Shown here: positions 1 through 24,737 of the stretch, piece by piece | Layout: every line of letters starts with the position of its first letter | Position numbering within the stretch: position 1 is the stretch's first letter | IMG/VR virus record: IMGVR_UViG_3300026280_000003 | DNA length: 24,737 bases | Direction: 5' to 3' (one strand) | Source: a virus | The notes under the pieces: model-generated | The model's input: only the letters and a program-made list of their open reading frames with translations | The model's database searches: none | What the model was told of the DNA's origin: nothing | Program-made: the position numbers and the translations under genes

Positions 1-99
1 ATACGAGAGCCGTCGAGCAGGCTCAGAATTTGTTCCGCTCTTTGTTCGAAGAAGTAAACATTGTTCGTGCTCAAAATTTCCTTGACGAGCTCCAATGCG
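1..99. repeat. Terminal direct repeat: window bases 1-99 are identical to 24639-24737 (circular-contig overlap or terminal redundancy)
   Basis: Compared the first 99 bases with the last 99 bases by eye; exact match. The terminase reading frame is continuous across the junction. Confidence 0.9.
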
Positions 100-287
100 C
101 TCAGGCGTAATGATGGGTTGGTTTTTCGCGTCACGAGGATTTTCAATGGCTCGGTTGCGTAGCCAATCAAGATCAGCAAATATTGCGCGACGGCGTAGCT
201 TTTTCCTGAACCTGCTCCGCCGAAAATAACAAGTTCAGTACCTTCGCGGATAGCTCTTGAGAAGAATCTCACATACTTAGGAATCAT
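1..287 (-). CDS. terL: Terminase large subunit, N-terminal segment (ATPase domain); continues across the window junction into 23735-24737
   Basis: Reverse-strand translation from the ATG at 287-285: MIPKYVRFFSRAIREGTELVIFGGAGSGKSYAVAQ..., with Walker A GGAGSGKS. The start overlaps the TerS stop. Frame is continuous with ORF 23735..24733 through the 99-bp repeat; combined length about 1191 nt, about 396 aa. Confidence 0.85.
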   Translation of the reverse strand, partial: MIPKYVRFFSRAIREGTELVIFGGAGSGKSYAVAQYLLILIGYATEPLKILVTRKTNPSLRLSALELVKEILSTNNVYFFEQRAEQILSLLDGSR

Positions 288-765
288 CCAATTGCTTGTC
301 CGCGTTTCCGTCATAGTTTGTTTTCTCCTCTTCAGGAAGTTCGATTATAAGCTTGGGTAACTTGTCGAGCTCAATTGCGGTTTCTTTCCTATCTGCCCAT
401 CTGTCGGGCGCGCGGTTCTTGAGGAAGAAAATGATCGCGGTCGTGTCGGGAGGCATGTGCTTTTTCATCACTTCTTGGCGCTCGTACACGGTTTCGTCTT
501 CGCGAATCACGCGATGCACTTTGATTTCTTGGTATTCGTATCCCATCGCGCGCTTGAATAAAGCGTTTTCGACTTTGTGTATCGCTTCTTCTTTGCCTTT
601 TTTTACCGCCTCACCTAATTGAGGATATTTCTTGAGCCATTCATAGAATGTGCGTTCCGATATCCCAAGATTGTGAGCGATTTCTTCTTGAGTTAGTCCT
701 TGCGAAGCATATTCGTAAGCTTGATTGATCATTTCTTTGTTGAACCTCGGTTTTCTTCCTCGCAT
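277..765 (-). CDS. terS: Terminase small subunit (HTH-containing)
   Basis: 162 aa. N-terminal HTH-like segment (LTQEEIAHNLGISERTFYEWL) and a TerS-like motif AIIFFLKNRAPDRW; stop overlaps the TerL start; RBS GGGGGAG upstream. Confidence 0.75.
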   Translation of the reverse strand: MRGRKPRFNKEMINQAYEYASQGLTQEEIAHNLGISERTFYEWLKKYPQLGEAVKKGKEEAIHKVENALFKRAMGYEYQEIKVHRVIREDETVYERQEVMKKHMPPDTTAIIFFLKNRAPDRWADRKETAIELDKLPKLIIELPEEEKTNYDGNADKQLDDS

Positions 766-952
766 GCGCTCCCCCCGTTGCTTGGACCTCCTCGGGTTTG
801 GAAAGGTTTTAGGCTTGCTCTTCAGCGTAGTTGAAGCGATATCTGATTGTGAATCGGATTGTACGGAGCTGGTTTCAGTTCGCTAAGTTTCTTTTTCACT
901 ATTTCCATCCTTAACCCTCCTGTTTCAAGATTACCACGCCGAATAAAATTAG

Positions 953-1129
953 TCAAGCCCACCATTCGATCGTGACTGCGCCTTTGTGTATTTCCGCAAT
1001 CACGTAGTGCGTTTCATGCCCTGACGCGTCCACAACGAGCCCTTCCGCCAACGTCGTGTCTCCGTTTTCAGAAAGAATGTTTTTCACTACTAAGATTCTT
1101 CCACCGTCAAGCTCTATGATTTCTTCCAT
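953..1129 (-). CDS. Hypothetical small early protein (about 58 aa; the track ORF 953..1177 extends to a TTG)
   Basis: ATG at about 1129 preceded by AGGGAGGT; the longer track ORF begins at a TTG overlapping the upstream stop. Confidence 0.4.
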   Translation of the reverse strand: MEEIIELDGGRILVVKNILSENGDTTLAEGLVVDASGHETHYVIAEIHKGAVTIEWWA

Positions 1130-1173
1130 GCTCCTACCTCCCTTCAGAAACGGGAGAGCTCTTCGCTCTCCCG

Positions 1174-1377
1174 TCAATGCGCAAATGCTTTTCTAAGTTT
1201 TTCGACTCTTTCTGCGTCCATTAGGCAAATGCCATCTTCGACGCGAACCCACGTGAGCTTTTTCCAGCCGAAGTACGCCTTCACAAGTCGCTTCACCTCG
1301 TGCCATTCTCCGCGTGTTATCTTCTTTGTCTCGTGAAACAGTGTTTTGCTTCCATTCGCAGATACGTAGATCCTCAT
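1174..1377 (-). CDS. Hypothetical small early protein (67 aa)
   Basis: ATG start with RBS GGGAGGTGG; stop overlaps the next start. Confidence 0.45.
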   Translation of the reverse strand: MRIYVSANGSKTLFHETKKITRGEWHEVKRLVKAYFGWKKLTWVRVEDGICLMDAERVEKLRKAFAH

Positions 1378-1583
1378 TTTTCCACCTCCCTTTCAAGCTT
1401 GCGAATATCCGCTTCAGCCACAAGCGTGACGCTAACGTTTCTGATATTTCTAACCTCATAGATGCCCCCGTTGCTGGCTGTGTAGAACGGTGTCATGCTT
1501 GCCAAAGCGATTAGGTAATCGCGAGCTTCTTCGATTGTTTCAAACACAAAACATATTTTGTCGTCGCGAATGGTCTTTGTCAT
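1374..1583 (-). CDS. Hypothetical small early protein (69 aa)
   Basis: ATG start with RBS AAGGAGGAG; ATGA overlap with the downstream gene. Confidence 0.45.
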   Translation of the reverse strand: MTKTIRDDKICFVFETIEEARDYLIALASMTPFYTASNGGIYEVRNIRNVSVTLVAEADIRKLEREVEK

Positions 1584-1598
1584 TTCCTCTCCTCCTTT

Positions 1599-1907
1599 TC
1601 ATTCGTCTTCCTCTTCGTTCGCCACGCGAAGTTGGTCCACGCGGTCTAAGTATCCCCCGACAAGCTCCAAGATCCTCTGTCTCAAAACGGGTTTTCGGTT
1701 CGAAAACTTGTACAGGTGCAACAAGACTATCAACGTCTTCAGCTGTGTGCGCGGGTTCTTGTTCTGAATCCTTTTCACAAGTTGAGCTACGCGAAGATTG
1801 TCAAATTCCTCCGCATAGAGCACCTTCCCGTTTTCGTTAACGACTTCGACGGTCGCAATTATCCCGCGTGGCGTTTTTTCAATTCGCGTCGCGATCTTCA
1901 TCGTCAT
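1599..1907 (-). CDS. Hypothetical early protein (102 aa)
   Basis: ATG start with RBS GGAAAGGAGGG; acidic C-terminus. Confidence 0.45.
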   Translation of the reverse strand: MTMKIATRIEKTPRGIIATVEVVNENGKVLYAEEFDNLRVAQLVKRIQNKNPRTQLKTLIVLLHLYKFSNRKPVLRQRILELVGGYLDRVDQLRVANEEEDE

Positions 1908-1995
1908 CCCTCCTTTCCACGCGCAAAAGCGCCATTACGAACATCCCCAACAAAGCGCCTAACAGTATTAGTCCCAAACCTACGATGAAGCTCAT
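1879..1995 (-). CDS. Small hydrophobic peptide (38 aa, one predicted TM helix, acidic tail)
   Basis: Hand-translated: MSFIVGLGLILLGALLGMFVMALLRVERRDDDEDRDAN. ATGA overlap with the upstream 44-aa ORF; below the ORF-track size cut-off. Confidence 0.3.
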   Translation of the reverse strand: MSFIVGLGLILLGALLGMFVMALLRVERRDDDEDRDAN

Positions 1996-2126
1996 TCCTC
2001 CTCGCCTCCTTCCTCCTCAGCTTTCTCAAGAATGTACTGCCACAAGTCCTCATCTTCAATCTGCCAAAGCTCGCAACCGTACTCCACAAGCGCAATTCTG
2101 TTTGCTCTCTCTAACAAGCTTTTCAT
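1992..2126 (-). CDS. Small acidic protein (44 aa)
   Basis: Hand-translated: MKSLLERANRIALVEYGCELWQIEDEDLWQYILEKAEEEGGEEE. RBS GGGAGGG 7-9 nt upstream of the ATG; first ORF downstream of the iteron cluster. Confidence 0.3.
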   Translation of the reverse strand: MKSLLERANRIALVEYGCELWQIEDEDLWQYILEKAEEEGGEEE

Positions 2127-2129
2127 GCC

Positions 2130-2400
2130 TCTTCCCTCCCTTTTCTAACCCGTTTCTACTGTTTCTACTTTCCCCCTCGCCACACGCCGCCGCAATCCCT
2201 TTTCTGGAGCGCGTTTCCGATACTTATCCGAGTTTCTAACCTTTCTACTTTTTCTACTCTCTTAAGAGTGAGAAAGCTTCTAATAGCTTTCTCACTCTAT
2301 ATATTTTTTATATAATATAGCGAAAGTAGAAACGCATTCAAACCCACATGAGAAGCGGTTTTGCGTTTCTAACCCGTTTCTAACGTTTCTACTTTTACCC
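2130..2400. repeat. Putative replication origin: three clusters of three GTTTCTA(C/A) iteron-like repeats at about 10-bp spacing, flanking a palindrome and an AT-rich tract
   Basis: TTTCTA cores at about 2142, 2153, 2162; 2233, 2242, 2252; 2366, 2376, 2386, plus one inverted copy at about 2326. Lies immediately 3' of the initiator-like ATPase gene. Confidence 0.6.
2265..2320. repeat. Perfect 14-bp inverted repeat (AGAGTGAGAAAGCT / AGCTTTCTCACTCT, 6-nt spacer) followed by an AT-rich tract (ATATATTTTTTATATAATATAG)
   Basis: Read directly; the arms are exact reverse complements. The AT-rich tract is a candidate DNA-unwinding element. Confidence 0.6.
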
Positions 2401-3639
2401 ATGTATAGCCCTCCATTTGCCTCTGGAGGAGTTTTCGGCTAACCCTTGCTTTTTGAGTTCCGATAAAGCGTTCCAGACGCTTTGTTGAGACGCTCCGATG
2501 AGCTTCGCCAGGTCTGCGGGGGTCATTTCACCTTCTTCGAGGAGCAAAGAATATACAACGTCTCTAACAGTGTTTCCCGTTATGTTCGTTTTCAATTCTG
2601 TGTCCGCGCGGGAGACGAATGCGAACCCGTCTTGCCACTGCACGCGCAAGCCGATGGGATCGTGATACCCAAAGTTCGATTTTCGGTTATAGAGCGCGTA
2701 AATGAAAGTTTTTTCGTCATTGGGAGAGCGCCAGAACTTGAGCTCCCAGGTCATGCGCGCGAGGTTTTCGAAAAACACAGACCCAATTGGCATAGCTCCG
2801 TCGTCCTTCTCTTTGTGCGCTTTCGAGACATGGGAAATGATTAACACAGTTACACCCATGTCAGTTAGTTTGCGCACCTCGGCGAAGAAGCGAATCACGT
2901 TCGCCGAATCGATCAGGTCTCCTCCAGACGCCAAAGCCGCTGAGTCGAGGATAACTAATTTCACGTCGTGATGTGTGACGTTTTCAACAATGTTATATAT
3001 CTCCTCTGTCAGTGTTCTTGTGGCTGAGAGGTACAGCGGCGGGCGTTTTCCCGCGATGTCGAGCACAAGCTGGTTGAAGCGCGTATTTGTCAACGCGTAG
3101 TCGAGCTCCCAGTCCATGTAGAGGACGTTGACAGGCTCTTGACGTTGATAATTGAGATCATATCCTGACTGGAGAAGGACAGCGACATAGAGCGCAACGA
3201 TGGATTTTCCTGCACCACCTGGAGCGTAAATAAGAGCAGGGACGCGCGCAGGGAGCAAAGGATATAACAGATATTCTACGGTCGGTAGCGTCTCACAAAA
3301 TTCCAGCGGTTTAGCTTCATTAGGTGTGTGCAAGAGTGTGAAAACGTCGTTGCAGAATTTTTCGACGAGTTTGATCCAATCAACGCCCTCGAAAGGACTC
3401 CCAGCCACGACGTTTTTGATGTAGTTTGCCACGTTTTTTCGGCTTTGCGGGCTGCTCAGGCTTAGTCTTCCAGTGTAAATATGCATTCTTGTGCCATCCA
3501 CGAGGACACCTTTGATTGTTAAAAGACCCGAAGTGTGTTCGTCTTCTATGATTCGCGACAACGAAAATTCGATTGTTCCCATGGCGTAGTTTTCAAACGC
3601 ATAACACCCCAAGGGGGTCTTTTCCACGATCATATTCAT
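2395..3639 (-). CDS. Replication initiator / helicase-like RecA-fold ATPase with C-terminal winged-helix domain
   Basis: Walker A APGGAGKS and Walker B LVILDSAA; C-terminal HTH-like segment TPADLAKLIGASQQSVWNALSELKKQG. Track ORF starts at a TTG at 3660; an ATG at about 3639 overlaps the upstream stop (ATGA) and follows AAGGAGGA. Confidence 0.65.
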   Translation of the reverse strand: MNMIVEKTPLGCYAFENYAMGTIEFSLSRIIEDEHTSGLLTIKGVLVDGTRMHIYTGRLSLSSPQSRKNVANYIKNVVAGSPFEGVDWIKLVEKFCNDVFTLLHTPNEAKPLEFCETLPTVEYLLYPLLPARVPALIYAPGGAGKSIVALYVAVLLQSGYDLNYQRQEPVNVLYMDWELDYALTNTRFNQLVLDIAGKRPPLYLSATRTLTEEIYNIVENVTHHDVKLVILDSAALASGGDLIDSANVIRFFAEVRKLTDMGVTVLIISHVSKAHKEKDDGAMPIGSVFFENLARMTWELKFWRSPNDEKTFIYALYNRKSNFGYHDPIGLRVQWQDGFAFVSRADTELKTNITGNTVRDVVYSLLLEEGEMTPADLAKLIGASQQSVWNALSELKKQGLAENSSRGKWRAIHG

Positions 3640-3896
3640 TCCTCCTTGAGCTTCTCCCAATCTGTCGGTTGTGGACGTGGGCTTGAAGATTTCTTTTGAA
3701 GTTCCTTCAGTAGGACTAACAATATTTCTTGTTGCTTTGCCATCTGCTCCTCGAGCTTTTCTATTCGCTCAAGGAGCATCCTTTCGGCGCGGGAGAGTCT
3801 TCCTGACGAACGGGGCGTGAGACCCCGTTCGTGGTAGAAATCGAGCCAATCAGAAGACACAGGGAAATCGATGTAGTCTTCATTCATGCGAATCAC
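3636..3896 (-). CDS. Hypothetical protein (86 aa) with a coiled-coil segment
   Basis: ORF track; translationally coupled to the ATPase gene; no recognisable motif. Confidence 0.4.
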   Translation of the reverse strand: MIRMNEDYIDFPVSSDWLDFYHERGLTPRSSGRLSRAERMLLERIEKLEEQMAKQQEILLVLLKELQKKSSSPRPQPTDWEKLKEE

Positions 3897-4611
3897 CGTC
3901 TTGCGAGCGTGTTTCGGATAACAATGTTTGTAGCTCGTCTATCAATTTGGATGCTTGAGCTTTTGTTAGCTCTGACGAACTTTGTACGCCGTATCTTTGT
4001 TTGATATCGGCGACAATTTCTTCAACAGAGCATTCGGCTTCTTTTGCGAGATCGTGGATAAGGTGCGTGATCATTTTGATTTGCTTCTCCGTCGCAAGTT
4101 CTTGTTTTTGCGTCTGTTGCGCCGGCTTTTGCTCTGCTTCGGTGGTTTCCATATCTTCTAAGTCTTGGGTGAAAACATTTGAGGCTCCGAGCCCAGTCAA
4201 AACGGCGTCGACGTGTGCACGTTTCTTAGCCATTTTTAATATTGTGTTTGCGTTTCCAAGAGGATTATCGCTCCAATGACGTTTTTCCTTGCTGTTGCAC
4301 GAGCCGAATCCTTCTCCCACGACCTGACCAGACGCGGTTGTGAGTGTAGCCTTGAACATGTAATAAACATAGTTTTCTTCCTCAATCGCTTTTAGGAGCT
4401 CAAAATGTGGTATGAGATTGAAAAGGCGCGTGAGTTTCTCGGCACCCGACTTGTAGAGCGATGGTTTCCCTTCGCGTTTCCCGTGCGGGAAACCGTAATC
4501 GACGTCCGCTTCAAGAACTTCTTTTTGTAACAGTCTGAAGAGATCGTACTGTTCCTTCAGCGCCGTGATTTCTTGCTGTGTTACTGAGATAAGTTTTGGC
4601 AAGTCACTCAT
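3880..4611 (-). CDS. Hypothetical protein, possibly a single-strand annealing / recombination protein (ERF-like?)
   Basis: Track ORF 3880..4620 begins at a GTG that is part of GGAGGTGA; the ATG 9 nt downstream is the likely start. Sits between the resolvase and the replication ATPase. The YYMFKATLTTASG segment resembles, from memory only, the ERF core. Confidence 0.3.
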   Translation of the reverse strand: MSDLPKLISVTQQEITALKEQYDLFRLLQKEVLEADVDYGFPHGKREGKPSLYKSGAEKLTRLFNLIPHFELLKAIEEENYVYYMFKATLTTASGQVVGEGFGSCNSKEKRHWSDNPLGNANTILKMAKKRAHVDAVLTGLGASNVFTQDLEDMETTEAEQKPAQQTQKQELATEKQIKMITHLIHDLAKEAECSVEEIVADIKQRYGVQSSSELTKAQASKLIDELQTLLSETRSQDGDSHE

Positions 4612-4804
4612 TTTCTTCACCTCCCAAAACTTTCTTCAGTTCCTCGTAGAAGGCTTGTGCCTCGTCCTTTTCGAAGGTTTCCGTGCTCCCGTCTACGAAC
4701 TGGATCTGCAACAGCGGGCCGCGCGCGAAGACGTACGTTATCGCGGATACGTTGTTCGTGTTCAGCCAAATAACACTTTGCTCTTTCTGTAGCCTCACCC
4801 ACAT
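4604..4804 (-). CDS. Hypothetical small protein (66 aa)
   Basis: ATG start; preferred over an overlapping Arg-rich alternative frame (4617..4832). Confidence 0.4.
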   Translation of the reverse strand: MWVRLQKEQSVIWLNTNNVSAITYVFARGPLLQIQFVDGSTETFEKDEAQAFYEELKKVLGGEENE

Positions 4805-4852
4805 GCCTTCGCCTGCCTCCCTCAGGCTCCACCTCCTCCTGAGTTTTCTACA

Positions 4853-4881
4853 TCTAACATAGTGGGAGGGACTATGTTAGA
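4853..4881. promoter_or_regulatory. Perfect 11-bp inverted repeat TCTAACATAGT-GGGAGGG-ACTATGTTAGA in the 5' region of the leftward operon (operator or RNA hairpin)
   Basis: Arms are exact reverse complements; the 7-nt loop GGGAGGG is SD-like on one strand. About 50 nt upstream of the ATG at 4804. Confidence 0.5.
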
Positions 4882-4972
4882 CGTGCTAAAGTTTTTCGAA
4901 TCTCGCTAAGATAATATCGACTAAGTTTTGCGATCGCATGAAGCTACCGTAACGATCCCCAAACGCATAGCT

Positions 4973-5062
4973 GAAAAACACGTGAATTTATCATAGGGAG
5001 AAAAACACGTGGTATGATAGAATTGAAAGAAAATAGTTGTGGTAAACTCCAGGTGTGGTAAA
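4973..5062. repeat. Direct repeats in an AT-rich intergenic region: GAAAAACACGTG x2 (27-bp period) and TGTGGTAAA x2 (16-bp period)
   Basis: Copies at about 4973-4984 and 5000-5011; and at about 5038-5046 and 5054-5062. TGTGGTAAACT recurs on the opposite strand at about 5477-5488, just upstream of the resolvase gene. Confidence 0.5.
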
Positions 5063-5092
5063 ATAGAATATTAGCCTGCTCCACCTCCCTTC

Positions 5093-5129
5093 AAATAGAA
5101 AAAGCGCTTTAACCCTCCTTTGGGAGGGT
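5093..5129 (-). terminator. Putative intrinsic terminator/attenuator overlapping the 3' end of the resolvase gene
   Basis: Minus-strand hairpin ACCCTCC-CAAA-GGAGGGT followed by the palindrome AAAGCGCTTT and a T-rich run TTTTTCTATTT. Confidence 0.45.
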
Positions 5130-5459
5130 ATTTCGTTTCAAAAGTTTCTTCAGGGTCTCTAACTCCATGCAAACAATCCAATCTTTTCTGTCTGCTCTAA
5201 CAAAGAGCAAATCCGCGCGCTCAAGGAAACGATACAGCGTTTCAAAACCGCGTGCGCGCCTCTTGACCTCTACGACCCACTGCGGATGTCCCTTTTCGAA
5301 AACGACGACATCGCCTTTTTGGAACTCGGACGCTCCCGAAAGTGGGACGCGTTTTGCGTCGAAACCGAGCTCGCGAAGGATTTCTTCTGCCTCCTTCTCG
5401 CCACGGTATCCTTTTCTCCGCGAAAGCTTTCCCACAAACAATCCCCCCTTCTCTGCCAT
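5109..5459 (-). CDS. Holliday-junction resolvase, archaeal Hjc-type PD-(D/E)xK nuclease
   Basis: Pattern GYRGEKEAEEILRELGFDAKRVPLSGASEFQKGDVVVF...VVEVK matches the Hjc arrangement (G..E...L...GF...R...SG......D....(E)xK). Likely start is the ATG at about 5459 (RBS GAAGGGG); the track ORF begins at a GTG at 5465. Confidence 0.55.
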   Translation of the reverse strand: MAEKGGLFVGKLSRRKGYRGEKEAEEILRELGFDAKRVPLSGASEFQKGDVVVFEKGHPQWVVEVKRRARGFETLYRFLERADLLFVRADRKDWIVCMELETLKKLLKRNTLPKEG

Positions 5460-5549
5460 TTGCACCCCTTCAACAATAGTTTACCACATGAACGGCGCGG
5501 TGGCTAAGGGAGGAGAACATGGGTTGCGCTTTCTCGGTTTCATCATTCT

Positions 5550-5614
5550 GCAATGTACTTGATCGCAAGTCGTTACGGAGTCTACATTATGTCGCAATGT
5601 AGGGGGGGTATAAT
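5550..5614 (+). promoter_or_regulatory. Control region for the plus-strand operon: three AATGTA half-sites, including the inverted repeat CTACATT-N7-AATGTAG, directly upstream of a TATAAT -10 box
   Basis: GCAATGTAC at about 5550-5558; CTACATT at about 5582-5588; AATGTAG at about 5596-5602; TATAAT at about 5609-5614. No good -35 hexamer at 17-bp spacing; the inverted repeat occupies that position. Confidence 0.5.
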
Positions 5615-5683
5615 TGGGGTGAAAAGTGTTTGAGAAGCCCCGCCGGGTGAGGTGGCGGGAAAACGGGAAAGGAGGGGTGAAGG

Positions 5684-5902
5684 ATGAAAGATGTGCGAAA
5701 AATCATTGAAGATTGGCTCGAGAACAGGATGTGGCATCTCATACCACAAGAGACACGGCAAAAAGCGGAGCAGTTGTTGCAGCAAGGGGTTGCGGGAATC
5801 GATTTAAAGGGTCTCATCATCGTGCTTCATCATTTTGTTACTGAACCGGTCGAGACTCGTTACGGAACCGACATCGTAGCGCAACGAAAGGCAGTAAAAT
5901 AA
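5684..5902 (+). CDS. Hypothetical protein (72 aa), first gene of the only plus-strand operon
   Basis: ATG preceded by GGAAAGGAGGGGTGAAGG; no recognisable motif. Confidence 0.5.
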   Translation: MKDVRKIIEDWLENRMWHLIPQETRQKAEQLLQQGVAGIDLKGLIIVLHHFVTEPVETRYGTDIVAQRKAVK

Positions 5903-5956
5903 AAGTGGAAAACAACAAATGCCGTCGGGGAACGACGGCAAAAGGGAGGGGGAAGT

Positions 5957-6310
5957 ATGGGAAAGATAACTTTAGAGTCATTGGAGGCACCCTATGTCTT
6001 AAAAGAAAGCACGTATTTCTGGCGGACGGAGCGGCATGCGGCCGCGCGCCGCAGCCGCGAGAAATACTACGTGAGCCTGGTAGAAGACTGGTTGAGGCGC
6101 CTTTGTGAACAACACGGGTTGAACCTCAGAATTGAAAAGACAGACACGAGCGTCGCGGCATACAACAAAGATGAGCAGGTATTCAAATTCACAATCAGGT
6201 TAAGTTGCCGCCACGTTTACAAGAGACAAGATGTGAAAAAGTTACTGCGGCTGGTTTCTGAAACGCAAAGGAAAGGAGGTGACGGACGTCCTCCCGCGGC
6301 AGGGGAGTAA
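5957..6310 (+). CDS. Hypothetical protein (117 aa), basic
   Basis: ATG preceded by AGGGAGGGGGAAGT; no recognisable motif. Confidence 0.5.
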   Translation: MGKITLESLEAPYVLKESTYFWRTERHAAARRSREKYYVSLVEDWLRRLCEQHGLNLRIEKTDTSVAAYNKDEQVFKFTIRLSCRHVYKRQDVKKLLRLVSETQRKGGDGRPPAAGE

Positions 6311-6339
6311 AAACGGAGAAGAGGAGGTGGAAGCCCGCG

Positions 6340-6693
6340 GTGGGAGGCGCGGGCAAGGCGATGGGAAAGGCAGAAGTACTTCAAAAGCTGCGCAAATTCT
6401 TGAGAAAGAATCTCTGGGAGATCCCCGAGGTCCAAGAAGCGGTCGCGCAGTTGGAGAGATTGGCCGCGCAGCACGATTGGTACCCCTCAGACGTGCTCAA
6501 CTTTGAAATCATGTATGAGAACAAGCCGCGAGCGCTCAGGATAATTTTCAGTGCTCCTGTTGAAACGCTCGGCGAAGACTCCGTAAAAGAGATGCACCGC
6601 TGGCAAGAAGTAATAGCGACCGCAGTCCAGTCCTTTGTTTTGAAAACCCTCGAAGCCGAAGGTCTCCCATGGGAAATTGTGAACGAGCTCTGA
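6340..6693 (+). CDS. Hypothetical protein (117 aa by the track GTG start; alternative ATG at about 6361)
   Basis: GAGGAGGTGG about 9 nt upstream of the GTG at 6340; ends at a TGA immediately before the bidirectional terminator. Confidence 0.5.
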   Translation: MGGAGKAMGKAEVLQKLRKFLRKNLWEIPEVQEAVAQLERLAAQHDWYPSDVLNFEIMYENKPRALRIIFSAPVETLGEDSVKEMHRWQEVIATAVQSFVLKTLEAEGLPWEIVNEL

Positions 6694-6710
6694 AAAAGCA
6701 CCGCACTGCG

Positions 6711-6741
6711 AAAAGGTCCGCTCACGAGGAGCGGACCTTTT
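6711..6741. terminator. Bidirectional intrinsic terminator between convergent genes
   Basis: AAAA-GGTCCGCTC-ACGAG-GAGCGGACC-TTTT: 9-bp perfect GC-rich stem flanked by an A-tract and a T-tract; located between the plus-strand stop at 6693 and the minus-strand stop at 6744. Confidence 0.8.
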
Positions 6742-6743
6742 GC

Positions 6744-7244
6744 TCAAATCTCGTCGACGTCCAGCACGTCGAAGCGGGTGTATCCGCCAAGCACAAGCGC
6801 TGATTCGATCGCTTCATCGATCATGAAATAACGTTTCGGCAAGAGTACGAACGGTGTGAACATGCGGTATTCGTATTGATACGTGCTTTCGTCGCGCACG
6901 ATGGCAAAAACGTGATTTCGTTCGGGGCGTTTGTGTACCCCTGTGATGTAATATGCCTTCCTCCCGAGCGCCTGCGCGAGCCTGCACACAGCAAGAGCGA
7001 AATCGTCGCAATCTCCTCCGCCGCGCCTTACGAACGCTGGCAAGTCGTATTGGATGTCGAGAAGTCCCCACAGCGGGTCGGGAATGTAGCGAAAGCGCGT
7101 CATGAAGTTTGCGACATCGTCGAGCGTGCGCATCTTGTATGCCTCGGCAATTTTCCTCGCGTACTCCTTTGCGCCTTTTTTGCCTTTTCGAAAGAGCATT
7201 TTCAAGCGGACGTAGAGGCCGAGCATGCCATGGCCACCCCTCAT
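6744..7244 (-). CDS. Transglutaminase-like cysteine peptidase fold protein, last gene of the lysis cassette
   Basis: GGGDCDDFALAVCRLAQALG matches the transglutaminase-core active-site pattern G-x-C-x-x-F-A; a downstream His (NHVFAIV) and Asp candidates are present. ATGA overlap with the upstream small membrane ORF. Confidence 0.5.
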   Translation of the reverse strand: MRGGHGMLGLYVRLKMLFRKGKKGAKEYARKIAEAYKMRTLDDVANFMTRFRYIPDPLWGLLDIQYDLPAFVRRGGGDCDDFALAVCRLAQALGRKAYYITGVHKRPERNHVFAIVRDESTYQYEYRMFTPFVLLPKRYFMIDEAIESALVLGGYTRFDVLDVDEI

Positions 7245-7411
7245 TTTGTGAACTTGCTCGCCACATTGCTGCCGCAGTAGATTCCGAACAACGCGATAAC
7301 GACGTGGGAAAAGTTATCGTTGTCGATCTTGTCGAAAACTTTGAGGAGAAAAAAAGCCGCAATGAGAAGCAGCGCCAAGATGAATTTGCGGCTTTTCCAC
7401 TTCTCTTCCAT
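7241..7411 (-). CDS. Small two-TM membrane protein (56 aa), holin-like
   Basis: Hand-translated: MEEKWKSRKFILALLLIAAFFLLKVFDKIDNDNFSHVVIALFGIYCGSNVASKFTK. RBS GAGGTGA; two hydrophobic segments; stop overlaps the next start. Not in the ORF track (under 60 aa). Confidence 0.45.
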   Translation of the reverse strand: MEEKWKSRKFILALLLIAAFFLLKVFDKIDNDNFSHVVIALFGIYCGSNVASKFTK

Positions 7412-7415
7412 ACGG

Positions 7416-7778
7416 TCACCTCACGAAGAGCAAAACGAGCGTTCCTATCGTGATCGCTCCGACGACAATCCATGCAACTCTTTTTTGTTTGTCTAACTCT
7501 GTTTTCAGCCTCTGTACTTCTTCAGCAAGCGCTTTCTTTTCCGCTTTCTCGAGCTCCAGCATATCGCGCAAAACTTGCACTTGTTGTTCGAGATTCGCAA
7601 TTTGCGCGCGATAGTTCTGATTCAGCTCCTCCAGCTGTTTGATGTAGTTTGCGAGCAAAATCACCGTTTCTTCGTCGAGATAATATCTGCCGTCCTCGGC
7701 ACGCTGAATGATTTTGTATTCGGCGAAGAGAGAAACGACGGCAAAGAGGATCAACAATATCAGAAGCCTCTTCATCAC
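7416..7778 (-). CDS. Membrane protein with N-terminal signal/TM, central coiled coil and C-terminal TM; spanin-like (unimolecular-spanin architecture, no lipobox Cys)
   Basis: MMKRLLILLILFAVVSLFA... then heptad-rich QLEELNQNYRAQIANLEQQVQVLRDMLELEKAEKKALAEEVQRLKTELDKQ, then WIVVGAITIGTLVLLFV; RBS GGAGGGATCGTG. Confidence 0.45.
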   Translation of the reverse strand: MMKRLLILLILFAVVSLFAEYKIIQRAEDGRYYLDEETVILLANYIKQLEELNQNYRAQIANLEQQVQVLRDMLELEKAEKKALAEEVQRLKTELDKQKRVAWIVVGAITIGTLVLLFVR

Positions 7779-7891
7779 GATCCCTCCAGTCGGAAACCTT
7801 CTTCTTTTATCTCGAACTTTGTTAGCTTACCATCCTTTAAAAGCGCACAACAAAGTCTGCCTTGCTCGTTTACATATGCCCATACACGCAT

Positions 7892-7993
7892 TCACATCAA
7901 GCTCCTTACGATGATTTCGTAGATCTGCACGACGCTATCGAATGCGGAAGCTACTACCGCCACCAGAAGCAACAACACCACGAGGCATCTCAT
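7892..7993 (-). CDS. Small hydrophobic peptide (33 aa)
   Basis: Hand-translated: MRCLVVLLLLVAVVASAFDSVVQIYEIIVRSLM. Strong RBS AAAGGAGG 8 nt upstream; not in the ORF track (under 60 aa). Confidence 0.3.
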   Translation of the reverse strand: MRCLVVLLLLVAVVASAFDSVVQIYEIIVRSLM

Positions 7994-8008
7994 GATTTCG
8001 CCTCCTTT

Positions 8009-8320
8009 TCACTTTTTAAGTTTCTTTAGTACCTCGTTCAAGTACTCAATCGCCTCATCCACGTTGTTGAAGTGCTTTTTGTCGTAGATGATCTTTTCCT
8101 CTGCTTTGAGCTTTTCAAGCTCTTTTTCAAGCTTATCAAGCTCCGCTGTCTTACGTTTTTTAATCTCCTCTAACTCTGTTTTCAGCTGTTGCCTTTGCTT
8201 TTTCTTCGCTAACTCCGCTCCGCCGACGAACGCGACTAACGCGAGGATGAGCCACCAAAACCGCTTGACGAATTCTGTTGACGCTTTGAAAAACTCTTTA
8301 ATCACCTTCACTATTTTCAT
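8009..8320 (-). CDS. Type-II membrane-anchored coiled-coil protein (about 103 aa), i-spanin-like
   Basis: Likely ATG start at about 8320 (RBS GGAAGGTGAG); the track ORF extends to 8380. N-terminal TM FWWLILALVAFVGGA followed by a Lys/Glu-rich coiled coil. Confidence 0.45.
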   Translation of the reverse strand: MKIVKVIKEFFKASTEFVKRFWWLILALVAFVGGAELAKKKQRQQLKTELEEIKKRKTAELDKLEKELEKLKAEEKIIYDKKHFNNVDEAIEYLNEVLKKLKK

Positions 8321-8696
8321 TCGTCTCACCTTCCTTCGTGAGTAGTAAATCAACCAACCTGCGCGCTTGTTCGTTTGCAAGGAAGCTCACAAGACCCGTG
8401 GCGATCGCATCAACAAAATGTTCGTTCTTTCGCACACTGTGCCGCAAAGACTCATGACCCGTTATGTACCCAATTGCGTGCAAGACTTCGTGAAACAATG
8501 TTTGTGCAAACTGAGTTCGTGAGAGAAGCGGAGACACGTAGATGCGAGCATCCTCGAGGTCATAAGCGACGTGAAGTCCTTGTGTGGTTTCAATTTCCAA
8601 GCCTTCCTCTTCGCACGCCTCGGAAAGTTTTTGTTCGTCGCATATAATTCTGTATGGAACGCCTAAAATCCTTACACTTATCTCAAATCCTTTCAT
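8298..8696 (-). CDS. HExxH zinc-metallopeptidase-like protein (132 aa), translationally coupled to the endolysin
   Basis: Motif TLFHEVLHAIGYITGHE (HExxH plus a downstream His/Glu); the start ATG overlaps the endolysin stop (ATGA). Confidence 0.5.
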   Translation of the reverse strand: MKGFEISVRILGVPYRIICDEQKLSEACEEEGLEIETTQGLHVAYDLEDARIYVSPLLSRTQFAQTLFHEVLHAIGYITGHESLRHSVRKNEHFVDAIATGLVSFLANEQARRLVDLLLTKEGETNENSEGD

Positions 8697-9187
8697 CGCT
8701 TACCCTCCCCTTTGAGTCGCCAAAACTCGCTCCAAAAGAGGAAATCAATCAAGTGCGCTTTTGTCTCTTGCGGTACAGCTTCATCGATTTTGCAATTCGA
8801 CGGATCTCGCATCGCCAGCCAATTCAAAACGTTCCCAATACCCCAATTGTATGCCATGACCGCGAGAATGTCGGCACGTTCGTAGTCGAAAAACATTCTG
8901 TAAAGACGTCTAAGATAGCGAATCCCAACAAAGATGTTGCGGTCTGGTCTAAACATGTCATCGTAGTCGAAGTTTGTTGAATAAATCTGGTTTATATCCT
9001 CGAGCGCCGCGCGCGAGACCTGCATAAGTCCTCTCGCATATCCCGAATCCGCGTTAGGATCCCAGGCGCTTTCGGTTTCAATCAGCGCAAAAACGTGGTG
9101 CAACTTCGGAAAGTCCGCGACCTTGTACGCCGTCACAAAGTCAACATAGTGTGCCTCAACTAAGTGTTCAAGCATTTTTCTTGTCAT
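8693..9187 (-). CDS. Endolysin, lytic transglycosylase (SLT domain)
   Basis: Family-1 lytic transglycosylase motifs: ETES (catalytic Glu), GLMQV, and AYNWG; no signal peptide or TM segment. Confidence 0.8.
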   Translation of the reverse strand: MTRKMLEHLVEAHYVDFVTAYKVADFPKLHHVFALIETESAWDPNADSGYARGLMQVSRAALEDINQIYSTNFDYDDMFRPDRNIFVGIRYLRRLYRMFFDYERADILAVMAYNWGIGNVLNWLAMRDPSNCKIDEAVPQETKAHLIDFLFWSEFWRLKGEGKR

Positions 9188-9191
9188 GTCC

Positions 9192-9422
9192 TCACCTCCT
9201 CAGAAGGAAGGAAATTAACAAACTTATAACCGCCGAGGAAGTGAGAACCGCGAGAAAGATTTCACCGACCATGGCTTTCACGACGCCACGAACACGATTT
9301 TCCAAGTAGCCGTTTAGACGATCGGACAAGGACTTGAGTTGCTGTTTTATCTCCTCGATGTCCTTTTCCTGTGCCTTTAACAGTGTTTCAACCGCCGCAA
9401 TTCTTTCGCACAAGTTGTCCAT
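9192..9422 (-). CDS. Small tail-anchored membrane protein (76 aa), holin-like candidate
   Basis: N-terminal coiled coil and C-terminal TM (IFLAVLTSSAVISLLISFLL) ending in RR; RBS GAGGTGG; immediately upstream of the endolysin. Confidence 0.4.
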   Translation of the reverse strand: MDNLCERIAAVETLLKAQEKDIEEIKQQLKSLSDRLNGYLENRVRGVVKAMVGEIFLAVLTSSAVISLLISFLLRR

Positions 9423-9478
9423 TTTCCCACCTCACTTGAACTAGTGTTGTTTTTCTAACCTAAGTTGTCCTATCACAC

Positions 9479-10273
9479 TTATTTTACTTCGACAAGTCTA
9501 ACTTCTTTTTTCTTCTCTTCTCTGTAAAGCTTCACGATCACATGGCATCTGGGAACAAGCGGAAACAGCTTTTGATCCGCATACTTTGCTCGCGCCCACG
9601 CCGACACGCAGACATGAAGAATGTTTCTTTCAATCACTTTCTTGTTCAGAGGATCATACTCCTCGACCGCCGTCATCGCGGTCATTGGCGCGTGCGTGTG
9701 CCCCGTGATGTAAATATCTGCGCGCTGGATTCGTTCGAAAAAGTATCTGTGTTGACGTACGGAGCGTTCTGGAAAACGTCCTCCCGCAACGCCGTGATGG
9801 CATACAATCGAATACTGTGTACGTCCTCTTGAACCGCGCGCAGAGCCGTTCAAAGCTACGTCGACGATCAAAAAATCATCACTGAACGGTACGCCTAACT
9901 CTGTGCAAATCAAGCGAATCGGATCCACACCCGCGACGCGCCACGTGCGACGCTCGTGATTTCCTCCCACAACACCCAAGATGCGTTCTTTCCAGCGCCG
10001 AAGAATGTTAGTCACTTCTTCTATCGCTCGGTGCGGAGGCCTGTCCTGCGAATACACGTCACCGATACTCGAGATTATCGCGTTGTCGATCAAGTCGCCT
10101 AACAGAATTAGCTTGTATTCAGGGTGCATATCCACGAACGCGACAGCTTCGTGAAAGTAACTTCCCGTCTCGCCGATGTGAAGATCCCCGAGAGGCAAGA
10201 TCTCGACCTCGCTTGTGTCGAGGTCATAGCGAACAACACGGCTGATGTCATGCTCCCCCCGCGCCTTGCTCAT
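9479..10273 (-). CDS. Calcineurin-like metallophosphoesterase
   Basis: All signature motifs in order: GDLHIG (GDxH), GDLIDN (GDxxD), GGNHE (GNHE), CHHG, GHTH (GHxH). ATGA overlap with the upstream 56-aa ORF. Confidence 0.8.
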   Translation of the reverse strand: MSKARGEHDISRVVRYDLDTSEVEILPLGDLHIGETGSYFHEAVAFVDMHPEYKLILLGDLIDNAIISSIGDVYSQDRPPHRAIEEVTNILRRWKERILGVVGGNHERRTWRVAGVDPIRLICTELGVPFSDDFLIVDVALNGSARGSRGRTQYSIVCHHGVAGGRFPERSVRQHRYFFERIQRADIYITGHTHAPMTAMTAVEEYDPLNKKVIERNILHVCVSAWARAKYADQKLFPLVPRCHVIVKLYREEKKKEVRLVEVK

Positions 10274-10440
10274 GCGATCACCTCAGTAGTCGCTTGAAAG
10301 ATAGTTTCTCGAAGTTGTTTCAACTCCTCAAGAGTCTTTGCGCGCGCGATAGCTTGTTTCATATCCGCGTTGAATTGGCGTATTTGTTGTCTTTGAGCAA
10401 GTTTAGTCTGAGAAAAGTTTCTTGCACTAAGATTGATCAT
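10270..10440 (-). CDS. Hypothetical small protein (56 aa), translationally coupled to the metallophosphoesterase
   Basis: Hand-translated: MINLSARNFSQTKLAQRQQIRQFNADMKQAIARAKTLEELKQLRETIFQATTEVIA. RBS AAGGAG; stop overlaps the phosphoesterase ATG. Confidence 0.35.
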   Translation of the reverse strand: MINLSARNFSQTKLAQRQQIRQFNADMKQAIARAKTLEELKQLRETIFQATTEVIA

Positions 10441-10454
10441 TCCTCCTCACTCCT

Positions 10455-10898
10455 TCACGGAGTTGAGAAGCGCATGATACCAGCTTGGTTCCAGATGATC
10501 GTGAACTCGCCATTTTCTGAACTTTTGTTTTGTCCAAAATCGACGTATCCGAGCAAGGGCTTCTCGTCTGCGGACGTGCCAATATCCGCATATAGGACCG
10601 CATATCGTGCCGTGATCGTCGCGTTTGGCCAAGACACGTCGTCCGCGTCGAAAATCGTGTAATTGTTCGCCGCGTCGTATGTTAGCGTCTTGTTCGCCAA
10701 AGCTTGCCCGCCGGCTGTGTAGCCTTCCCCTGTGATTTCGTGGCTTACTACGTCAGAAAGAAACTTGTGGTTGTCTTGGTCTGGCGTGTAAGTGTGTGCG
10801 AGAAGCATAACTTTGATAGGGTCGTTTAACAAATCCACAGGGTGCGTGGACAACGCAAGTTTTGGGAACTGTCCATATGCTTTCGCCGTTACTGGCAT
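10455..10898 (-). CDS. Putative tail fibre / receptor-binding associated protein (147 aa)
   Basis: Position at the distal end of the tail module; Thr/Asn/Gly-rich; no motif recognised. Confidence 0.35.
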   Translation of the reverse strand: MPVTAKAYGQFPKLALSTHPVDLLNDPIKVMLLAHTYTPDQDNHKFLSDVVSHEITGEGYTAGGQALANKTLTYDAANNYTIFDADDVSWPNATITARYAVLYADIGTSADEKPLLGYVDFGQNKSSENGEFTIIWNQAGIMRFSTP

Positions 10899-10946
10899 TC
10901 AAAACACCTCCTCGGTCTTTCTTGAAAAGCATCAGCGTCACCTCCT

Positions 10947-11981
10947 TCAGAAAGGACTTTGATCGACCACGGGAATCGTCGTCGTCCCTAAATCTATTTC
11001 CGCCACGACGCGCCCCGAATATCCAGTCAAGGGACTTGCTTCAAGCGCAAGCACAAGACCGAAATATTGAAACCCATCTGGCGCTTCAATTGCTTGCGGA
11101 GTTATATTCGACAAATTCACGTCCACGTATGAGCCTAAAGAAGGCGGATTAAATTCAACTAACAAGTTGTTGATCGCTATCGCGATATAACCTGGCTCAA
11201 AAATGGCAAATTTTGCGTCATAGAGGCGGAATTTTTTCAAATTGCTATGCATCCTCGAATCACGCACAAAGAACGTGTATTGAAGCGCGCTCGTGCGCGG
11301 TCTGATCGAATCTAACCCTGCTTGAAAAGCTGAAATTCTGTAGTGTGGTGTCACTGTGTTAGAACCCTGACCGAGGACAAGCGCGGGATAAGCTATCCCC
11401 CACGCGGTTCTTTCTCGTATTTGCCCATTTATCTCGCGAGCCGGTGGGTGCACTTCGTCGATGCTCGGCATTTGCGACACCGGTTCGGCACCGCTGCGGA
11501 AATACTCTCTAACATAGTTTTGTGTCACCGTTTCGGACTTTCTCTGCCGAAACTCGCCAGGAACCTGACTGGTGAAAGTGTATCCGCCTTCGTATTCTGC
11601 GTAGTAAATCGCATACTTGTTAAAACAAAATTCTGGGAACGTTGACGTGATATCGCTCGGGTAAAGTTTGTCCCGCGGAAAGCCTACATATTGGATATCG
11701 CAAATGGAACCATCTTGGCGCGTGAAATAAATGAAGTCAACAAAACCAGTGTTAGACACGTCACGCAAAATGTGACTAAGCGGACTTAGCAAAAGATTCC
11801 CTTCAACCGCGTAACCCCAATCAGTTATGTTTAATCCAGAATGCGCGAACACTCCGACCTTCAAACCAATTTGGCGTATCGCATTCCATAAAGCTAACAC
11901 ATTTGAAGCGGATCTCACAAAGACAAACGCATTCGTATGTGATGAAAGCGTCCGAATCGCGTTATAGTCCCCAATTTGCAT
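10947..11981 (-). CDS. Putative tail fibre / receptor-binding protein (344 aa)
   Basis: Position in the tail-tip gene block; no motif recognised. Confidence 0.4.
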   Translation of the reverse strand: MQIGDYNAIRTLSSHTNAFVFVRSASNVLALWNAIRQIGLKVGVFAHSGLNITDWGYAVEGNLLLSPLSHILRDVSNTGFVDFIYFTRQDGSICDIQYVGFPRDKLYPSDITSTFPEFCFNKYAIYYAEYEGGYTFTSQVPGEFRQRKSETVTQNYVREYFRSGAEPVSQMPSIDEVHPPAREINGQIRERTAWGIAYPALVLGQGSNTVTPHYRISAFQAGLDSIRPRTSALQYTFFVRDSRMHSNLKKFRLYDAKFAIFEPGYIAIAINNLLVEFNPPSLGSYVDVNLSNITPQAIEAPDGFQYFGLVLALEASPLTGYSGRVVAEIDLGTTTIPVVDQSPF

Positions 11982-11993
11982 CTTAACTCCTCC

Positions 11994-12734
11994 TCATAAT
12001 AATAGATCATACGTTGTTGACGCCGACGTGGTAAAGAACCGGAGATTATGCTTCAACTTCAAACGCAAAATACTCCCTTTTATGCAACGAAAAGGAATCG
12101 AAACGTTGTAAGTGACAGTCAATATCCCTGAAGAGAGCGACAAACTTGGAGCGCAATCCACCGTTTGTTCAATCGTGCAGTTTGTGAAATTCCCATTCAC
12201 AGCTTGCACGAAACGCGTTTCAGGACCCGAAACAACGTAATAAAGAGTGTTATAGAATCGAAAACGATACGCCACTAAATTAGATACGTTCTTTGTCGGC
12301 GCTATTCCCAAATTGACCACTGGAAAAAACTCGGAAGGAGTGAGAAACAGACCCGACCAAATCCTATTAATGAAAGTGTTTCCATAGCTCCAATTAAAGA
12401 TAGGGTCAGCTGAAGAAGTTAGCGCCCCCATGCTCGTGTATTGTGGGAACAAGATCCCATACCCGGCACGGTACGTGCCTTTTTTGATGATAATCGCTCT
12501 AAATTTTGAAACGTTGTTTTCCTTGTAAAAATCAACGTCGATAACAGGACCGTTTAGGAATTGTCCGATTACCCACAAACCTAACGGCGTGTAATCCGCT
12601 CCCACAAATTCCACCTCACTTTGGTAGAAAACAAAACCTTTGCCACGGTCGAACTTGTAACAGCGTATGCGCTGGCCACGCCGAATAGGTTCCCAAATAA
12701 TCATAGCACTCAATTTCTGTGTAGTTGCTAACAT
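11994..12734 (-). CDS. Putative tail-tip/baseplate protein (246 aa by track; start uncertain)
   Basis: Track ORF overlaps the upstream gene by about 119 nt in a different frame; a GTG at about 12614 lies just after the upstream TGA. Confidence 0.35.
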   Translation of the reverse strand: MLATTQKLSAMIIWEPIRRGQRIRCYKFDRGKGFVFYQSEVEFVGADYTPLGLWVIGQFLNGPVIDVDFYKENNVSKFRAIIIKKGTYRAGYGILFPQYTSMGALTSSADPIFNWSYGNTFINRIWSGLFLTPSEFFPVVNLGIAPTKNVSNLVAYRFRFYNTLYYVVSGPETRFVQAVNGNFTNCTIEQTVDCAPSLSLSSGILTVTYNVSIPFRCIKGSILRLKLKHNLRFFTTSASTTYDLLL

Positions 12735-13842
12735 TCAAAGCGCGGTCGCAGAAGAACGCGTACAAATGTCCGAGATTTTCAGTCAAACTTCCTATCAAAT
12801 ACTGTTGCTCTAAAACGAACACGCCTGGGATCTTCGCCATTGTGTCTCCTTGTATGGCATTGGGAATGTCATAGAGGATTTCAGCTTCTTGTTCGCCTTG
12901 GGTGTTGAAAACGCCAATTTTGTTCACTTTTGGCACGAAGAAGCGCGCGCCAGTAGCGTCGAAAAACGCTTGCAGAGCCAGCGTGTCCTCATCTGGAACA
13001 TAAGCAAGTAACCGAGTGTCGCTTATCAGTGTTTCTGCAATCCAAACTTGTTTCGCTGGTCCTGATACAGAAACTATTCCCGCCACTGGCCCCCTTATAA
13101 GCGTCACTGTCGCGATCGTTTCCGCCACGCTCGAACCATCAGACCTAAAAATCTTCATTTCAACCATGTTTTCTATGAACGTGTCGTACTTCGCCACGAC
13201 CATAAACGATTGTGAGTTTTCAATATCTATGTGAGGTATGTCGGGTTCCGCGAAAAGGAGCCTGTGCAAAGCGTTGAATGACACTTTTTGCAAGTATGGA
13301 CCGTACTCTGAGTCGTAAACGATTTCAAAAACACTTACACCCTTATTAGTACGCACGCACACGTACTTTTCGCCAGCACTAATAGACACAGCCGAAAACG
13401 ACGCGCCGATGAGGCCGAACGCTTCCAGATAGTCTCCGCCAAAGTAAAGCCCATAAAACCACCCATATTTCACTCCACGGAAGGCGCATATGAGGCCATT
13501 TATCGCGTAAGGGATAACAACCCGCGGTTCTAACATTGTCACATGAATCTCAGTCGTCGGGATCTCCAACACAGCTGGCGCTTCGAGGCTAACAATGACG
13601 TTCGGAGTCCCTTTATAGAAAAGTTTTTCGACGAGAGGAACAACGTTCATGCCTGGTCCAAACAACAATCTTTGACCGAGCGAATAATCTTTTGTGGCGG
13701 GTAGGTAGCAACTTTCGCCGTTGTAGGAAACCTCTGCCCAGCGCCTTCCTTGCGCGTCTGTGACGAATCGTTCAAGAGGGATGATGTCTATTTCATTTCG
13801 ATACCTTTCAATCACGCGTTCAATTGGATCGCGTCTCATCAT
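12616..13842 (-). CDS. Putative tail-tip/baseplate structural protein (408 aa)
   Basis: Large ORF in the tail module downstream of the tape measure; no motif recognised. Confidence 0.45.
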   Translation of the reverse strand: MMRRDPIERVIERYRNEIDIIPLERFVTDAQGRRWAEVSYNGESCYLPATKDYSLGQRLLFGPGMNVVPLVEKLFYKGTPNVIVSLEAPAVLEIPTTEIHVTMLEPRVVIPYAINGLICAFRGVKYGWFYGLYFGGDYLEAFGLIGASFSAVSISAGEKYVCVRTNKGVSVFEIVYDSEYGPYLQKVSFNALHRLLFAEPDIPHIDIENSQSFMVVAKYDTFIENMVEMKIFRSDGSSVAETIATVTLIRGPVAGIVSVSGPAKQVWIAETLISDTRLLAYVPDEDTLALQAFFDATGARFFVPKVNKIGVFNTQGEQEAEILYDIPNAIQGDTMAKIPGVFVLEQQYLIGSLTENLGHLYAFFCDRALNVSNYTEIECYDYLGTYSAWPAHTLLQVRPWQRFCFLPK

Positions 13843-14066
13843 GTTAAAAGCACCTCAGAACCTTTTCTCAGCGCGACCACACGCATACCTTTTCGCATCC
13901 ACCGCGTCGCAGGGACGGTCGCCGTTGTGCCGTCGTCTAACTCTATTTGTGCCCAGTAAGCCGAAAGTCCCTGAATCTGGTATATTCCAGCTATATGCCC
14001 CGAGACAATCACAGTCGCTTGGGACTCGCGCAGTTTCTTTCCTACTCCGCGTTTTAACTGTCTCAT
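13839..14066 (-). CDS. Hypothetical small tail-module protein (75 aa)
   Basis: ATGA-coupled between two large tail genes. Confidence 0.35.
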   Translation of the reverse strand: MRQLKRGVGKKLRESQATVIVSGHIAGIYQIQGLSAYWAQIELDDGTTATVPATRWMRKGMRVVALRKGSEVLLT

Positions 14067-15280
14067 CCGATCACCTCAATTTCAGCTTCTGCGACTTCTG
14101 TCAGTTCGTCATAGCCTATCCGCACAGCTTGCACGATACCGTTCTCGCTCGGTCCGAGGGTCGGAATCGAATTTATTTCGTCTCCTCTGAATTCCTTAGC
14201 GTAGGTTAACTTTGTCAAAGCTCCGTTCCAAAAGAGCATATAACTCGCGTAATTGTGTCTAAAAGGGGCTGGCACGTGGCTCACATCGACTTCAAGGTAA
14301 GGTTCGTTACCGTGGGTGTACGTGCCTGTGAGCGTGTAGCTAACATTGAGAGACACAGAAAAGTCTGGAGTCAGACGAAAAGCGCGATCAATTCCAAGAA
14401 CCTGGCACGCTTGCTCGAACACAACGCGCGCGGGTTCTGGAGATTCAGAATCGTATGGCAAGACGAGCCTGAATTTTAAGTTTATTACGCGGTTATCTTC
14501 CGCGCTGTAGCCCCATTCTTTGCGTCCTGGTGTCGTGTCCTCTGTTATTCCTCTAATAAAGCCAGACAAATAGGATGAAACGCTGTAGACCTCATTTATT
14601 TCGCTGTATGGCAGATATTCGGCGTATTCGAGATAGATCGACACATACTTGTTTTCGCCTGCTTCGAATGGTTTGCCGATGATGGCGCGCAAACGGTCTC
14701 TGTCTGTTAGGTAAATCTCGTGATCTTTGAGAACCGAAGTTTTGTAGCTGTACTTGTACTTGTAGCCGTTGAAGATCTCGTAGCTAAACGATCCTGTTTC
14801 TAACTCCGCAAAGAGAGCCGATTCGGGTACTGAAATGGTGTGATGCGTTAGTTCGAAGAGTCTAACAGTGTTCGCGTCTACCATATACCAGCTTCTGCCA
14901 GCCAATTCTGCGATGTATTGAACGAATTCACGCACCGTGCCAGAAAAGTTCACGACGAATGGGTCTTCTGTTTCAGGTACGTTTTCAATTATGATCAGCG
15001 ATTCGTTGGCGAGCGCTTGCAGGTTCGCAAACGGAGCAAAGCGGAAGAATTTCTCTTCAAAAACAGGATTAGTGTAGACAAAATCATACACATTCTGAAA
15101 CGCTTTCACAGAGCCTTTGACGCCGAACCACGTGGATCTTTTTCGAATTATCTTTCCCTGTATCGTGACGCTACCAAGCGTGAGCGAAACCTGGGAACCC
15201 ACTTCGCGGTCCTCAGTTGTTGTGATTCGTCCAACAAACTCGGTTGATTCGATCTTCATTTCATACTCGTATTGCCTCAT
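14063..15280 (-). CDS. Putative distal tail protein (405 aa)
   Basis: Immediately downstream of, and overlapping, the tape measure gene, the usual position of a distal tail protein in siphoviruses. Confidence 0.4.
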   Translation of the reverse strand: MRQYEYEMKIESTEFVGRITTTEDREVGSQVSLTLGSVTIQGKIIRKRSTWFGVKGSVKAFQNVYDFVYTNPVFEEKFFRFAPFANLQALANESLIIIENVPETEDPFVVNFSGTVREFVQYIAELAGRSWYMVDANTVRLFELTHHTISVPESALFAELETGSFSYEIFNGYKYKYSYKTSVLKDHEIYLTDRDRLRAIIGKPFEAGENKYVSIYLEYAEYLPYSEINEVYSVSSYLSGFIRGITEDTTPGRKEWGYSAEDNRVINLKFRLVLPYDSESPEPARVVFEQACQVLGIDRAFRLTPDFSVSLNVSYTLTGTYTHGNEPYLEVDVSHVPAPFRHNYASYMLFWNGALTKLTYAKEFRGDEINSIPTLGPSENGIVQAVRIGYDELTEVAEAEIEVIG

Positions 15281-17115
15281 GGCCGCGCTCCTTCAAATAT
15301 TTCTGTCAAGATCGAGCGTTTCAAATTTTCGCCAGCCTTGCGCCATTCTGCGTCGAAGTCGGAGATGTCCACGCGGATCTTGTATTCCCTCACGACTCTT
15401 TCCGCACGTTCTCGTATTTCCCTCGGGATCGCTAAAGCTCCTGCCCCCGTTGCCGCTATCTGCGTTATCGCTTCTGGAATCGTTCTCGCTCTTCCATACG
15501 CCACAAGCTCTTGCGCCATGAGACGGAGTCTATCAATCTCAGCTGGCGCAGTTGTTGTGAGATAGCGCAAAACTTCATTCGCCGTCTCTGCCATACGAGT
15601 CTCAGTTTCTATGCGCTTTGTCTCTTTCTTTATTTTGAACAGGTCCACGAGTATTTTCACAAGCTCGATCGCTTTGTAAAGGTCAAAAATCAACAGCCCC
15701 ACGACTCCCGCAACGGTCGCAATCGTTGCGCCAGCCGCAGCAAAAGCTGTTTGAATAGCGTGCGCCGCTTTCACGGCAAGGTCAGGGAGCATCGAAAAGC
15801 CCGAAGCGATCTTGGACAGAATCACAGGCACGTCGAGCGCGATGAACTTTTTGAAGATCTCTATCGCATCGCTAACCCCGACAACGAGTTTGCCGATTGC
15901 ACCAGCTGCGGTTAACCCAACGCCACCAAAAACAACCAACTTCGCGATTGCGTTTTGGACTCCTTCAGGTAGCGAATTAAACCAGTTCACAAGATCCTGA
16001 AGCGGTTTCAAAACAGTTTTTAGCGCTTCAAATACTGCGGGAAAGATCGAATACGCCATCTCTTTAAGGGAGGTAAGCGCCATTTGATATTGAGCATACG
16101 GAGTTTTCGCCATCTCGTCTGCAAGCTTTTTCGCTTCGCCTGAAGCGTTTTGAAAACTCGTCGTGAGTTCGTCCACGCGGGATGCGTTGTCTATGAGTAC
16201 TTTCAGAGCCGCTGCGGCGCGGTCTCCAACAATGTAAGCGAGATCCTGAAACGACGCATTTGCGTTCGCCAAGGCCGTGACTATTTCACCCAAAGTATGT
16301 TTTGTTGGGTCTAACTGTTCGAGTGACAAGCCAAGAGCTTTAATGGATTCCGCTGCGACCTTGCTTGGCGTCACTAGCCCGCCAATGATCATTCGCAGAC
16401 TCATCGCCGCTTGGCTTGACTCTATTCCCGCTTGGTTCAACAATGCTAACGCCGCCGCAGTTTCTTCGAAACTCAATCCCGCTTCTTTCGCCATTCTTCC
16501 AACTGCCAAAAGACCCGTGCCTAACTTGTCTATGTTCACGCCAAGTTCATTCGAAACATATGCGAATACATCAACAACTTTCTGTGTTTCTTCGACGCTC
16601 AAGCCGAAACGCGACATCGTGTTGGAAACGTAATTAGCGATGTCGCCAACATTTTTCATTGAGCCAGCCGCGAGCTCTGCGATCGAGGGGATCATCTTGA
16701 TCACGTCAACGCCCTTCACGCCTTCAGACGCGAGAACCGCCATGCCTTGCGCCACTTCGGTAGCACTCAACGGCAGGCTCTTGCTAATATCGCGCGCGAC
16801 CATCTCAAGATCCTTGAATTTATCAGCCGTGAAGCCTGCGACCGTACCAGCTTCCGCGATCGCTTTGTTGAGGTCCAAGCCTATCGCCGTGACGACTCCC
16901 GCAATCCCTGTCGCCGCAGCGCCTAAGCCCAAGAAGGTGTTTGACACCTTGTTTAAGTCATTTCTTAGTTCGTCCCAACCGAGCCCCCGCGCGCTTTTCC
17001 TTCCCGCGGCGGTCACAGCTTCGGCGGTTCGCTCGGCGTTATTGGCGACTTCTTTCAAAGCCGAGGACGCTTTATCTTCAGCCTCGATGAGGATTCTAAC
17101 TTTGTCATCTGCCAT
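15277..17115 (-). CDS. Tail tape measure protein (612 aa)
   Basis: Long Ala/Gly/Leu-rich alpha-helical protein with hydrophobic glycine-rich segments (VVFGGVGLTAAGAIGKLVVGV; AAAGATIATVAGVVGLLIF); follows the tail chaperone candidate; RBS GGGAGG. Confidence 0.75.
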   Translation of the reverse strand: MADDKVRILIEAEDKASSALKEVANNAERTAEAVTAAGRKSARGLGWDELRNDLNKVSNTFLGLGAAATGIAGVVTAIGLDLNKAIAEAGTVAGFTADKFKDLEMVARDISKSLPLSATEVAQGMAVLASEGVKGVDVIKMIPSIAELAAGSMKNVGDIANYVSNTMSRFGLSVEETQKVVDVFAYVSNELGVNIDKLGTGLLAVGRMAKEAGLSFEETAAALALLNQAGIESSQAAMSLRMIIGGLVTPSKVAAESIKALGLSLEQLDPTKHTLGEIVTALANANASFQDLAYIVGDRAAAALKVLIDNASRVDELTTSFQNASGEAKKLADEMAKTPYAQYQMALTSLKEMAYSIFPAVFEALKTVLKPLQDLVNWFNSLPEGVQNAIAKLVVFGGVGLTAAGAIGKLVVGVSDAIEIFKKFIALDVPVILSKIASGFSMLPDLAVKAAHAIQTAFAAAGATIATVAGVVGLLIFDLYKAIELVKILVDLFKIKKETKRIETETRMAETANEVLRYLTTTAPAEIDRLRLMAQELVAYGRARTIPEAITQIAATGAGALAIPREIRERAERVVREYKIRVDISDFDAEWRKAGENLKRSILTEIFEGARP

Positions 17116-17172
17116 CTATTTCGCCTCCCAGCGTGAGGAGGAGCAAAACGGTTTTGAGATCGCTATCTGCGT

Positions 17173-17604
17173 TCAAATAACTCGAGGTTCTGACGAGATT
17201 AGAGATTGCACGGAATAGGACAGGATTTCTTCGAAAAAATCAATATCGCCTTGTGCGACAAAATTGAACAACTTGAATTGCGCAATAATGGCAACTTGGA
17301 CGACGCTTGGTAGCGTGTCGAACTTACTTAGGTCCTGCGGTTCCGAATCAATCGTGAATTCAACAATTGTGGGCTTGACGAGTTCAAAAACGGCTTCAAC
17401 TTCGCTTTCGTCTACAATCTCTTTGCCGTCCTTCAGGGTTTTTTGAATCAAGTTAGAGCCCAAACCAGAGAGCCAACCGAACGCGATGGGATGTCGCGTC
17501 GCAAACTCAATGAATTCTCCCGTTTTGAGAGCTCTCAACTTCAATGAAAGTTTGTGGATCTTCCCTGCTTGCACAAAAGGAATTTCTATCGTCGCGGTCT
17601 GCAT
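17173..17604 (-). CDS. Putative tail assembly chaperone (143 aa)
   Basis: Acidic protein between the major tail protein and the tape measure; no slippery frameshift site identified. Confidence 0.4.
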   Translation of the reverse strand: MQTATIEIPFVQAGKIHKLSLKLRALKTGEFIEFATRHPIAFGWLSGLGSNLIQKTLKDGKEIVDESEVEAVFELVKPTIVEFTIDSEPQDLSKFDTLPSVVQVAIIAQFKLFNFVAQGDIDFFEEILSYSVQSLISSEPRVI

Positions 17605-17614
17605 GCTGTCACCT

Positions 17615-18346
17615 TCATTCTGTCATGGTTTGAATCGTCAATTCGGAGATTGTAAACTCTCTTGTCGTTGCGTAGAACTCGTCTGGCGTGTCTTCAGCTG
17701 TTTGCGTTGTCTCATACGCTTTACCCGTGATTGACAATGTTTTATTTGCGCCAAGAGCGATGGAGATTGAGAAGGACACCTCCGAAAGCGTGTTGGAGAG
17801 GCCCGGAGTCGCGTTCAGTTTCACGCTCAGTGTGCCATCAAAAGATTTGAAAATCGTGTCCGCCACGGTTGGGTAAACGTCCGCGCCCCAGATGAATTCA
17901 ACATCCCAGCTCGCGTTCAAATTGAATTCAAGCACGCTAAGTTGGTTCGACCCGACTGTGATTGTTGCATCCTCGAGCATCGCGAGCGTGCCAGGAGCTG
18001 GTGTTGAACTTGGTGGTGTTGCGGTCTTGCCTTTGACCTCAAGCGAGAAGTTTATCACATCCGCTTTCTTACCTGACAAAGTTAGAGACGTCAAAACTCC
18101 TTCGACCGCTTTTCCTGCGCCACCAACGGTCACGCTTGTCATCGCCGAGTGCGTGATAGCGTTCGTGATTGTCGTCGTCGAATCAAGGATACCAGCGATC
18201 GAAGCGGTAGCTAACTTTTTTCGCCCCGCCACAACTGTATAGTGTGGCAAACCTTTGTAAGTCTTCGCTTGGAATTCGTCGGCAAAACTCGCGCTCGTGT
18301 ACAAGCCTCCAAAAGCGTTCACGTGCTGATGATCCACGTATGGCAT
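17615..18346 (-). CDS. Putative major tail (tube) protein (243 aa)
   Basis: Thr/Ser/Ala-rich composition with beta-rich character, at the canonical position before the chaperone and tape measure; no sheath-sized gene is present. Confidence 0.5.
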   Translation of the reverse strand: MPYVDHQHVNAFGGLYTSASFADEFQAKTYKGLPHYTVVAGRKKLATASIAGILDSTTTITNAITHSAMTSVTVGGAGKAVEGVLTSLTLSGKKADVINFSLEVKGKTATPPSSTPAPGTLAMLEDATITVGSNQLSVLEFNLNASWDVEFIWGADVYPTVADTIFKSFDGTLSVKLNATPGLSNTLSEVSFSISIALGANKTLSITGKAYETTQTAEDTPDEFYATTREFTISELTIQTMTE

Positions 18347-18347
18347 T

Positions 18348-18770
18348 TCAATTCACCTCCACGTAGTAATTCAGTTCGAGACGTATCGCGATCCCCAGCA
18401 CAACAAAGTTGTTTTCCTCATTTAACGTGCGCAAACTGAGTGAAAACTCTCTAACTTGGAACATGACGTTGTCGACAAAGACGCGTTCTCCTATCTTGAA
18501 AAACTCTTCAAGAGCGTCTTTCTTTGCCAGAAGTTCCAGCATAGCCGTGTTCTTTGCTTGCTCTAACACTCTGTGAACGACAAAGATACTTAGCGTGGCG
18601 CGTCTCACCTTCGCTTGCGCCAAAGCCTTTTCGTATGCGTCGTTTGTGACGTCTAAAAAAGCGCACGGGAAAGATTGTACGGCGCTCCAATTCGGCTCCG
18701 CTAAGCTAAGCGGTATGCGTGTGATTTCGTAGAACTTTTTCTGAAAAGCCTTGAGCATCTCGACAGTCAC
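18348..18770 (-). CDS. Putative neck / tail-terminator protein (140 aa)
   Basis: Position between head-completion genes and the major tail protein. Confidence 0.35.
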   Translation of the reverse strand: MTVEMLKAFQKKFYEITRIPLSLAEPNWSAVQSFPCAFLDVTNDAYEKALAQAKVRRATLSIFVVHRVLEQAKNTAMLELLAKKDALEEFFKIGERVFVDNVMFQVREFSLSLRTLNEENNFVVLGIAIRLELNYYVEVN

Positions 18771-18774
18771 AATC

Positions 18775-19191
18775 TCAACTCCTTAGGTGTTCTAAAATCT
18801 GTTGAATTGCAAACGGAACATCTGTGCTTTCATCGATTTCGAGAAACGGGCGCGCCGGAATTCGACTCGTGCCATATTGGTGGTAAGGTCCGTAATGCAC
18901 ACCCGTGTAGACTTCTGCGGTATTTTCACTAACTTCGTGAGTTATACTCGCTCTCAAGCGACCGTGAAACACCAAAATCGGGTACGCGGTCCCTTTGGCT
19001 CTTATCTTGCGTTTCTTAGTCTTCTCGCTCAAGTCTGGCCACGCCGTCACACGCCCCGTGTTGCGTTCGAAAGTCTTTTGCGACTCGCTTTGAAGATGAA
19101 TCGCTATCTTTTTTAGCGGGTTCGAAAGATCTTTGAGCTTTTCAATTTTGTTTTTCAGCGTCTCACCTTCGAAGATAGCGCGAATTACCAT
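18775..19191 (-). CDS. Virion morphogenesis protein (Mu gpG / HK97 gp10-like)
   Basis: C-terminal motif YGPYHQYGTSRIPARPFL characteristic of this family. Confidence 0.55.
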   Translation of the reverse strand: MVIRAIFEGETLKNKIEKLKDLSNPLKKIAIHLQSESQKTFERNTGRVTAWPDLSEKTKKRKIRAKGTAYPILVFHGRLRASITHEVSENTAEVYTGVHYGPYHQYGTSRIPARPFLEIDESTDVPFAIQQILEHLRS

Positions 19192-19538
19192 CTTTCCAGC
19201 TCCTCGTCTGTTATTGCGCGCGGGTCTGAGCGCACAACAGGACGGCTGTAGTTCTGAATCAACGCTGTGTTTTTCATCATCCTGTAAAACTGATCGGCGC
19301 GCTCTGCGTAGTATTTCGCCTGTTCAAGATAACCGAATCGCTCGTGAAGACGCTGAAGCGCGAAGTACTTCGCAAAAAGCTCCACAATTGGGCCTGTGTT
19401 GTCACCAACCATAGCGTTAATTTCGTCTAACAGATCTCGAATCGCTTTATCGTCGGGCGCTTGCGTTTCTGGATCGGTCAGAAGCGCGTTTTTCAGAGTT
19501 TGCGGGATGAAACTCTCTAAATCTTGCCATGTTATCAT
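19185..19538 (-). CDS. Putative head completion / connector protein (117 aa)
   Basis: First gene after the major capsid gene; RBS GAGGTGA. Confidence 0.35.
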   Translation of the reverse strand: MITWQDLESFIPQTLKNALLTDPETQAPDDKAIRDLLDEINAMVGDNTGPIVELFAKYFALQRLHERFGYLEQAKYYAERADQFYRMMKNTALIQNYSRPVVRSDPRAITDEELERW

Positions 19539-19552
19539 CGCATCACCTCAGA

Positions 19553-19578
19553 AAGGGAGGGGGGGCCCCCCTCCCGTC
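19553..19578 (-). terminator. GC-rich palindromic hairpin immediately 3' of the major capsid gene (putative attenuator)
   Basis: GGGAGGGGGGG/CCCCCCTCCC near-perfect palindrome followed on the minus strand by TTTCT, then the RBS of the next gene. Confidence 0.5.
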
Positions 19579-19582
19579 GCTA

Positions 19583-20581
19583 TTACGGTTGCGCTTCGAA
19601 CGTGACCGCGTAAATTTTGAGGGCGTTCACGTTGAGGACATACGGCAACGGTCTCGAAACCGCATAAACGTCGACTGAGCTTCCATCGACGGATGGCGCT
19701 TCAAATGCGAAAATGTCTCCAACAACTGGTTTCATATCGGCATTCAAGTTCGCGTTCGCAACCGCACCGTACGCGATGCCAAGCCCGTTCGGGTCCAAAA
19801 GCACAACTTTTCCTGTGCCGAATGGAGACTCCGAGCCGATTGTGACGTCGTAAATCAGGACTGGAGGCAAATCTGGAAGCTCAAACAACGGCGTCACGAA
19901 AGGTTCGGTTTTCAACGATATCGTGCCAACAGCGTAGTTTGCCTTTGTTAGCGCTTTGTCGATGTATTTGTTGTCGAGCAGAACGCTCGCGACGTCTTTG
20001 CTCACGAGGATGTACGCTGGGGCGAAGCCGTGTTTCTTTTGCTCAGTTACGAGATCTTTGAGCCACAAAAGAAGGTTAGAATCTGGGTCCAGCGTCACTG
20101 CGCTCGGCGCGGTGTACGTCAACGTGTACGTGTACGTGCCGTCGTTGTAGTTTATCTTCCCTGTTCCCGCGATCTGAGCGCACATGAGCTCGATGCGGTT
20201 TAGGACCATGCGTTTCAAGCGCGCGACGGCTTCGGCGTAGACGAACATAACATTGTTTGTCACAGATCCTGTGTCTGCGATGATCAAACTCGGGTCAGAG
20301 ATCTGCGAAAGGAGCAATTCTTCGGTGATCGGAATTTTCACAAAGATCTGCGGTGGGTTAATGTCTGTTTCCGTGTACGCGAAGGTTTCGTTTTGGTTGA
20401 CCGCTTGCGTGTAAAGACCGCGAAGAGGCGCGGCAGTTACCGTCGCGTCCATGTTGCGCAGCGTCACCTTTGGAACAGGTGACAAAGCTCTGTTTACTTG
20501 TTCGAACGTCTTTGTTAGGAACGAGGGCGCAGGTTTTGCCACTTTGATAAAAGCCGTCAGTAGTTTCCAATCCTGTGGCAT
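19583..20581 (-). CDS. Major capsid protein (332 aa)
   Basis: Follows the protease/scaffold gene in a Mu-like head module; size typical of an HK97-fold capsid protein; a strong hairpin lies downstream. Confidence 0.6.
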   Translation of the reverse strand: MPQDWKLLTAFIKVAKPAPSFLTKTFEQVNRALSPVPKVTLRNMDATVTAAPLRGLYTQAVNQNETFAYTETDINPPQIFVKIPITEELLLSQISDPSLIIADTGSVTNNVMFVYAEAVARLKRMVLNRIELMCAQIAGTGKINYNDGTYTYTLTYTAPSAVTLDPDSNLLLWLKDLVTEQKKHGFAPAYILVSKDVASVLLDNKYIDKALTKANYAVGTISLKTEPFVTPLFELPDLPPVLIYDVTIGSESPFGTGKVVLLDPNGLGIAYGAVANANLNADMKPVVGDIFAFEAPSVDGSSVDVYAVSRPLPYVLNVNALKIYAVTFEAQP

Positions 20582-20603
20582 AACTTCTCAACCTCCTTTT
20601 AGG

Positions 20604-21758
20604 TTACTTCCAGCGCATTTGTTTAGCCACAATATCAACAATGTCAGCGCTATCTGGGTTCACGAATTGACGTACCAAATTGCGTTTCGTGTGCTCTGCG
20701 AGTTTCAAGATACTTTCTTTGTCCATCTTACCTTCTTTGAATAGTCTAACATATTCTTCGGCAAGTGCTGGCGGTACACCTTTTTTGACTAACTCTTGTT
20801 TGAACGCGTTGAGCTCGCGCTCTCTTTCTTTCTCTTTGAATTCGTTGATCGTGTTCTCGTACTCTGTTAGCTTGTCCATAAGATGTTTGTTCATTCTTTT
20901 CAGGCGCTCGATCTCCTCGCACAACGCGACTTCGTCCGAGCCACGGAATTCTTCTCCGAACAGTTCGTAAATCTCCTTGATCTTGCGAATAACTTCGAGC
21001 TTTTCCGCGTCTGTCAGATCGACCTCAACACCACGCGCGCCATGCAGGTAAGCAAGTGCCGCGACGGCGGCGCGAAAGTAAAGGTGAAATTCTCCGTTTT
21101 CGAGTTTGCAGACTGGAAACTTGTAGGCTGCTTTCACTTCAGGAACTCCGCTGGGGCCTTCTTCAAAATCGCGCGTGTTCGCGTACAAATGACACTTCGC
21201 ATACGCTTTCCATCCTTTTTCCTCGATAATTTTGTTTCCATCCCGCGCGTCGTCCCAGTCCCATTGCTTCGTGCGCTCGGGAACAACAAGCATCCCGTTC
21301 CAACGTTTCCTCTCGCTGAGGAGTCGTCGCATACCCGAAAACATGGCGATGAAAACATCTTTGAAAGTTAGCTTCGTCTCAGGAAGCGCGGGGCGATTCG
21401 TGAGCGCGACGCCGAGCAACACGACACCGACTTCCTCTCCCGTCTCGCGGTCCACATAAGCGAAGTCGATTTCGGGGCTCACGTACTCGTACTTGTGTTC
21501 CTCTAACATTTTTTGTCCTTCCTCATTTAGTTCGAGCACTGCCCACAAGCCGTCTTCTTCGATGTAGAGCTCCTTCACGTCGCCGTACTTTTCACTTGAT
21601 TCGTGATCAATGTTCACGAACGGCTTGTAGTGTGGATAGCCTTTGTTGAAGTTCTTCACGATCTCTTCGGCGAGCTCTTTCGTAAACTCGATGGGTTCCT
21701 TTTGACCGTACACGTAGATTTTGCCGAAAGGAAGAATCTTCGCTTTCGCTAACATCAT
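20604..21758 (-). CDS. Prohead protease / scaffold protein (Mu gpI-like), with a C-terminal coiled coil
   Basis: N-terminal region VNIDHES...DGLWAVLELNEEG...YEYVSPEIDF resembles the Mu I pattern (VDYEH...DGLY...YRY.SP.F); C-terminal half is Glu/Lys-rich coiled coil. Confidence 0.6.
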   Translation of the reverse strand: MMLAKAKILPFGKIYVYGQKEPIEFTKELAEEIVKNFNKGYPHYKPFVNIDHESSEKYGDVKELYIEEDGLWAVLELNEEGQKMLEEHKYEYVSPEIDFAYVDRETGEEVGVVLLGVALTNRPALPETKLTFKDVFIAMFSGMRRLLSERKRWNGMLVVPERTKQWDWDDARDGNKIIEEKGWKAYAKCHLYANTRDFEEGPSGVPEVKAAYKFPVCKLENGEFHLYFRAAVAALAYLHGARGVEVDLTDAEKLEVIRKIKEIYELFGEEFRGSDEVALCEEIERLKRMNKHLMDKLTEYENTINEFKEKERERELNAFKQELVKKGVPPALAEEYVRLFKEGKMDKESILKLAEHTKRNLVRQFVNPDSADIVDIVAKQMRWK

Positions 21759-21759
21759 T

Positions 21760-22623
21760 TCACCTCACCGTCCTCAAAATTTCCCTCACTATTTCGACAT
21801 CCTCAGGACGCTTTTGGATCTCGGGAAGCTCAGCCATTTTGTGTTCGTCGAGAATTTCTTGCGTCTTCACGTGGTGCAATTCTGGGATTAGATAAGAGCG
21901 ACAATTCACGTGCAAAGGAGGCGTGTTCAGAGCAAGAATATCAACATTGTGAGCTGGGATGAACATTCCATGACGCTCTTGGCAAATTTCTGTTGTTCTG
22001 TCGTCCAACACGGCGGTGAATCGGTAACCTTCGATGTACTGAACAGTGTTTGCGAGATTTCCGACGTTGAAAGCGCGTGTTGTTTCGGTGCGCGCAATAG
22101 CCTTCGCGCGCTTTTTCTCGAACGCTTTGAACTGCTCTTGGATGTATTTTATCGCTTCTTCTTCGCTCATTCCGCGCAACAATGTTTGACGAACCGCGTC
22201 TGTGATCTCTGTCGCTAACGCTCGCAATTCGTATTGCGACACGCTAACCGTGTAGGACTCTAAGAATTTTAGCGCGGGTTTGTGAGCGTGAAAGACATAG
22301 TTAACCGCTTCCTCAGCGTTCTCGAAGACCTTTCCTATGACCTTCGCTAAGATTTGCCATTCACTTGTCAAAGATTGTTTGAGATACAGATAAAGCTCCT
22401 CCTCTGAGAACGTCGCTAATCTGCGTGGGCGCTTGCGAACGCTCGTGAGAACTCCTAAGCTGAAGGCGTAGAGTAGCGGGCGAAAGAGATTTTCGGCTCC
22501 TTGTTCCACATCTATCTTACCAGTGTTAAGGTAGTTGTCAAGACTTTTTTTGAACACTCTTTGCACGTTGAACAATATTTTTCGCTCCGAAGAAAGCATG
22601 AGTTTACCAACGACGCTCGACAC
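21760..22623 (-). CDS. Head morphogenesis protein (Mu F-like / SPP1 gp7 family)
   Basis: Conserved ARTETTRAFN and DDRTTEICQ...HVNCRSY motifs. Confidence 0.75.
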   Translation of the reverse strand: MSSVVGKLMLSSERKILFNVQRVFKKSLDNYLNTGKIDVEQGAENLFRPLLYAFSLGVLTSVRKRPRRLATFSEEELYLYLKQSLTSEWQILAKVIGKVFENAEEAVNYVFHAHKPALKFLESYTVSVSQYELRALATEITDAVRQTLLRGMSEEEAIKYIQEQFKAFEKKRAKAIARTETTRAFNVGNLANTVQYIEGYRFTAVLDDRTTEICQERHGMFIPAHNVDILALNTPPLHVNCRSYLIPELHHVKTQEILDEHKMAELPEIQKRPEDVEIVREILRTVR

Positions 22624-22625
22624 GA

Positions 22626-23738
22626 TTACTCCTCCAACTTCGGCAGATTTAATTCAGAGCGAATGAATTCCGCGTCCGCGACGAGGTCCAAGACGCCAAC
22701 TTCAAGTAGTTTCACGATGATATCCGTCATGGCCTGTTTGGCCTCGATGTCTTTGTCTTCCCTAATCTTGAAAAACCCATAACTCTCGATGTTCGAGAAG
22801 TTGTAGTCGAGTATTCGCGCAACAAGCTGGTCAATGAGCAATTCGGCCACATAGTTCGCCTCGGCCGCGGCGACGGACCGAAACACGTCAAGATGAGATT
22901 TTGCGAGCGCGTACGAACCAACCTTGTCCTGTTTCATGATAGCTTGCGGGATCAAAAGACCGCGCAAGATCAGCGTGTTGAGATACTCGATCGCTTGTTG
23001 GAACACGTCTCCAATATTGCGCGAGCTTTCCAAAAGTTGAACCTCATCATCTTTGTATACCGCGACAACGCCGTTGCGGTAAAGATTCTTCAACGCGTCT
23101 GCGAGAGCTTGCGTGTCGCTAACAGTCTTTCCCAGAATTGCAGGAGCCGCGAAACGTTCCATAGCCGTTGCCCAATATTTCACAAGCATGTCTTTCATCT
23201 TGAAGCGCGGATAAATGCGCGCCAACACACTCTTAGGCGCAAAAATAGAACCACGGAACAGGATCAAGCATTTTTCAACTGGGATTTCGACAACCTCGCC
23301 TGGTTGCTGGTACTTGACGGCTGTCAAAATTTGTTTGTTGTTTTCGTCCTTTTCGGTCACGAAGCTAACGCGTGTGATGTCGAGAGGTATGAGGCCTTTA
23401 AAATAAACCTTGTCTTGTTTGATTGTCCAAAGAATCTCAGCGACGCTGATTCCCCATGCGAAGTAAGAAGTGAGGAGGTTATGTAACTGTTGGCGAATCG
23501 AATAGCGCGCTTGTTCAAAGTTAGCTCTGACGAAGTTTTGTAGCTCCTCGACCGGGTTGAAGTAATCTCCAATCATGCCGAGAGTTGTGTTCGAGAGGAT
23601 GTCCAAGCCTGCGCCGATCGTCTCATCTCGCAACATCTTTTCGACGTCTTGCGCCGTGAGACGCAAAGGAACCGACTCTAAAGATGTTAGCGAAGGTAAA
23701 AGGTGTTCGCTCGCGTACTGCCGGAGATCCACACTCAT
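22626..23738 (-). CDS. Portal protein (370 aa)
   Basis: Immediately downstream of TerL with an ATGA overlap and upstream of the Mu F-like gene; assignment is by synteny and size only. Confidence 0.55.
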   Translation of the reverse strand: MSVDLRQYASEHLLPSLTSLESVPLRLTAQDVEKMLRDETIGAGLDILSNTTLGMIGDYFNPVEELQNFVRANFEQARYSIRQQLHNLLTSYFAWGISVAEILWTIKQDKVYFKGLIPLDITRVSFVTEKDENNKQILTAVKYQQPGEVVEIPVEKCLILFRGSIFAPKSVLARIYPRFKMKDMLVKYWATAMERFAAPAILGKTVSDTQALADALKNLYRNGVVAVYKDDEVQLLESSRNIGDVFQQAIEYLNTLILRGLLIPQAIMKQDKVGSYALAKSHLDVFRSVAAAEANYVAELLIDQLVARILDYNFSNIESYGFFKIREDKDIEAKQAMTDIIVKLLEVGVLDLVADAEFIRSELNLPKLEE

Positions 23739-24737
23739 ACGATCACCCTTTCAACGTGCGGTTTCACGTTTTGGCGATTCTGGTAGACCGCGTATCTGAG
23801 CGCGTCCATAGCGTGGTCCATAAATTTGACTGGTTCATCGAGTGGGTTGCCGTTTCGGTCTTCTTTCCATTTGTAGTTGCGAATCTCTTTTAGTGTATTC
23901 ACACAATGTTCGCTTATGTAGATTGTCCTGCGTTTCAGAAAATCTATGCCCGCTTTGACATCTTTCAAAGCGGGTTGGATGTTGAAGCCCGCGCGTCTGA
24001 TTTCTTCGATTCTTGCGGGTTCCGAAGAGTCAGCGAAAATTGGCGCATTGCGCTCCCGCACGAATTGCTTCAGTAAGTCAATCAACTCTGCGTTTGTTAG
24101 CTTCGTCTTATAGAGTTCGTCGAGCACCCACACGTTTTGGTCTTTGATGCCAACCTTCAGGACCACAGTGGGGTTGTTGAAACCGAAGTCGATTCCGTAT
24201 CTGATTTCGTCAAATTCGCTCGGCGCGTCTTTCACAACACGATAGTTCGTGAAGATCAGGTTTTCGGGTGTTGCAAATCTACCTTCCGCGTAGATCTCGT
24301 AGAATGTTTTGTCTTCGTTTTTTAGTGCTTCTAACTGTCTTATGTACTCCTCATCAAGGAAGGGATTGTCCCGATACGTCGTATGCAAGATCATAGCGCT
24401 TGGGTTCTGACGCTCAAAAAAGAGCTTGTACGTCCAGTTATGCACAGAAACGGGGTTGAATGCCAAAATTATTTGATTCGGAATCAGCCAACCTTTACGG
24501 CTTCTCACTTGCGGGCGTCGTAGCCTGAGCTTTAAGATTCTATAATCTTGTTCGTCGAACTCAGTCGCTTCTTCCATCCACACAATGTTAAATTCAGCGC
24601 TTTTGATCTTCTCAGGATCGTCCATTCCTCTGAAGTAGATACGAGAGCCGTCGAGCAGGCTCAGAATTTGTTCCGCTCTTTGTTCGAAGAAGTAAACATT
24701 GTTCGTGCTCAAAATTTCCTTGACGAGCTCCAATGCG
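23735..24737 (-). CDS. terL: Terminase large subunit, C-terminal segment (Walker B and nuclease domain)
   Basis: ORF track 23735..24733; IVWMEEATEFD Walker B-like motif and a C-terminal nuclease-like region (GIDFGF...); sits directly upstream of the portal-position gene. Confidence 0.85.
   Translation of the reverse strand, partial: ALELVKEILSTNNVYFFEQRAEQILSLLDGSRIYFRGMDDPEKIKSAEFNIVWMEEATEFDEQDYRILKLRLRRPQVRSRKGWLIPNQIILAFNPVSVHNWTYKLFFERQNPSAMILHTTYRDNPFLDEEYIRQLEALKNEDKTFYEIYAEGRFATPENLIFTNYRVVKDAPSEFDEIRYGIDFGFNNPTVVLKVGIKDQNVWVLDELYKTKLTNAELIDLLKQFVRERNAPIFADSSEPARIEEIRRAGFNIQPALKDVKAGIDFLKRRTIYISEHCVNTLKEIRNYKWKEDRNGNPLDEPVKFMDHAMDALRYAVYQNRQNVKPHVERVIV
24639..24737. repeat. Second copy of the 99-bp terminal repeat (identical to 1-99)
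   Basis: Exact identity with bases 1-99. Confidence 0.9.

Follow-up and report, generated by a model that had tools for sequence, protein, structure and literature searches.

An uncultivated tailed phage of hot-spring mats: complete genome with a Mu-type head module and an end overlap of assembler word length

Closest described phages

Pseudomonas phages B3 and D3112 are siphoviruses with Mu-like heads, and their combination of a Mu-type head with a non-contractile tail appears to recur in the uncultivated phage described here, the DNA of which is a stretch of 24,737 nucleotides (IMG/VR record IMGVR_UViG_3300026280_000003; 'the window'). The window has Portal_Mu, Phage_Mu_F, Mu-like_Pro and a GemA-like domain in common with phage Mu. 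It differs from Mu, B3 and D3112 in having no transposase, MuB or repressor, in its smaller size (~24.6 kb versus ~37 kb) and in closing as a circle with no host-DNA ends. Within its Mu-like head the major capsid is of the E family (Phage_cap_E) and not Mu gpT, and the terminase is of the PBSX/Terminase_3 type. The best terL match in a deposited phage, Thermoanaerobacterium phage THSA-485A (45% identity over 89% of the length), is also PBSX/Terminase_3; no nucleotide similarity was found between its 41.9-kb genome and the window. The portal is at most 27% identical to any deposited phage, the capsid and replication proteins match none, and a tblastn search of 50,697 phage records with the major capsid returned nothing.

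Two small uncultivated phages, JARKUL010001522.1 (GCA_029972165.1; NCBI, 22.5 kb) and DRR318520_1800 (Logan, 28.6 kb), share the replication module, in which an AAA_25 ATPase (51-54% identity) is accompanied by a GemA-like protein and one of ~85 aa; Terminase_3, MuF, SLT, a metallophosphoesterase and small contig size are likewise common to them and the window. Their heads, however, are of the HK97 type (Phage_portal, Peptidase_S78, Phage_capsid) rather than having the Mu-type portal and protease of the window, and their structural genes are divergent from the replication genes. No integrase is present in the 14-21 kb read of these two phages.

The known Thermotogae viruses, MPV1, MCV1 and MCV2 of Marinitoga, are temperate and about double the window phage in size. 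They are siphovirus-like and come from deep-sea hydrothermal-vent Marinitoga strains, in thermophilic communities (PMC10970483). The window phage differs in coming from terrestrial springs and in lacking integration genes.

Closure of the genome

The window was originally predicted to be a circular or terminally redundant assembly of a unit of ~24,638 bp, with identical 99-bp ends and with terL continuing across the junction. The features concerned are:

1-99, unstranded: left-hand copy of the 99-bp overlap at the contig ends, inside terL (codons ~72-105)
24639-24737, unstranded: right copy, redundant; trimming it gives the 24,638-bp unit
1-314, minus strand: 5' part of terL, with ATG at 314, residues 1-105 and Walker A motif GGAGSGKS; joined to the 3' part on contigs L001 and L002
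23735-24638, minus strand: 3' part of terL, residues ~105-405 and stop; end of the ATPase domain and RNaseH-like nuclease domain

The ends agree exactly, 99 bases being the longest prefix of the window that is also a suffix, and the flanking bases differ. Such an identity cannot have arisen by chance. After circularization terL is unbroken, as predicted; it is a minus-strand ORF of 405 aa, running from the ATG at 314 through base 1 and on from 24638 to a stop at 23735-23737. The junction falls in codon 105, within the Terminase_3 ATPase domain (residues 29-225, E 1.6e-42), which is followed by Terminase_3C (residues 255-389, 6.1e-15); terL also matches phrog_2 (2.3e-61). Contigs with other break points (L001, L002, L012, L013 and L037) carry the same 405-aa gene without interruption. 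The unit genome carries 40 genes, is 93% coding and has a GC content of 48.4%.

Two further assemblies of the same phage are 100% identical to the window but differ in break point and overlap length, and they bear out the circular unit. ENA contig k141_273257 (ERZ27296002; 24,779 bp, or 24,638 + 141) contains the unit with zero mismatches, has an overlap of 141 bp and ends at window position ~14060, in a tail gene. JGI contig Ga0061020_1000041 (3300003688; 50,800 bp) comprises 2.06 head-to-tail units and runs twice through both break points, the window junction and ~14060. Its sole difference is 3 N; N occur at record positions 40430 and 40433, 1 and 4 bases beyond the equivalent of window base 1, and the concatemer may have been stitched from permuted pieces or may be the parent of the window. 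The ENA assembly possibly derives from the same reads as the JGI data, so it counts as an independent assembly but not necessarily as an independent sample.

Both 99 and 141 are word sizes typical of assemblers and found in MEGAHIT k lists, and the ENA contig is itself named k141. Because the overlap length tracks the word size and the break point shifts, the 99 bp is an artefact of assembling a cyclic path, a word-length overlap and not a physical terminal repeat. A de Bruijn-graph assembler would have circled the path once, leaving 99 bases of overlap and contig ends that fell by chance inside terL. Of the predicted terminal redundancy, the circular unit therefore stands and the 99 bp as biological redundancy does not. 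A short direct terminal repeat on a linear genome with fixed ends, packaged in the manner of T7 or T5, would formally show identical ends too, but here the ends fall midway through the ATPase domain of terL and both overlaps have the word lengths of assemblers. Such a repeat is extremely improbable, being effectively refuted by the break at ~14060 with its different overlap and by the concatemeric JGI contig, which traverses both points. The closure is identical in the second assembly and the gene set covers a full virion, lysis and replication; the complete-genome call is sound, and the window is the complete genome of an uncultivated tailed dsDNA phage.

Head, tail and DNA packaging

The packaging and virion genes are arranged as follows:

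277-765, minus strand: small terminase terS with N-terminal HTH (phrog_309 5.7e-49; HTH_Tnp_1/HTH_28/Terminase_5), overlapping the terL start by 38 bp
22626-23738, minus strand: portal of Mu type (Portal_Mu PF06074, 1.7e-42)
21760-22623, minus strand: MuF-like minor head protein (Phage_Mu_F 7.5e-18)
20604-21758, minus strand: head maturation protease/scaffold with Mu gpI-like N-terminal part (Mu-like_Pro 4e-09; phrog_328 1.9e-12)
19583-20581, minus strand: major capsid, E family (Phage_cap_E 1.8e-18; phrog_29)
18348-19538, minus strand: three genes for head-tail joining, of 117, 138 and 140 aa; that in the middle encodes a tail-completion/neck protein
17615-18346, minus strand: probable tail tube, 243 aa (Phage_tube_2 22.5 bits, below the cutoff of 27; position)
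17173-17604, minus strand: probable tail assembly chaperone, by position
15277-17115, minus strand: tape measure, 612 aa (PhageMin_Tail 2.3e-36; phrog_1533 2.9e-67)
10455-15280, minus strand: tail-tip/receptor-binding genes (405, 75, 408, 203, 344 and 147 aa), by position

Assemblies alone cannot separate a circle from a permuted linear genome or from a cos genome end-joined in replicating DNA. A Mu-type portal with a MuF/SPP1-gp7-like protein and an HTH small terminase is, however, the usual context of pac phages. The three solved terminases closest to TerL match at E values of only 1e-10 to 1e-13, and we take them from their PDB codes to be those of phages Sf6 and SPP1 and of one Thermus phage. 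Sf6 and SPP1 are headful packagers, and to our knowledge no cos- or DTR-phage TerL is among the solved matches with E < 0.01. We suggest that a pac/headful terminase of HTH small and Terminase_3 large subunits, acting with the Mu-type portal and MuF, would cut concatemers into linear, circularly permuted, terminally redundant virion DNA. Fixed cohesive ends elsewhere in the complete unit are unlikely, although cos genomes likewise assemble as circles and terminase family matches at these E values are not decisive alone; the pac-type gene context and the two headful phages among the three nearest TerLs argue for headful packaging instead.

The predicted pairing of a Mu-like head with a non-contractile tail is upheld by the Mu-type portal, MuF and protease, by the tape measure, by a weak match for the tube and by the absence of a sheath gene among the unit's tail genes. 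The neck gene (18775-19191) matches Phage_tail_S (3.1e-12) and phrog_26 (2.2e-23), and neither of the other two joining genes has a Pfam or PHROGs match. The 243-aa protein is probably the tail tube, a role consistent with its place ahead of the chaperone and tape measure; its AF2 model is of low confidence (pLDDT 50.7), and the top PDB folds for this model are nearly all tail-tube-fold proteins (TM 0.2-0.39). The chaperone gene has no Pfam or PHROGs match, and no XXXYYYZ slippery site was found. In the tail-tip block, the region most variable between relatives, the 147-aa gene alone has a family match (phrog_644), the 408-aa gene is 47% identical in L038 as against 80-93% for other genes, and contig L005 diverges past the 344-aa gene. 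The particles would probably resemble siphoviruses, the 612-aa tape measure setting a tail length of ~90 nm.

Replication and lysis genes

The remaining genes and a candidate origin are:

953-2126, minus strand: five small genes (58, 67, 69, 100 and 44 aa) between the origin region and terS, called on L001 and L002
2142-2400, unstranded: candidate replication origin with GTTTCTAM iterons, an AT-rich stretch and a hairpin, directly 3' of the AAA_25/winged-helix gene
2395-4804, minus strand: replication module of a 66-aa protein, a GemA-like protein (243 aa), an 83-aa protein and an AAA_25 ATPase (412 aa)
5109-5459, minus strand: resolvase-like (Holliday junction) nuclease (phrog_244, RusA, 1.5e-16; PDDEXK_15 2.3e-06; Hjc 2.7e-05)
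5684-6693, plus strand: three genes (72, 117 and 117 aa), divergent from the resolvase gene over a 224-bp gap
6744-7411, minus strand: 56-aa membrane protein and 166-aa transglutaminase-like protein
7416-9422, minus strand: lysis cassette (SLT 3.8e-18; phrog_669, phrog_1193 and phrog_739, weak)
7416-7775 and 8009-8320, minus strand: two spanin-like proteins (TM and coiled-coil)
8298-8696, minus strand: HExxH protein, with intact HEVLH motif and a weak M78/ImmA-like match
8693-9187, minus strand: SLT lytic transglycosylase
9192-9422, minus strand: holin-like 76-aa protein with C-terminal TM segment
9479-10273, minus strand: metallophosphoesterase of the Mre11/SbcD-like exonuclease family (phrog_7339 6.2e-51; Metallophos 1.3e-06)

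The 412-aa ATPase combines a RepA/DnaB-like RecA fold (AAA_25 7.2e-21) with a C-terminal winged-helix DNA-binding domain (TrmB/HTH_24 ~1e-05); the module also matches GemA (2.4e-06) and phrog_10048 (5.2e-38), and the same three-gene module occurs in the two small phages noted above (L049 and L050). Seven of the eight GTTTCTAM matches in the window lie within 2152-2392, with 1.8 expected in the entire window, and this region also contains a hairpin with a 14-bp stem (2265-2298) and repeat families D5 and D8. To judge from these sequence features, 2142-2400 is a putative origin, and replication would probably start at the iterons, to which the neighbouring ATPase would bind through its winged-helix domain.

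The five small genes have no significant Pfam or PHROGs match and are conserved in L012, L014, L037 and L038. The three plus-strand genes, the only ones on that strand (all large genes being otherwise minus), are called on every contig, GC and AT skew invert over them, and they match no Pfam or PHROG family. Searches for tRNA genes and Rfam elements gave none.

Lysis would be effected by the holin-like protein, the SLT transglycosylase and the spanin-like proteins. The 166-aa protein resembles the CEP76 peptidase-like family (PF24656, 3.2e-05) and Transglut_core (3.3e-04), both below cutoff; its gene is accessory and is absent from L041-L043, L045 and L046.

Lifestyle

As predicted, no integrase, repressor or attachment region emerged: comparison of all 40 ORFs with Pfam and PHROGs yielded no integrase, recombinase, DDE transposase, CI/Cro-type repressor or ParAB, and about 15 contigs of this phage and its sister lineage show no integrase, repressor, transposase or host flank. 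The absence of integration machinery makes the phage most likely virulent or at least non-integrating. This is evidence by absence, because about 15 of the 40 ORFs, including the three divergent genes and the HExxH protein, have no assignable function and might conceal a repressor.

A Mu-like prophage, excised or transposable and captured with host DNA at its ends or without it, would account for the Mu-type portal, MuF, gpI-like protease and GemA-like domain. It is hardly credible given the lack of MuA, MuB, Mu repressor and integrase and the closure of three assemblies on themselves without variable host ends; a species-level genome collection yielded no more than three terL relatives, each of them remote (40-55% identity) and on a MAG contig. 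Alternatively, the complete genome could be that of a temperate phage-plasmid, maintained as a low-copy prophage by the iteron origin and the AAA_25/winged-helix initiator, with the divergent cassette or the HExxH protein as an unrecognised immunity switch. The iterons do adjoin an initiator-like gene, three unassigned genes run divergently from the early genes, the M78/ImmA-like protein keeps its motif, and the phage occurs in many samples without an integrase. Iteron origins are, however, common in virulent and lambdoid phages too, the HExxH gene lies inside the lysis cassette with no Xre-type gene beside it, the window has no ParA/ParB, toxin-antitoxin, repressor or anti-repressor match, and a tblastn search of 72,556 plasmids with the replication protein returned no match. 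We consider a phage-plasmid quite improbable and prefer a non-integrating phage.

Habitat, variants and host

The sample identifiers place the phage in Yellowstone (Mushroom Spring) hot-spring mats (PMC6338057, PMC4911352). Variants of the same phage (Ga0272449_1001181, IMGVR_UViG_3300027279_000026 and IMGVR_UViG_3300005638_000008) have ~99% nucleotide identity and keep the gene order; some lack the 166-aa transglutaminase-like gene or carry other genes past the 344-aa tail gene. Sample 3300005638 is a Mushroom Spring mat metatranscriptome. A sister lineage from Great Boiling Spring-type samples (Ga0072500_155653, GBSSSed77CDRAFT_c000715 and IMGVR_UViG_3300000083_000019 / 3300000085_000007) shares the gene order, with structural and replication proteins 80-93% identical and a 408-aa tail protein just 47% identical. 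In this lineage an insertion of 2 kb, encoding ParB_N, an ORF of 268 aa and a queuosine-precursor transporter (Vut_1/YhhQ), separates the 58-aa gene from terS, and the early region is different and includes a Cas_VVA1548-family gene.

Taken as a whole, the account of a complete genome with an assembler overlap, headful packaging, an iteron origin, a siphovirus-like particle and a non-integrating lifestyle is in our view highly probable. Most likely it is a siphovirus that packages by the headful and does not integrate. The phage's lysis set, with its spanin-like proteins, suggests a host with an outer layer, and the host may belong to the Thermotogota.

A genome that closes on itself

The window holds a complete, compact tailed-phage genome that assembles as a circle. 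Its longest exact prefix recurring as a suffix is 99 bases (1-99 = 24639-24737), precisely as the original prediction stated, and the identity ends there; the non-redundant unit is 24,638 bp with a GC content of 48.4%. The prediction also had the large terminase gene continuing unbroken over the junction, and this is borne out by a 405-aa minus-strand ORF that spans the joined ends, running from the ATG at 314 through base 1 to 24638 and on to the stop at 23735-23737. The product is a complete large terminase, with the Pfam domains Terminase_3 at residues 29-225 (1.6e-42) and Terminase_3C at residues 255-389 (6.1e-15) and a match to phrog_2 (2.3e-61) among the PHROGs. The junction falls at codon 105 of terL, midway through its ATPase domain; as joining the ends restores terL, the join is not a chimera.

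Other copies of the genome were found by exact look-ups of the window proteins among public contigs, and the 99-bp junction is reproduced in two of them, one breaking at another point and one reading through. The ENA contig ERZ27296002 k141_273257 is 24,779 bp long with an exact 141-base end overlap, so that its unit (24,779 - 141) is again 24,638 bp, and it has 0 mismatches to the window unit. Its ends map to about window position 14060, within a tail gene. This assembly may reuse the same reads and is to be taken as an independent assembly, not necessarily an independent sample. The JGI contig Ga0061020_1000041 (sample 3300003688; 50,800 bp), the whole of which was read in overlapping pieces, amounts to 2.06 units joined head to tail, the sole differences from the window unit being three N (record positions 40430, 40433 and 50384). 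Two of these, at 40430 and 40433, lie 1 and 4 bases past the equivalent of window base 1, and for this reason the contig is not counted as direct evidence for concatemeric DNA. It is probable that permuted pieces were merged into the tandem, or that it has its origin in common with the window.

The reading given in the prediction is supported, with one correction. It left the choice between a circular and a terminally redundant assembly. The circular part stands, as the 24,638-bp unit recurs in the ENA contig; the redundancy does not, the 99 bases being an assembly overlap and not a biological repeat. The end overlap varies with the assembly, from 99 bases in the window to 141 in the ENA contig (fitting its ‘k141’ name), and both break points are intragenic. 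An overlap whose length depends on the assembly, a break point that moves and breaks that fall within genes in both cases together indicate a de Bruijn word-length overlap on a cyclic path. A physical short direct terminal repeat with T7-like ends was considered and rejected on the same grounds, the two overlaps lying at different places and within genes; with no fixed ends in the other assemblies, a true direct terminal repeat at the window ends is excluded. A fixed-length end overlap is therefore proof of a cyclic assembly path and not of physical ends.

Gene content and packaging

The unit carries 40 accepted genes that cover 92.7% of its length, 37 on the minus strand and three on the opposite strand. 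All ORFs of at least 44 aa were scanned against Pfam and PHROGs, and the genes found make up a full set for packaging, head, tail, lysis and replication. Ten unknown proteins were also scanned against NCBIfam, which gave an ArsR-like HTH on the replication protein and no other match. Scans of the window for tRNA/tmRNA and with Rfam found nothing.

Features of the phage genome in order of transcription, terL following the small terminase (window coordinates where listed, strand, description)
277-765, minus: small terminase with N-terminal HTH (phrog_309, 5.7e-49)
22626-23738, minus: portal, Mu gpH type (Portal_Mu PF06074, 1.7e-42)
21760-22623, minus: MuF-like minor head protein, Mu gpF (PF04233, 7.5e-18)
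20604-21758, minus: protease/scaffold, Mu gpI type (PF10123, 4e-09; 36.9 bits, cutoff 25.2)
19583-20581, minus: major capsid protein, E family (Phage_cap_E, 1.8e-18)
Minus: three small head-tail joining genes, one of them tail-completion (Phage_tail_S, 3.1e-12)
17615-18346, minus: probable tail tube protein (Phage_tube_2, 22.5 bits, below cutoff)
Between tube and tape measure genes, minus: tail assembly chaperone, by position
Downstream of tube and chaperone, minus: tape measure, 612 aa (PhageMin_Tail, 2.3e-36)
Minus: six tail-tip or receptor-binding genes, no family matches
Minus: metallophosphoesterase (phrog_7339, 6.2e-51)
Minus: lysis cassette of a holin-like protein, an SLT transglycosylase (3.8e-18), an HExxH protein and two membrane/coiled-coil spanin-like proteins
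6744-7244, minus: transglutaminase-like/CEP76 peptidase-like protein, 166 aa, below Pfam cutoffs
5684-6693, plus: three genes (72, 117 and 117 aa), no family match
Minus: resolvase, Hjc/RusA-like (Hjc in Pfam, RusA in PHROGs)
Minus: replication module of a 66-aa gene, a GemA-like 243-aa gene, an 83-aa gene and a 412-aa AAA_25 ATPase with a winged-helix end

A satellite or gene-transfer agent was considered and rejected because the full structural set is accompanied by a terminase and the genome's own replicon.

Assemblies cannot separate a circle from a permuted linear or cos genome. The solved terminases that match TerL with E <1e-10 are those of Sf6 (gp2, 1.6e-13), a Thermus phage (TerL, 2.2e-11) and SPP1 (nuclease domain, 1.2e-10), and two of the three, Sf6 and SPP1, come from headful packagers. 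A Mu-type portal, a MuF/SPP1-gp7-like protein and an HTH small subunit are, moreover, the usual company of pac phages. On these two counts headful packaging from concatemers appears the probable mode and is favoured over packaging from cos ends, which seems unlikely.

Head, tail and accessory genes

The combination of a Mu-like head with a non-contractile tail, as originally proposed, is supported, the head being largely of Mu type and the tail probably non-contractile. The portal, the MuF protein and the gpI-type protease are of Mu type, the alignment of the last to PF10123 being limited to its N-terminal ~65 residues, but the capsid is not: it gave no match to the Mu gpT-type head family model in Pfam. 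The HTH_Tnp_1 match on the small terminase denotes a helix-turn-helix only.

A non-contractile, siphovirus-type tail is a reasonable and probable reading of the gene order tube, chaperone, tape measure. No sheath or myovirus baseplate family was matched in Pfam or PHROGs, and the interval between neck and tube leaves no sheath-sized ORF without assignment. The tube protein, itself a weak assignment, has only two homologues in an index of 5.8 billion proteins, and with so few relatives its AlphaFold model is poor (pLDDT 50.7). The best PDB folds for this low-confidence model are nearly all of the tail-tube fold (T5/DT57C, lambda V, monocin) at TM 0.2-0.39, matches that are taken as a weak hint only. 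No XXXYYYZ site for a programmed frameshift was found in the chaperone gene. In lambda, the tail measures about 0.15 nm per tape-measure residue, from which 612 aa would give a tail of ~90 nm.

The region of the tail tip and receptor-binding proteins (12616-13842 and 10455-11981) is the most variable part of the genome. The 408-aa tail protein is 47% identical in the sister-lineage contig L038, compared with 80-93% for its neighbours, and the variant contig L005 is 99.3% identical up to the 344-aa gene and carries different genes directly after it.

A 132-aa protein (8298-8696) is encoded inside the lysis cassette, where the SLT gene and a spanin-like gene flank it. Its HEVLH zinc-protease motif is intact, and it has weak matches of the M78/ImmA-like type and to phrog_87. 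The 166-aa transglutaminase-like gene is a presence/absence accessory gene: among the contigs of this phage and its variants it is present in the window, L040 and L044 and missing in L041, L042, L043, L045 and L046. The three plus-strand genes at 5684-6693 are kept in all variants. They diverge from the resolvase gene over the gap 5460-5683. GC and AT skew invert in this region, and the three genes could form a regulatory or anti-defence cassette.

Replication and lifestyle

The motif GTTTCTAM occurs eight times in the window (1.8 expected from shuffled sequence), with all but one of the copies within 2152-2392. The cluster (2142-2400) lies directly 3' of the AAA_25/winged-helix gene, and its copies flank an AT-rich stretch and a hairpin with a perfect 14-bp stem at 2265-2298. 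This arrangement suggests that 2142-2400 is a candidate iteron-type origin, which would be bound by the AAA_25/winged-helix protein.

The 304-bp gap upstream of the replication genes (listed as 4833-5108) contains an inverted repeat with an 11-bp stem, TCTAACATAGT...ACTATGTTAGA. In the same gap GAAAAACACGTG occurs twice, at a spacing of about 25 bp, and the motif GTGGTAAA is likewise present twice. The resolvase gene ends in a terminator-like hairpin at 5112-5129. These repeats, motifs and the hairpin are possibly operator or promoter elements. A sigma-70 promoter scan returned sites no more often than in shuffled sequence and was not used.

In the Pfam and PHROG scan of every ORF of at least 44 aa, and in NCBIfam for those searched there, no tyrosine or serine integrase and no serine recombinase was matched. 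No HTH repressor of CI/Cro type and no anti-repressor was matched in any scanned ORF; the prediction had likewise seen neither integrase nor repressor. Nor did any ORF match a DDE transposase (MuA) or the MuB ATPase, and variable host DNA was not found at the genome ends, the genome closing on itself; a transposable Mu-like phage was rejected on these grounds. None of the contigs read, whether of the phage, its variants or the sister lineage, carries host flanks. Two more distant small phages, which have the replication module in common with the window, show no integrase in the 14-21 kb read. This evidence by absence, in a genome with about 15 ORFs without assignment, supports a non-integrating phage over a prophage fragment, in agreement with the original prediction.

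A non-integrating phage might persist as an episomal prophage. An iteron replicon, made up of the candidate origin and the AAA_25/wHTH protein, would allow such a plasmid-like state, and the plus-strand trio at 5684-6693 and the HExxH protein could hide a switch. However, the replicon arrangement is not specific to plasmids, the replication protein has no plasmid homologue by tblastn and no ParA/ParB partition genes occur among the window ORFs, the one ParB_N gene being restricted to the sister lineage, where it lies beside a transporter gene. A plasmid-like state is thus quite improbable.

Relatives and the sister lineage

Searched by megablast with the whole unit, the 50,697 deposited phage records gave no nucleotide match. 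For terL the closest is Thermoanaerobacterium phage THSA-485A (45% identity), and the portal has at most 27% identity to any deposited phage; tblastn matched neither the capsid nor the replication protein in phages. A terL scan of a collection in which each bacterial and archaeal species is represented by a single genome yielded three remote relatives only, all on MAG contigs: a Thermotogae MAG (55%), Bacteroidetes (40%) and Campylobacteraceae (40%). The Thermotogae MAG match was rejected as a relative of the whole phage, terL alone being in common. A metagenome scan with the portal returned two contigs only, one of which, at 27,751 bp (first 17.6 kb examined), is about 3 kb longer than the unit, a surplus that may be either wrap-around or an insertion. 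The window phage has an ordinary mosaic, siphovirus-like architecture with a largely Mu-type head; what is new is its sequence.

Archaeal MAGs of Thermofilaceae and Thermosphaera have annotated homologues of the AAA_25 replication protein (P0017, P0153 and P0154) on contigs of 6-32 kb, and P0017, a cluster representative, is 39% identical to the window protein. These are either related elements in archaea or hot-spring viral contigs that were mis-binned.

Several JGI and ENA samples contain variants that are 99% identical. A sister lineage, one sample of which is named GBSSSed77C, has 80-93% protein identity and differs by an insertion of 2 kb that separates the 58-aa gene from terS (L014 1269-3286; L038 ~2014-4057; L051-L055). 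The insertion has genes for a ParB_N protein and a Vut_1/YhhQ queuosine-precursor transporter, together with a 268-aa ORF that matches nothing in Pfam. At the equivalent site L049, another small phage, has a ParB_N gene and a TAGT-family gene. A 7-deazaguanine DNA-modification cassette is a possible reading of the insertion. Examined as a candidate DNA-guanine transglycosylase, the 268-aa ORF had no match in Pfam and did not resemble the TAGT gene of L049, and its PDB match to such an enzyme reached only E 0.78. In its early region the sister lineage further encodes, on the opposite strand, a Cas_VVA1548-family (PF09652) protein (L054 2512-3153) that has no equivalent in the window.

Habitat and host

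The lineage is found again and again, in several samples, and the literature ties at least two of them to the Mushroom Spring mat. Pseudothermotoga hypogea has a GC content near 50%, which the 48% of the phage fits. Among named taxa, the closest homologue of the sister-lineage Vut_1/YhhQ transporter is encoded on the chromosome of Thermosipho melanesiensis (73% identity), followed at about 50-54% mostly by Bacillales, with Fusobacterium and Peptostreptococcus. Sample 3300005638 is a metatranscriptome of the Mushroom Spring (Yellowstone) mat, sample 3300005452 is tied to the study of its undermat and Pseudothermotoga is the second most abundant organism of that undermat (PMC6338057 and PMC4911352, cited jointly for habitat). 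Contig L013 (IMGVR_UViG_3300005638_000008; 5,952 bp), from the metatranscriptome, extends from terS to the capsid gene at ~99% protein identity, and its presence there implies that late genes are apparently transcribed in situ.

Transporter homology, the abundance of Pseudothermotoga in the undermat and the GC content make a Thermotogota host a tentative lead and not proof. That the window phage and the sister lineage both infect Thermotogota, such as the abundant Pseudothermotoga of the Mushroom Spring undermat, as viruses that do not integrate (virulent or episomal) is possible but doubtful. An archaeal host, despite the AAA_25 relatives in archaeal MAGs, was rejected because the phage encodes an SLT peptidoglycan transglycosylase.

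Significance

Trimmed to 24,638 bp, the window is a trustworthy complete reference for a lineage almost without similarity to deposited phages. Its architecture offers nothing mechanistically new, and the upside would be modest if the Thermotogota host and the non-integrating lifestyle were both confirmed. The Marinitoga siphoviruses are temperate, and we know of no other characterised Thermotogota viruses. They are also the characterised Thermotogae viruses named in review (PMC10970483). If the tentative link to a Thermotogota host is right, a phylum for which very few viruses are known would gain a non-integrating one, and this phage would be a recurrent, transcribed member of a classic model mat community.

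Follow-up and report, generated by a model that had tools for sequence, protein, structure and literature searches.

Six small open reading frames (ORFs A to F) between the probable replication origin and the small terminase subunit (TerS) gene of an uncultured hot-spring phage are, on comparative evidence, real protein-coding genes under purifying selection. On balance, the chain probably forms the far end of the replication (delayed-early) block, a set of small accessory genes that is the counterpart in layout of the lambda nin region. The phage, IMGVR_UViG_3300026280_000003, is a circular tailed phage of 24.6 kb that combines a Mu-type head module with an iteron/AAA_25 replication module. 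Positions refer to the window, the whole 24,737-nucleotide stretch of DNA that was analysed.

The six ORFs and their surroundings

The initial annotation had located the six ORFs by position and left their strand unstated; the coordinates are confirmed, and all six are encoded on the minus strand. The ORFs and the features discussed with them are as follows:

2395..3633, minus strand: Rep protein (AAA_25 ATPase with a C-terminal winged helix; Pfam AAA_25, E = 7.2e-21; TrmB/HTH_24), upstream neighbour of the chain
2127..2394, non-coding, no strand assigned: probable replication origin with iterons (repeats, palindrome, hexamer pair), candidate promoter for the chain
2126..1992, minus strand: ORF A, 44 aa, acidic, pI 4.1
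1995..1879, minus strand: ORF B, 38 aa, one membrane helix
1901..1599, minus strand: ORF C, 100 aa, basic, pI 9.6
1583..1374, minus strand: ORF D, 69 aa, acidic
1377..1174, minus strand: ORF E, 67 aa, basic, pI 9.9
1152..1173, minus strand: G+C-rich hairpin in the E/F spacer, GGGAGAGC, 5-nt loop, GCTCTCCC
1129..953, minus strand: ORF F, 58 aa, acidic, much predicted beta strand
822..908, minus strand: 28-aa ORF, seventh in the series and preceded by a ribosome-binding site like those of the six, ParB_N remnant (phrog_620, E = 0.0037)
277..765, minus strand: TerS (phrog_309, E = 5.7e-49), downstream neighbour of the chain
5459..5109: resolvase-like gene, 45% identical to the Holliday-junction resolvase of relatives
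9187..8693: lytic transglycosylase gene, ~7 kb from ORF B

The strong ribosome-binding sites of the initial annotation are borne out: GGAGG stands 6-9 nt before the ATG in all six ORFs (8 nt for ORF A, 7 nt for ORF D, and 7 nt for ORF F, counted to the ATG at 1129). This arrangement occurs at 20 of the 335 minus-strand ATGs in the window and seven of the 20 lie within 908-2126, an enrichment in the chain far above chance. A start of ORF C at the ATG at 1907 (102 aa) was rejected, as GGAGG directly abuts that ATG, and so was a 74-aa form of ORF F starting with TTG at 1177, which has no ribosome-binding site. The ORFs had been described as mostly linked by ATGA overlaps, which is true of A/B and D/E but not of the other three of the five junctions: B and C overlap by 23 nt, C and D are 15 nt apart, and E and F are separated by 44 nt that include the hairpin. 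The codons of the acidic tail of ORF A contain the GGAGG site of ORF B. Two of the ORFs had been thought too small for gene callers; all six are called in public assemblies.

The position given for the chain, between the origin and the packaging genes, is plausible on the origin side, where iterons and Rep are found, and on the packaging side is narrowed to TerS. Seven of the nine copies of TAGAAAC in the window lie within 2152-2391, right after the Rep gene and adjoining an AT-rich tract. Direct and inverted repeats are also present in the iteron region, as are a 14-bp palindrome at 2265-2298 and, on the minus strand, a sigma-70-like hexamer pair at 2341..2314. On that strand, nothing resembling a terminator was found between the chain and TerS, and an Rfam scan of 700-2500 returned no match reaching the gathering score. 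The large terminase subunit, used to scan reference genomes, revealed neither a prophage nor a host. A contig of 50.8 kb, inspected for host flanks, starts within phage tail genes and has roughly double the length of the genome; it is therefore probably a concatemer.

Selection on the six ORFs

A relative with ~80% DNA identity has six ORFs with the same order, lengths and junction types. Between the lineages, 125 of 200 nucleotide differences fall at third codon positions, which dominate in every ORF except D, where they account for half; Nei-Gojobori counting assigns 118 differences as synonymous and 82 as nonsynonymous. Between-lineage dN/dS is 0.07-0.33 across the six ORFs (A, 0.07-0.08 against the relatives L020 and L022; B, 0.20-0.33; C, 0.075-0.08; D, 0.18-0.21; F, 0.11-0.12). 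In the between-lineage comparison that covered TerS and the Mu F-like head protein as well, the six ORFs have values of 0.07-0.20, similar to these two genes. A stretch that is non-coding or regulatory, with the six ORFs open by chance, would fit the long antisense ORFs of the region and the few synonymous changes in the close population, but this is extremely improbable, and effectively refuted by the substitution pattern and dN/dS, given the excess of synonymous over nonsynonymous differences between lineages with third positions prevailing, the conserved lengths and start codons with GGAGG perfectly placed, and the homologues of A, D and E in distant relatives. Even the ORFs of only 38 aa and 44 aa in this uncultured phage are thus real genes under selection.

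Polymorphism in the 99%-identical population has a different profile. The six ORFs carry 13 nonsynonymous polymorphisms and one synonymous, versus 78 nonsynonymous and 62 synonymous in all remaining genes (Fisher p = 0.008). This nonsynonymous excess could be a hint of recent diversifying pressure.

A composite chain

Relatives whose Rep is only 34-55% identical retain homologues of A (its N-terminal domain), D and E, together with a membrane peptide in the slot of B, in the same order. The gene order in L036, L037, L038, L039 and L043 is Rep, an iteron-like stretch (in L036 and L043 deduced from a repeat-translating ORF), an A-like gene (in L043, the A-like C-domain only), the membrane peptide, a resolvase, D, E and a sigma-70 region-4 gene (partial on the L039 contig), and most junctions of the chain are 4-nt overlaps. 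Beyond the sigma-70 region-4 gene, where the contigs reach, follow an HNH endonuclease (L037), unassigned genes (L043) and the terminase (L036-L038), which is of the Terminase_6 type in the relatives and of the Terminase_3 type in this phage. The position of ORF C is occupied in the relatives by a Holliday-junction resolvase and that of ORF F by a sigma-70 region-4 regulator. The resolvase has apparently moved to 5459..5109 in the window, and no sigma-70 region-4 homologue was found anywhere in the window or its close relatives. Judged from this synteny, the chain is composite, with the A-B and D-E modules kept across the phage family and C and F as lineage additions. The "chain of six" accordingly splits into units that may serve as targets for functional work.

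The conserved core of ORF A reads EYG(C/V)ELWQIEDEDLWQYILEKAE. Over its N-terminal 26-37 aa, ORF A shares 61-70% identity with the beginning of proteins of 86-89 aa in L036 and L039, which carry an additional C-terminal domain; the conserved part of A is a 40-aa domain. In ORF B, residues 3-24 are uncharged and hydrophobic, followed by RVERRDDDEDRDAN; its single hydrophobic helix has a GxxxG motif, and behind it comes an acidic tail. The corresponding slot in relatives encodes a 54-76-aa peptide in which G13, G17, D31 and E33 are invariant in the alignment. BLAST alone detects no similarity between this peptide and ORF B, and the link to the relatives is one of position and motif only. A holin or lysis peptide was considered for ORF B and rejected: the one match is a weak one of the hydrophobic N-terminus (phrog_14614, E = 0.0019), and the gene is outside the lysis cassette.

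ORF D has homologues in L036, L039 and L043 that are 52-67% identical and is always directly upstream of ORF E, itself a member of a conserved family. The alignments for D and E comprise 5-7 sequences at 41-84% identity. A type II toxin-antitoxin assignment for D-E was discarded after Pfam, NCBIfam and PDB-profile searches, homologues included, gave no match.

ORF C, whose predicted secondary structure is three beta strands and then three helices, has no counterpart in L036, L039 and L043. Searched exhaustively with HMMER, 1.84 billion representative proteins yielded only its own cluster and two spurious matches, the long tandem-repeat proteins P0032 and P0033. Its AlphaFold2 model has a pLDDT of 62.7 and no fold match (Foldseek E >= 0.1), and the Foldseek matches were disregarded because of the low model confidence. 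ORF F likewise has no homologue in L036, L039 and L043, and scans match near relatives only. By these comparisons, C and F are lineage-specific; profile comparison shows neither to be related to the sigma-70 region-4 protein.

The hairpin between E and F, with a folding energy of -22.4 kcal/mol (z = -3.5), is where homology with the more distant relatives stops. Within this spacer the ~80%-identity lineage differs from the window in the loop alone, the stem and all other positions being the same; the loop is inverted in three 99%-identical loci (L008, L009 and L011). On the other side of F, the 28-aa ORF keeps ~18 N-terminal codons and not a complete ParB_N domain. L020 and L022 possess a full ParB_N gene with the same initial residues (170 aa in L022; Pfam ParB_N, E = 2.7e-10), and homology with L022 is lost at ~856 of the window and comes back at ~738. 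The 28-aa ORF, to judge from this alignment, marks a deletion scar. In relatives a defence-related cassette (DpdA-like, YhhQ, ParB_N) lies downstream of F, and it is deleted in the window. This suggests that the defence-related cargo of this phage group sits in a variable slot beside TerS, not in the chain.

The absence of a recognisable motif, already remarked on in the initial annotation, is upheld by Pfam, PHROGs and NCBIfam, which give only chance-level matches for all six ORFs. PDB sequence and profile searches with C, D and E found nothing, and the structural models and structural search that the annotation had proposed yield no functional lead. Tblastn of GenBank phages returned no match for A, D, E or F, nor for Rep; a single short DNA match was found among these phages. 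Four small gene families without known relatives are thereby added.

Probable role of the chain

Synteny makes it reasonable to describe the block as early. The temperate relative L036 has genes for a CI-type repressor and a serine recombinase, as well as cro, upstream of the chain, which points to a lambda-like early operon; its homologous block runs codirectionally after cro and the replication genes, ends with the sigma-70 region-4 gene and precedes the packaging genes. [quoted passage not shown] Like nin, the chain is a codirectional run of small ORFs whose stop and start codons overlap or abut, and it is placed after replication genes and ahead of a late regulator or late genes, all oriented alike. 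The Rap/NinG protein of nin has a functional analogue in the Holliday-junction resolvase of the relatives, whose chain also ends in a late-type regulator. Unlike the nin region, however, the chain in the window has no recognisable late regulator, its resolvase is elsewhere, and none of the six ORFs has homology in Pfam or PHROGs to Nin proteins (NinB, NinG/Rap, NinH and others).

Comparable blocks occur in other phages. Many small early ORFs precede the late-gene switch in the semi-essential early region of phage Mu, and siphophages of Gram-positive bacteria have blocks of small genes ahead of the one for the small terminase. This phage resembles Mu in the type of its head genes and in having a GemA-like early gene but lacks a transposase, has a plasmid-like Rep with iterons, and the GemA-like domain is the sole Mu early protein detected.

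As the far end of the replication block, the chain would be transcribed by read-through from the Rep operon or from the promoter-like site in the iteron region. Each cistron would be translated from its own GGAGG site, with A/B and D/E further coupled by their ATGA overlaps. Module A-B would supply one acidic helical peptide and one GxxxG peptide that spans the membrane once; of the two ~68-aa proteins of D-E, the first is acidic and the second basic. The products may, very tentatively, be small non-enzymatic binding or regulatory proteins that act in phage DNA metabolism or in the switch to late expression. The chain is otherwise the usual unexplored content of phage early regions, and in that respect an ordinary finding.

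Small proteins in this position had been taken to be usually host-takeover or anti-defence factors. The data do not support that expectation: the order of A, D, E and the B slot is conserved, dN/dS is like that of TerS, the slots of C and F hold DNA-metabolism and regulatory genes in relatives, and the recognisable defence cassette is deleted here. That one or more of the ORFs encode counter-defence or host-takeover proteins is accordingly unlikely, even if it fares better than the other alternatives. Under this reading, the acidic A could block restriction enzymes by mimicking DNA, B could exclude other phages or perturb the host envelope, and C or F could be lineage-specific inhibitors. All six ORFs are small and without a family match, A is strongly acidic, C and F are confined to the lineage, and polymorphism in the population is almost entirely nonsynonymous; the cassette adjoining F in relatives indicates that the neighbourhood accepts defence-related cargo. 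Clusters of anti-CRISPR and anti-restriction genes typically vary even among close relatives, and a gene for a helix-turn-helix regulator often accompanies them. The chain shares with them its dense packing of very small genes without family matches, but appears to differ in the conserved order of A, D, E and the B slot (retained at the Rep identities given above), in purifying selection between lineages and in the lack of an adjacent regulator: apart from the TerS and Rep domains, no helix-turn-helix (Aca-like) gene is found in or next to it. Moreover, Pfam, PHROGs and NCBIfam reveal no similarity to anti-restriction or anti-CRISPR families, and the conserved domain of A is fused to a second domain in relatives. 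The products are probably not fast-evolving counter-defence factors.

A further possibility, rather less probable again, is that D and E are partners in controlling late transcription, for example by modulating the sigma-70 region-4-type regulator. Both proteins are conserved, with opposite charge, and their genes are joined to the sigma-70 region-4 gene by 4-nt overlaps in L036, L039 and L043. The window and its close relatives, however, keep D and E without this gene; therefore D and E would work without the regulator. Neither a DNA-binding nor an anti-sigma motif was detected.

The lack of a sigma-70 region-4 regulator in the window and of a terminator before TerS means that the chain could head the late operon here. 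We consider it improbable that the chain, or at least F past the hairpin, is the start of a late operon encoding packaging or head-assembly accessory proteins. The promoter-like site at 2341..2314 is compatible with such an operon, and F lies on the packaging side of the homology break, after the strictly conserved hairpin. Against this, A-E travel with the replication module in relatives despite the difference in terminase type, and none of the six ORFs matches a structural or packaging family in Pfam or PHROGs, the type of homology that the initial annotation had named as contrary to its own proposal.

Equally improbable is that the conserved, coupled pairs A-B and D-E are new two-protein modules, undescribed in any phage, that might act early on the host's envelope, nucleic acids or defences. 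If that were true, the nonsynonymous polymorphism excess would reflect an ongoing arms race.

Coding status of the six small ORFs

The first and last 99 nt of the window (1-99 and 24639-24737) are identical, which gives a genome of 24,638 bp that is either circular or was assembled as a circle; its large terminase subunit (TerL, 405 aa) spans the end junction. The ENA metagenome contig ERZ27296002:k141_273257 is identical to the window, and a 50.8-kb JGI contig carrying the same genes is probably a concatemer because it starts within the tail-gene block and has roughly double the length of the genome. All window genes but three lie on the minus strand.

Gene order of the window in the sense direction, with the six ORFs (A-F) and their junctions
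5459..5109, minus strand: PDDEXK/Hjc-type resolvase, first gene of the early block
next, minus strand: 66-aa gene
next, minus strand: GemA-like gene, 243 aa
between the GemA-like gene and Rep, minus strand: 83-aa gene
3633..2395, minus strand: Rep, AAA_25 ATPase with C-terminal winged helix
2394-2127: non-coding region between Rep and A, 268 nt
2126..1992, minus strand: A, 44 aa, pI 4.1; ATGA overlap with B
1995..1879, minus strand: B, 38 aa, residues 3-24 uncharged with GxxxG, then an acidic tail; 23-nt overlap with C
1901..1599, minus strand: C, 100 aa; 15-nt spacer before D
1583..1374, minus strand: D, 69 aa; ATGA overlap with E
1377..1174, minus strand: E, 67 aa; 44-nt spacer (1130-1173) containing a hairpin before F
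1129..953, minus strand: F, 58 aa
908..822, minus strand: 28-aa ORF
765..277, minus strand: small terminase subunit (TerS)
after TerS: TerL (Terminase_3)
after TerL: Mu-type portal, Mu F-like protein, protease and capsid
downstream of the capsid: tail genes and lytic transglycosylase

A check of coordinates, lengths and GGAGG sites bears out the six ORFs of the initial annotation, with corrections. The strong ribosome-binding sites are there: GGAGG lies 6-9 nt before the ATG in every case, a spacing found for 20 of 335 ATGs on the window's minus strand, seven of these 20 falling in 908-2126. The description of the junctions as mostly ATGA was overstated, as this overlap occurs at two of the five (A/B and D/E), and no ORF is under gene-caller limits, as had been claimed for two, since all six were called in public collections. 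The acidic-tail codons of A (EEEGGEEE; GAGGAGGAAGGAGGCGAGGAGGA; 1996-2020, minus strand) hold two GGAGG motifs that constitute the ribosome-binding site of B, so protein tail and translation signal are under mutual constraint.

All six ORFs are retained in 13 of 13 other metagenomic loci that are about 99% identical over the region. Within this population the segregating sites of A-F are 13 nonsynonymous and 1 synonymous, which are small numbers, against 78 and 62 for the remaining genes (Fisher p = 0.008); these data are odd, and nearly uninformative for testing coding status. The decisive test comes from the lineage of L020, L022 and L024, whose DNA in this region is about 80% identical to the window as measured on L022; the name of L020 (GBSSSed77C) probably points to sediment of Great Boiling Spring at 77 C. 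This lineage keeps the six ORFs in the same order, with the same junction types and near-identical lengths, C being 4 aa longer. Third codon positions account for 125 of the 200 nucleotide differences between the window and L020, and Nei-Gojobori counting gives 118 synonymous and 82 nonsynonymous differences. The dN/dS values against L020 are 0.08 (A), 0.33 (B), 0.075 (C), 0.21 (D), 0.12 (E) and 0.11 (F). Against L022 the six ORFs range from 0.07 to 0.20, compared with 0.05 for TerL, the portal protein and Rep and 0.07-0.10 for TerS, the Mu F-like protein and the protease. On this conservation and dN/dS, all six ORFs, including those of 38 and 44 aa, are judged protein-coding under purifying selection; sequence comparison thus establishes them as coding, conserved and syntenic.

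As the initial annotation had it, none of the six contains a recognised motif: Pfam, PHROGs and NCBIfam give no match. PDB sequence and profile searches return nothing for C, D and E, and GenBank phages, searched in translation, yield no match to A, D, E, F or Rep. In an exhaustive HMMER search of 1.84 billion representative proteins, C matches only its own cluster and two repeat proteins, rejected as spurious. Matches of E are limited to its own cluster and one other at 84% identity, while the D profile extends further, to homologues at 52-67% identity. The representative of the E cluster (P0021) is named 'metallophosphoesterase superfamily enzyme' in one source, probably an annotation artefact, as nothing in the 67-aa protein supports the name. 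The proposed structure prediction and structural search yielded models for C and E, with no function readable from the folds. The low-confidence model of C (pLDDT 62.7) has three strands then three helices, and Foldseek gives no significant match to it; one model of E reaches pLDDT 80.3 with the order beta-beta-alpha-beta-beta-alpha, the other four 50-68.

A composite, nin-like chain

The contigs carrying the D homologues at 52-67% identity (L036-L043) have Rep proteins 34-55% identical to that of the window. Their combined gene order is Rep, repeats, an A-like protein, a membrane peptide, a resolvase, D, E and a sigma-70 region-4 protein, with mostly 4-nt overlaps at the junctions. In L036 and L043 the called ORF after Rep translates as repeats (TKQGLNSLN...), which we read as iterons. 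The A-like protein (86-89 aa in L036-L038 and L039) is 61-70% identical to A over its first 26-37 aa; L043 has its C-terminal domain only, as a 58-aa protein. In the B slot is a membrane peptide of 54-76 aa; the GxxxG motif, which is invariant, and an acidic D-x-E segment are common to it and B. Where the window has C, the relatives have an Hjc/PDDEXK resolvase 45% identical to window gene 5459..5109 (RusA-like in PHROGs); in the window phage the resolvase has thus been relocated.

The sigma-70 region-4 protein follows E and has 152-164 aa where complete (30 bits in L036, Pfam cut-off 24.1); nothing in the whole window corresponds to it. When profiles are compared, neither C nor F is related to this regulator, and neither ORF has a counterpart in the distant relatives (L036, L039, L043). 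In L036-L038 a gap, filled by an HNH endonuclease in L037, separates the sigma-like gene from a terminase of another type, Terminase_6; L043 has other, unassigned genes there, and the L039 contig stops inside the sigma-like gene. With the resolvase moved and C and F absent from the relatives' gene order, the chain is composite: A-B and D-E travel with the replication module, and C and F are lineage-specific.

L036 is clearly temperate, as it encodes a serine recombinase, a CI-type repressor with an S24 peptidase domain and a cro-like gene (1019-3521). The equivalent place in the window holds three plus-strand genes (72, 117 and 117 aa; 5684-6693) without family matches, and no integrase, repressor or cro is recognisable in the window.

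The chain resembles the lambda nin region, whose layout is described in PMC10695390 (with Kroger & Hobom 1982 among its citations), in its own layout and in that the relatives' chain has a Holliday-junction resolvase and stops at a late-type regulator. On these grounds the six ORFs would form a nin-like delayed-early accessory block; we infer their expression timing, promoter and roles. The chain would thus be an instance of a well-known type of phage genome region, to which it adds several small gene families without known relatives.

The anti-defence question and a lost cassette

The initial annotation is right that these are genuine small genes, but its functional reading is borne out only in part. 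The anti-defence role that it proposed may still apply, most of all to acidic A and to C and F with their restriction to this lineage; apart from small size and the odd within-population polymorphism, nothing speaks positively for it. That 13:1 skew contrasts with the between-lineage dN/dS of 0.07-0.2, and this constraint, together with the conserved synteny, opposes a fast arms race.

In relatives, a defence-related element lies beside the chain. Between F and TerS, L020, L022 and L024 carry a cassette of about 2 kb (L022 2061-4021; L020 1303-2116; L024 1326-3286).

Proteins of the cassette
170 aa: ParB_N protein with zinc ribbon (Pfam E = 2.7e-10; phrog_620 E = 8.8e-49)
268 aa: DpdA/TGT-like protein (phrog_887 'queuine tRNA-ribosyltransferase', E = 3.5e-36)
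214 aa: YhhQ/Vut_1 (Pfam E = 1.6e-54)

DpdA-dependent 7-deazaguanine modification shields phage DNA against restriction, and YhhQ, a preQ0 transporter, is itself phage-encoded in some cases (PMC6884629). By its predicted proteins, the cassette is of the module type used for 7-deazaguanine DNA modification. Homology between the window and L022 is interrupted from about 856 to about 738, and all that the window keeps of the ParB_N gene is its first ~18 codons, in the 28-aa ORF (908..822, minus strand), which has its own GGAGG site. The window has thus lost the cassette, the ParB_N stub being the deletion scar. The position of the cassette places a variable defence-related slot next to TerS, outside the chain. 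Just upstream of the TerS start, the G-run at 776-781 is one base shorter in the window than in 12 of 12 aligned relatives.

Probable origin region and E-F hairpin

The non-coding region 2127-2394 holds seven of the window's nine TAGAAAC copies, direct and inverted repeats, and an AT-rich tract beside a 14-bp perfect palindrome (2265-2298). With these elements next to Rep, it fits an iteron-type origin adjoining its own Rep gene. From the equivalent repeats of L036 the gene caller derived a 98-aa 'protein' that is probably spurious. On the minus strand, a sigma-70-like pair of hexamers at 2341..2314 faces the chain as a candidate promoter; on the plus strand, the palindrome and a T-run score as a terminator. 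The A-run at 2308-2313 in the AT-rich tract is also one base shorter than in 12 of 12 aligned relatives; either assembly errors in homopolymers or true differences in length could explain this deficit and that of the G-run.

The hairpin in the E-F spacer (1152-1173) has an 8-bp G+C-rich stem and a 5-nt loop and is the point where homology to the distant relatives stops. Outside the loop, the spacer matches that of the 80%-identity lineage at every position, although the coding DNA on either side is about 20% different. The loop is exactly inverted (GAAGA versus TCTTC) in L008, L009 and L011, three of the 99%-identical loci.

Follow-up and report, generated by a model that had tools for sequence, protein, structure and literature searches.

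Two described phage antisense RNAs are closest to the locus analyzed here. In phage P22, the sar RNA of the immI region pairs with the ant mRNA and blocks the initiation of its translation (PMC12197685; PMC5415839). In phage lambda, the OOP RNA promotes RNase III-dependent decay of the cII mRNA (PMC5415839; PMC12197685). The present locus is a 304-bp gap (positions 4805-5108) between a resolvase gene and the gene for a 66-aa protein. Both genes belong to the leftward early/replication operon of a thermophilic, uncultured phage whose head genes are Mu-like. All positions refer to the window, i.e., the whole 24,737-nt stretch of DNA that was analyzed. Judging from its sequence signals, this gap may be a compact regulatory cassette, in which a unit on the opposite strand would make a short non-coding antisense RNA beside a leader hairpin; we give this reading slightly better than even chances.

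Like the P22 sar RNA, the predicted RNA is short, would have its own promoter in an intercistronic phage region, runs against the operon, and contains the complement of a Shine-Dalgarno (SD) element. Unlike in P22, no start codon follows the SD-like element that is covered in cis (5078-5088), and a real leader is matched in trans only over 11 nt. Additionally, there is no sequence or Rfam relationship to sar, and the present system, with its thermophilic host, is known from sequence alone. With lambda OOP, the predicted RNA shares a length of ~70 nt, a promoter just downstream of an early gene, an antisense position to the 3' end of that gene, and an intrinsic terminator. In contrast to OOP, the overlap of ~30 nt is with a resolvase gene and not with a lysis-lysogeny regulator, three tandem promoters are found instead of one, and there is no homology.

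Morons are autonomous promoter-gene-terminator insertions between the genes of phage operons, a concept that reportedly stems from Juhala and Hendrix and the comparative genomics of HK97 and HK022. Exactly such a cassette, consisting of a promoter, a gene for a 168-aa orphan protein, and a terminator between operon genes, was found in a sister lineage of the phage (contig L088), and there are relatives without the insertion. Unlike a moron, the copy in the window is gene-less, the cassette also includes a leader hairpin and a second, gene-less promoter, and its terminator shares the DNA of the C-terminal resolvase codons. In Firmicutes, sRNAs of the RoxS/RsaE type direct a C-rich single-stranded seed segment against G-rich SDs and in this respect resemble the predicted RNA. 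Stabilizers of Bacillus that combine a 5' stem-loop with a STAB-SD resemble the hairpin together with an SD-like element (4826-4836) that has no start codon and precedes the true SD; a stabilizer of the STAB-SD type needs its stem within a few nt of the 5' end. Neither the RoxS/RsaE-type sRNAs nor the STAB-SD stabilizers have a sequence relationship to the gap.

The gap is a phage control region of a familiar type and not a new mechanism. Standard phage biology includes antisense RNAs and leader hairpins as well as divergent promoters with operators, and no long-standing question is opened here. The short RNA, if made, may have a function or may be left over from a lost gene, and the hairpin may have one of several roles. 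If the reading is true, the locus adds a thermophilic, Gram-positive-type case to the few phage antisense RNAs whose architecture has been defined, and it gives an example of a moron cassette that leaves a working promoter-terminator unit retained as a regulator.

Genomic Context of the Gap

Nearly all genes of the phage are located on the minus strand, including the two genes that flank the gap:

5109-5459, minus strand: resolvase gene, Hjc/PDDEXK-type (Pfam, PHROG), start codon ATG at 5459-5457
4604-4804, minus strand: gene for the 66-aa orphan protein, start codon ATG at 4804-4802

Along the direction of transcription, the divergent promoter region (5466-5683) is followed by the resolvase gene, the gap, and the 66-aa gene, and then by genes for a GemA-like 243-aa protein, an 83-aa protein, and an AAA_25 helicase with a winged helix at its C-terminus (2395-3633), small genes, and the terminase gene. 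Three small plus-strand genes (5684-6693), encoding proteins of 72, 117, and 117 aa, diverge from the resolvase promoter. Exact copies of the 243-aa protein were found on six hot-spring/metagenome contigs. In the collection of cultured phage genomes, no relative was found except for a 100-bp patch within the gene for this protein. The host is presumed to grow at ~75-80 °C and to use Gram-positive-type signals.

The GC content of the gap is 0.41-0.43 versus ~0.49 in the flanks, so that the earlier description of the region as AT-rich holds for a mild dip and not for a marked one. No tRNA or tmRNA genes were found in the whole window. The search of the whole window against Rfam at gathering thresholds gave 0 matches; in E-value mode, the best match in the region 4700-5700 reached 14 bits versus thresholds of 37-49, and no family could be assigned. 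None of the ORFs in the gap (22-46 aa) has a ribosome-binding site, and a small protein or a type I toxin-antitoxin system was rejected on this ground.

Repeats in the Gap

The repeats reported for this region in the first-pass annotation were all found in the sequence. Thus, the perfect 11-bp hairpin (TCTAACATAGT-GGGAGGG-ACTATGTTAGA) is located at 4853-4881, the 27-bp-spaced repeat GAAAAACACGTG at 4973-4984 and 5000-5011 (start-to-start 27), and the 16-bp-spaced repeat TGTGGTAAA at 5038-5046 and 5054-5062, while the copy in the opposite orientation upstream of the resolvase gene, TGTGGTAAACT, is located at 5478-5488. These repeats exceed the chance level: among 2000 dinucleotide shuffles of the gap, direct repeats of at least 12 nt were found in 6 and perfect stems of at least 11 bp in 2, and eight 9-mers are repeated in the gap versus a shuffle mean of 0.2. 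Exact TGTGGTAAA has only three copies in the window, all in the early region, and no further copy of GAAAAACACGTG was found within the window at up to one mismatch. The palindrome CACGTG alone is not enriched (9 copies versus 5.9 expected).

Four further elements, absent from the first-pass annotation, were found: the 11-mer GCTCCACCTCC with copies at 4826-4836 and 5078-5088; a third pair of direct repeats (4889-4899 and 4923-4933); a fourth GTGGTA-type element at 5009-5023; and a plus-strand terminator at 5112-5129.

Extended -10 Promoters

The TRTG motif at -16 is a described element of Bacillus sigma-A promoters (PMC6570832). Following this source, an extended -10 element was defined as TRTG at -17 to -14, one spacer base, and a -10 hexamer with A at the second and T at the sixth position. 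The TGTGGTAAA copies match this Gram-positive-type TRTGn motif and are predicted to be promoters. The pattern was found at 5013-5023, 5038-5048, and 5054-5064 on the plus strand and at 5488-5478 and 4995-4985 on the minus strand. In total, a regular-expression scan found 7 such motifs in the window. Five of them belong to the early region: the gap has three on the plus strand and one on the minus strand, and the fifth is the resolvase promoter. The following promoters were predicted:

5009-5023, plus strand: rightward promoter P1, cGTGgTATGAT or TATGaTAGAAT, 87% identical to P3 over 15 nt
5038-5048, plus strand: rightward promoter P2, TGTGgTAAACT, an 11-mer shared with the resolvase promoter
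5054-5064, plus strand: rightward promoter P3, TGTGgTAAAAT, score 12.2, the top promoter of the region 4780-5700 in a position-weight scan, kept in L088 as TGTGgTATAAT
5478-5488, minus strand: resolvase (early leftward) promoter, TGTGgTAAACT, -35 element TAGCCA at 17-nt spacing, score 10.8

The score of the resolvase promoter is the highest for the minus strand in 4780-5700, and its TGTGgTAAACT motif is located 19 nt upstream of the ATG at 5459-5457, with an SD in between. At promoter distance from a gene, the motif was found before the resolvase gene of the window and before both the 168-aa gene and the resolvase gene of L088. Elements at -35 are TTGTGG for P3 and TAGCCA for the resolvase promoter, and are poor elsewhere; a generic sigma-70 scan that needs both hexamers found no promoter in 4400-5800. 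Extended -10 promoters may work without a -35 element. The consensus TGTGnTAnAAT can be used for promoter annotation in this uncultured hot-spring phage group.

P1, P2, and P3 point rightward, against the operon, and a terminator is located 58-117 nt downstream of them. The identity and orientation of these motifs are direct observations; promoter activity, the RNA itself, and its effect are inferred. In the proposed mechanism, the three tandem sigma-A/sigma-70-type promoters would fire rightward, with P1 built partly from the second GAAAAACACGTG copy. A role like that of lambda P_RE, with rightward promoters serving the plus-strand genes at 5684-6693, was also considered but is unsupported, as the plus-strand terminator at 5112-5139 would block it.

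Terminator and Predicted Antisense RNA

The right end of the gap and the adjoining end of the resolvase gene contain the following elements:

5112-5139, plus strand: intrinsic terminator, stem (5112-5129) ACCCTCC-TTTG-GGAGGGT, then ATTTCGTTTC
5070-5139, plus strand: predicted non-coding antisense RNA of ~68 nt from P3, ~84 nt from P2, and ~110 nt from P1
5078-5099, plus strand: 22-nt C-rich segment GCTCCACCTCCCTTCAAATAGA, 21/22 identical in L088, containing copy B of the 11-mer

The terminator is embedded in the last, variable C-terminal codons of the resolvase gene. In both the window and L088, a U-tract follows the stem on the plus strand only, and the stem sequences differ; the U-tract of the window is interrupted (ATTTCGTTTC), while L088 has GCTCCCGCTCTGGGAGC followed by ATTTTTC, i.e., another sequence with the same fold and orientation. 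The backward-facing promoters of the gap run into a dedicated terminator and probably make a short non-coding antisense RNA. Rightward transcripts would thus end in the last resolvase codons as RNAs of ~68-110 nt, overlapping the last 29-31 nt of the resolvase gene. For both phages, the predicted fold of this RNA is an unstructured 5' half plus the terminator hairpin. The features expected of an antisense RNA (its own promoter and terminator opposite the operon, no coding capacity, and overlap with the target) are present here as sequence signals only.

The single-stranded 5' part of the RNA would expose a C-rich sequence, and the 22-nt segment as RNA resembles an anti-SD sequence. No minus-strand terminator was found between the resolvase gene and the next gene, so that transcripts from the resolvase promoter should continue into the replication genes and would be complementary to the predicted RNA over its full length. 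The same RNA would also be complementary over 11 nt to the SD-like element in the 66-aa leader (copy A of the 11-mer, 4826-4836). The downstream replication operon may be damped by this antisense pairing together with interference from convergent transcription. On the minus-strand transcriptome, the best-ranked predicted pairing partners of the RNA are its own antisense site, an SD at ~1147, the 66-aa leader at ~4840, and an SD at ~1397; the top predicted target in trans is the SD of another gene at ~1147. No start codon was found within reach of the SD-like element covered in cis (5078-5088) in the window, in its close variant L110, or in L088, and cover in cis of the ribosome-binding site of a real gene, as with sar, is therefore not found here. 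Neither the terminator stem nor the 11-bp pairing is more than marginally stable at the presumed ~75-80 °C.

Three interpretations of the repeats had been offered in the first-pass annotation: transcription factor sites, a processing or antitermination structure, and promoters for an antisense RNA. The last of these is best supported, by the TRTGn match, the presence of the motif before genes, and a terminator on the plus strand only. The antitermination structure is left unsupported, because the leftward transcript has no terminator between the resolvase gene and the next gene. Sites for a transcription factor are plausible only for the GAAAAACACGTG pair and perhaps for the palindrome, and the hairpin is a possible processing or stability structure.

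A bolder variant concerns the sequence GCUCCACCUCCCUUCA in the C-rich segment. It contains CACCUCC, the anti-SD core of 16S rRNA. The short RNA might mimic the 3' end of 16S rRNA through this sequence, binding strong phage ribosome-binding sites of the GGAGGUG type and timing translation at 75-80 °C, with the hairpin loop CCCUCCC as a second, cis-acting, temperature-sensitive anti-SD; this is a long shot. It may act on replication and late genes of the phage itself, at the 66-aa leader (~4840) and at the junction SDs at ~1147 and ~1397.

Several points count against a regulatory antisense RNA, beside the poor -35 elements, the interrupted U-tract, and the marginal stability of the pairing. Part of the 22-mer may be kept for other reasons: it overlaps the stop region of the resolvase gene in L088, its complement is a generic strong SD of a type seen at other gene junctions, and its top target in trans is the SD of another gene. 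Moreover, a moron that has lost its gene might yield the short RNA as a mere by-product.

Cassette in the Sister Phages

The sister lineage, in which one contig is named GBSSWat77C, is represented by L088 to L091 (L090 comes from Great Boiling Spring samples), four contigs with a resolvase (P0003) 83% identical in protein to that of the window. The flanking genes of L088 are 76-80% identical to those of the window at the nucleotide level. The spacing between the resolvase and 66-aa genes is 820 bp in this lineage versus 304 bp in the window, the extra DNA of L088 being the gene for the 168-aa orphan protein on the opposite strand. A TGTGgTAGAAT motif is located 16 nt before the SD and ATG of this gene. 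A second promoter, a perfect TGTGgTATAAT, is located downstream of the stop codon of this gene and has no gene of its own; behind it come GCTCCACCTCCCTTCAGATAGA and a stem-loop with a U-tract on the same strand. The resolvase gene of L088 is preceded by TGTGcTATCAT. In the alignment of the window with L088, P3 differs at only one of its 11 positions and the terminator fold is kept, while the linkers between the elements have diverged. The two TGTGGTAAA copies of the window match the two L088 promoters that bracket the 168-aa gene, and their 16-bp spacing therefore marks the place where this gene is absent in the window.

In distant resolvase homologues (~50% identity), the next gene directly adjoins the resolvase gene, with neither the gap nor the C-terminal tail. 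The exact 11-mer GGAGGTGGAGC has only two copies in the window, one at each end of the gap, and marks the equivalent ends in L088. Thus, the gap corresponds to a clade-specific cassette with an exact 11-mer repeat at its ends; its boundaries and the conservation pattern of its elements are read directly from the aligned sequences. The right copy of the 11-mer is located just after an in-frame TGA, like a stop-plus-SD junction with no gene behind it. Together these data point to an insertion or a module exchange at an ancestral resolvase/66-aa junction.

The gap is 100% identical in six contigs, though the flanks carry substitutions, and has only three substitutions in L110. L110 was the one extra close variant found by a protein-guided metagenome scan, which also yielded one short relative with 54% identity and no gap; a single scan of a genome collection gave one distant resolvase homologue. 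Exact-pattern scans of IMG/VR with the hairpin core and a C-rich 16-mer gave 12 and 3 matches, respectively, all of them unrelated chance matches with different loops and contexts. No homologues were found in searches with the 66-aa protein and with the 168-aa protein of L088; both are orphans and accordingly provide no further comparative loci. With only three sequence lineages to compare (the window, L110, and L088), the conservation statistics are weak.

These comparisons bear on the view that the gap is an inert scar, in which the rightward promoters and the terminator are left over from a moron that lost its gene (the 168-aa ORF of L088), a short RNA may be made but has no function, and the 11-mer repeat is a mere footprint of recombination or insertion. 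Support for such a scar comes from the promoter, 168-aa gene, and terminator found at the same place and in the same orientation in L088, from the window promoters 16 bp apart with nothing between them, and from the distant relatives without the gap; moreover, an orphan such as the 168-aa protein is typical of accessory cargo. However, the gene-less TGTGgTATAAT of L088 keeps the same distance to the C-rich segment, identical at 21 of 22 positions, and to the terminator. A second promoter that serves no gene and is still followed by both elements implies that the promoter-to-terminator unit was kept independently of the gene. The lack of substitutions in the six contigs and the presence of only three in L110 also argue against a scar, which we consider rather unlikely; a regulatory cassette with a short antisense RNA remains the preferred reading.

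An element of the IS200/IS605 type, suggested by subterminal hairpins and the ~170-aa ORF of L088, was rejected. The ORF has no Pfam match even at E = 1, and a HUH motif is absent, as the protein contains no histidine. Inverted repeats at the termini were not seen either.

Leader Hairpin of the 66-aa Gene

The left part of the gap contains three elements upstream of the 66-aa gene:

4850-4884, minus strand: hairpin/palindrome with a perfect 11-bp core (4853-4881), 14 pairs including one G.U, loop CCCUCCC
4826-4836, minus strand: 11-mer GGAGGTGGAGC, copy A, SD-like, within the 66-aa leader and marking the left end of the cassette, kept in L088
4816-4821, minus strand: SD GGGAGG of the 66-aa gene, 11 nt before the ATG, with the same element and spacing in L088

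On the minus strand, the hairpin of the window has the sequence ACG-UCUAACAUAGU-CCCUCCC-ACUAUGUUAGA-UGU and is located 48 nt upstream of the start codon of the 66-aa gene. Its free energy is -17.1 kcal/mol at 37 °C, with a folding z-score of -7.5, and it is kept in both L110 and L088, at a distance of 47-48 nt from the start codon. In L110, the innermost pair is lost and the flanking G.U is replaced by G-C; in L088, the outer pair is C-G versus U-A in the others, and the next pair is A-U. In total, two pairs are changed on both sides, and 93% of the cells are paired versus 17-38% after a shift of the partners by 1-3 columns, which for three sequences is only suggestive of compensatory changes. 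The stem is AT-rich; its melting is predicted near 85 °C, and its free energy at 75-80 °C is -2 to -4 kcal/mol. As it has no U-tract behind it in the operon direction, the hairpin is not a terminator in that direction. The true SD (GGGAGG, 4816-4821) and the hairpin loop are complementary to each other. Candidate roles of the hairpin are a palindromic operator, a stabilizer or processing site of the leader, and a cis-acting anti-SD or thermosensor element.

Middle Segment and Putative Operators

Between the hairpin and the rightward promoters, a second set of repeats surrounds leftward promoter-like sequences:

4973-4984, no strand assigned: GAAAAACACGTG, copy 1, putative operator at about -6 to +6 of the leftward candidate
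5000-5011, no strand assigned: GAAAAACACGTG, copy 2, putative operator at -33 to -22 of the leftward candidate, overlapping the -16 element of P1
4985-4995, minus strand: candidate leftward promoter of the 66-aa/replication operon, TATGaTAAATT, score 6.8
4889-4933, no strand assigned: third repeat pair, AAGTTTTTCGA and AAGTTTTGCGA, 34 bp apart

On the minus strand, the layout is CACGTGTTTTTC-tccc-TATGaTAAATT-CACGTGTTTTTC. The 12-mer pair is a 27-bp tandem duplication, with the layout of back-to-back promoters with two operators, and the 12-mers are likely operators of a phage-specific regulator. In the proposed mechanism, the left half of the cassette would consist of a candidate leftward promoter between the two 12-mers, the leader hairpin, and two SD elements before the 66-aa gene. 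The leftward candidate has no conserved counterpart in L088. The third repeat pair flanks a weak leftward -10-like TATTAT at 4911-4916 (ATGCGA-17-TATTAT, score 6.9). Similarity between the 156-bp segment 4882-5037 and L088 is at the shuffle level, with 46 of 300 shuffles scoring at least as high as the real sequence. The divergent small genes nearby are likewise different in the two phages, a pattern known from immunity regions.

A wider role for operators was also considered, in which the TGTGGTAAA copies, the GAAAAACACGTG pair, and the palindrome would all bind phage or host proteins and would not be promoters. Leftward transcription would then be controlled from these sites, perhaps by looping to the resolvase promoter; TGTGGTAAA is present in two direct copies and one inverted copy 430 bp away. 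This reading is favored by the positions of the 12-mers relative to the leftward candidate (about -33 to -22 and -6 to +6), the immunity-like divergence of the middle segment and the small genes, the conservation of the palindrome arms in sequence and not in pairing alone, and the marginal stability of the AT-rich stem as RNA at ~80 °C. In contrast, TGTGGTAnAAT is an exact extended -10 consensus and in L088 is located at promoter distance from real genes, and no DNA-binding domain was detected (Pfam, PHROG) in the adjacent proteins of 72, 117, and 117 aa. The half-sites of the palindrome are 18 bp apart from center to center, which is unusual for a helix-turn-helix dimer and also counts against operators. 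We regard this reading of all the repeats as unlikely and retain the TGTGGTAAA copies as predicted promoters.

Replication Origin

The gap is non-coding and AT-rich, with iteron-like direct repeats and an inverted repeat, and thus could be taken for a replication origin. It adjoins a recombination/replication module (the resolvase, the GemA-like 243-aa protein, and the AAA_25 helicase) and has a mild GC dip. However, the repeats of the gap have only two copies each and are absent from L088, though the helicase gene is ~80% identical there at the nucleotide level. A far better candidate is located at 2127-2400, directly after the helicase gene. Iterons of the GTAGAAAC/GTTAGAAAC type, at least nine of them and in both orientations, are found there together with 22 bp of pure A/T and a perfect inverted repeat of 14 bp. 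Iteron-type origins usually have at least three iterons and an A/T-rich unwinding element, are located beside the initiator gene, and are conserved together with the initiator; the gap does not show these features, while 2127-2400 shows all of them. An origin in the gap is thus very improbable, and the origin appears to be located at 2127-2400. For annotation of the hot-spring phage group, the analysis provides terminator examples and tells the regulatory gap apart from this likely origin.

The hexamer TCTAAC was also considered as a dispersed site. It has a strong strand bias, with 29 of its 34 copies in the window on the plus strand, which points instead to codon bias and the origin iterons.

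Hairpin-Arm Copies in Coding Regions

The hairpin arm TCTAACATAGT, from the inverted repeat upstream of the 66-aa gene, was also found elsewhere in the window, in coding regions. One exact copy and three copies with one mismatch were detected, with about 0.4 expected by our own estimate.

Recurrences of TCTAACATAGT, exact or with one mismatch
11508-11518 (+), copy of the hairpin arm
11353-11363 (-), copy of the hairpin arm
13529-13539 (+), copy of the hairpin arm
20745-20755 (+), copy of the hairpin arm

With up to two mismatches allowed, the number of matches rose to 22, versus 3.5 expected. The hexamer TCTAAC is strongly strand-biased, the plus strand holding 29 of its 34 copies, and codon bias may therefore account for much of the TCTAACATAGT excess.

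Genes and Terminators Flanking the Gap

The 66-aa gene is overlapped almost entirely, in a different frame, by a 71-aa ORF with a GTG start (4617-4832, minus strand). The start of this ORF falls inside the 11-mer GGAGGTGGAGC, which is repeated at both ends of the cassette. The 66-aa frame was called as the gene in every contig, and its sequence looks like that of a real protein.

The N-terminal part of the neighboring 243-aa protein (3880-4611, minus strand) is a phrog_10048 domain (E = 4e-38) of unknown function, and its C-terminal region is GemA-like. This C-terminal region also matches RecT- and Erf-like annealing proteins weakly, at their C termini. More than 100 relatives of this protein were found in IMG/VR.

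Two terminators were observed to the right of the gap. The first, in minus orientation at 5920-5940, lies between two plus-strand genes and consists of TGCCGTCG-TTCCC-CGACGGCA followed by a T-run; this arrangement is the mirror image of the plus-strand terminator within the minus-strand resolvase gene. The second is a classic bidirectional terminator (6711-6741), with a 13-bp stem and AAAA and TTTT flanks, at the convergent gene junction 6694-6743.

Candidate Replication Origin

The region 2127-2400, directly past the gene for the AAA_25/winged-helix helicase, is likely an iteron-type replication origin.

Features of the candidate origin
Within 2127-2400, both orientations, at least nine copies of the repeats GTAGAAAC/GTTAGAAAC
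2265-2298, perfect inverted repeat of 14 bp
About 2300-2321, pure A/T tract of 22 bp

Variation in Related Phages

In L110, a 99% variant, about 100 bp of the divergent promoter region are deleted (L110 1-90 versus window 5488-5600), with ...CATAATGT fused straight to GGTAAACT. The window has a 17-nt repeat at both 5541 and 5585, and the deletion leaves L110 with a single copy. Additional codons are inserted after the resolvase start codon in L110, and P0002, a related 131-aa protein, carries a 15-residue N-terminal extension.

Of the three small plus-strand genes of the window, the one for 72 aa and the first of those for 117 aa are replaced in the sister-phage contig L088 by different genes, including one for a 213-aa protein (4159-4800, minus strand) matching Cas_VVA1548 (PF09652). 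The L088 cassette contains a 168-aa orphan gene (5402-5908, minus strand), whose product had no Pfam or PHROG match and homologues only within its own cluster. Within this gene, the sister contig L089 differs from L088, L090, and L091, otherwise 99-100% identical, by 11 substitutions in about 42 bp (L089 5543-5585); this clustering is suggestive of a patch of recombination or a targeted, hypervariable site.

Follow-up and report, generated by a model that had tools for sequence, protein, structure and literature searches.

A putative divergent early promoter region with an operator-like dyad beside a hypervariable gene slot in an uncultivated phage genome

The stretch of viral DNA analysed here (the window; 24,737 nt) begins and ends with the same 99 nt and, because of this terminal direct repeat, represents a closed circle of 24,638 bp. 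A 50.8-kb JGI contig contains the window with 100% identity; at about twice the genome length, this contig is probably a concatemer. The same genome has also been assembled as a 24.8-kb ENA contig. Under PHROG and Pfam scans, the layout is that of a small, siphovirus-like genome transcribed from the minus strand apart from three genes; that there are only three plus-strand genes had been noticed before and is borne out by independent gene calls on identical contigs. The main features are:

277-765, minus strand: small terminase
Across the circle junction, minus strand: large terminase
Ending at 6744, minus strand: Mu-like portal, Mu F and protease, then capsid, tape measure and the lysis block
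5465 down to about 950, minus strand: early block, with a PD-(D/E)xK/Hjc resolvase, a phrog_10048/GemA-like protein and an AAA_25 helicase with a winged helix
5684-5902, plus strand: ORF1 (72 aa), an orphan
5957-6310, plus strand: ORF2 (117 aa), an orphan present in types A, B and B' only (types as defined below)
6340-6693, plus strand: ORF3 (110-117 aa), the last gene of the plus-strand module
6711-6741: bidirectional terminator-like hairpin, AAAA-GGTCCGCTC-ACGAG-GAGCGGACC-TTTT, read from the sequence

The hairpin at 6711-6741 separates the converging ends of the plus-strand operon and the long minus-strand operon, and a weak Rfam match to Thr_leader overlaps it; in the entire window, Rfam yields three sub-threshold matches, none of them in the region between the resolvase gene and ORF1 (5466-5683, hereafter the hub).

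Homologues of the resolvase and of ORF3 lead to metagenome contigs from hot-spring-type samples, one of which, GBSSWat77C, we take to come from the Great Boiling Spring at 77 C. These contigs fall into the following types:

Type A (the window, L001-L003 and L012): the same hub
Type B (L004): 99.3-99.5% identical outside the hub
Type B' (L010 and L011/L016, from two independent datasets): nearly the same order of genes, resolvase extended at the N-terminus
Type C (L005-L008 and L013): resolvase 83% identical, flanks with 72-82% nucleotide identity
Type E (L014): related to type C
L021: distant, with an ORF3 homologue 38% identical

Megablast and tblastn searches against 50,697 phage records recovered no relative, protein and DNA-pattern scans of IMG/VR no usable one, and a DNA-pattern scan of JGI metagenomes none. 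A helicase scan of IMG/VR produced a single 6.3-kb contig that ends short of the hub, and a helicase scan of 185,579 species genomes (one protein-based scan) detected no prophage relative. Three distant resolvase homologues (P0004, P0011 and P0014) were discarded as relatives, their gene contexts being unrelated. Among the resolvase relatives, those with the best annotation stem from thermophilic Firmicutes-like metagenome-assembled genomes (MAGs) and from one Archaeoglobaceae MAG.

Within the hub and at its left edge, the following features were delineated:

5457-5471, minus strand: ribosome-binding site GAAGGGGTG and the resolvase ATG (5459-5457); the gene spans 5109-5459/5465
5478-5488, minus strand: leftward promoter P_L, a TRTG-type extended -10 element, TGTGGTAAACT (TGTG-G-TAAACT), with the -10 hexamer at 5483-5478
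5535-5549: conserved block GGTTTCATCATTCTG (GGGTTCATCGTTTTG in types C and E), from alignment, blastn and a register table
5552-5557, plus strand: distal AATGTA, at -70 relative to the predicted P_R start, part of a 17-nt imperfect direct repeat (5541-5557 and 5585-5601)
5582-5602: candidate operator dyad CTACATT-N7-AATGTAG, with its centre at 5592, that is, -30 from the predicted P_R start
5609-5625, plus strand: rightward promoter P_R, with the -10 box TATAAT at 5609-5614, the discriminator TGGGGTG and a predicted start at A5622, in GTG/AAAA
5639-5659, plus strand: 5' UTR stem-loop CCCGCC-N9-GGCGGG, present in all lineages with differing sequences

The extended -10 element with a TRTG '-16 region' is a promoter form of Gram-positive bacteria, reportedly described by Voskuil and Chambliss in 1998. 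P_L has the features of this form, namely TRTG at -17 to -14, a single spacer base and a hexamer with T1, A2 and T6, and its orientation and its distance from the gene are as required. The pattern TRTGnTAWnnT occurs five times in the genome compared with 1.14 occurrences expected, a count reached in none of 100 shuffled sequences, and four of the five copies lie within 4985-5488. The exact 9-mer TGTGGTAAA has only three genomic copies, at 5038 and 5054 on the plus strand and at 5480 on the minus strand. In type C, TGTGCTATCAT occupies the position aligned with P_L, the motif precedes the resolvase ribosome-binding site by 6 nt exactly as it does in the window, and in the 10.7 kb of type C sequence that was scanned, copies of the TRTG-type motif are confined to the early control region. 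The leftward extended -10 suspected by the earlier reading is thus accepted, at 5478-5488 on the minus strand, because the motif is enriched, clustered and retained in type C at an equal distance from the ribosome-binding site. The gene downstream encodes an Hjc/PD-(D/E)xK resolvase (Pfam PDDEXK_15 and Hjc; phrog_244); its ATG aligns with the type C start, and gene callers make the product 116 aa long. With a predicted start at about 5471-5470, P_L would initiate the resolvase mRNA with a leader of just 11-12 nt and would be the point from which transcription enters the early replication genes.

The hub had been described as the single control region of this genome, a claim that does not survive inspection of the 304-nt gap at 4805-5108, where four further TRTG-type -10 motifs, distributed over both strands, accompany a conserved plus-strand unit. 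The second control region, at 4970-5140, comprises:

4995-4985, minus strand: leftward TATGATAAATT, bracketed by two copies of GAAAAACACGTG (4973-4984 and 5000-5011)
5013, 5038 and 5054, plus strand: rightward TRTG-type boxes TATGATAGAAT, TGTGGTAAACT and TGTGGTAAAAT, respectively
5071-5137, plus strand: small transcription unit of about 65 nt, in which the GCTCCACCTCCCTTCA motif is followed by a hairpin at 5112-5129 and a T-run

The small unit and the resolvase gene run towards each other and meet at the 3' end of the latter. Type C retains the promoter of this unit (TGTGGTATAAT) and the 16-mer core of GCTCCACCTCCCTTCA, with a different sequence in the terminator stem; the same gap in type C also accommodates a plus-strand gene of 168 aa with its own TGTGGTAGAAT promoter. 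Elsewhere in the window, a weight-matrix scan picks out candidate minus-strand promoters before the small terminase (956-928) and in the 2096-2394 gap.

P_R is a promoter of a different make. Its TATAAT box, which the preliminary description had pointed towards the plus-strand operon, is located at 5609-5614, 6 nt after the dyad, in a position that is conserved in diverged relatives. The -35 hexamer is poor (TTATGT/ATTATG) and there is no TG extension, so that TATAAT with the best available -35 scores just 7.1 bits in a position-weight-matrix scan; because of this poor -35, a standard sigma-70 scan with curated thresholds misses P_R and calls no promoter anywhere in 4800-7300, the hub included. 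Conservation is more informative. When the hub sequences are aligned gap-free and anchored on GTG/A, the hexamer at -13 to -8 reads TATAAT in type A, TACGAT in type C, TAGTAT in type E and TATGAT in L021, that is, the TAnnAT register is kept in four lineages, each time 7 nt before the A of GTGAAAA; in type B', the box is TGTAAT. L021 additionally carries a canonical TTGACA 16 nt upstream of its -10 box. In every lineage, the predicted transcript begins with AAAA and soon enters a G+C-rich stem-loop, which is followed by a strong ribosome-binding site. A promoter starting near 5622 is supported by this recurrence of the box, the AAAA start and the stem-loop across lineages. The evidence on the stem-loop is positional only because its folding energy is no better than that of shuffled sequences (z = 0.14). 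Comparison with the relatives shows the positions of both predicted -10 elements to be conserved, and we infer the start sites of P_L and P_R.

Two small reading frames in this stretch were considered and set aside. A potential upstream ORF starting from GTG 5628 has no ribosome-binding site and is a called start in the rearranged L004 alone; a micro-ORF of 27 aa at 5520-5603, with a strong GGAGGAG ribosome-binding site and spanning all three copies of AATGTA, has no ATG at the aligned position of type C.

The motif coordinates given in the preliminary description hold: AATGTA is found at 5552-5557 and 5596-5601 and TACATT at 5583-5588, and CTACATT-N7-AATGTAG at 5582-5602 is a perfect dyad. 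It is the sole match to this dyad in the genome, even with three mismatches allowed. Type C possesses a dyad of its own, ACATGA-N5-TCATGT, centred at exactly -30.0. The dyads of types A and C share the core ACAT-N9-ATGT (ACAT at -38 to -35 and ATGT at -25 to -22) and differ symmetrically at -34/-26, with T/A in A and G/C in C. The chance of a dyad of at least 6 bp centred within 1.5 nt of -30 is approximately 0.0055. An operator is plausible because the dyad of the sister lineage has the same centre as that of the window, and the comparison gives reasonable support to a single operator-like dyad covering the -35/spacer region of P_R.

Of the three half-sites originally proposed, the distal AATGTA drops out, as it is not conserved in the relatives. 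The hexamer as such is not overrepresented: AATGTA occurs six times in the genome compared with 7.5 expected, and three of the six copies fall inside 50 bp. Some hexamer would occur three times within 50 bp of a random 218-nt region with a probability of about 0.023.

A sober alternative is that both promoters are real, and the AATGTA repeats and the dyad amount to chance symmetry, in part ancestral to types A and C. In random sequences, an inverted repeat of at least 6 bp appears somewhere between -70 and +5 in 12% of the cases; clusters of a hexamer are not enriched genome-wide, with about seven independent ones compared with 5.4 expected; type E and L021 have no dyad at all, although the P_R architecture and the ORF3 homologue are kept in both; and the A and C hubs are homologous, so that the shared ACAT..ATGT core could reflect plain descent. 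Against coincidence, the two hubs are otherwise only loosely similar, yet their perfect 6-7-bp dyads share a centre, the arms of these dyads extend in different directions, and the change at -34/-26 is symmetric. We consider the chance explanation unlikely, albeit by no means negligible.

The same repeats could also be taken for the -10 boxes of additional promoters placed face to face, such that the 'dyad' would be nothing but two opposed -10 elements, TTGATC-N18-TACATT at 5559-5588 on the plus strand and TTCACC-N16-TACATT at 5623-5596 on the minus strand. In the position-weight scan, no sigma-A-like match in the hub scores higher than the former (10.1 bits), and the latter reaches 8.5; however, scores of 8-10 bits are frequent inside genes, neither promoter is called by the scan with curated thresholds, and the -35 elements and spacing are not conserved in type C or E, which makes this arrangement quite improbable. 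If the dyad is instead bound by a protein, that protein could also be an activator because P_R lacks both a -35 and a TG extension.

The hub has been rearranged repeatedly in closely related phages. In the type B contig, 5545-5652 of the window is inverted with 97% identity, and looser homology extends to approximately 5668; the left breakpoint, 5545, lies within the conserved block 5535-5549. P_L and the resolvase ATG are deleted in this contig along with 16 nt of the 5' UTR, TATAAT and the dyad face the resolvase gene, and the called start of that gene is a GTG in the flipped 5' UTR. In L010 and L011 (type B'), 99 nt (5490-5588) between two ACAT repeats are deleted, so that P_L comes to adjoin the dyad's right half, with CCACATT as the new left arm. 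ORF1 has been inactivated independently in near-identical strains, by a 59-nt frameshift deletion in L012, where the hub is intact, and by a 128-nt insertion in L004, L010 and L011; ORF1 is unlikely to be essential. The 128-nt insertion was also tried as a tracer of the host and abandoned, given that it has two chance-like genome matches, in high-G+C MAGs. These natural variants (intact, inverted and deleted) make up a ready series for testing the function of the dyad.

The inverted copy raises the question of an invertible promoter, a cassette of 108-124 bp carrying promoter and operator that would flip between ORF1-3 and the resolvase with the rest of the early operon. What speaks for it is the orientation of the cassette in L004, a genome 99.3-99.5% identical elsewhere in which TATAAT is turned towards the resolvase, and the contig L003, which starts at window position 5537, just 8 nt from the inversion breakpoint, a hint of strain heterogeneity. 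Against it, the inversion is seen in one contig only, the PHROG scans identify no recombinase gene in the genome (only an HTH_Tnp_1-type HTH turned up, in the small terminase), and the flanks differ between the orientations: instead of identical flanks bounded by inverted repeats, L004 shows deletions at both junctions, with P_L, the resolvase start and 16 nt of the 5' UTR gone. The inverted microhomology at the junctions (8+4 nt) exists in the inferred ancestor only. Because the junctions show nothing beyond deletions and microhomology, we read the L004 inversion as a fixed rearrangement rather than a switch, and an inverting promoter seems extremely unlikely.

The products of the plus-strand operon are almost entirely without relatives. 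ORF1-3 have no significant match in Pfam, PHROG, PADLOC, NCBIfam, PDB sequences or phage genomes (tblastn), ORF1 being blank in each of these. ORF2 is basic (net charge of about +8 by residue count), and its structural model is of low confidence (pLDDT 63.5); a guess from the sequence that it is a ribbon-helix-helix (RHH) protein was dropped, the model showing a beta-alpha-beta-beta-alpha arrangement, itself at low confidence. ORF3, acidic by inspection, is the lone plus-strand gene kept in the sister lineages, with 61-65% identity in types C and E. Its family comprises seven matches among 1.84 billion representatives, one of which is a spurious repetitive translation of 1,790 aa, and its well-defined model (pLDDT 89.3) matches nothing in PDB or BFVD. 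ORF2 and ORF3 were also considered as paralogues, and the two show no similarity. The earlier statement that no HTH regulator is evident stands: profile scans detect no DNA-binding domain in ORF1-3 or in the small early proteins. If a regulator exists, the candidates are the basic ORF2, members of the conserved ORF3 family and the early proteins encoded leftward.

The entire stretch from the end of the lysis block to the resolvase gene is hypervariable. Types A and B contain ORF1-2-3 in this slot, type C six other genes and type E another set, between flanks that are 72-82% identical; only ORF3 is common to types A/B, C and E, and it is always the last gene. The plus-strand genes fill this changeable slot for accessory genes and do not constitute a repressor module. 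The gene that comes first under P_R in type C (213 aa) encodes a Csx16 domain (PADLOC, 3e-12; Pfam Cas_VVA1548, 2e-13), and the next gene matches the PADLOC profiles 'Unk_02' (1e-30, described as Unknown) and 'CRISPR-T' (1.8e-14, of unknown function). Csx16 is a demonstrated cA4-specific ring nuclease found in just 2 of 28,114 phage genomes, and viral ring nucleases, such as AcrIII-1, are anti-type-III-CRISPR proteins (PMC12409355). In anti-CRISPR (acr) operons, a strong early promoter is typically repressed by a co-encoded Aca protein that acts at an inverted repeat; structured motifs of the 5' UTR also play a part, and one Aca, Aca14, has an RHH rather than an HTH fold (PMC6765145, PMC9410906, PMC13551039).

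Because the slot of the sister lineage starts with a Csx16-domain gene, the plus-strand operon of the window is read as an early anti-defence unit under control resembling that of acr-aca operons. Two hallmarks of such operons are recognizable here, an inverted repeat overlapping the promoter (the predicted operator at 5582-5602) and a variable accessory region with a gene content that differs between types A/B, C and E. Two others did not turn up: homology identifies an anti-defence gene in the type C relative alone (the Csx16 domain) and none among ORF1-3, and neither the profile searches of the operon nor the ORF2 and ORF3 models reveal an HTH or RHH fold that would mark an Aca. For ORF1-3 themselves, it is position that suggests an anti-defence role. 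A bolder version, in which ORF1-3 are new anti-defence proteins (for example, against type III CRISPR in a thermophile) and ORF2 or ORF3, acting without an HTH or RHH fold, silences the operon via the ACAT-N9-ATGT dyad, is doubtful. Were it true, the ORF2 or ORF3 family would be a structurally new class of Aca-like regulators, and the rapid changes of the operator cassette among 99%-identical strains, by flipping and deletion, would reflect selection on this control.

The divergent layout, with a dyad adjoining a promoter, also calls to mind a lysis-lysogeny switch of the lambda kind, in which a maintenance repressor encoded by the plus-strand operon would use the dyad as operator to control a lytic leftward promoter; in L010 and L011, where the dyad abuts P_L, one bound protein could indeed affect both promoters. 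This type of switch, which the preliminary description implied for a temperate phage, finds little in the gene complement to build on. PHROG scans of the 40 ORFs yielded no match to an integrase, an excisionase, a partition protein, a repressor or a CI/Cro-like protein, hence neither integration and excision nor plasmid maintenance functions; Pfam added just the C-terminal winged-helix domain on the helicase, and an HTH_Tnp_1-type HTH is present in the small terminase. Instead of a divergent pair of a CI-type repressor and a Cro-type antagonist, there is a resolvase on the left and genes without a DNA-binding domain on the right, and instead of at least two similar complete operators, there is one dyad and a lone non-conserved half-site, with no other copy within three mismatches. 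Furthermore, the dyad in the window is about 100 nt away from P_L, plus-strand gene content differs between sister lineages, ORF1 is broken in several strains, and the 185,579 species genomes scanned with the helicase contain no prophage relative. With no integrase and no recognizable repressor, a lysogeny switch is not supported, and we regard it as very unlikely; the phage is probably a small, virulent one of a thermophilic host.

Taken together, these observations favor the view that 5466-5683 is a divergent early promoter region in which a dyad controls an ORF1-3 operon that works like an acr-aca anti-defence unit, to which we assign a probability of roughly 0.5. Of the initial picture, the divergent region with its two promoters and the operator-like dyad is retained, and the single hub and the set of three half-sites are given up. 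In the mechanism we envisage, P_R, with a good -10 box and no usable -35, would transcribe ORF1-ORF3 through the stem-loop of the 5' UTR up to the terminator at 6711-6741. The dyad most likely is the binding site of a dimeric regulator that, once bound, would cover the -35/spacer face of P_R and end the early burst of expression. The whole unit would most likely follow the acr-aca regime, that is, strong early expression and subsequent operator-mediated repression.

Should this interpretation hold, the hub would identify an anti-defence locus in a hot-spring phage that has not been cultivated and whose operon genes have relatives in a few metagenome contigs only; the Csx16 family encoded at the matching position of the sister lineage is known from just two cultured phage genomes. 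Of greatest use is the way in which position connects the hub with counter-defence genes: the P_R architecture (TAnnAT, 7 nt, GTG/AAAA, stem-loop) could flag new counter-defence genes and their regulators in viruses of thermophiles.

The hub can be compared with several well-studied systems. With fimS, the Hin/Gin/Cin segments and the Bacteroides invertons, it shares a promoter segment of about 110 bp found in both orientations in near-identical genomes; unlike those systems, it has no clean flanking inverted repeats and no recombinase, and deletions accompany the inversion. The resemblance to the control regions of lambda (PR/PRM with OR1-3) and Mu (Pe/Pc with O1-O3) consists in divergently oriented promoters, a dyad that lies between or across them and a location flanked by a small module on the opposite strand and by the early replication genes; in the case of Mu, it extends to the head genes (Portal_Mu, Mu F and the Mu-like protease). 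In contrast to both, the window encodes no repressor, Cro/Ner-like protein or integrase/transposase and has no tandem operators, and its opposite-strand genes are interchangeable accessory genes.

The likeness to the TRTG promoters of Gram-positive bacteria is close, with TGTG, one base, a TAnnnT hexamer and no need for a -35; the phage reuses this form for its early units and the sister lineage keeps it, whereas the predicted resolvase mRNA leader of just 11-12 nt is a departure. The acr-aca operons differ in that the operon of the window contains no detectable HTH or RHH protein, ORF1-3 match no known Acr or Aca, and the last gene encodes an acidic protein with an unmatched fold that is also found in dyad-less lineages. 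The common traits are small orphan genes in a variable locus, a promoter with an inverted repeat, a stem-loop in the 5' UTR and a conserved last gene (ORF3) after variable first genes, the first of which in the sister lineage carries a Csx16 domain. As a regulatory element, the hub is of a well-known type, found here in phages of a new group.

The divergent promoter gap at 5466-5683 (the hub), where P_L faces the resolvase gene and P_R faces ORF1-ORF3, is a hot spot of rearrangement. In the metagenome contig L004, which is otherwise 99.3-99.5% identical, the promoter-operator cassette (P_R with its candidate operator) is flipped, with L004 1122-1228 matching window 5545-5652 in the inverted orientation, and the resolvase gene next to this inverted cassette is fused to a new start. 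The contigs L010 and L011 carry a 99-nt deletion (window 5490-5588) between two ACAT repeats. The resolvase also varies in length at its N-terminus, from 112 aa in the sister lineage, type C, through 116/118 aa in the window to 131 aa in L010 and L004, because of a 45-nt indel located exactly at the hub edge (window 5457-5465 versus L010 5950-6006).

ORF1 is also affected, being interrupted in L004, L010 and L011, at the point matching window 5806/5807, by a 128-nt insertion found at the following positions:

L004, 856-981
L010, 6257-6383
L011, 293-419

The insertion is bounded by short terminal inverted repeats (GTCTGGC/GCCAGAC) and contains two terminator-like hairpins, and therefore looks like a MITE; a search against the species genomes yielded only two matches, both chance-like.

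The window contains a second, cryptic divergent control region, at 4973-5137, with the following elements:

4973-5137, leftward: TATGATAAATT, flanked by two copies of GAAAAACACGTG
4973-5137, rightward: TATGATAGAAT, TGTGGTAAACT and TGTGGTAAAAT
5112-5129: terminator hairpin of a ~65-nt plus-strand unit

The ~65-nt unit, which follows the rightward elements, carries a conserved 16-mer containing CCUCC and converges with the resolvase gene's 3' end; it is kept in type C, with a different terminator stem sequence. Upstream of the 66-aa early gene lies a hairpin, ACATCTAACATAGT-GGGAGGG-ACTATGTTAGACGT (4850-4884), with both the 10-bp stem and the GGGAGG loop conserved in type C.

Two further hairpins are associated with ORF1-ORF3. 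The one between ORF1 and ORF2 (5920-5940) has a T-run on the minus strand only and would thus halt antisense transcription; the one at 6711-6741 is preceded by an A-run and followed by a T-run, as expected for a bidirectional terminator between converging operons. Promoter-like sites are present elsewhere on the minus strand:

928-956, minus: TTGACT-17-TGnTAATCT, directly upstream of the small terminase gene, a possible late promoter
2314-2341, minus: TTGAAT-16-TATATT, inside the 2096-2394 gap
18049-18059, minus: TGTGATAAACT, within a tail gene

Directly downstream of the helicase gene, window 2142-2400 is occupied by an array of direct and inverted GTTTCTA(A/C) repeats, including units of 21-35 nt, and at 2265-2298 by a palindromic hairpin of 14 perfect base pairs; this array may be a replication origin.

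The ORF3 (6340-6693) family consists of acidic proteins of ~110 aa, with seven matches, one of them spurious, among 1.84 billion representatives and two copies in the type C-related contig L014. The AlphaFold model of ORF3 is confident (pLDDT 89.3), with no structural match in the PDB or among viral structures. In the type C sister phage, the equivalent operon opens with a 213-aa protein containing a Csx16 domain, from the cA4 ring nuclease family, adjoined by a 175-aa protein that matches two PADLOC models annotated as having no known function, ‘Unk_02’ (1e-30) and ‘CRISPR-T’ (1.8e-14):

L006 6283-6924, minus: Csx16-domain gene (also in L005, L007 and L013)
L006 5708-6235, plus: its neighbour (also in L005, L007 and L013)

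Csx16 is very rare among phage genomes (PMC12409355).

Follow-up and report, generated by a model that had tools for sequence, protein, structure and literature searches.

Cassettes of orphan accessory genes are ordinary in phages, and several described systems can be compared with the one analysed here. In phage T4, genes 38 and 25 have hairpin-bridged ribosome-binding sites. The acr-aca operons are short, consist of small orphan genes behind a promoter of their own with an inverted repeat, vary in content between close relatives and keep one conserved 3' gene. In the lambdoid immunity region (cI/cro), a small unit of opposed orientation lies next to divergent promoters and a palindromic site. 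The hyperplastic regions of T4-type phages hold non-essential orphan genes bounded by PeSL regulatory cassettes (PMC2839356, PMC4122927). Finally, viral ring nucleases comprise AcrIII-1/Crn2 and the phage proteins Csx16 and Csx20; Csx16 is a biochemically confirmed cA4-specific ring nuclease and is rare in phages, being present in 2 of 28,114 phage genomes (PMC12409355). The cassette of three plus-strand genes analysed here is most like an acr-type operon or a unit of a T4 hyperplastic region, and is a member of neither. What is new is its protein families, a confidently predicted fold without neighbours and a two-hairpin RNA element that recurs where genes adjoin.

The stretch of DNA analysed (the window, 24,737 nt, IMG/VR record IMGVR_UViG_3300026280_000003) is a whole small phage genome. 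Its second plus-strand gene, ORF2, occurs once on ENA contig k141_273257 (24,779 bp) and two times on a JGI contig of 50.8 kb, with a spacing of 24,638 bp between the latter copies. This spacing is the length of the ENA contig less an assembler overlap of 141 bp, so that the unit genome has about 24.6 kb (24,638 bp) and is either circular or circularly permuted. According to the gene calls for the source contigs, all genes are on the minus strand apart from the three plus-strand ORFs. The minus-strand genes include those for a Mu-type portal, an F-like protein, a protease, a tape-measure protein and an SLT lysin, together with an AAA_25 replicase with a winged helix and an Hjc/PDDEXK resolvase. 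GC skew and AT skew were positive only over 5501-6500, where a sign change is expected for a strand switch. An earlier note on this DNA, made from the letters alone, had described the three ORFs as the only plus-strand operon, with good ribosome-binding sites. Both statements were confirmed, the first by the ORF check, the gene calls and the skews, the second by a GGAGG-type site ahead of each ORF.

By these sequence comparisons the phage lineage is poorly sampled, with no isolate-phage relative and a single IMG/VR fragment. The portal is only about 26% identical to those of isolate phages, and a near-identity search against isolate phages gave no match. A replicase scan of IMG/VR returned only a 6-kb fragment that ends short of the cassette. 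Among 185,579 species genomes, the best terminase match (55% identity) was to a Thermotogae MAG contig, a weak hint that the host is possibly a member of this group. The features of the locus are collected in the table.

Features of the plus-strand cassette and its neighbours, with positions in the window
Feature	Position	Strand	Description
Second junction element	4802..4884	-	Complete; precedes the 66-aa gene that opens the main early operon
Hjc/PDDEXK-type Holliday-junction resolvase gene	5109..5465	-	Divergent from the cassette; one-gene unit with its own terminator
Palindrome	5582..5602		CTACATT-N7-AATGTAG over the -35 position; candidate operator; read from sequence
-10 box	5609..5614	+	TATAAT; putative cassette promoter; no recognisable -35; read from sequence
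Leader hairpin	5639..5659	+	7-bp GC stem, loop GGGUGAG; upstream of the ORF1 ribosome-binding site
ORF1	5684..5902	+	72 aa, near-neutral (pI 8.1), orphan
ORF1-ORF2 hairpin	5920..5940	+	8-bp stem, -15.3 kcal/mol, z -5.4; without plus-strand U-tract
ORF2	5957..6310	+	117 aa, basic (pI 9.7, net +8), orphan; last 7 codons within the junction element
ORF3 junction element	6290..6363	+	CCUCCC 6290-6295; SD AGGAGGTG 6322-6329; hairpin 2 6333-6354, loop GUGGGAGG; ATG 6361
ORF3	6361..6693	+	110 aa from ATG 6361 (117 aa from GTG 6340); acidic, pI 5.1
Bidirectional intrinsic terminator	6711..6741		13-bp stem; ends the cassette and the convergent minus-strand operon
Transglutaminase-like gene	6744..7244	-	166 aa; variable neighbour in the same plasticity zone

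The three proteins were compared with family, structure and sequence collections. Pfam, PHROGs, NCBIfam and PADLOC gave no match near any threshold for ORF1, ORF2 or ORF3, and sequence and profile searches of the PDB returned nothing below E = 1. In particular, Pfam, PHROGs and NCBIfam revealed no DNA-binding domain, whether HTH, RHH or another, in the three proteins, and none of the cassette proteins matched a known Acr or Aca family. The earlier note had recognised no domain in these proteins and had suggested profile and structure searches; its reading stands, as the four HMM libraries, the PDB and the fold searches all failed to yield a family. Among 5.8 billion clustered proteins, ORF1 and ORF2 had relatives only at 90% identity or above, in near-identical phages (at least 98% for ORF1), and ORF3 had one relative at 65% identity.

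Judged from their substitution patterns, ORF2 and ORF3 are real genes under purifying selection, with dN/dS of about 0.1. Comparison of ORF2 with its copy in the 95%-identical variant L006 gave 13.2 synonymous and 4.8 non-synonymous differences (dN/dS 0.09). For ORF3, dN/dS was 0.12 against L006 and 0.11 against the 65%-identical copy in L004, a phage whose early proteins are 82-88% identical to those of the window. Such selection is as compatible with an essential role in the phage as with an accessory role. The start of ORF3 is most likely the ATG at 6361 rather than the GTG at 6340, because the GTG lies in a conserved hairpin loop and all related copies start at an ATG 8-10 nt past the hairpin. 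Thus, the lengths first given for the three proteins (72, 117 and 117 aa) hold for ORF1 and ORF2, and that of ORF3 is probably 110 aa.

The structure model of ORF3 is confident (pLDDT 91), and a structural search with it found no neighbour and no DNA-binding fold. An exhaustive profile search of 1.84 billion representative proteins delimited an ORF3 family of six 50%-identity clusters, conserved down to 25% identity. The family is acidic throughout (pI 4.2-5.2, net charge -3 to -18), and its best-conserved part is an N-terminal motif, FLxxDLWxIPEVxxAV. In L005, L012 and L013, each cassette holds two ORF3 paralogues amid further orphan genes. Scans with the ORF3 profile found no member in IMG/VR or in the 185,579 species genomes, and a metagenome scan recovered only loci that were already known.

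The structure model of ORF2 was of low confidence, and the protein is not related to the ORF3 profile (probability 0.8%). Its C-terminal tail is variable, which is explained by an indel of 135 nt that follows ORF2 and distinguishes the window from L006. ORF1 is less secure as a gene than the other two, as its copies are all near-identical in sequence. In L006, L007 and L026, one and the same insertion of 128 nt, with hairpins and a terminator-like stem, splits ORF1 after position 5806; ORF1 is therefore probably dispensable in nature. The first 18 residues of ORF1 weakly resemble the N-terminus of the ORF3 family (hhalign P 0.0018, probability 15%), a likeness confined to this segment and too weak to claim kinship.

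Comparison of the related genomes indicates that the cassette locus is a plasticity zone. The distance from the 66-aa gene to the homologue of the 166-aa gene is about 4.2 kb in L004 versus 1.9 kb in the window. In L004 this zone contains several small units on both strands with seven other genes, the last gene being the ORF3 homologue; only ORF3 is common to the two cassettes, and ORF1 and ORF2 are absent from L004. One end of the 135-nt indel between the window and L006 falls within hairpin 1 of the junction before ORF3; the indel has removed from the window a terminator and the 5' arm of this hairpin. On the right-hand side, where a lysis cassette had been proposed in the earlier note, the neighbour is instead the 166-aa transglutaminase-like accessory gene. 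Its product gave weak Transglut_core and CEP76-peptidase matches, below the Pfam cut-offs, and the gene is missing from L006, L025, L026, L027, L029 and L030. The terminator between this gene and ORF3 is kept in all variants, even those without the 166-aa gene.

Among the proteins encoded in this zone of L004 is one of 213 aa that contains a Csx16/Cas_VVA1548 domain (Pfam E 2e-13, 50.8 bits for a cut-off of 25; PADLOC E 3e-12). The zone thereby shares a likeness with the viral ring nucleases described above. The cassette proteins themselves differ from these: the Cas_VVA1548 (Csx16) model found no match in ORF1, ORF2 or ORF3, and the three resemble neither Csx16 nor a CARF-like fold. Since the domain belongs to a different gene in a different phage, it tells only what the zone can hold, namely a likely counter-defence gene, and nothing direct on ORF1-ORF3.

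These observations lead us to propose that the cassette is an accessory host-interaction or anti-defence unit, a function deduced from its context and to which we assign a probability of roughly 0.4. Cargo of this kind is favoured because the content of the locus varies, ORF1 is disrupted in natural variants, the 166-aa gene comes and goes and a Csx16 gene lies in the same zone of a relative. Moreover, the cassette is an insulated unit with its own putative promoter and its products are small soluble orphan proteins. Its genes are real, constrained and without described relatives, its locus is variable, and both the unit boundaries and the RNA hairpins are present. The likeness to acr-aca operons extends to the short operon of small orphan genes, perhaps to an inverted repeat in its putative promoter, to the content that varies between close relatives (ORF1 and ORF2 occur only in near-identical phages), the conserved 3' gene, here ORF3, and the CRISPR-related ring-nuclease domain in the same zone of L004. 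The difference lies in this 3' gene, which is acidic, sometimes duplicated and devoid of an Aca-type HTH according to Pfam, NCBIfam, PHROGs and the neighbours sought with its model.

In the proposed scheme, host RNA polymerase would start at the -10 box, probably early in infection, and a regulator would probably gate this start through the palindrome over the -35 position. ORF1, ORF2 and ORF3 would be read as one mRNA, and transcription would stop at the terminator shared with the end of the convergent late operon. The products would be three small, soluble, cytoplasmic proteins acting on the host rather than on phage building or replication. ORF3 would most likely be a protein-binding inhibitor of a host factor, possibly of a defence component, because it belongs to a small, fast-diverging and sometimes duplicated family that is acidic and has a confident fold without neighbours. 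Of the three, ORF2 would be the likeliest to bind nucleic acid, possibly at the promoter palindrome, and ORF1 would be dispensable.

Anti-defence and host-takeover proteins have repeatedly been found in variable orphan cassettes of phages, and one lead that the present cassette offers is the acidic, confidently folded ORF3 family without structural neighbours. The Csx16-type gene of L004 points to pressure from type III CRISPR signalling. The earlier note had ranked the cassette as the strongest candidate for undescribed biology in the window, which is fair if taken to express ignorance rather than a function.

The boundaries of the transcription unit were examined in the same sequences. The earlier note described an operator-like promoter, of which the TATAAT box is present; no -35 box is recognisable and a consensus promoter scan found no full promoter for the cassette. 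The palindrome is the single 7-bp perfect inverted repeat within 5466-5683, and an equal repeat occurred in 76 of 1000 shuffles (7.6%). Since the palindrome is not significant alone and the -35 box is missing, the cassette promoter is a putative one. The palindrome gains weight only because related cassettes likewise carry an inverted repeat over the -35 position; alone it does not exceed chance. The palindrome is unchanged in L006; L004, L005, L011 and L013 have an inverted repeat in the corresponding place, and the half-sites differ from phage to phage. These four phages share one order of elements: inverted repeat, TATAAT-like -10 box, GTGAAAA motif, leader hairpin and first gene. Downstream of the -10 box, the window has the sequence GGTGAAAAGTG (5618-5628), and the L011 and L013 cassettes have it in the same place. 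The leader hairpin has a stable stem, yet its fold is no better than that of shuffles of this G-rich stretch (z -0.26). The hairpin between ORF1 and ORF2 is terminator-like on the minus strand only, according to the terminator scan. The strong bidirectional terminator reported at the 3' end proved right: the 13-bp stem is preceded by an A-tract and followed by a T-tract, and is worth about -25 kcal/mol on either strand (z -4.7 and -3.6).

The same promoter region bears on the leading alternative, which we consider possible though clearly less probable than the accessory reading: the cassette would be a phage regulatory module, for example a timing switch or a set of autoregulated transcription factors, with a product that binds the palindrome and controls the early or late operons, and would be core rather than cargo. 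Its position among divergent promoters, where the late operon ends and the early genes begin, is consistent with such a role, as are the basic character of ORF2 and the strong purifying selection on ORF2 and ORF3. The inverted repeats over the -35 position argue in the same direction, since their half-sites differ as ORF3 diverges. An ORF3-family gene occurs in every related cassette seen, but nearly all related loci were found via ORF3 itself, so that its apparent constancy is biased and ORF3 could equally be a core regulator. If it were, it would represent a regulator family without a known DNA-binding motif. Against this module stand the lack of a DNA-binding domain in the three proteins and of a DNA-binding fold match for the ORF3 model, as well as the strong acidity of the family. 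Two ORF3 paralogues per cassette would also be unusual for a dedicated regulator, and precomputed Pfam matches for the called genes of the source contigs include no integrase or repressor. With the lambdoid immunity region, the opposed small unit, the divergent promoter region and a palindromic site, here not significant alone, are shared; however, there is no HTH repressor, and reading of 5466-5683 by eye revealed one palindrome with one additional half-site and no repeated operator set. Of the regulatory switch and the accessory cargo that the earlier note had offered together, the comparative evidence favours the cargo; a classical switch lacks support, the proteins being without HTH or RHH and ORF3 acidic.

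The neighbourhood of the resolvase suggests a further, rather improbable alternative, in which the cassette would supply accessory recombination or replication factors that work with the resolvase and origin-like repeats, ORF2 being for example a small basic DNA-binding protein. The cassette adjoins the Hjc-type resolvase gene and lies near a non-coding region of 300 nt with the repeated motifs TTTACCACA and CACGTGTTTTTC, and the pI of ORF2 would suit this role. However, the cassette proteins are not similar to any replication or recombination family, and the cassette is transcribed separately in the opposite direction. Moreover, L004 has neither ORF1 nor ORF2 though it keeps the same resolvase and replicase. 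In that phage, the resolvase gene is flanked by plus-strand units on both sides.

A role in superinfection exclusion, or in the immunity of a persistent (carrier or plasmid-like) state, is even less probable. The insulation of the unit, its reversed orientation and a putative promoter of its own would suit it, as morons are often arranged in this way. However, the maximum 19-residue hydropathy was 1.39 for ORF1, 0.12 for ORF2 and 1.04 for ORF3, versus 2.59 for a membrane protein of this phage, so that none of the three contains a hydrophobic segment; neither a signal peptide nor a repressor fold was found. Exclusion by a membrane protein, one of the functions first suggested for the cassette, is therefore unlikely. 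For persistence, precomputed Pfam matches for all called genes of the genome and its source contigs include no integrase and no partition function. It is hardly credible that the ORFs have no function, as frames that are open by chance or as remnants in decay: the interruption of ORF1 in some variants and the lack of distant relatives of ORF1 and ORF2 would fit, but the dN/dS values contradict it for ORF2 and ORF3, as do the strong ribosome-binding sites, the strand-specific switch in composition, the confident fold of ORF3 and the conservation of its family down to 25% identity.

The genes of these cassettes are preceded by a common arrangement of about 80 nt. It consists of hairpin 1, an A-rich spacer, the Shine-Dalgarno sequence AGGAGGTG and hairpin 2, with the ATG 8-10 nt further on. 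Hairpin 1 begins a few nt past the stop codon of the preceding gene or past a terminator, and its loop reads (U)UCCUCCC(R) or RCUCCCGG; the loop of hairpin 2 is GGGAGG(A) or GACCGGGAGA. At the ORF3 junction of the window, hairpin 1 is truncated: its 5' arm is missing, the anti-SD-like CCUCCC is kept and the A-rich spacer follows. L006 has the complete two-hairpin form at this junction.

Pairing was counted in a hand-made structural alignment of fourteen distinct junction copies. Standard pairs were formed at 105 of 105 positions in hairpin 1 and at 85 of 86 in hairpin 2, with two to five types of pair at each stem position. For the inner six pairs of hairpin 1, all 84 positions pair; when the 3' arms were dealt among the copies, a mean of 51.5 and a maximum of 71 did so. 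The stems are variable and the loops conserved. Complementarity between the two loops spans 6-7 nt in all copies, and its position moves jointly in both loops from one loop class to the other. This covariation of the loops is suggestive rather than decisive, because pairing across classes would be only 1-2 nt shorter. The stems contain four G-U pairs versus one C-A mismatch, which fits an RNA of the coding strand.

The most economical reading of these data is that the junction element is a hairpin-bridged ribosome-binding site, from which ORF3 would be translated. In every copy, folding of hairpin 2 reduces the spacing between the Shine-Dalgarno sequence and the ATG from 27-36 nt to 10-12 nt. 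Unless the hairpin folds, the Shine-Dalgarno sequence is too far from the start, a feature shared with T4 genes 38 and 25. The element differs from these in its second, upstream hairpin, with a loop (CCUCCC or CUCCCGG) complementary to that of hairpin 2 (GGGAGG or CCGGGAG), and in being reused at many genes. Contact between the loops, one of them resembling an anti-Shine-Dalgarno sequence, would stabilise or gate the bridged site. A compact, reused RNA element with such strong covariation is a candidate device for translational control.

Hairpin 1 was also considered as an intrinsic terminator and rejected, as no U-tract follows it and it is often directly preceded by a true terminator. An Rfam search over the cassette and the L006 variant gave only sub-threshold, leader-like matches on terminator hairpins. 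A pattern search of IMG/VR found no copy of the element; the two contigs that it returned were chance matches in GC-rich coding sequence without related genes.

In both this zone and the T4 hyperplastic regions, clustered orphan genes are split by a repeated stem-loop motif. In T4-type phages relatives differ at these junctions; here one difference, the 135-nt indel between the window and L006, ends at a junction. A PeSL combines a promoter with a terminator, whereas the repeat here forms a translation-initiation region, and its two hairpins have variable stems and conserved, complementary loops. It contains no promoter-like hexamers, its hairpins are without U-tracts, and separate canonical terminators often precede it. 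By analogy with the PeSLs, the repeated junctions may also serve gene exchange, through recombination between copies. Integron attC sites were compared as well. Here the hairpins surround a ribosome-binding site, with conserved loops and variable stems, and the G-U pairs fit a coding-strand RNA; the precomputed Pfam matches for the called genes include no integrase.

A bolder form of the proposal joins the two parts: the ORF3 family would be inhibitors with a new fold that act on a host machine or a defence, and the cassettes would be connected by a kissing-loop RNA device that sets translation and provides homology for swapping. We regard this combination as speculative, well below the accessory reading in probability. 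Beyond the two copies of the junction element in the window, a remnant of it follows the resolvase gene.

The genes of the cassette and those of related loci are separated by a previously undescribed junction element of approximately 80 nt, built of two hairpins. In both hairpins the stem sequences are variable, with 2-5 pair types per position, and 190 of the 191 pairs examined are standard. The loops, by comparison of the copies, are conserved and complementary to each other, reading CCUCCC/GGGAGG or CUCCCGG/CCGGGAG. The hairpins flank a Shine-Dalgarno sequence on either side, and this sequence lies 10-12 nt from the ATG only when hairpin 2 is folded. Rfam holds no entry for the element.

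Coordinates of the junction elements and of other features in the window and in related or variant loci (L numbers).
Feature	Location	Strand	Remark
Junction element	window 6290-6363	+	before ORF3
Junction element	window 4802-4884	-	
Junction element	L004 9415-9497, 9925-10008	+	
Junction element	L004 ~6118-6190	-	
Junction element	L005 700-781, 1315-1395, 1745-1826, 2260-2340		
Junction element	L006 6990-7071		
Junction element	L011 420-510, 830-917		
Junction element	L012 250-345, 1050-1138		
Junction element	L013 945-1036		
Junction element	L016 660-750		
Hairpin ACCCTCC-CAAA-GGAGGGT with T-tract, then GGGAGGTGGAGCAGGC	window 5060-5130	-	downstream of resolvase stop
Non-coding region, 300 nt	window 4805-5108		bounded by resolvase terminator and 66-aa gene
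Direct repeat TTTACCACA	window 5038-5046, 5054-5062		in 300-nt non-coding region
128-nt insertion in ORF1	L006 6255-6382; L007 291-418; L026 1770-1897		
N-terminal resemblance, ORF1 vs ORF3	window 5684-5740 vs 6370-6430		
166-aa transglutaminase/CEP76-peptidase-like gene	window 6744-7244	-	matches below Pfam cut-offs
Gene for 213-aa protein with Csx16/Cas_VVA1548 domain	L004 7478-8119	+	

Past the hairpin downstream of the resolvase, GGGAGGTGGAGCAGGC is followed by no gene, and the whole looks like a decayed junction element. The same remnant is found in the related phage L004 (~6880-6960). The neighbouring non-coding region also carries direct repeats: TTTACCACA, with a third copy on the opposite strand at window 5480-5488, and CACGTGTTTTTC, in two copies. 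This repeat-bearing region may be an origin, or the operator set of the main early operon.

In three loci from different samples (L006, a 95%-identical variant, L007 and L026), ORF1 is split after window position 5806 by the same insertion of 128 nt. Its termini are short inverted ends (GTCTGGC...GCCAGAC), its interior contains a 14-bp palindromic hairpin, and it also carries a terminator-like stem, features which make it look like a miniature mobile element; further copies were not found among the loci compared. By hhalign, the first 18 residues of ORF1 (KDVRKIIEDWLENRMWHL) are weakly similar to the motif conserved at the N-terminus of ORF3-family proteins (P 0.0018), which may reflect a common helix or distant paralogy. 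In L011, the stretch 915-4604 holds a 30%-identical ORF3-family gene 5' of genes for an AAA ATPase and a 560-aa orphan, a setting unlike that of the phage cassettes. The ATPase gave weak matches to the IetA and PDC-M37B defence models.

Adjoining the cassette terminator, the 166-aa gene is a second present-or-absent accessory gene, replaced by approximately 50 nt in L006, L025, L026, L027, L029 and L030. The L004 213-aa protein matches Csx16/Cas_VVA1548 over its C-terminal 90 residues (Pfam E 2e-13). Members of the Csx16 family are cA4 ring nucleases and have been reported from only 2 of 28,114 phage genomes (PMC12409355); the match makes the L004 gene a candidate for acting against type III CRISPR. 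Two copies of its promoter region, 111 nt long and 80% identical, lie at L004 7355-7465 and 8677-8787.

The only clue to the host is the closest large terminase among the species genomes, which is encoded at 55% identity on a Thermotogae MAG contig (L017, JALSLY010000036.1); L017 may itself be of phage origin and mis-binned. At 24,638 bp, the genome in the window is complete and circularly permuted. Its large terminase gene is divided between the two window ends, and the JGI contig Ga0061020_1000041 (50.8 kb) contains the genome as two tandem copies.

Follow-up and report, generated by a model that had tools for sequence, protein, structure and literature searches.

A cysteine hydrolase gene and its neighbours

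The window, a 24,737-nt stretch of viral DNA (IMG/VR record IMGVR_UViG_3300026280_000003), contains a minus-strand ORF at 6744..7244 whose longest reading, from ATG 7244, encodes a protein of 166 aa. Comparison with relatives suggests that the true start is likely ATG 7226, giving a protein of 160 rather than 166 aa: the window protein read from ATG 7226 matches the 160-aa gene-caller product P0001 at 100% identity, and the N-terminal sequence MLGLY or MLDFY, which corresponds to that codon, is common to the gene-caller product and all relatives. The in-frame ATG at 7244 would extend the protein by 6 residues. A sequence-only reading of this DNA had proposed that the gene is ATGA-coupled to the ORF upstream of it. 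The overlap at 7241-7244 exists in the letters but is very probably not the start, since the MLGLY N-terminus and the Shine-Dalgarno-like GAGGGGTGG point to 7226. We therefore rejected a start at 7244, because the N-terminus is conserved from 7226 and the Shine-Dalgarno placement fits 7226, and we regard the ATGA overlap as incidental. In relatives, GAGGTGA precedes a GTG start at the same N-terminus, and the gap to the upstream gene is 5 nt. Read from ATG 7226, the hydrolase gene lies 14 nt from the upstream 56-aa gene, so the two are tightly linked without overlap.

Three nucleotides past the hydrolase stop codon begins a GC-rich hairpin (6711-6741) that is common to this gene and to a convergent plus-strand gene ending at 6693. 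Folding of the 71-nt hairpin stretch gave a minimum free energy of -26.9 kcal/mol (z = -2.4). A simple terminator scan did not flag this hairpin, because its T-run is short. We consider it a candidate shared bidirectional terminator for the convergent genes, in line with the earlier claim that the gene ends at such an element.

Table 1 Features of the hydrolase locus (all coordinates are positions in the window).
Feature	Position	Strand	Details
Hairpin, 13-bp GC-rich stem	6711..6741	.	AAAAGGUCCGCUC-loop-GAGCGGACCUUUU; A-run and T-run flanks
LapG-like cysteine hydrolase gene, transglutaminase-fold, 160 aa	6744..7226	-	stop codon 6744-6746
Thr124 codon (Thr130 in 166-aa numbering)	6855..6857	-	third-triad position of the fold
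His105 codon (His111 in 166-aa numbering)	6912..6914	-	putative catalytic His, 65/66 relatives
Asp72-Cys73-Asp74 codons (Asp78-Cys79-Asp80 in 166-aa numbering)	7005..7013	-	Cys73, putative nucleophile
Shine-Dalgarno-like GAGGGGTGG	7234..7242	-	7-nt spacer to ATG 7226; overlaps stop codon of 56-aa gene
56-aa protein, two transmembrane segments, holin candidate	7241..7411	-	phrog_20455, unknown function, E 2.4e-4
120-aa protein, N-terminal hydrophobic segment, coiled coil, C-terminal TM	7416..7778	-	weak Rz-like spanin and holin PHROG matches
103-aa protein, TM segment and coiled coil	8009..8320	-	ORF open to 8380
132-aa HExxH protein (LFHEVLHAIG), putative small metallopeptidase	8298..8696	-	phrog_1233, 2.3e-9
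164-aa SLT-domain lytic transglycosylase, endolysin candidate	8693..9187	-	PF01464, E 3.8e-18, above cut-off
76-aa XhlA-like protein, C-terminal TM	9192..9422	-	first gene of module; phrog_1193 'hemolysin', 7e-6
264-aa calcineurin-like metallophosphoesterase	9479..10273	-	borders module on tail-gene side; PF00149, E 1.3e-6, above cut-off

The surrounding genes have the make-up of a lysis cassette, with one strand, short gaps, an SLT protein, an XhlA-like protein, three small membrane or coiled-coil proteins and a closing hairpin (Table 1). In the window the hydrolase gene is its terminal gene, as the sequence-only reading had stated, downstream of the XhlA-like, SLT, HExxH and small membrane-protein genes. 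The 56-aa product of the ORF directly upstream does contain the two hydrophobic segments previously noted, and holin is a candidate role for it; this protein is 84-89% identical in the related loci L002 and L012 and 46% in L022. The 120-aa protein is conserved in the same three loci, and the 103-aa protein has weak Rz-like spanin matches (phrog_736, 3.9e-5; phrog_739, 4.6e-4). The HExxH protein matches phrog_87 'metallo-protease' (2.8e-6) and, weakly, Peptidase_M78 and DUF6782; L002, L022 and L030 each encode it alongside the cysteine hydrolase. The SLT protein matches phrog_669 'endolysin' at 1.9e-14. The XhlA-like protein is 55% identical to the L030 protein directly preceding the hydrolase homologue of that locus. 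A metallophosphoesterase occupies the position seen in the window in L002-L005 and L022, and another follows the homologue in L028.

Active site, fold and family

The sequence-only reading had described the product as a transglutaminase-like cysteine peptidase on the strength of a Cys motif and a downstream His candidate. Both GGGDCDDFALAV and NHVFAIV are in the ORF exactly as stated. Across 66 aligned relatives D72-C73 is invariant, and H105 is kept in 65, down to ~20% identity; judged from the alignment, this conservation of Cys and His is not chance. The D74 column holds D or E in 64/66 sequences and the D75 column in 57/66, and in an upstream loop D50 is conserved in 63/66 and D57 in 56/66. 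At the sequence level, the acidic positions flanking Cys73 match calcium-site positions of LapG and DvhG. In DvhG, the D316A/E318A mutations, which flank the Cys at the predicted calcium site, or mutation of the Cys itself abolish activity (PMC13090378). This pattern of residues suggests that the hydrolase is active and probably calcium-dependent.

An AF2 model built from 66 sequences (pLDDT 94.7, pTM 0.91) superseded an earlier model from 5 sequences, for which pLDDT was only 74. [quoted passage not shown] Cys73 opens helix 73-86, His105 opens strand 105-113, and Thr124 ends strand 118-124, the next strand after the His strand. With profiles that match LapG, a Cys at a helix N-terminus and a His at a strand start, the original assignment holds, and the product is, by alignment and model, a transglutaminase-fold cysteine hydrolase.

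The Cys-His-Asp triad anticipated for such an enzyme was recovered in part: conservation and the AF2 model bear out the Cys and the His, but no Asp is conserved, and a Thr stands in its place. In the window protein and its close relatives the third-triad residue is Thr124 rather than Asp, Asn or Glu, and over the 66 sequences this column reads D23 S17 T9 E6 N6 G2 C1 L1, with D/E/S/T/N in 61/66. The predicted triad in the window clade is Cys-His-Thr. Asp112 (Asp118 in 166-aa numbering) was rejected as the third residue, as its column is variable (I10 D9 K9).

The window protein falls under threshold for every Pfam and NCBIfam model. It scores 21.4 bits against Transglut_core (PF01841; cut-off 23, E 3.3e-4), 24.5 bits against a CEP76 peptidase model (cut-off 27.8), 11.9 bits against Peptidase_C93 (PF06035; cut-off 27) and 12.8 bits against the NCBIfam LapG model NF045674 (cut-off 320), and has no match at all to DUF553 (PF04473). 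Among 30 close and intermediate relatives, Transglut_core matches 13 and DUF553 matches 11 at E < 0.01, and a homologue from a Bacteroidota element (L014) reaches 61.5 bits against Transglut_core. A profile of the family matches Legionella pneumophila LapG (E 4.5e-11) and Pseudomonas fluorescens LapG (3.1e-7). An hhalign comparison with the genuine LapG encoded in a Lap operon of Cobetia gave a probability of 97.8% (E 7.8e-13), in a match that stops soon after the His and does not run through the C-terminal lobe. By sequence, LapG is the closest characterised relative. The pattern scan was run on a 7-sequence alignment, the 30-sequence set being too diverse.

The family is rare, uncharacterised and largely missed by current Pfam and NCBIfam models, with 74 cluster representatives (50% identity) matched in 1.84 billion proteins. 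Neither blastn of 7 kb around the gene nor tblastn of the hydrolase found a match among GenBank phages, and the portal protein matched only phages at 25-27% identity there, so that no cultured relative is present among these phages. A scan of IMG/VR returned a single distant high-GC relative with uninformative context. No PADLOC defence model matched the gene or the genes around it.

The 160 aa of the protein form one domain, and there is no cell-wall-binding domain. A signal peptide is absent; at the N-terminus a charged amphipathic helix packs into the domain. The hydrophobic-basic stretch near this end was considered as a possible membrane anchor or SAR signal and rejected, as it is short, charged and confidently modelled inside the helical lobe. 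The L030 homologue carries a lipoprotein signal (LSLTAC), and further members of the family bear such a signal or a membrane anchor at the N-terminus.

Relatives and host

Gene order is identical in the window, L002-L005 and L012. In L022 the homologue lies inside the module with all partners present at 32-51% identity, and in L030 the order is HExxH, XhlA-like, homologue, SLT. The hydrolase gene does not keep its terminal position throughout: it is internal in L022, and in L030 it separates the XhlA-like gene from the SLT gene. Its linkage to SLT, HExxH, XhlA-like and small membrane proteins persists, in differing orders, in phages to ~30% identity. Between the window and L022 the hydrolase is 49% identical and the SLT protein 40%. 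The modules of L002 and L012 also encode a 301-aa Trypsin_2 protein. In the Bacteroidota element L014, a TM/coiled-coil protein and a GH108 lysozyme are encoded three genes downstream of the homologue. A further copy is embedded in a 1436-aa tape measure protein (P0036; PF10145), where it is 46% identical over 68 residues and keeps GGGDCDDFA and the His; peptidoglycan hydrolase domains are common in tape measure proteins.

Other settings are more varied. In temperate relatives the gene abuts a serine recombinase and repressor module, and isolated copies or remnants occur in chromosomal contexts beside HicAB genes. Two distant members lie between glycosyltransferases on a 199.5-kb contig (P0016) and after a terminase-like gene (P0006), and in Ignavibacteria-type loci the domain forms part of secreted proteins of ~675 aa. 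The titles of two MAGs would extend the family to archaea, a distribution we rejected: the 'Methanosarcinales' locus L021 shares neighbours with Ignavibacteria-type loci and is probably misbinned. The contexts of P0010 and P0007 are too short or uninformative.

The host is probably a member of the Thermotogota, with Pseudothermotoga as the lead. This lead draws on one pseudogene fragment in one MAG and on weak composition similarity; tetranucleotide similarity to Pseudothermotoga is r = 0.74, vs 0.69 for a Bacteroidota locus, which is weak support. Thermotoga peptidoglycan reportedly has a gamma-D-Glu to epsilon-D-Lys bond and D-Lys cross-links, a description attributed to Boniface and colleagues in 2009. 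That this peptidoglycan contains D-Lys is documented (PMC9790342), and the toga consists largely of beta-barrel protein sheets tethered by SLH-domain Omp-alpha, with small lipid patches only (PMC10160955).

Possible roles in phage exit and known systems

We propose that the hydrolase is an envelope-directed accessory lysis enzyme, which we consider the probable role. It probably helps to dismantle the host envelope, because its family travels with cell-wall-cutting genes in related phages. Because it has no signal peptide, the enzyme would accumulate in the cytoplasm and gain access to the envelope only via the holin candidates: once these small membrane proteins permeabilise the inner membrane, it would reach the envelope together with the SLT transglycosylase. 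Cys73 would then attack an amide bond in an envelope component, with His105 activating the Cys and Thr124 orienting the His. Both roles suggested by the sequence-only reading, a cell-wall endopeptidase or an envelope protease, stay the leading options. As substrate we tentatively prefer the peptides of the cell wall, in the stems or in the cross-links of peptidoglycan, where peptide cutting would complement the glycan-cutting SLT protein, much as PeiW and PeiP cut pseudomurein peptides. Export signals in relatives speak for action outside the cytoplasm, and the copy within a tape measure protein for the wall or envelope as target. Against the proposal stand the scores under every family threshold, the Thr at the third triad position, the lack of a cell-wall-binding domain, the protein substrate of LapG and the distant members found in other settings. 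We infer catalysis, calcium dependence, release through holins, an envelope target and the nature of the substrate; the explanation as a whole, an active hydrolase that belongs to the late lysis module, is released through holins and acts on the envelope, is one we hold with moderate confidence.

A possible, if somewhat unlikely, alternative is a LapG-like protease that is released to the periplasm and cuts envelope proteins (Omp-alpha tethers, toga proteins or a surface adhesin). The outer sheath would thereby be detached, completing the outer-envelope lysis step with the HExxH protein and, in relatives, the trypsin-like protease. LapG is the best characterised match, calcium-loop positions included, but the similarity covers the catalytic core and calcium loop and not the substrate-binding region, and the LapG and BTLCP models score far under threshold. 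Genes for a LapD-type receptor, or for a type I secretion system with a large adhesin bearing a [T/A/P]AAG site, were found neither in the window nor in related phage loci; a genuine Lap operon (L016) shows the true LapG partners. The other predicted peptidases of the module (HExxH; Trypsin_2 in L002 and L012) and the exported and lipoprotein members of the family would fit such a protease, as would a Pseudothermotoga host with its protein-rich toga (PMC10160955). Against this, the host call depends on the single pseudogene fragment and weak composition similarity described above, and in Bacteroidota, whose outer membrane is of the ordinary kind, homologues also lie beside lysozymes.

We consider it improbable that the product is not a lysis enzyme, its gene being instead a cargo or lysogenic-conversion gene that closes the late operon, or encoding an intracellular protease, deamidase or acyltransferase that acts on host or phage proteins. 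Such an enzyme might, for example, process a holin, antiholin or virion protein, and adjacency to lysis genes would be positional only. The recombinase and repressor module that the gene abuts in temperate relatives is a common cargo site; in L022 and L030, however, the gene shifts within the module with its partners unchanged, unlike cargo genes, and its conservation from the window to L022 matches that of the SLT gene (49% vs 40%). The gap of 5-14 nt to the upstream gene leaves no room for a separate promoter, and the defence-system models are unmatched. An intracellular role would agree with the lack of a signal peptide, but there are relatives with export signals, and a tape measure protein contains a fused copy. 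In favour of this alternative, acetyltransferases, glycanases and glutaminases are also built on the transglutaminase fold, isolated copies or remnants lie beside HicAB genes, and some distant members have no lysis genes nearby.

The missing canonical Asp, replaced by Thr at the third triad position, also raises a catalytically dead or structural transglutaminase-fold protein, such as an envelope-binding module, but this is very improbable given that Cys (66/66), His (65/66) and the acidic calcium-site residues are kept in a pattern typical of active enzymes, that the third position is D/E/S/T/N in 61/66, and that a Cys-His-Ser/Thr triad has been proposed in vasohibins and is on record for some Transglut_core proteins (PMC4866520).

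Returning to the accessory lysis enzyme, we regard as unlikely a more specific form of this proposal, in which phages of Thermotogota and their relatives carry a multi-peptidase lysis module with a specialised cysteine hydrolase. Beside the SLT protein such a module would comprise the LapG-like hydrolase, the small HExxH protein and, in some cases, a trypsin-like protease, with the hydrolase cutting toga tethers or sheets or acting as a D-Lys-bond isopeptidase. A toga cutter would solve the outer-envelope step of lysis by proteolysis, a step that spanins carry out in ordinary Gram-negative hosts. An isopeptidase would target the gamma-D-Glu to epsilon-D-Lys bond or D-Lys cross-links; isopeptide-type bond chemistry is known for transglutaminase-fold enzymes.

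The known lysins of bacterial phages are glycosidases, amidases and endopeptidases (CHAP/NlpC-P60, M15, M23), and to our knowledge the only documented lysins of the transglutaminase fold are those of methanogen viruses (PeiW, PeiP). If our proposal is true, the conserved LapG-like enzyme would bring a new enzyme class to the lysis toolkit of bacterial phages, and work under anaerobic conditions would gain a cysteine hydrolase that is thermostable and switched by calcium. If the host belongs to the Thermotogota, the enzyme would give a handle on phage exit through the toga and D-lysine-containing peptidoglycan, and the tape-measure-fused copy perhaps bears on phage entry. The gene also defines a small family, the 74 representatives at 50% identity, largely outside current Pfam and NCBIfam models.

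Among known systems, relatives of the window protein match Transglut_core (PF01841) and DUF553 (PF04473), families without a defined function. LapG and the BTLCP family (MEROPS C93, PF06035) share with it the G-D-C-[DE]-D-[FY]-A motif and acidic residues around the Cys, a single domain of similar size and, at the sequence level, a Y-x-x-D...G-x-x-D loop that aligns with the LapG calcium loop. The window protein differs in falling far under the family thresholds, in having Thr as third triad residue where LapG has Asp, and in lacking a signal peptide, whereas LapG is periplasmic; its gene is phage-encoded within a lysis module, and the substrate of LapG is a protein, an adhesin cut at a di-alanine site in a calcium-dependent manner, not peptidoglycan. 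Vasohibins and CPR-C4, LapG-related proteases of the transglutaminase-like type with non-canonical triads, provide a precedent for Ser or Thr as third triad residue, and in these proteins an acidic residue two positions after the Cys aligns with a LapG calcium ligand (PMC4866520). They act in tubulin detyrosination in eukaryotes and as a protease of the Candidate Phyla Radiation, respectively, and are 9-12% identical to the window protein.

The pseudomurein endoisopeptidases PeiW and PeiP of Methanothermobacter viruses (MEROPS C71, PF12386) resemble the window enzyme in being virus-encoded, in their thermophilic anaerobe hosts and in their transglutaminase-related triad. Ca2+ or Mg2+ activates these phage-encoded Cys-His-Asp lysins, which also require a reducing environment (PMC2989375). 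The window protein shows no match to them at the sequence level, PF12386 being absent among its Pfam matches at E up to 1, and it lacks pseudomurein-binding repeats. Its host is bacterial and has murein, and the window enzyme accompanies a separate glycosidase, whereas Pei is the only named lysin in its system.

The hydrolase gene and its predicted active site

The minus-strand ORF at 6744..7244 encodes 166 aa and contains both motifs singled out in the sequence-only reading, GGGDCDDFALAV and NHVFAIV. The gene call on the source contig (P0001, 160 aa, 100% identical) begins at the second Met, with ATG at 7226; 7 nt lie between GAGGGGTGG and this ATG. The same MLGLY/MLDFY N-terminus is found in the three closest relatives, which start at a GTG after GAGGTGA. 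Because the gene call, the GAGGGGTGG spacing and the relatives' N-terminus all fit ATG 7226, the ATGA at 7241-7244, read earlier as coupling to the preceding gene, is very probably an accidental product of the upstream stop codon. The gap to the preceding 56-aa gene is 14 nt in the window and 5 nt in relatives. Residue numbers refer to the 160-aa protein; those of the sequence-only reading are six higher. A hairpin with a 13-bp stem starts three bases past the hydrolase stop codon and also lies 3' of a convergent plus-strand gene ending at 6693; a simple terminator scan did not pick it up.

Across 66 relatives, Asp72-Cys73 is invariant, His105 is kept in all but one (65/66), and Tyr47, Asp50, Gly54 and Asp57 are almost invariant. 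In the predicted model, Cys73 is the first residue of helix 73-86, His105 the first of strand 105-113, and Thr124 the last of strand 118-124, the next strand after that of the His; as modeled, these are the canonical triad positions of the transglutaminase fold. The canonical Asp expected as third triad residue is replaced by Thr124 in the hydrolase clade. Family-wide, this position holds D (23), S (17), T (9), E (6) or N (6), and the site is therefore polar yet variable. Vasohibins are proposed to have Cys-His-Ser/Thr triads, and such triads are reported for some Transglut_core proteins (PMC4866520). The acidic residues flanking Cys73 correspond in sequence to the LapG/DvhG calcium site: residues 74 and 75, both Asp in the hydrolase, are D or E in 64 and 57 of the 66 relatives, respectively, and LapG D139, a calcium ligand, lies two residues past the Cys (PMC4866520). 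P. fluorescens LapG D111 binds a second calcium ion (PMC4359373), and Asp50 appears to fall at this position, as counted in a 30-sequence profile alignment.

Linkage to phage lysis genes

The contig to which the window belongs is metagenomic, 50.8 kb long, and comes from a siphovirus-like phage whose head module is of Mu type. The lysis module genes all lie on one strand, downstream of the tail genes, and their order recurs in relatives at 64-68% identity (L002-L005 and L012), where the hydrolase gene is followed, on the opposite strand, by genes for a serine recombinase and a CI-like repressor.

Features of the lysis module and of loci carrying homologues
Feature	Locus	Position	Strand	Details
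Calcineurin-like metallophosphoesterase	Window	9479-10273	-	Borders module in window and relatives
XhlA-like membrane protein	Window			76 aa; phrog_1193
SLT lytic transglycosylase	Window			PF01464, E 3.8e-18
HExxH protein	Window	8298-8696	-	132 aa; LFHEVLHAIG; phrog_87 'metallo-protease', phrog_1233; directly after SLT gene
Two TM/coiled-coil proteins	Window	7416-7778, 8009-8320	-	Weak spanin PHROG matches
56-aa protein	Window			Two TM segments; precedes hydrolase gene
Cysteine hydrolase	Window	6744..7226	-	Last in window's module
Hairpin	Window	6711-6741		
Three small genes	Window	5684-6693	+	No family matches
Trypsin-like serine protease	L002, L012	6495-7400, 433-1338		301 aa; PF13365, E 3.5e-19
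Serine recombinase and S24/CI-type repressor	L002	8471-10564		Converge on hydrolase gene
Hydrolase fragment	L013	8001-8201		
TnpB/IS605-like gene	L013	8204-9394		Other strand from fragment
Metallophosphoesterase	L028	1009-1674		
P0036 tape measure protein	L026	1212-5522		1436 aa; PF10145; NCBI assembly
P0016 homologue	L029	2754-3320		28% identical

One of the TM/coiled-coil proteins is hydrophobic at both termini, which gives it a u-spanin-like topology, but it lacks a lipobox Cys; the other, with a TM segment at its N-terminus and a coiled coil, is i-spanin-like. The HExxH protein, which co-occurs with the hydrolase and SLT in L002, L022 and L030, may be another, likewise uncharacterised, peptidase of the lysis module. 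The trypsin-like protease gene is inserted between the TM/coiled-coil genes in L002 and L012 and is missing from the window and L003-L005. Counting it, as many as three predicted peptidases, each of a different catalytic class, can occur in one lysis module. Where the window has three small genes, the temperate counterpart L002 has its recombinase and repressor. No integrase was seen within the 20 kb of the window phage examined, and this phage may differ from its temperate relatives in lifestyle or module content.

In distant relatives, the linkage between hydrolase and lysis genes is kept despite rearrangement, which makes it an informative point of context. The order in L022 is SLT, HExxH, p123-like, hydrolase, p120-like and 56-aa-like (partners 32-51% identical), and in L030 it is HExxH (28%), XhlA-like (55%), hydrolase (31%, with a lipoprotein signal peptide) and SLT (47%). 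In L028, a membrane-anchored homologue (P0012) is directly followed by a metallophosphoesterase, and the Bacteroidota element L014 encodes a TM/coiled-coil protein and a GH108 lysozyme, with a homologue three genes upstream of them. The metallophosphoesterase that borders the module in the window may be a tail-associated enzyme or a lysis partner. Embedded in the tape measure protein P0036, at residues ~831-892, is a copy of the domain that is 46% identical over 68 residues and includes the Cys motif and His; this suggests that infection, too, makes use of the domain. The earlier interpretation of a transglutaminase-like peptidase in a lysis cassette is largely borne out, with its start codon and triad revised; the terminal position does not characterise the gene, which is internal in L022 and lies between XhlA-like and SLT genes in L030.

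Possible substrates and host

The hydrolase has the transglutaminase fold in its model, keeps the conserved Cys and His, and belongs stably to a module whose core is a muralytic glycosidase. It has no signal peptide itself; signal, lipoprotein or anchor sequences are found on other family members. We propose that the hydrolase would be catalytically active and calcium-dependent, would stay in the cytoplasm until the small membrane proteins breach the inner membrane, and would then reach the envelope and cut an amide bond in one of its components. Peptidoglycan peptide is our tentative choice of substrate, because the hydrolase is paired with glycosidases and because a tape measure protein contains a copy; tape measure proteins commonly have wall hydrolase domains.

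The main rival, LapG-like cleavage of envelope proteins, is somewhat less probable. It fits the module's other peptidase-like genes and would gain appeal for a toga-bearing host; the toga consists mostly of sheets of beta-barrel protein, with SLH-domain Omp-alpha as their tether (PMC10160955). A host name comes from one lead only, a Pseudothermotoga sp. UBA12540 contig (L013) with a fragment 66% identical over residues 48-113. The fragment has no intact ORF, is directly adjoined by the TnpB/IS605-like gene, and resembles the remains of a prophage broken up by an insertion sequence. GC content matches this lead (48%), tetranucleotide correlation is r = 0.74, only slightly above the 0.69 for a Bacteroidota locus, and a Thermotogota host is probable.

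A role outside lysis is unlikely for the hydrolase given its exported relatives and a linkage preserved through rearrangement, yet some members do lie elsewhere. P0016 sits between two glycosyltransferase genes, a context unfit for a lysis role; its 199.5-kb contig, possibly a jumbo phage, has a ribonucleotide reductase gene as well. P0006 comes after a terminase-like gene, and in Ignavibacteria-type loci the domain is one part of ~675-aa secreted proteins. L021, from a MAG titled Methanosarcinales, has the neighborhood seen in L017 and L020 (Melioribacter, Melioribacteraceae): a gene for a ~675-aa secreted protein and, after it, one for a 227-aa protein. Probable misbinning of the L021 contig casts doubt on the domain's apparent presence in archaea. 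P0004 (L006-L011; 132 aa, 54% identity, aligned from query residue 32) was seen in eleven hot-environment metagenome contigs in non-phage chromosomal contexts, with hicAB toxin-antitoxin genes nearby in several, and may be a domesticated or decaying copy. Several of its loci have a 53-aa ORF ~200 nt upstream. That the hydrolase is a dead enzyme is very improbable in light of its conservation pattern.

Relationship to known families

Single-sequence searches gave only sub-threshold family matches: CEP76 peptidase-like (24.5 bits), Transglut_core (21.4 bits, cut-off 23), NCBIfam LapG (12.8 bits) and Peptidase_C93 (11.9 bits). They found one PDB match, Legionella LapG (E 5e-5). Among 1.84 billion cluster representatives, searched exhaustively with HMMER, only 74 proteins matched at E <= 1e-3, most of them 150-210 aa long. 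The 30-sequence profile strengthens the LapG match, to E 4.5e-11, and matches P. fluorescens LapG at 3.1e-7. In hhalign, the 66-sequence family aligned with a genuine LapG (from a Cobetia Lap operon, adjoining LapD and a type I secretion system) at 97.8% probability (E 7.8e-13, 79 columns). The fold matches listed are the putative protease 3kd4 (12.1), CPR-C4 (7pjo, 11.0), LapG (4fgo, 9.5, with the highest identity among them at 20%), PNGase (2f4o, 8.7), PeiW (8jx4, 8.7), the vasohibins 6j4s and 6wsl (8.6 and 8.5) and the putative cysteine protease 3isr (8.4). The family was not found in GenBank phages by tblastn (50,697 records), and IMG/VR yielded one distant relative. One survey of endolysin diversity does not mention transglutaminase domains (PMC9371310).

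The hydrolase is homologous to LapG-type transglutaminase-like proteases and would work like them. It differs from LapG/BTLCP members in scoring below the model cut-offs and in lacking a signal peptide, Lap partners and the canonical Asp, and by sequence it does not belong to the Pei family either. Within the transglutaminase-like protease superfamily, the hydrolase is best described as representing a small uncharacterised family whose genes are repeatedly linked with those for phage lysis.

Follow-up and report, generated by a model that had tools for sequence, protein, structure and literature searches.

How does a phage open the outer layer of its host when its lysis genes encode no lipoprotein o-spanin? 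The question is raised by a viral stretch of 24,737 nucleotides (IMG/VR record IMGVR_UViG_3300026280_000003; hereafter the window), in which an initial annotation described an SLT endolysin surrounded by five small envelope proteins without a lipobox, suggesting a non-canonical way of disrupting the outer layer, perhaps of a host with an atypical envelope. All of the listed ORFs are confirmed as minus-strand frames that have Shine-Dalgarno sites and abut closely or overlap. We tentatively conclude that the minus-strand region 6744-9422 is the lysis module that closes the late operon of a ~24.6-kb siphovirus-like phage with a Thermotogota host, and the best reading of its content is an XhlA/holin/SLT system accompanied by a putative non-lipoprotein spanin analogue. 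We rate this explanation at slightly less than an even chance, and the rating is a joint one, covering the phage lysis module, the XhlA/holin/SLT system, the proteins g103 and g119 as the spanin analogue, and the assisting peptidases together.

The host phylum follows from the named sequences most closely related to the endolysin and the small proteins, all of which belong to Thermotogota: proteins of Thermosipho globiformans and Marinitoga sp. 1137, of Pseudothermotoga, Thermotogaceae and Petrotoga MAGs, of a prophage of a Thermosipho isolate, and of the cultured Oceanotoga phage vB_OteS-UFV02. The relatives of the SLT protein itself are found in genomes or phages of Thermosipho, Marinitoga, Pseudothermotoga, Petrotoga and Oceanotoga. 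The suspicion of an atypical outer envelope is thus borne out, as these bacteria bear a mostly proteinaceous toga in place of an ordinary outer membrane. Thermotogota lack LPS, and the toga is built of arrays of beta-barrel proteins together with small patches of lipid (PMC10160955, PMC8871954). They carry bamA, nearly all other surveyed outer-membrane genes (Lpt, Tol-Pal) being missing, and lolB was found only in Proteobacteria in the same survey (PMC8871954). Therefore, a lipoprotein o-spanin is not expected. In agreement with the initial annotation, no [ILMFTV][^REKD][GAS]C signal was detected at any start in the three coding-strand frames of 15 cassettes (this one and 14 related ones), and when both strands of the entire 24.7-kb genome were scanned with a looser lipobox pattern, two antisense artefacts and nothing credible came up.

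The central enzyme of the module is a 164-aa SLT-domain lytic transglycosylase (8693..9187, minus strand), which matches the Pfam SLT family (PF01464) with an E-value of 3.8e-18 and 65.6 bits, above the curated cutoff of 21.3. The catalytic Glu-Ser pair, E39-S40, is invariant in 16 homologues, as are other residues. No hydrophobic segment and no signal or SAR segment was found in the protein, which is predicted to be a cytoplasmic endolysin. The initial gene list was incomplete, since it left out other enzymes of the same operon. One of them, g132, lies inside the region 7241-9422 (8298..8696, minus strand) and encodes a small acidic protein that resembles zinc metallopeptidases and has an HExxH...E motif; the SLT stop codon overlaps the g132 start codon in the sequence ATGA, a sign of translational coupling. 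Residues H69, E70, H73 and E92 are invariant in seven homologues, and the protein matches phrog_1233 (E 2e-9) and phrog_87, "metallo-protease" (E 3e-6). Weak DUF6782, M78 and SprT matches occur in 4-5 of the 7 family members, with all Pfam scores below cutoff. No sequence match was obtained in the PDB; the single-sequence AF2 model was poor, and the fold search with it was not significant.

The last gene of the operon, g166 (6744..7244, minus strand; true start probably at 7226), was also left out. It encodes a transglutaminase-like (LapG/BTLCP-like) cysteine peptidase, which matches LapG (4fgo_A; phmmer E 5e-5) and has in common with it the motif F.Y..DP...GGGDC(D/E)DFA. The AF2 model (pLDDT 74) yields Foldseek matches to 3isr (2.5e-4), LapG (2.8e-4) and PeiP (1.5e-2). 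The catalytic Cys and His do not vary among four homologues, the third catalytic residue lacks clear conservation, and neither a hydrophobic N-terminal segment nor a signal peptide was found. The gene is conserved in loci L035-L040, and a papain-fold cysteine peptidase recurs as a second enzyme beside SLT: LapG-like here, Peptidase_C92 in L005, L023 and L045. At the other end, directly upstream of the lysis genes, the operon encodes a 264-aa calcineurin-like metallophosphoesterase (9479..10273, minus strand; Pfam Metallophos E 1.3e-6, phrog_7339 E 6e-51), again absent from the initial list. Nearly all related loci keep it in synteny with the lysis genes, and in L005 and L042 it sits within the cassette. 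A G+C-rich hairpin read directly from the sequence (6711..6741; GGTCCGCTC...GAGCGGACC) separates g166 from a convergent plus-strand gene (6340-6693) and likely marks the end of the late/lysis operon; it is absent from the output of the consensus terminator scan because its T-run is short.

The 76-aa protein g76 (9192..9422, minus strand), correctly described at the outset as tail-anchored, comprises an N-terminal coiled coil with heptads over residues 1-49, a conserved NGYLE motif and a C-terminal TM segment (hydrophobic residues 50-75). It is encoded directly upstream of SLT in nearly all loci and matches phrog_1193 (E 7e-6). The window protein gives no match to Pfam XhlA (PF10779) at E<=0.1; XhlA is matched by more members of the g76 family than any other Pfam family, weakly and below the curated cutoff in 7 of 13 (best E 3.6e-4). 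XhlA works jointly with the XhlB holin (PMC5589764), and g76 is probably the partner of a holin.

The candidate for this holin is g56 (56 aa; 7241..7411, minus strand), assigned by hydrophobicity, a 10-member alignment and synteny. The two TM segments attributed to it are recovered as a strong one at residues 7-30 and a weaker one at about 36-52. Together with a K/R-rich N-terminus and a C-terminal K, they fit a two-TM (class II) holin: a small protein of a lysis cassette with two TM segments and charged termini. K4, S7-R8-K9, G43, Y45, N49 and K53 are invariant across the 10 aligned members. The protein matches phrog_20455 (E 2.4e-4) and no Pfam or NCBIfam holin family. In every locus where the region is present, g56 follows g119 with no intervening family gene, at a distance of 1-50 nt in most loci and of ~190 nt in L052 and L058.

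Comparison of 18 related loci defines a conserved core of five genes: g103, g119, g56, the XhlA-like gene and the SLT endolysin gene. Profile HMMs place g103-like, g119 and g56 in this order wherever the region is present, and the XhlA-like gene followed by SLT adjoins this block wherever the sequence reaches far enough. The HExxH metallopeptidase-like and LapG-like genes are accessory to the core; peptidases of the g132/g166 type are lineage-specific and absent from Thermosipho-type cassettes, whose last gene is SLT. The genes g103, g119 and g56 occur solely in lysis cassettes. All three are missing from other Thermotogota phage cassettes (L003, L005, L006, L023 and L045), which carry unrelated small TM proteins and a C92 peptidase instead; the g103/g119 pair is therefore not universal.

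Homologues of g76, g103, g119 and g56 occur at 40-85% identity in many independent contigs. Against L038, with synonymous sites near saturation, dN/dS is 0.06 for g76, 0.14 for g103, 0.11 for g119 and 0.06 for g56, and all of the real genes here are under strong purifying selection. Four of the five small envelope proteins are thus products of genuine genes. The fifth, a 33-aa ORF (g33; 7892..7993, minus strand) once taken for a hydrophobic peptide, is a pseudogene fragment that retains the signal peptide and first residues of a protease; its match to residues 1-25 of the 301-aa protease that is intact in L038 has 76% identity (E 3e-10). A second remnant, the 38-aa ORF g38 (7775..7891, minus strand), joins an internal fragment matching residues 115-133 of the same protease (E 8e-8) to C-terminal codons, and blastn shows the deletion junctions of an HtrA-like protease gene. 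We rejected g33 and g38 as a gene family, since both are deletion remnants. The intact secreted Trypsin_2/HtrA-like protease (301 aa; Trypsin_2 E 4.7e-19, with DegP/HtrA family matches) is encoded in L036 and L038-L040, and its gene is cleanly absent from L035 and L037. In the window, a search for an intact HtrA/DegP-type catalytic domain found the two fragments only, of 25 and 19 matching residues.

The remaining two genes, g103 and g119, form a concrete candidate for a non-canonical outer-layer step, which the initial annotation had not seen. The product of g103 (8009..8320, minus strand; 103 aa, a 123-aa TTG-extended form being less likely) consists of an N-terminal TM segment (RFWWLILALVAF; hydrophobic at about residues 17-39), a charged coiled coil with heptads over residues 44-103, and a conserved C-terminal tip (F.N.DEAIEYLN.VL). 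These features are conserved in five aligned homologues and in HMM matches across related loci. The order of an N-terminal TM segment and a coiled coil is the layout of an i-spanin. The anchor and the coiled coil of the originally proposed type-II protein are thus present, with a charge distribution that is ambiguous as to an N-in/C-out orientation. By HMM, a g103 homologue lies directly upstream of g119 in 17 of the 18 related loci, i.e. in every one with the region present. Weak Rz-like PHROG matches (E 5e-4 to 1e-3) are driven by the coiled coil.

The g119 protein (7416..7775, minus strand; 119 aa, or 120 aa when extended to 7778), examined by hydrophobicity and family alignment, had been described as a coiled-coil protein with TM segments at both ends. 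Its hydrophobic ends and central heptads are evident; the N-terminal one is best read as a cleavable signal peptide of the signal-peptidase-I type and so is probably not a TM anchor. Across the family, the N-terminus carries two or three K/R residues, an h-region of 13-17 residues and A, S, C or G at position -1; most of the signal peptides contain no Cys, and no Cys is conserved. The protein therefore runs from a signal peptide through a conserved head (YKIIQR.EDGRYYLDEETV..LANYIKQLEELN.NY) and a heptad coiled coil to a C-terminal TM segment (residues 99-119). The family is narrow, with about 13-15 clusters among 1.84 billion representatives.

In all 14 loci outside the clade of the window, g119 starts in the +1 frame within the 3' end of g103. 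The start codon, TTG or ATG, has a Shine-Dalgarno site and precedes the stop codon of g103 by 71-92 nt in most loci and by 107 nt in L052. This is the layout of the "overlapped" class defined for two-component spanin gene pairs (PMC6139136). The pair is separated in the window and in L035-L040. In this clade, the place of the protease gene is between the two genes; some relatives retain it intact, the window has it in degraded form, and L035 and L037 lack it. Conservation is concentrated in the C-terminal tip of g103 and, for mature g119, in the head and the first heptads, the very ends that would meet in the periplasm. We propose g119 as the outer partner of g103, so that the suggested non-canonical outer-layer disruption gains a candidate in a conserved overlapping pair, with a putative function. 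Two observations on the pair may be added. The toga is mostly a protein lattice, and membrane fusion may not open it, which speaks against a spanin analogue; and g119, which always lies just upstream of g56, would fit the role of a holin regulator equally well.

The reach of the pair is also limited. The two ectodomains together comprise ~145 residues and, if fully helical, extend ~20 nm at most. Alpha-helical TM segments normally remain in the cytoplasmic membrane. The periplasm of T. maritima is ~70 nm wide (PMC10160955), so that g103 and g119 could bridge it only after collapse of the wall and its tethers, or in hosts with a narrower gap. The host protein Omp-alpha has a hydrophobic C-terminus in all homologues (PMC3387000), which gives a precedent for a helical anchor at the toga, and its SLH domains tether the toga to peptidoglycan (PMC10160955, PMC3387000).

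Gene content, conservation, gene architecture, sequence features and the host phylum are direct results of the analysis; we infer each step of the following mechanism, including the membrane that houses each helix and the contact between g103 and g119. Initially, g56, probably together with tail-anchored g76, would permeabilise the cytoplasmic membrane in the manner of the Bacillus PBSX XhlA/XhlB pair. The signal-less SLT transglycosylase could then escape and cleave peptidoglycan, thereby removing the layer that tethers the toga through host Omp-alpha rods. In the periplasm, g103 and g119 would act as an analogue of a two-component spanin: the g103 tip would bind the g119 head, and the C-terminal helix of g119 would replace the lipid anchor of an o-spanin, possibly by residing in the lipid patches of the toga, as is thought for the hydrophobic C-termini of Omp-alpha. 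Lineage-specific peptidases (g132, g166 and, in relatives, the HtrA-like secreted protease that is degraded here) may help by cutting peptide stems or envelope proteins.

Some of these features could also be explained if g103 and g119 were regulators of the holin in the cytoplasmic membrane, or parts of it together with g56, serving as an antiholin, a timing device or components of a multi-component holin without actively attacking the toga. The default location of helical anchors and the shortness of the coiled coils relative to a 70-nm periplasm both favour such a role, as does the location of g119 directly upstream of g56, the three genes moving as one block relative to the XhlA-like gene and SLT. 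XhlA-type systems further demonstrate that a holin can need a coiled-coil membrane partner. However, the cassette already holds an XhlA-like partner, the predicted export of the conserved g119 head would be needless for a regulator at the cytoplasmic face, and a +1 overlap between the gene of a type-II-like coiled-coil protein and that of a protein with a signal peptide is the hallmark of spanins, unlike known antiholins. We consider a purely holin-related role rather unlikely, while giving it more weight than the other alternatives.

It is less probable still that no dedicated outer-layer factor exists or is needed, i.e. that SLT with g132/g166 destroys the peptidoglycan anchoring Omp-alpha, the untethered sheath tears mechanically, and the small membrane proteins serve otherwise, for example in superinfection exclusion or as morons. 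The tethering of the toga by SLH domains and the recurrence of papain-fold peptidases beside SLT agree with this account; no spanin can be identified in ~13% of phages that infect Gram-negative hosts (PMC6139136), and induction of the Thermosipho virus TAV1 releases toga fragments, an observation that also counts for the preferred reading. Yet the conserved order of g103, g119 and g56, their purifying selection and their restriction to lysis cassettes are unexpected for morons, and the peptidases are missing from the cassettes that end at SLT. That the small ORFs are chance frames or annotation noise, making the elaborate set an artefact, seems very improbable; it is true of the 33-aa and 38-aa ORFs, which are non-genes, and is refuted for g76, g103, g119 and g56 by their Shine-Dalgarno sites, homologues and low dN/dS.

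The preferred reading of g103 and g119 as a spanin analogue draws on several likenesses to two-component spanins, such as lambda Rz/Rz1 and P2 LysB/LysC of the overlapped class. In both, the genes are adjacent in the lysis cassette, the first encodes an N-terminal TM segment followed by a coiled coil, and the second, which encodes an exported product, begins in the +1 frame shortly before the first gene ends; the combined ectodomain of Rz and Rz1 is also of similar size. However, neither g103 nor g119 has significant sequence similarity to any spanin, and g119 carries no lipobox or Cys and hence is not a lipoprotein. While Rz1-type o-spanins are short and proline-rich, mature g119 has ~100 residues, is helical and coiled-coil, and ends in a TM helix; moreover, the host here lacks LPS and most of the conventional outer-membrane machinery. 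The unimolecular spanin T1 gp11 shares with g119 an N-terminal export signal, a C-terminal TM segment and a place in the lysis cassette, but it requires a lipoprotein signal rather than one of the signal-peptidase-I type, its periplasmic domain is predicted to be beta-strand instead of coiled coil, and g119 is always accompanied by g103.

The PBSX system of Bacillus subtilis (XhlA/XhlB/XlyA) likewise places a small coiled-coil protein with a C-terminal TM segment next to the lysin, as g76 here, and a small multi-TM holin candidate alongside, as g56. This likeness agrees with the gene sharing already known for viruses of Thermotogota and Firmicutes, although the PBSX lysin is an amidase instead of an SLT transglycosylase, g56 has no detectable similarity to XhlB, and the host here is diderm. 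Extra lysis genes for non-standard envelopes are also known from phages without spanins, namely phiKT gp28 "disruptin", mycobacteriophage LysB and corynephage LysZ; these are a cationic peptide, a mycolyl esterase and a polytopic membrane protein, respectively, with no resemblance in sequence or architecture to the proteins described here.

On the host side, Thermotoga Omp-alpha, the tether between toga and wall, is built in the same order as g119, with a signal peptide followed by a coiled-coil rod and then a hydrophobic C-terminus. Omp-alpha contains an SLH domain, and its rod of 316 residues measures ~50 nm, whereas the head of g119 comprises 25 residues and is not of the SLH type, and its heptads cover ~60 residues; the two showed no relationship in sequence, HMM matches outside the g119 family being generic coiled coils. 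Finally, LapG shares with g166 the fold and the motif around the catalytic Cys, but is periplasmic with its own signal peptide, which g166 lacks, and cleaves an adhesin in a Ca-dependent manner. Among the pseudomurein endoisopeptidases PeiP and PeiW, PeiP shows that a LapG-like fold can serve as a wall-lytic enzyme of a prophage.

The lysis cassette of the window forms the 3' end of a long minus-strand late operon, with Shine-Dalgarno sites, short or overlapping junctions and a G+C-rich hairpin at its end, after g166 (ORFs are named by their length in amino acids). The initial annotation had placed five small envelope proteins around an SLT endolysin, and its descriptions of the 76-, 103-, 119- and 56-aa proteins are confirmed by our hydropathy and heptad script. 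Compared with a relative at 76-85% protein identity, these four small membrane proteins show dN/dS values of 0.06-0.14, with synonymous sites near saturation, indicating that g76, g103, g119 and g56 are real genes. Three enzymes of the same operon were missing from that annotation. Overall, its observation is partly confirmed, and its interpretation, a non-canonical disruption of an atypical outer envelope, is partly supported and has become more specific.

The cassette is very probably a lysis module with the following holin and endolysin core. The XhlA-like g76 (9192-9422, minus strand, as are all cassette genes) matches phrog_1193 ('hemolysin', XhlA family) at E 7e-6, and Pfam XhlA is weakly matched by 7 of the 13 members of its family. 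The XhlA of Bacillus PBSX, a membrane protein, works jointly with the holin XhlB, and the two are required alongside the lysin (PMC5589764). The SLT endolysin (8693-9187) carries neither a signal nor a SAR segment, so that a holin is needed. The g56 family (7241-7411 in the window) consists of conserved two-TM proteins of 56-66 aa with basic termini, and g56 is a class II holin candidate, judged only by its form and position.

The relatives of the cassette genes point to a host in Thermotogota. The SLT protein has its closest named relatives in Thermosipho globiformans and Marinitoga sp. 1137, and a genome scan recovered MAGs of Pseudothermotoga (53% identity), Thermotogaceae and Petrotoga. 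The small-protein families are found at a prophage end, beside host genes, in the isolate genome of T. globiformans, and the Oceanotoga phage vB_OteS-UFV02, in which every lysis gene bears the annotation 'hypothetical protein', is the only cultured-phage match above chance in a Thermotogota context. Taken together, these sequence relationships indicate that the host is a member of Thermotogota. They rule out a monoderm host, which would make the missing spanin trivial, and they bear out the suggestion of a host with an atypical outer envelope, as this phylum lacks LPS and possesses a toga, a mostly protein outer layer. The toga is built from arrays of beta-barrel trimers and contains small patches of lipid; 50-nm Omp-alpha rods tether it to the wall, and the periplasm is ~70 nm wide (absence of LPS, toga, rods and periplasm: PMC10160955, PMC8871954, PMC3387000). 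In Thermotogota bamA is present and nearly all other surveyed outer-membrane genes are absent (Lpt, Tol-Pal), and lolB has been seen in Proteobacteria only (PMC8871954).

The genome itself is a complete small siphovirus-like one, with genes for the terminase subunits, for portal, capsid and tape measure proteins and for replication. Its two ends (1-99 and 24639-24737) are an exact 99-bp direct repeat, and this repeat, together with the large terminase ORF that runs across the repeat junction, implies that the window is a circular assembly of ~24.6 kb. Near-identical contigs are present in one JGI metagenome and one ENA metagenome. Neither a nucleotide search of the cassette region nor tblastn of g119 and the major capsid protein gave a match among 50,697 phage records. 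In close relatives, the LapG-like gene is directly followed by genes for a serine recombinase and a repressor of S24 type (L035-L037, 6075-8168); at 5600-6700 the window has in their place three small genes on the plus strand, of 72, 117 and 117 aa, and no integrase was found anywhere in it. This phage may have descended from a temperate lineage and become non-integrating or lytic. A 213-aa gene near the replication module of loci L038-L040 (e.g. L038 8289-8930) matches PF09652 (Cas_VVA1548, putative CRISPR-associated), with no counterpart noted in the window.

Profile HMMs built from our own alignments and run on 18 related loci demonstrate that the order of a g103-like gene, g119 and g56 is kept wherever the region is present, and that an XhlA-like gene followed by SLT adjoins this block wherever the sequence reaches far enough. 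Relative to the XhlA-like and SLT genes, the block is upstream in Thermosipho-type prophages and downstream in the window's lineage. Our first BLASTP saw no homologue of g103 (8009-8320) outside the window clade (the window and L035-L040), as if the gene were lineage-specific, but the profile HMMs place one upstream of g119 (7416-7775) wherever the region is present; the BLASTP negative for distant homologues is a sensitivity artefact.

In all 14 loci outside the window clade, g119 starts with TTG or ATG in the +1 frame inside g103, preceded by AAGGA, GAGGG or GGGAG, and the distance from this start to the g103 stop is 71-92 nt in most loci and 107 nt in L052. Within the overlap, one frame specifies the conserved C-terminal tip of g103 and the other the g119 signal peptide. 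'Overlapped' is one of the three gene architectures of two-component spanins (PMC6139136), and g103/g119 match it outside the window clade. Within the clade the two genes are 'separated', and the slot between them belongs to an HtrA-like protease gene that is intact, degraded (as in the window) or absent. The intact gene, encoding a 301-aa secreted Trypsin_2/HtrA-like protease, fills this slot in L036 and L038-L040 and is cleanly absent in L035 and L037. In the window, g33 (7892-7993) is 76% identical to residues 1-25 of this protease, i.e. the signal peptide and the first few residues, and g38 (7775-7891) matches residues 115-133. Because g33 matches the protease N-terminus in the relatives, it is a deletion remnant of the protease gene, and not the 33-aa hydrophobic lysis peptide it had been taken for. 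This polymorphism of presence, degradation and absence (window 7775-7993; L036 and L038 4099-5004; L035 4999-5001), among genomes sharing 70-85% protein identity, indicates that an exported protease within the lysis cassette was recently gained and lost.

The conserved positions of g103, a protein with an N-terminal TM segment and a coiled coil, cluster at its C-terminal tip (F84, A90, Y93, L94, V97, L98), and those of g119 cluster from Y20 to Y55, in the head at the N-terminus of the mature protein and in its first heptads. If g103 is N-in and g119 is C-terminally anchored, the tip and the head would face each other in the periplasm; basic residues are equal on both flanks of the g103 TM segment in the charge-based topology analysis. 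The N-terminal stretch of g119, previously regarded as one of two TM segments at opposite ends, behaves across the family as a signal-peptidase-I signal, with two or three K/R, an h-region of 13-17 residues, and A/S/C/G just before a conserved E/N-Y-K. For g119, 'type I membrane protein' is a better description than one with TM segments at both ends. Its family is narrow: among 1.84 billion representative proteins it accounts for ~13-15 clusters, and all other matches are generic coiled coils. P0060, an SLH-coiled-coil-TM protein, matches the g119 profile at E 2e-5 via the coiled coil and TM segment only. Homology of g119 to Omp-alpha was considered and rejected, as what the profile matches beyond its own family are generic proteins with coiled-coil repeats.

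The reported absence of a lipobox holds in the coding-strand frames of the window cassette and of 14 related cassettes. When both strands of the whole window genome were scanned with looser criteria, two antisense artefacts were the only result, and the two scans together rule out an o-spanin hidden in another frame. In a few g119 members (L013 3150, L021 7098, P0041 and P0046), the predicted signal cleavage site has a Cys at it or adjacent to it, in the non-canonical lipobox-like contexts TIFC|E, TMLC|A, TSFC|E and GVCA|D; most members of the family have no such Cys. Occasional lipid modification of g119 in some lineages is conceivable.

The other enzymes of the operon appear to be peptidases and a metallophosphatase. 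The HExxH...E motif of g132 (8298-8696) is invariant, and similarity to M78, SprT and DUF6782 is weak; neither g132 alone nor its family profile gave a significant match to PDB sequences, and its single-sequence AF2 model (pLDDT 66) gave non-significant Foldseek matches throughout, with IrrE/PprI only at E>0.3. The LapG-like g166 (6744-7244) matches LapG (PDB 4fgo) around the catalytic Cys at E 5e-5, and its AF2 model (pLDDT 74) resembles transglutaminase-like cysteine proteases including LapG, with a weaker match to the pseudomurein endoisopeptidase PeiP. Since other Thermotogota cassettes end in a Peptidase_C92 papain-like amidase, a second cysteine peptidase recurs beside SLT but can be replaced by one of another kind. 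The calcineurin-like metallophosphoesterase (9479-10273), the most 5' of the genes described here, has no match in PDB. In almost every Thermotogota locus it keeps synteny with the lysis genes, and in L005 (936-1712, between SLT and holin-like genes) and L042 (626-1408, between the XhlA-like gene and SLT) it lies inside the cassette. The protein may serve as an enzyme of the lysis module, acting for example on phosphodiester-linked SLH-binding wall polymers, rather than as the 'DNA repair exonuclease' of PHROGs.

A second type of Thermotogota phage cassette (L003, L005, L006, L023, L045) keeps the XhlA-like gene and SLT and has two unrelated N-terminal-TM proteins, of 78-107 aa and 93-100 aa, in place of g103/g119/g56; L005, L023 and L045 also carry a Peptidase_C92-like cysteine amidase. 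L045 is the cultured Oceanotoga phage OR420712 (record 18904-21820), in which all cassette genes are 'hypothetical protein' in GenBank. In another Thermotogota-type cassette, L015, a 126-aa protein (1403-1783) encoded after SLT, 56-aa two-TM and 100-aa genes has a signal peptide, a beta-strand-like, aromatic-rich composition and a C-terminal ...SIKY, and could be a small phage-encoded outer-layer beta-barrel.

We propose that g56 and the XhlA-like g76 would open the cytoplasmic membrane, that SLT would then degrade the wall and thereby release the Omp-alpha anchorage, and that g103/g119 would act in the periplasm as a spanin analogue in which a helical anchor replaces the lipid anchor, with the peptidases as accessories. 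That the pair acts on the outer layer at all is a tentative reading, a little short of an even chance. The main objections concern geometry and topology: the combined reach of the two ectodomains is ~20 nm, whereas the periplasm measures 70 nm; TM helices as a rule remain in the inner membrane; and the toga consists mostly of protein. The fixed position of g103 and g119 beside g56 would fit a role as holin partners or regulators, the strongest rival, which we consider somewhat unlikely.

The fully specified form of the spanin analogue is unlikely. Here, g103/g119 would be the first two-component spanin working without a lipoprotein: g119 would be exported by means of its signal-peptidase-I signal, its C-terminal helix would insert in the toga lipid patches like Omp-alpha, and its head would dock with the g103 tip after wall removal by SLT, opening the toga. 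The spanin principle would thus have evolved independently for a host without LPS or the usual outer-membrane lipoprotein machinery. It is also possible, if rather improbable, that loss of the wall is sufficient and that the phage requires no dedicated factor for the outer layer.

Atypical diderms (Thermotogota, Deinococcota and diderm Firmicutes) have protein-rich outer layers and lack LPS or conventional outer-membrane lipoprotein sorting. To our knowledge, phage escape from them is essentially unstudied; the literature we searched on Thermotogota viruses names no more than a 'lysis module' and does not address how these viruses cross the toga, and that on Thermotoga and Marinitoga viruses does not treat a spanin or holin mechanism. 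Our results provide specific and conserved candidates for this step, as a defined testable set: a five-gene conserved core, a spanin-like pair with a different anchoring logic, and accessory peptidases. If g103/g119 acts on the toga, this would show that the spanin solution can do without lipoproteins, and the pair would offer a genetic handle on toga mechanics and biogenesis, including how helical anchors arrive; if it acts on the holin instead, it represents a new class of holin partners. Under either reading, the families can be annotated in Thermotogota proviruses.

Among known systems, those of Firmicutes are similar to the XhlA-like, holin and lysin part of the cassette, and this likeness fits the known virus-mediated gene sharing between Firmicutes and Thermotogota. 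The g103/g119 pair is not a u-spanin. It shares with two-component spanins two of their three structural hallmarks, the i-spanin form and the gene architecture, but not the third, a lipoprotein o-spanin; therefore, it does not belong to the two-component spanin family, but may work like one of its members.

Follow-up and report, generated by a model that had tools for sequence, protein, structure and literature searches.

A minimal HExxH zincin beside a putative SLT endolysin in a gene block conserved in one Thermotogota phage and prophage lineage

We analysed a stretch of viral DNA of 24,737 nucleotides (IMG/VR record IMGVR_UViG_3300026280_000003), hereafter the window, in which the gene for an SLT-family lytic transglycosylase is followed on the minus strand by that for a small HExxH protein. 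Both open reading frames lie exactly where an earlier note on this DNA had placed them. The features of the locus, in order of transcription, are as follows.

9479..10273, minus strand: calcineurin-like metallophosphoesterase, 264 aa, first gene of a conserved four-gene block
9192..9422, minus strand: XhlA-like protein, 76 aa (coiled coil at the N-terminus, transmembrane helix at the C-terminus), putative membrane protein of lysis
8693..9187, minus strand: SLT-family lytic transglycosylase, 164 aa, putative endolysin (Pfam SLT, PHROG 669)
9071..9073, minus strand: codon of the predicted catalytic Glu39 of SLT
8703..8710, minus strand: Shine-Dalgarno sequence GGGGAGGG of the zincin, within the 3'-terminal part of the SLT gene
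8693..8696, minus strand: ATGA overlap of the SLT stop and the zincin start, read from the sequence
8298..8696, minus strand: predicted minimal gluzincin, stand-alone, 132 aa, pI 4.9 (the zincin)
8478..8492, minus strand: codons of HEVLH (H69-H73) of the zincin
8421..8423, minus strand: codon of E92, predicted third zinc ligand of the zincin
8009..8320, minus strand: 103-aa protein with an N-terminal transmembrane helix and coiled coil, i-spanin-like topology (gene call, Shine-Dalgarno sequence, hydropathy)
7779..8008, no strand: variable intergenic slot of the cassette
7416..7775, minus strand: 119-aa protein with an N-terminal hydrophobic segment, coiled coil and C-terminal transmembrane helix (hydropathy)
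7241..7411, minus strand: small membrane protein, 56 aa, holin candidate (hydropathy)
6744..7244, minus strand: LapG/transglutaminase-like cysteine protease homologue, 166 aa, with the motif GGGDCDDFA, last gene of the cassette

The first gene of the pair encodes an SLT lytic transglycosylase, in agreement with the earlier note. Pfam SLT (PF01464) matched the open reading frame well above its gathering cut-off (E = 3.8e-18, 65.6 bits against 21.3), the endolysin family PHROG 669 matched it too (E = 1.9e-14), and the motifs ETES (residues 37-40), GLMQV and AYNWG are all present. E39-S40 aligns to the QES of the catalytic domain of E. coli Slt70 (1sly/1qsa), which we take to be the site of the catalytic Glu, and the GLMQ and AYN-G motifs likewise align with Slt70. 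No transmembrane helix or signal peptide was found in the SLT reading frame, which holds the sole recognisable muralytic domain in the closed 24,638-bp genome. Membrane proteins of XhlA-like, holin-like and spanin-like type flank it, the holin being identified from topology only.

The zincin gene shares its strand with its neighbours and overlaps both, SLT by 4 nt and the gene of the membrane protein downstream by 23 nt. The 4-nt overlap is preserved in relatives L007, L017/L032 and L030, while the junction is a 17-nt overlap in L025 and a 2-nt gap in L029. Within the window, 4-nt overlaps occur at 6 of 33 same-strand junctions and overlaps of any length at 9 of 33, so that the overlap reflects the usual packing of this genome and is not distinctive; the translational coupling proposed earlier has a real ATGA overlap behind it, but one that is the default here. 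The sequence upstream of the zincin reads aaaggggagggtaagcgATG, and because the gene has its own Shine-Dalgarno sequence, independent initiation is possible. A scan for promoters and terminators around the zincin found nothing exceeding the shuffled background, and no separate transcription unit could be defined. Both reading frames are genuine genes under purifying selection (dN/dS = 0.06 for the zincin and 0.14 for SLT, against a relative of 88%/78% identity).

Among the other genes, the metallophosphoesterase (Pfam Metallophos E = 1.3e-6; PHROG 7339 E = 6e-51) lies directly upstream of the XhlA-like, SLT and zincin genes in all SLT-linked relatives, including L007, L017/L032, L018 and L012, and the XhlA-like gene, whose product matches PHROG 1193 'hemolysin' (E = 7e-6) and has a hydrophobic segment at about residues 47-75, precedes SLT in all relatives. 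The 103-aa protein starts at ATG 8320 behind the Shine-Dalgarno sequence GGAAGGTGAG, shows weak matches to Rz-like spanin PHROGs (739, 1152), and follows the zincin in L007, L018, L025, L029, L030 and the window clade. The slot that follows it is occupied in relatives by a signal-peptide-bearing Trypsin_2 protease (L006, L008, L025, L030) or by two paralogues of about 200 aa (L023, L024). The 119-aa gene is found in the window clade, L007, L018 and L025 and is missing in L017/L032, and the 56-aa holin candidate, which matches PHROG 20455 (unknown function; E = 2e-4), has an ATGA overlap with the next gene. The 166-aa LapG-like protein matches PDB 4fgo, deposited as 'Periplasmic protein' and presumably LapG (E = 5e-5), with sub-threshold matches to Pfam Transglut_core and a CEP76 peptidase-like family. 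Protease-like genes other than the zincin are represented in the cassette by this cysteine protease homologue and, optionally in relatives, by the secreted Trypsin_2 protein.

The zincin itself consists of one domain of 132 aa, lacks any hydrophobic segment (Kyte-Doolittle maximum 0.87) and has an acidic, disordered C-terminal tail at about residues 122-132. Its signature segment, FHEVLHAIGYITGHE (residues 68-82), carries H69-E70-V-L-H73 on a predicted helix (60-79), and E92 starts a second predicted helix (89-106), behind a predicted four-stranded sheet. Across 155 detected relatives H69 is conserved in 100%, E70 and H73 in 99% and E92 in 95%, as are G40 (97%), I52 (92%) and T66 (96%), while only 12% keep H81, which is the His of "GHE". 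A chance HExxH would arise in 2.9% of shuffles with the same composition; since the motif is kept in 154 of the 155 relatives, with its three key residues at 99-100%, it is not there by chance, and the earlier identification of the second gene as an HExxH zincin with an intact catalytic signature holds. The exception, P0016, has lost the HExxH segment. The predicted structure assigns the protein to the zincin fold class, with HExxH-x18-E as a gluzincin arrangement and E92 as its predicted ligand; the HExxH-to-Glu spacing of 18 falls within the 11-25 residues seen across the family. That the gene is real, that it encodes this signature and fold class, that it is embedded in a late operon and that its synteny holds across the lineage is shown by the data; zinc binding and proteolytic activity we infer, as we do the substrate and any contribution to lysis. 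A signal peptide and a recognisable wall-binding domain were looked for in the zincin and neither was found, both being features that are common, though not obligatory, in lysins.

By profile the zincin belongs to PHROG 1233 (E = 2.3e-9), which was matched by 30 of 31 aligned relatives (best E = 1.2e-21). Because no function has been assigned to this family, belonging to it gives the zincin a name but no explanation. The phage proteins in PHROG 1233 are small, stand alone, fall in the size class of the zincin and show no family-level difference from it, and the SLT-linked clade forms a sub-lineage with additional conserved C28, E29, G80 and L84 (alignment A3). Nearly all relatives stand alone (67-204 aa), the exception being a 2,524-aa protein matched weakly over about 40 residues. 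PHROG 1233 is widespread and unannotated. A nucleotide search of INPHARED phages with the 4-kb region and a tblastn search with the zincin returned no match, nor did NCBIfam or PADLOC match the zincin.

Sequence, profile and structure comparisons placed the zincin among the minimal zincins of the ImmA/IrrE (M78), SprT/Wss1, ArdC, CapP and YbeY types, and its sequence suggests remote kinship with the ImmA/IrrE (M78) and SprT-type proteases, which cut proteins. IrrE (3dte) was the top PDB sequence match by profile (E = 0.0025), in an alignment spanning exactly the shared motif G..I..(F)TLxHExxHA. Pfam M78 (PF06114) scored 16.7 bits against the zincin, under its gathering cut-off of 22, and matched 17 of 31 relatives weakly (best E = 4.4e-5); a few relatives are labelled ImmA by their source or carry PF06114. 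Examples of M78 are Deinococcus IrrE/PprI, Bacillus ICEBs1 ImmA and the CBASS-associated CapP (COG2856). At 240-300 aa these are more than twice as long as the zincin, which lacks their C-terminal helical, GAF-like or HTH domains. Third His ligands shortly after HExxH are typical of SprT-type enzymes; that position is not conserved in the zincin family, whereas the Glu 11-25 residues downstream is, and the comparison with SprT/Wss1/Spartan detected no DNA-binding domain in the zincin. Pfam MPTase-PolyVal was matched by 1 of 31 relatives, and the A2 profile weakly matched N4-like virion RNA polymerases in their metallopeptidase region. The same core of sheet, HExxH helix and Glu helix is described as the most frequent domain of injected polyvalent proteins, where fusions to lysozyme or transglycosylase domains sometimes occur (Iyer et al. 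2017, PMC5512222). In polyvalent proteins and ArdC it is a domain of a giant multidomain protein, while the window zincin is a separate 132-aa gene product. A phmmer search of the PDB with the single zincin sequence returned only non-significant myroilysin matches, and myroilysin and astacin matches to the zincin were non-significant overall (E 0.5-0.9). A metzincin identity was rejected: HExxHxxGxxH needs a third His at +6, and the zincin (HEVLHAIGYITGH) has its His at +8, in a position conserved in 12% of relatives.

The block of metallophosphoesterase, XhlA-like, SLT and zincin genes is kept in the window clade, L007/L027/L028, L025, L029 and L030. It is also found in the Pseudothermotoga prophage L017/L032 (40% identity), where the tail flank and downstream genes differ, and in L012, a MAG contig with a coverage of about 1.6x, where the zincin start is damaged and the flanking tail and downstream genes differ again. 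A methyltransferase sits between SLT and a split zincin in L018; as the methyltransferase is also split, sequencing error is likely, and we did not count this locus as proof that the zincin is dispensable. A second, marine clade has the zincin gene directly after holin-like and spanin-like genes, and L031 and L033, relatives just as close as the prophage (41-44% identity), have no adjoining SLT. Genes of the wider family follow portals (L009-L011, a C. perfringens phage) or ParB genes (L014), lie within replication modules (L013, L015, Ralstonia T7-like phages) or adjoin a CI repressor (Streptococcus Javan443), and a related Oceanotoga phage has a 188-aa non-zincin gene at the zincin position. 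The SLT-zincin pairing, which had been described earlier as non-standard, is indeed unusual, and it is conserved in one Thermotogota phage/prophage lineage. Synteny inside a single phage lineage can be explained by simple inheritance.

Our preferred reading, which we hold tentatively and at somewhat less than an even chance, is that the zincin is an accessory protease of the late or lysis phase, acting on a protein or peptide substrate and not on peptidoglycan cross-links. It would be a zinc endopeptidase of the smallest zincin kind, soluble and competent for catalysis, made in the cytoplasm and transcribed and translated late from the same packed operon as the SLT endolysin and the lysis membrane proteins. 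Its candidate substrate may be an envelope or tether protein that becomes accessible after the holin opens the membrane or, alternatively, a lysis or host protein that would be cut in the cytoplasm. We counted the lack of a signal peptide on both SLT and the zincin in favour of this reading, since it is normal for lysis proteins released through holins. Also in its favour are the conserved catalytic residues, the low dN/dS, the packed operon, the kept four-gene block, the marine clade with its holin-like and spanin-like genes, and the further protease-like genes of the cassette. Against a lysis role stand the relatives in other contexts, the loss of HExxH in P0016 and the non-zincin gene of the Oceanotoga phage. 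The characterised structural relatives, moreover, all have RNA or cytoplasmic DNA-binding proteins as their targets and none an envelope component, and we know of no experiment or characterised homologue that ties the PHROG 1233 family to lysis.

A more specific version of the lysis role draws on the host envelope. The outer 'toga' of Thermotogota consists largely of protein and is tethered to peptidoglycan that is thin, and in their phages the zincin might act as a holin-released, 'third-step' envelope disruptor that cuts the protein tethers between toga and peptidoglycan after SLT has cut the glycan. Its partners might be the LapG-like cysteine protease and, where relatives encode it in the cassette, the secreted trypsin-like protease, and it would complement or replace spanins. 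We consider this version unlikely; if true, it would define a new functional class of lysis protein.

Among the alternatives to an accessory lysis-phase protease, the one that survives best is a protease for 'conflict' or host takeover that works in the cytoplasm and has nothing to do with lysis, and whose place in the lysis cassette would be a historical accident. The zincin would then be one of the generic small zincins of phages, comparable to ArdC, CapP and the metallopeptidase domains of polyvalent proteins, that cleaves a host defence or regulatory protein or processes a phage protein and is possibly packaged and injected. The spread of the family over portal/head, replication, ParB and immunity-region contexts in various phages is consistent with this, as is the intracellular action of its nearest relatives (IrrE, CapP, ArdC and Spartan/Wss1 all act on intracellular proteins). 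The weak A2 profile match to N4-like virion RNA polymerases and the prevalence of the same core in injected polyvalent proteins (PMC5512222) point the same way, and packaging would be compatible with late expression of a zincin that has no signal peptide. However, the gene is overlapped on both sides within the lysis cassette and stays with SLT where the flanks are exchanged. The zincin has no PADLOC or NCBIfam match, Pfam MPTase-PolyVal is matched by only 1 of 31 relatives, and packaging into virions is conjectural. We regard this alternative as a serious but rather doubtful one.

We consider it distinctly unlikely that SLT and the zincin form the two-component lysin suggested in the earlier note, in which the zincin would cut stem peptides or cross-links and SLT the glycan strands. 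Multi-activity lysins are common in phages, the zincin adjoins and is co-expressed with the only muralytic enzyme, and with neither protein bearing a signal peptide, a joint exit via holin lesions would be possible. A phage-derived HExxH protease of Listeria, part of a metzincin/TIMP-like pair, is reported to sensitise cells to lysins (PMC8235301). Yet sequence, profile and fold searches with the zincin returned no M15/M23 (LAS), NlpC/P60-CHAP or amidase-type wall peptidase, and the missing wall-binding domain and export signal argue against a cross-link-cutting half. The relatives of 41-44% identity and the wider family do not sit beside lysins. In the fold comparison that the earlier note had proposed between a wall peptidase and an ImmA-like protein, no wall-peptidase fold came back, and minimal zincins including ImmA/IrrE did.

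The other suggestion of that note, an ImmA/IrrE-like protein, fares better as kinship than as function: IrrE is the top PDB match and the motif is shared, but the role, cleavage of an XRE-family repressor for a lysis-lysogeny switch, is probably wrong. Besides these matches, weak M78 scores in 17 of 31 relatives, the naming of some relatives as ImmA and the Streptococcus prophage relative that adjoins a CI repressor would favour such a role. The M78 score nevertheless stays below the gathering cut-off, and the zincin has no C-terminal sensor or regulatory domain. Its gene lies outside any immunity region, in a late/lysis operon and with no partner XRE repressor gene, in contrast to the regulatory module of M78 proteins. 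A search of the closed genome found no integrase and no recognisable XRE repressor (HTH_XRE), and this, together with the late operon, disfavours an ImmA-type role. Temperate relatives encode an S24-type CI several genes from the zincin and on the opposite strand; being LexA-like, it self-cleaves and needs no ImmA. We therefore judge a switch protease very unlikely.

We give the least credence to a non-protease, be it a metallo-RNase resembling YbeY or a protein that, without catalysis of its own, serves SLT as scaffold or chaperone: YbeY has Gly at the position of the general-base Glu, which is 99% conserved here, the YbeY-type third His (H81) is conserved in 12% against 95% for E92, and invariant catalytic residues speak against a purely structural role. 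Three identities were rejected, namely a YbeY-like RNase as the main reading (relatives keep the general-base Glu but not the His triad), a prohead protease (a Mu gpI-like protease already adjoins the capsid gene) and an immunity or inhibitor protein for SLT (the catalytic residues are invariant and the zincin is not periplasmic).

The finding as it stands is a refinement of annotation. Should the zincin serve lysis, no HExxH ImmA/SprT-like protease would have been shown before it to be part of a lysis cassette, and it would offer a handle on how phages breach the unusual, protein-rich Thermotogota envelope; such enzymes would also be thermostable and perhaps of practical use. Should its role lie in conflict or regulation, PHROG 1233 gains a high-confidence structural model and the signature G..I..T..HExxH..E.

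Among known systems, the Listeria pair is one of the closest. Expression of this HExxH protease of phage origin is reported to raise sensitivity to phage-mediated lysis; the enzyme is a metzincin that is secreted, has a lipoprotein as its partner and is under the control of a CI/Cro switch (PMC8235301). Unlike it, the window zincin is not a metzincin by His spacing, with none at +6, and is not secreted. The cassette as a whole is like canonical lysis cassettes such as PBSX xhlA-xhlB-xlyA, with a muralytic enzyme and XhlA-like, holin-like and spanin-like coiled-coil neighbours. Canonical multi-activity endolysins combine a glycosidase with an M15, M23 or CHAP peptidase, whereas the second enzyme here is a separate polypeptide without a recognisable wall-binding domain, a zincin of the HExxH type that resembles regulatory proteases.

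Both open reading frames proposed in the earlier note lie on the minus strand with the ends it gave: the lytic transglycosylase (SLT) at 8693..9187 (164 aa), in which the motifs it had listed (ETES, GLMQV, AYNWG) are present, and the zincin at 8298..8696 (132 aa), which contains FHEVLHAIGYITGHE. The SLT scored well over threshold against Pfam SLT (E=3.8e-18) and matched PHROG 669, 'endolysin', and its E39-S40 falls on the QES motif of E. coli Slt70 when aligned to the catalytic domain of that enzyme. Several independent metagenome contigs carry identical or near-identical copies of both sequences and dN/dS was low (zincin 0.06, SLT 0.14, against a relative with 88% and 78% protein identity); both are real genes. 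HExxH arose by chance in ~3% of shuffles of the zincin's His/Glu-rich composition, compared with its occurrence in 154 of 155 relatives. Translational coupling held in so far as the two genes share ATGA at 8693..8696, but not as a distinctive arrangement, since 4-nt overlaps occur at 6 of the 33 same-strand junctions in the genome (9/33 with any overlap). The zincin start also has its own strong Shine-Dalgarno sequence within the SLT gene. The downstream 103-aa gene, with its true start at ATG 8320, shares 23 nt with the zincin ORF. Signal peptides and transmembrane (TM) segments are absent from both the SLT and the zincin.

An exact 99-nt direct repeat at the window ends (1..99 = 24639..24737) identifies a closed circular assembly with a genome of 24,638 bp, in which the large terminase gene runs from near 314 across the window ends to about 23735. 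The phage is of small siphovirus type and encodes tape-measure, Neck1 and tail tube proteins; its head genes comprise an HK97-type capsid gene together with a Mu-type portal, Mu F and a Mu gpI-like protease. The Mu-like genes (GemA-like domain, portal, Mu F and gpI-like protease; 3880..4620 (-) and 20604..23738 (-)) sit in a small siphovirus that does not look transposable and whose replication protein is of AAA_25/HTH type. The late operon ends in an ordered run counted as ten genes, which opens with tail genes and continues as follows.

9479..10273 (-), metallophosphoesterase, after the tail genes
9192..9422 (-), 76-aa coiled coil with C-terminal TM helix, XhlA-like topology
8693..9187 (-), SLT, after the XhlA-like gene
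8298..8696 (-), zincin, after the SLT
8009..8320 (-), 103-aa TM and coiled-coil protein, after the zincin
7779..8008, 230-nt gap, a variable slot separating the 103-aa and 119-aa genes
7416..7775 (-), 119-aa protein with hydrophobic N-terminus, coiled coil and TM helix
7241..7411 (-), 56-aa holin-like membrane protein
6744..7244 (-), 166-aa LapG/transglutaminase-like cysteine protease homologue, last cassette gene

No muralytic domain other than the SLT was recognised in the whole closed genome. The LapG-like protein carries the motif GGGDCDDFA and matched PDB 4fgo ('Periplasmic protein' as deposited, E=5e-5), which we take to be LapG of Legionella, a cysteine proteinase of the bacterial transglutaminase-like class; Transglut_core and CEP76-peptidase matches fell below threshold. 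The LapG-like protein has no clear signal peptide, its gene shares an ATGA overlap with the 56-aa holin-like gene, and it may provide the cassette with a second lysin or protease. The calcineurin-like metallophosphoesterase belongs to PHROG 7339, annotated 'DNA repair exonuclease', lies between tail and lysis genes, and is kept with the XhlA-like, SLT and zincin genes in all SLT-linked relatives; it may be a tail enzyme, a wall-polymer phosphodiesterase or a nuclease. In related contigs the 7779..8008 slot holds either a signal-peptide Trypsin_2 protease of 301-307 aa (L006 716..1639, L008 6495..7400, L025 2093..2998) or two paralogous ~200-aa proteins (L023 5780..6921, L024 3181..4316). Three small ORFs at 5684..6693 (+) (72, 117 and 117 aa; no Pfam match) occupy the place where 63%-related phages have a serine recombinase and a LexA-like S24 CI repressor (L007 7734..9827).

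No curated family reached threshold for the zincin: Pfam returned DUF6782, Peptidase_M78 and SprT-like, all sub-threshold, and NCBIfam and PADLOC returned zero matches. It falls in PHROG 1233 (E=2.3e-9; relatives matching 30/31), a phage family with no assigned function. Exhaustive profile searching across 1.84 billion representatives yielded just 39 clusters, and a word-indexed search that used the family alignment recovered 122 proteins; almost all hits from both are stand-alone and 67-204 aa long. Across 155 members, H69 (100%), E70 (99%), H73 (99%), E92 (95%), G40 (97%), T66 (96%) and I52 (92%) are conserved. The histidine of 'GHE' (H81), previously counted as part of the motif, is conserved in only 12%; with E92 retained, the signature reads as HExxH-(x11-25)-E, 18 residues here, which is a gluzincin arrangement. 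A metzincin assignment was rejected on the same pattern. AlphaFold2, given a 31-sequence alignment, produced a confident model with pLDDT 92.7 and pTM 0.85. The predicted fold opens with a beta hairpin, after which come one helix and two further strands, the HExxH helix (60-79) and a short helix; E92 starts the next helix (89-106), and the chain closes with one more helix and an acidic tail that is disordered. Neither an accessory nor a regulatory domain is attached to this bare catalytic core. One 100-aa relative (P0016), in which the HExxH segment is precisely deleted and the flanks are conserved, is possibly an inactivated copy.

The order metallophosphoesterase, XhlA-like, SLT, zincin characterizes the window clade and recurs in related contigs with zincins about 88-89% (L025) and 61-66% identical (L007/L027/L028, L029, L030), and at 40% identity in a Pseudothermotoga prophage (L017/L032). 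The prophage retains the 4-nt SLT/zincin overlap; its upstream tail-fibre genes and downstream genes differ, and because the order survives these exchanged flanks, the four genes behave as one modular unit amid mosaic surroundings, the SLT pairing being stable within one lineage. Cassette genes outside this block come and go: the 119-aa, 56-aa and LapG-like genes are missing from L017/L032. In L031 and L033 (zincins 41-44% identical) no SLT is adjacent. Members of the wider family have other neighbours: SU10-like podophages carry the gene between portal and scaffold, a C. perfringens phage has it following portal and head protein, and in a Streptococcus prophage it is beside the CI repressor; elsewhere it sits in replication modules or after ParB genes. 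In an IMG/VR relative (L018 4243..5267) a Dam-like DNA methyltransferase separates SLT from zincin, and both methyltransferase and zincin are split into two ORFs, by decay or, as is likely given that the methyltransferase is split too, by a frameshift sequencing error. Protein identities are also mosaic (zincin 88% and SLT 78% against L025; 64% and 78% against L007), which indicates recombination inside the cassette between the two genes, whose histories are thus not always shared.

A separate marine clade (33-37% zincin identity) encodes the homologue after two small holin-like membrane proteins and an 82-aa i-spanin-like gene that encloses an o-spanin lipoprotein (LCAGC lipobox) in another frame; it is preceded by a PD-(D/E)xK protein and stands just before an integrase. 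This set lies at about 3800..5200 in each of eight contigs (L019, L020, L035, L037, L038, L041, L047, L051), and no endolysin was recognised near it in these contigs.

Most likely the host belongs to the Thermotogota: a Pseudothermotoga MAG carries a prophage remnant beside tRNA-Glu with a 42%-identical zincin in the same gene order, and the best match of the SLT among cultured phages is Oceanotoga phage vB_OteS-UFV02. The latter (L016 4462..7378) has a comparable layout with every gene annotated hypothetical: a coiled-coil/C-terminal-TM protein, SLT, a 188-aa protein, two small membrane proteins and a 193-aa protein. The zincin is absent from this layout, and the 188-aa gene after its SLT is unrelated to it.

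The zincin gene is conserved and constrained, with a full gluzincin signature on a predicted zincin fold; its product is made in the cytoplasm, and its embedding in the late operon places its expression late, together with the lysis genes. By established zincin chemistry, H69, H73 and E92 would hold a zinc ion and E70 would activate a water molecule, with the substrate as an extended strand along the edge strand (residues 50-54, including near-invariant I52). Because the protein is a bare core, and because every characterised relative cleaves either RNA or proteins (repressors, DNA-protein cross-links, polyproteins), its substrate is far more likely to be a protein or peptide than peptidoglycan cross-links. 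We tentatively favor, with less than even confidence, an accessory lysis-phase protease, which would either leave with the SLT through holin lesions and attack proteins of the envelope, or have as its target a lysis or host protein just before the cell lyses. The Thermotogota envelope is protein-rich, and its disruption in a protease-assisted lysis by the zincin, the LapG-like protein and the optional secreted trypsin-like protease together is conceivable but unlikely.

A functional SLT-zincin link is weakened by L031/L033, the wider-family contexts, the Oceanotoga phage, L018, P0016 and the mosaic identities. In the main rival account, which is less probable, the zincin would be a phage protease of a generic 'conflict' or processing type, its position in the cassette being inherited and of no functional meaning. 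In injected polyvalent proteins the same zincin core is the commonest domain and is sometimes fused to lysozyme or transglycosylase domains (Iyer et al., PMC5512222), which offers an alternative rationale for the association, at entry and not exit. The two-component lysin of the earlier note, with the zincin cutting peptide cross-links, is improbable, having neither homology nor fold in its favor. Its other suggestion, an ImmA/IrrE-like regulator, fits by kinship but is very improbable in context: the gene lies in the late operon, the zincin has no regulatory domain, the CI repressor of temperate relatives is a self-cleaving S24 protein, and no integrase or repressor, XRE type included, was recognisable in the closed 24,638-bp genome.

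The literature searched gave no description of stable zincin placement beside an SLT endolysin in Thermotogota phages, and to our knowledge this embedding, which may or may not be meaningful, is undescribed. The protein itself falls within a known kind, the stand-alone zincin-like metallopeptidases, as a new and structurally well-modelled member of a catalogued, uncharacterised phage family.
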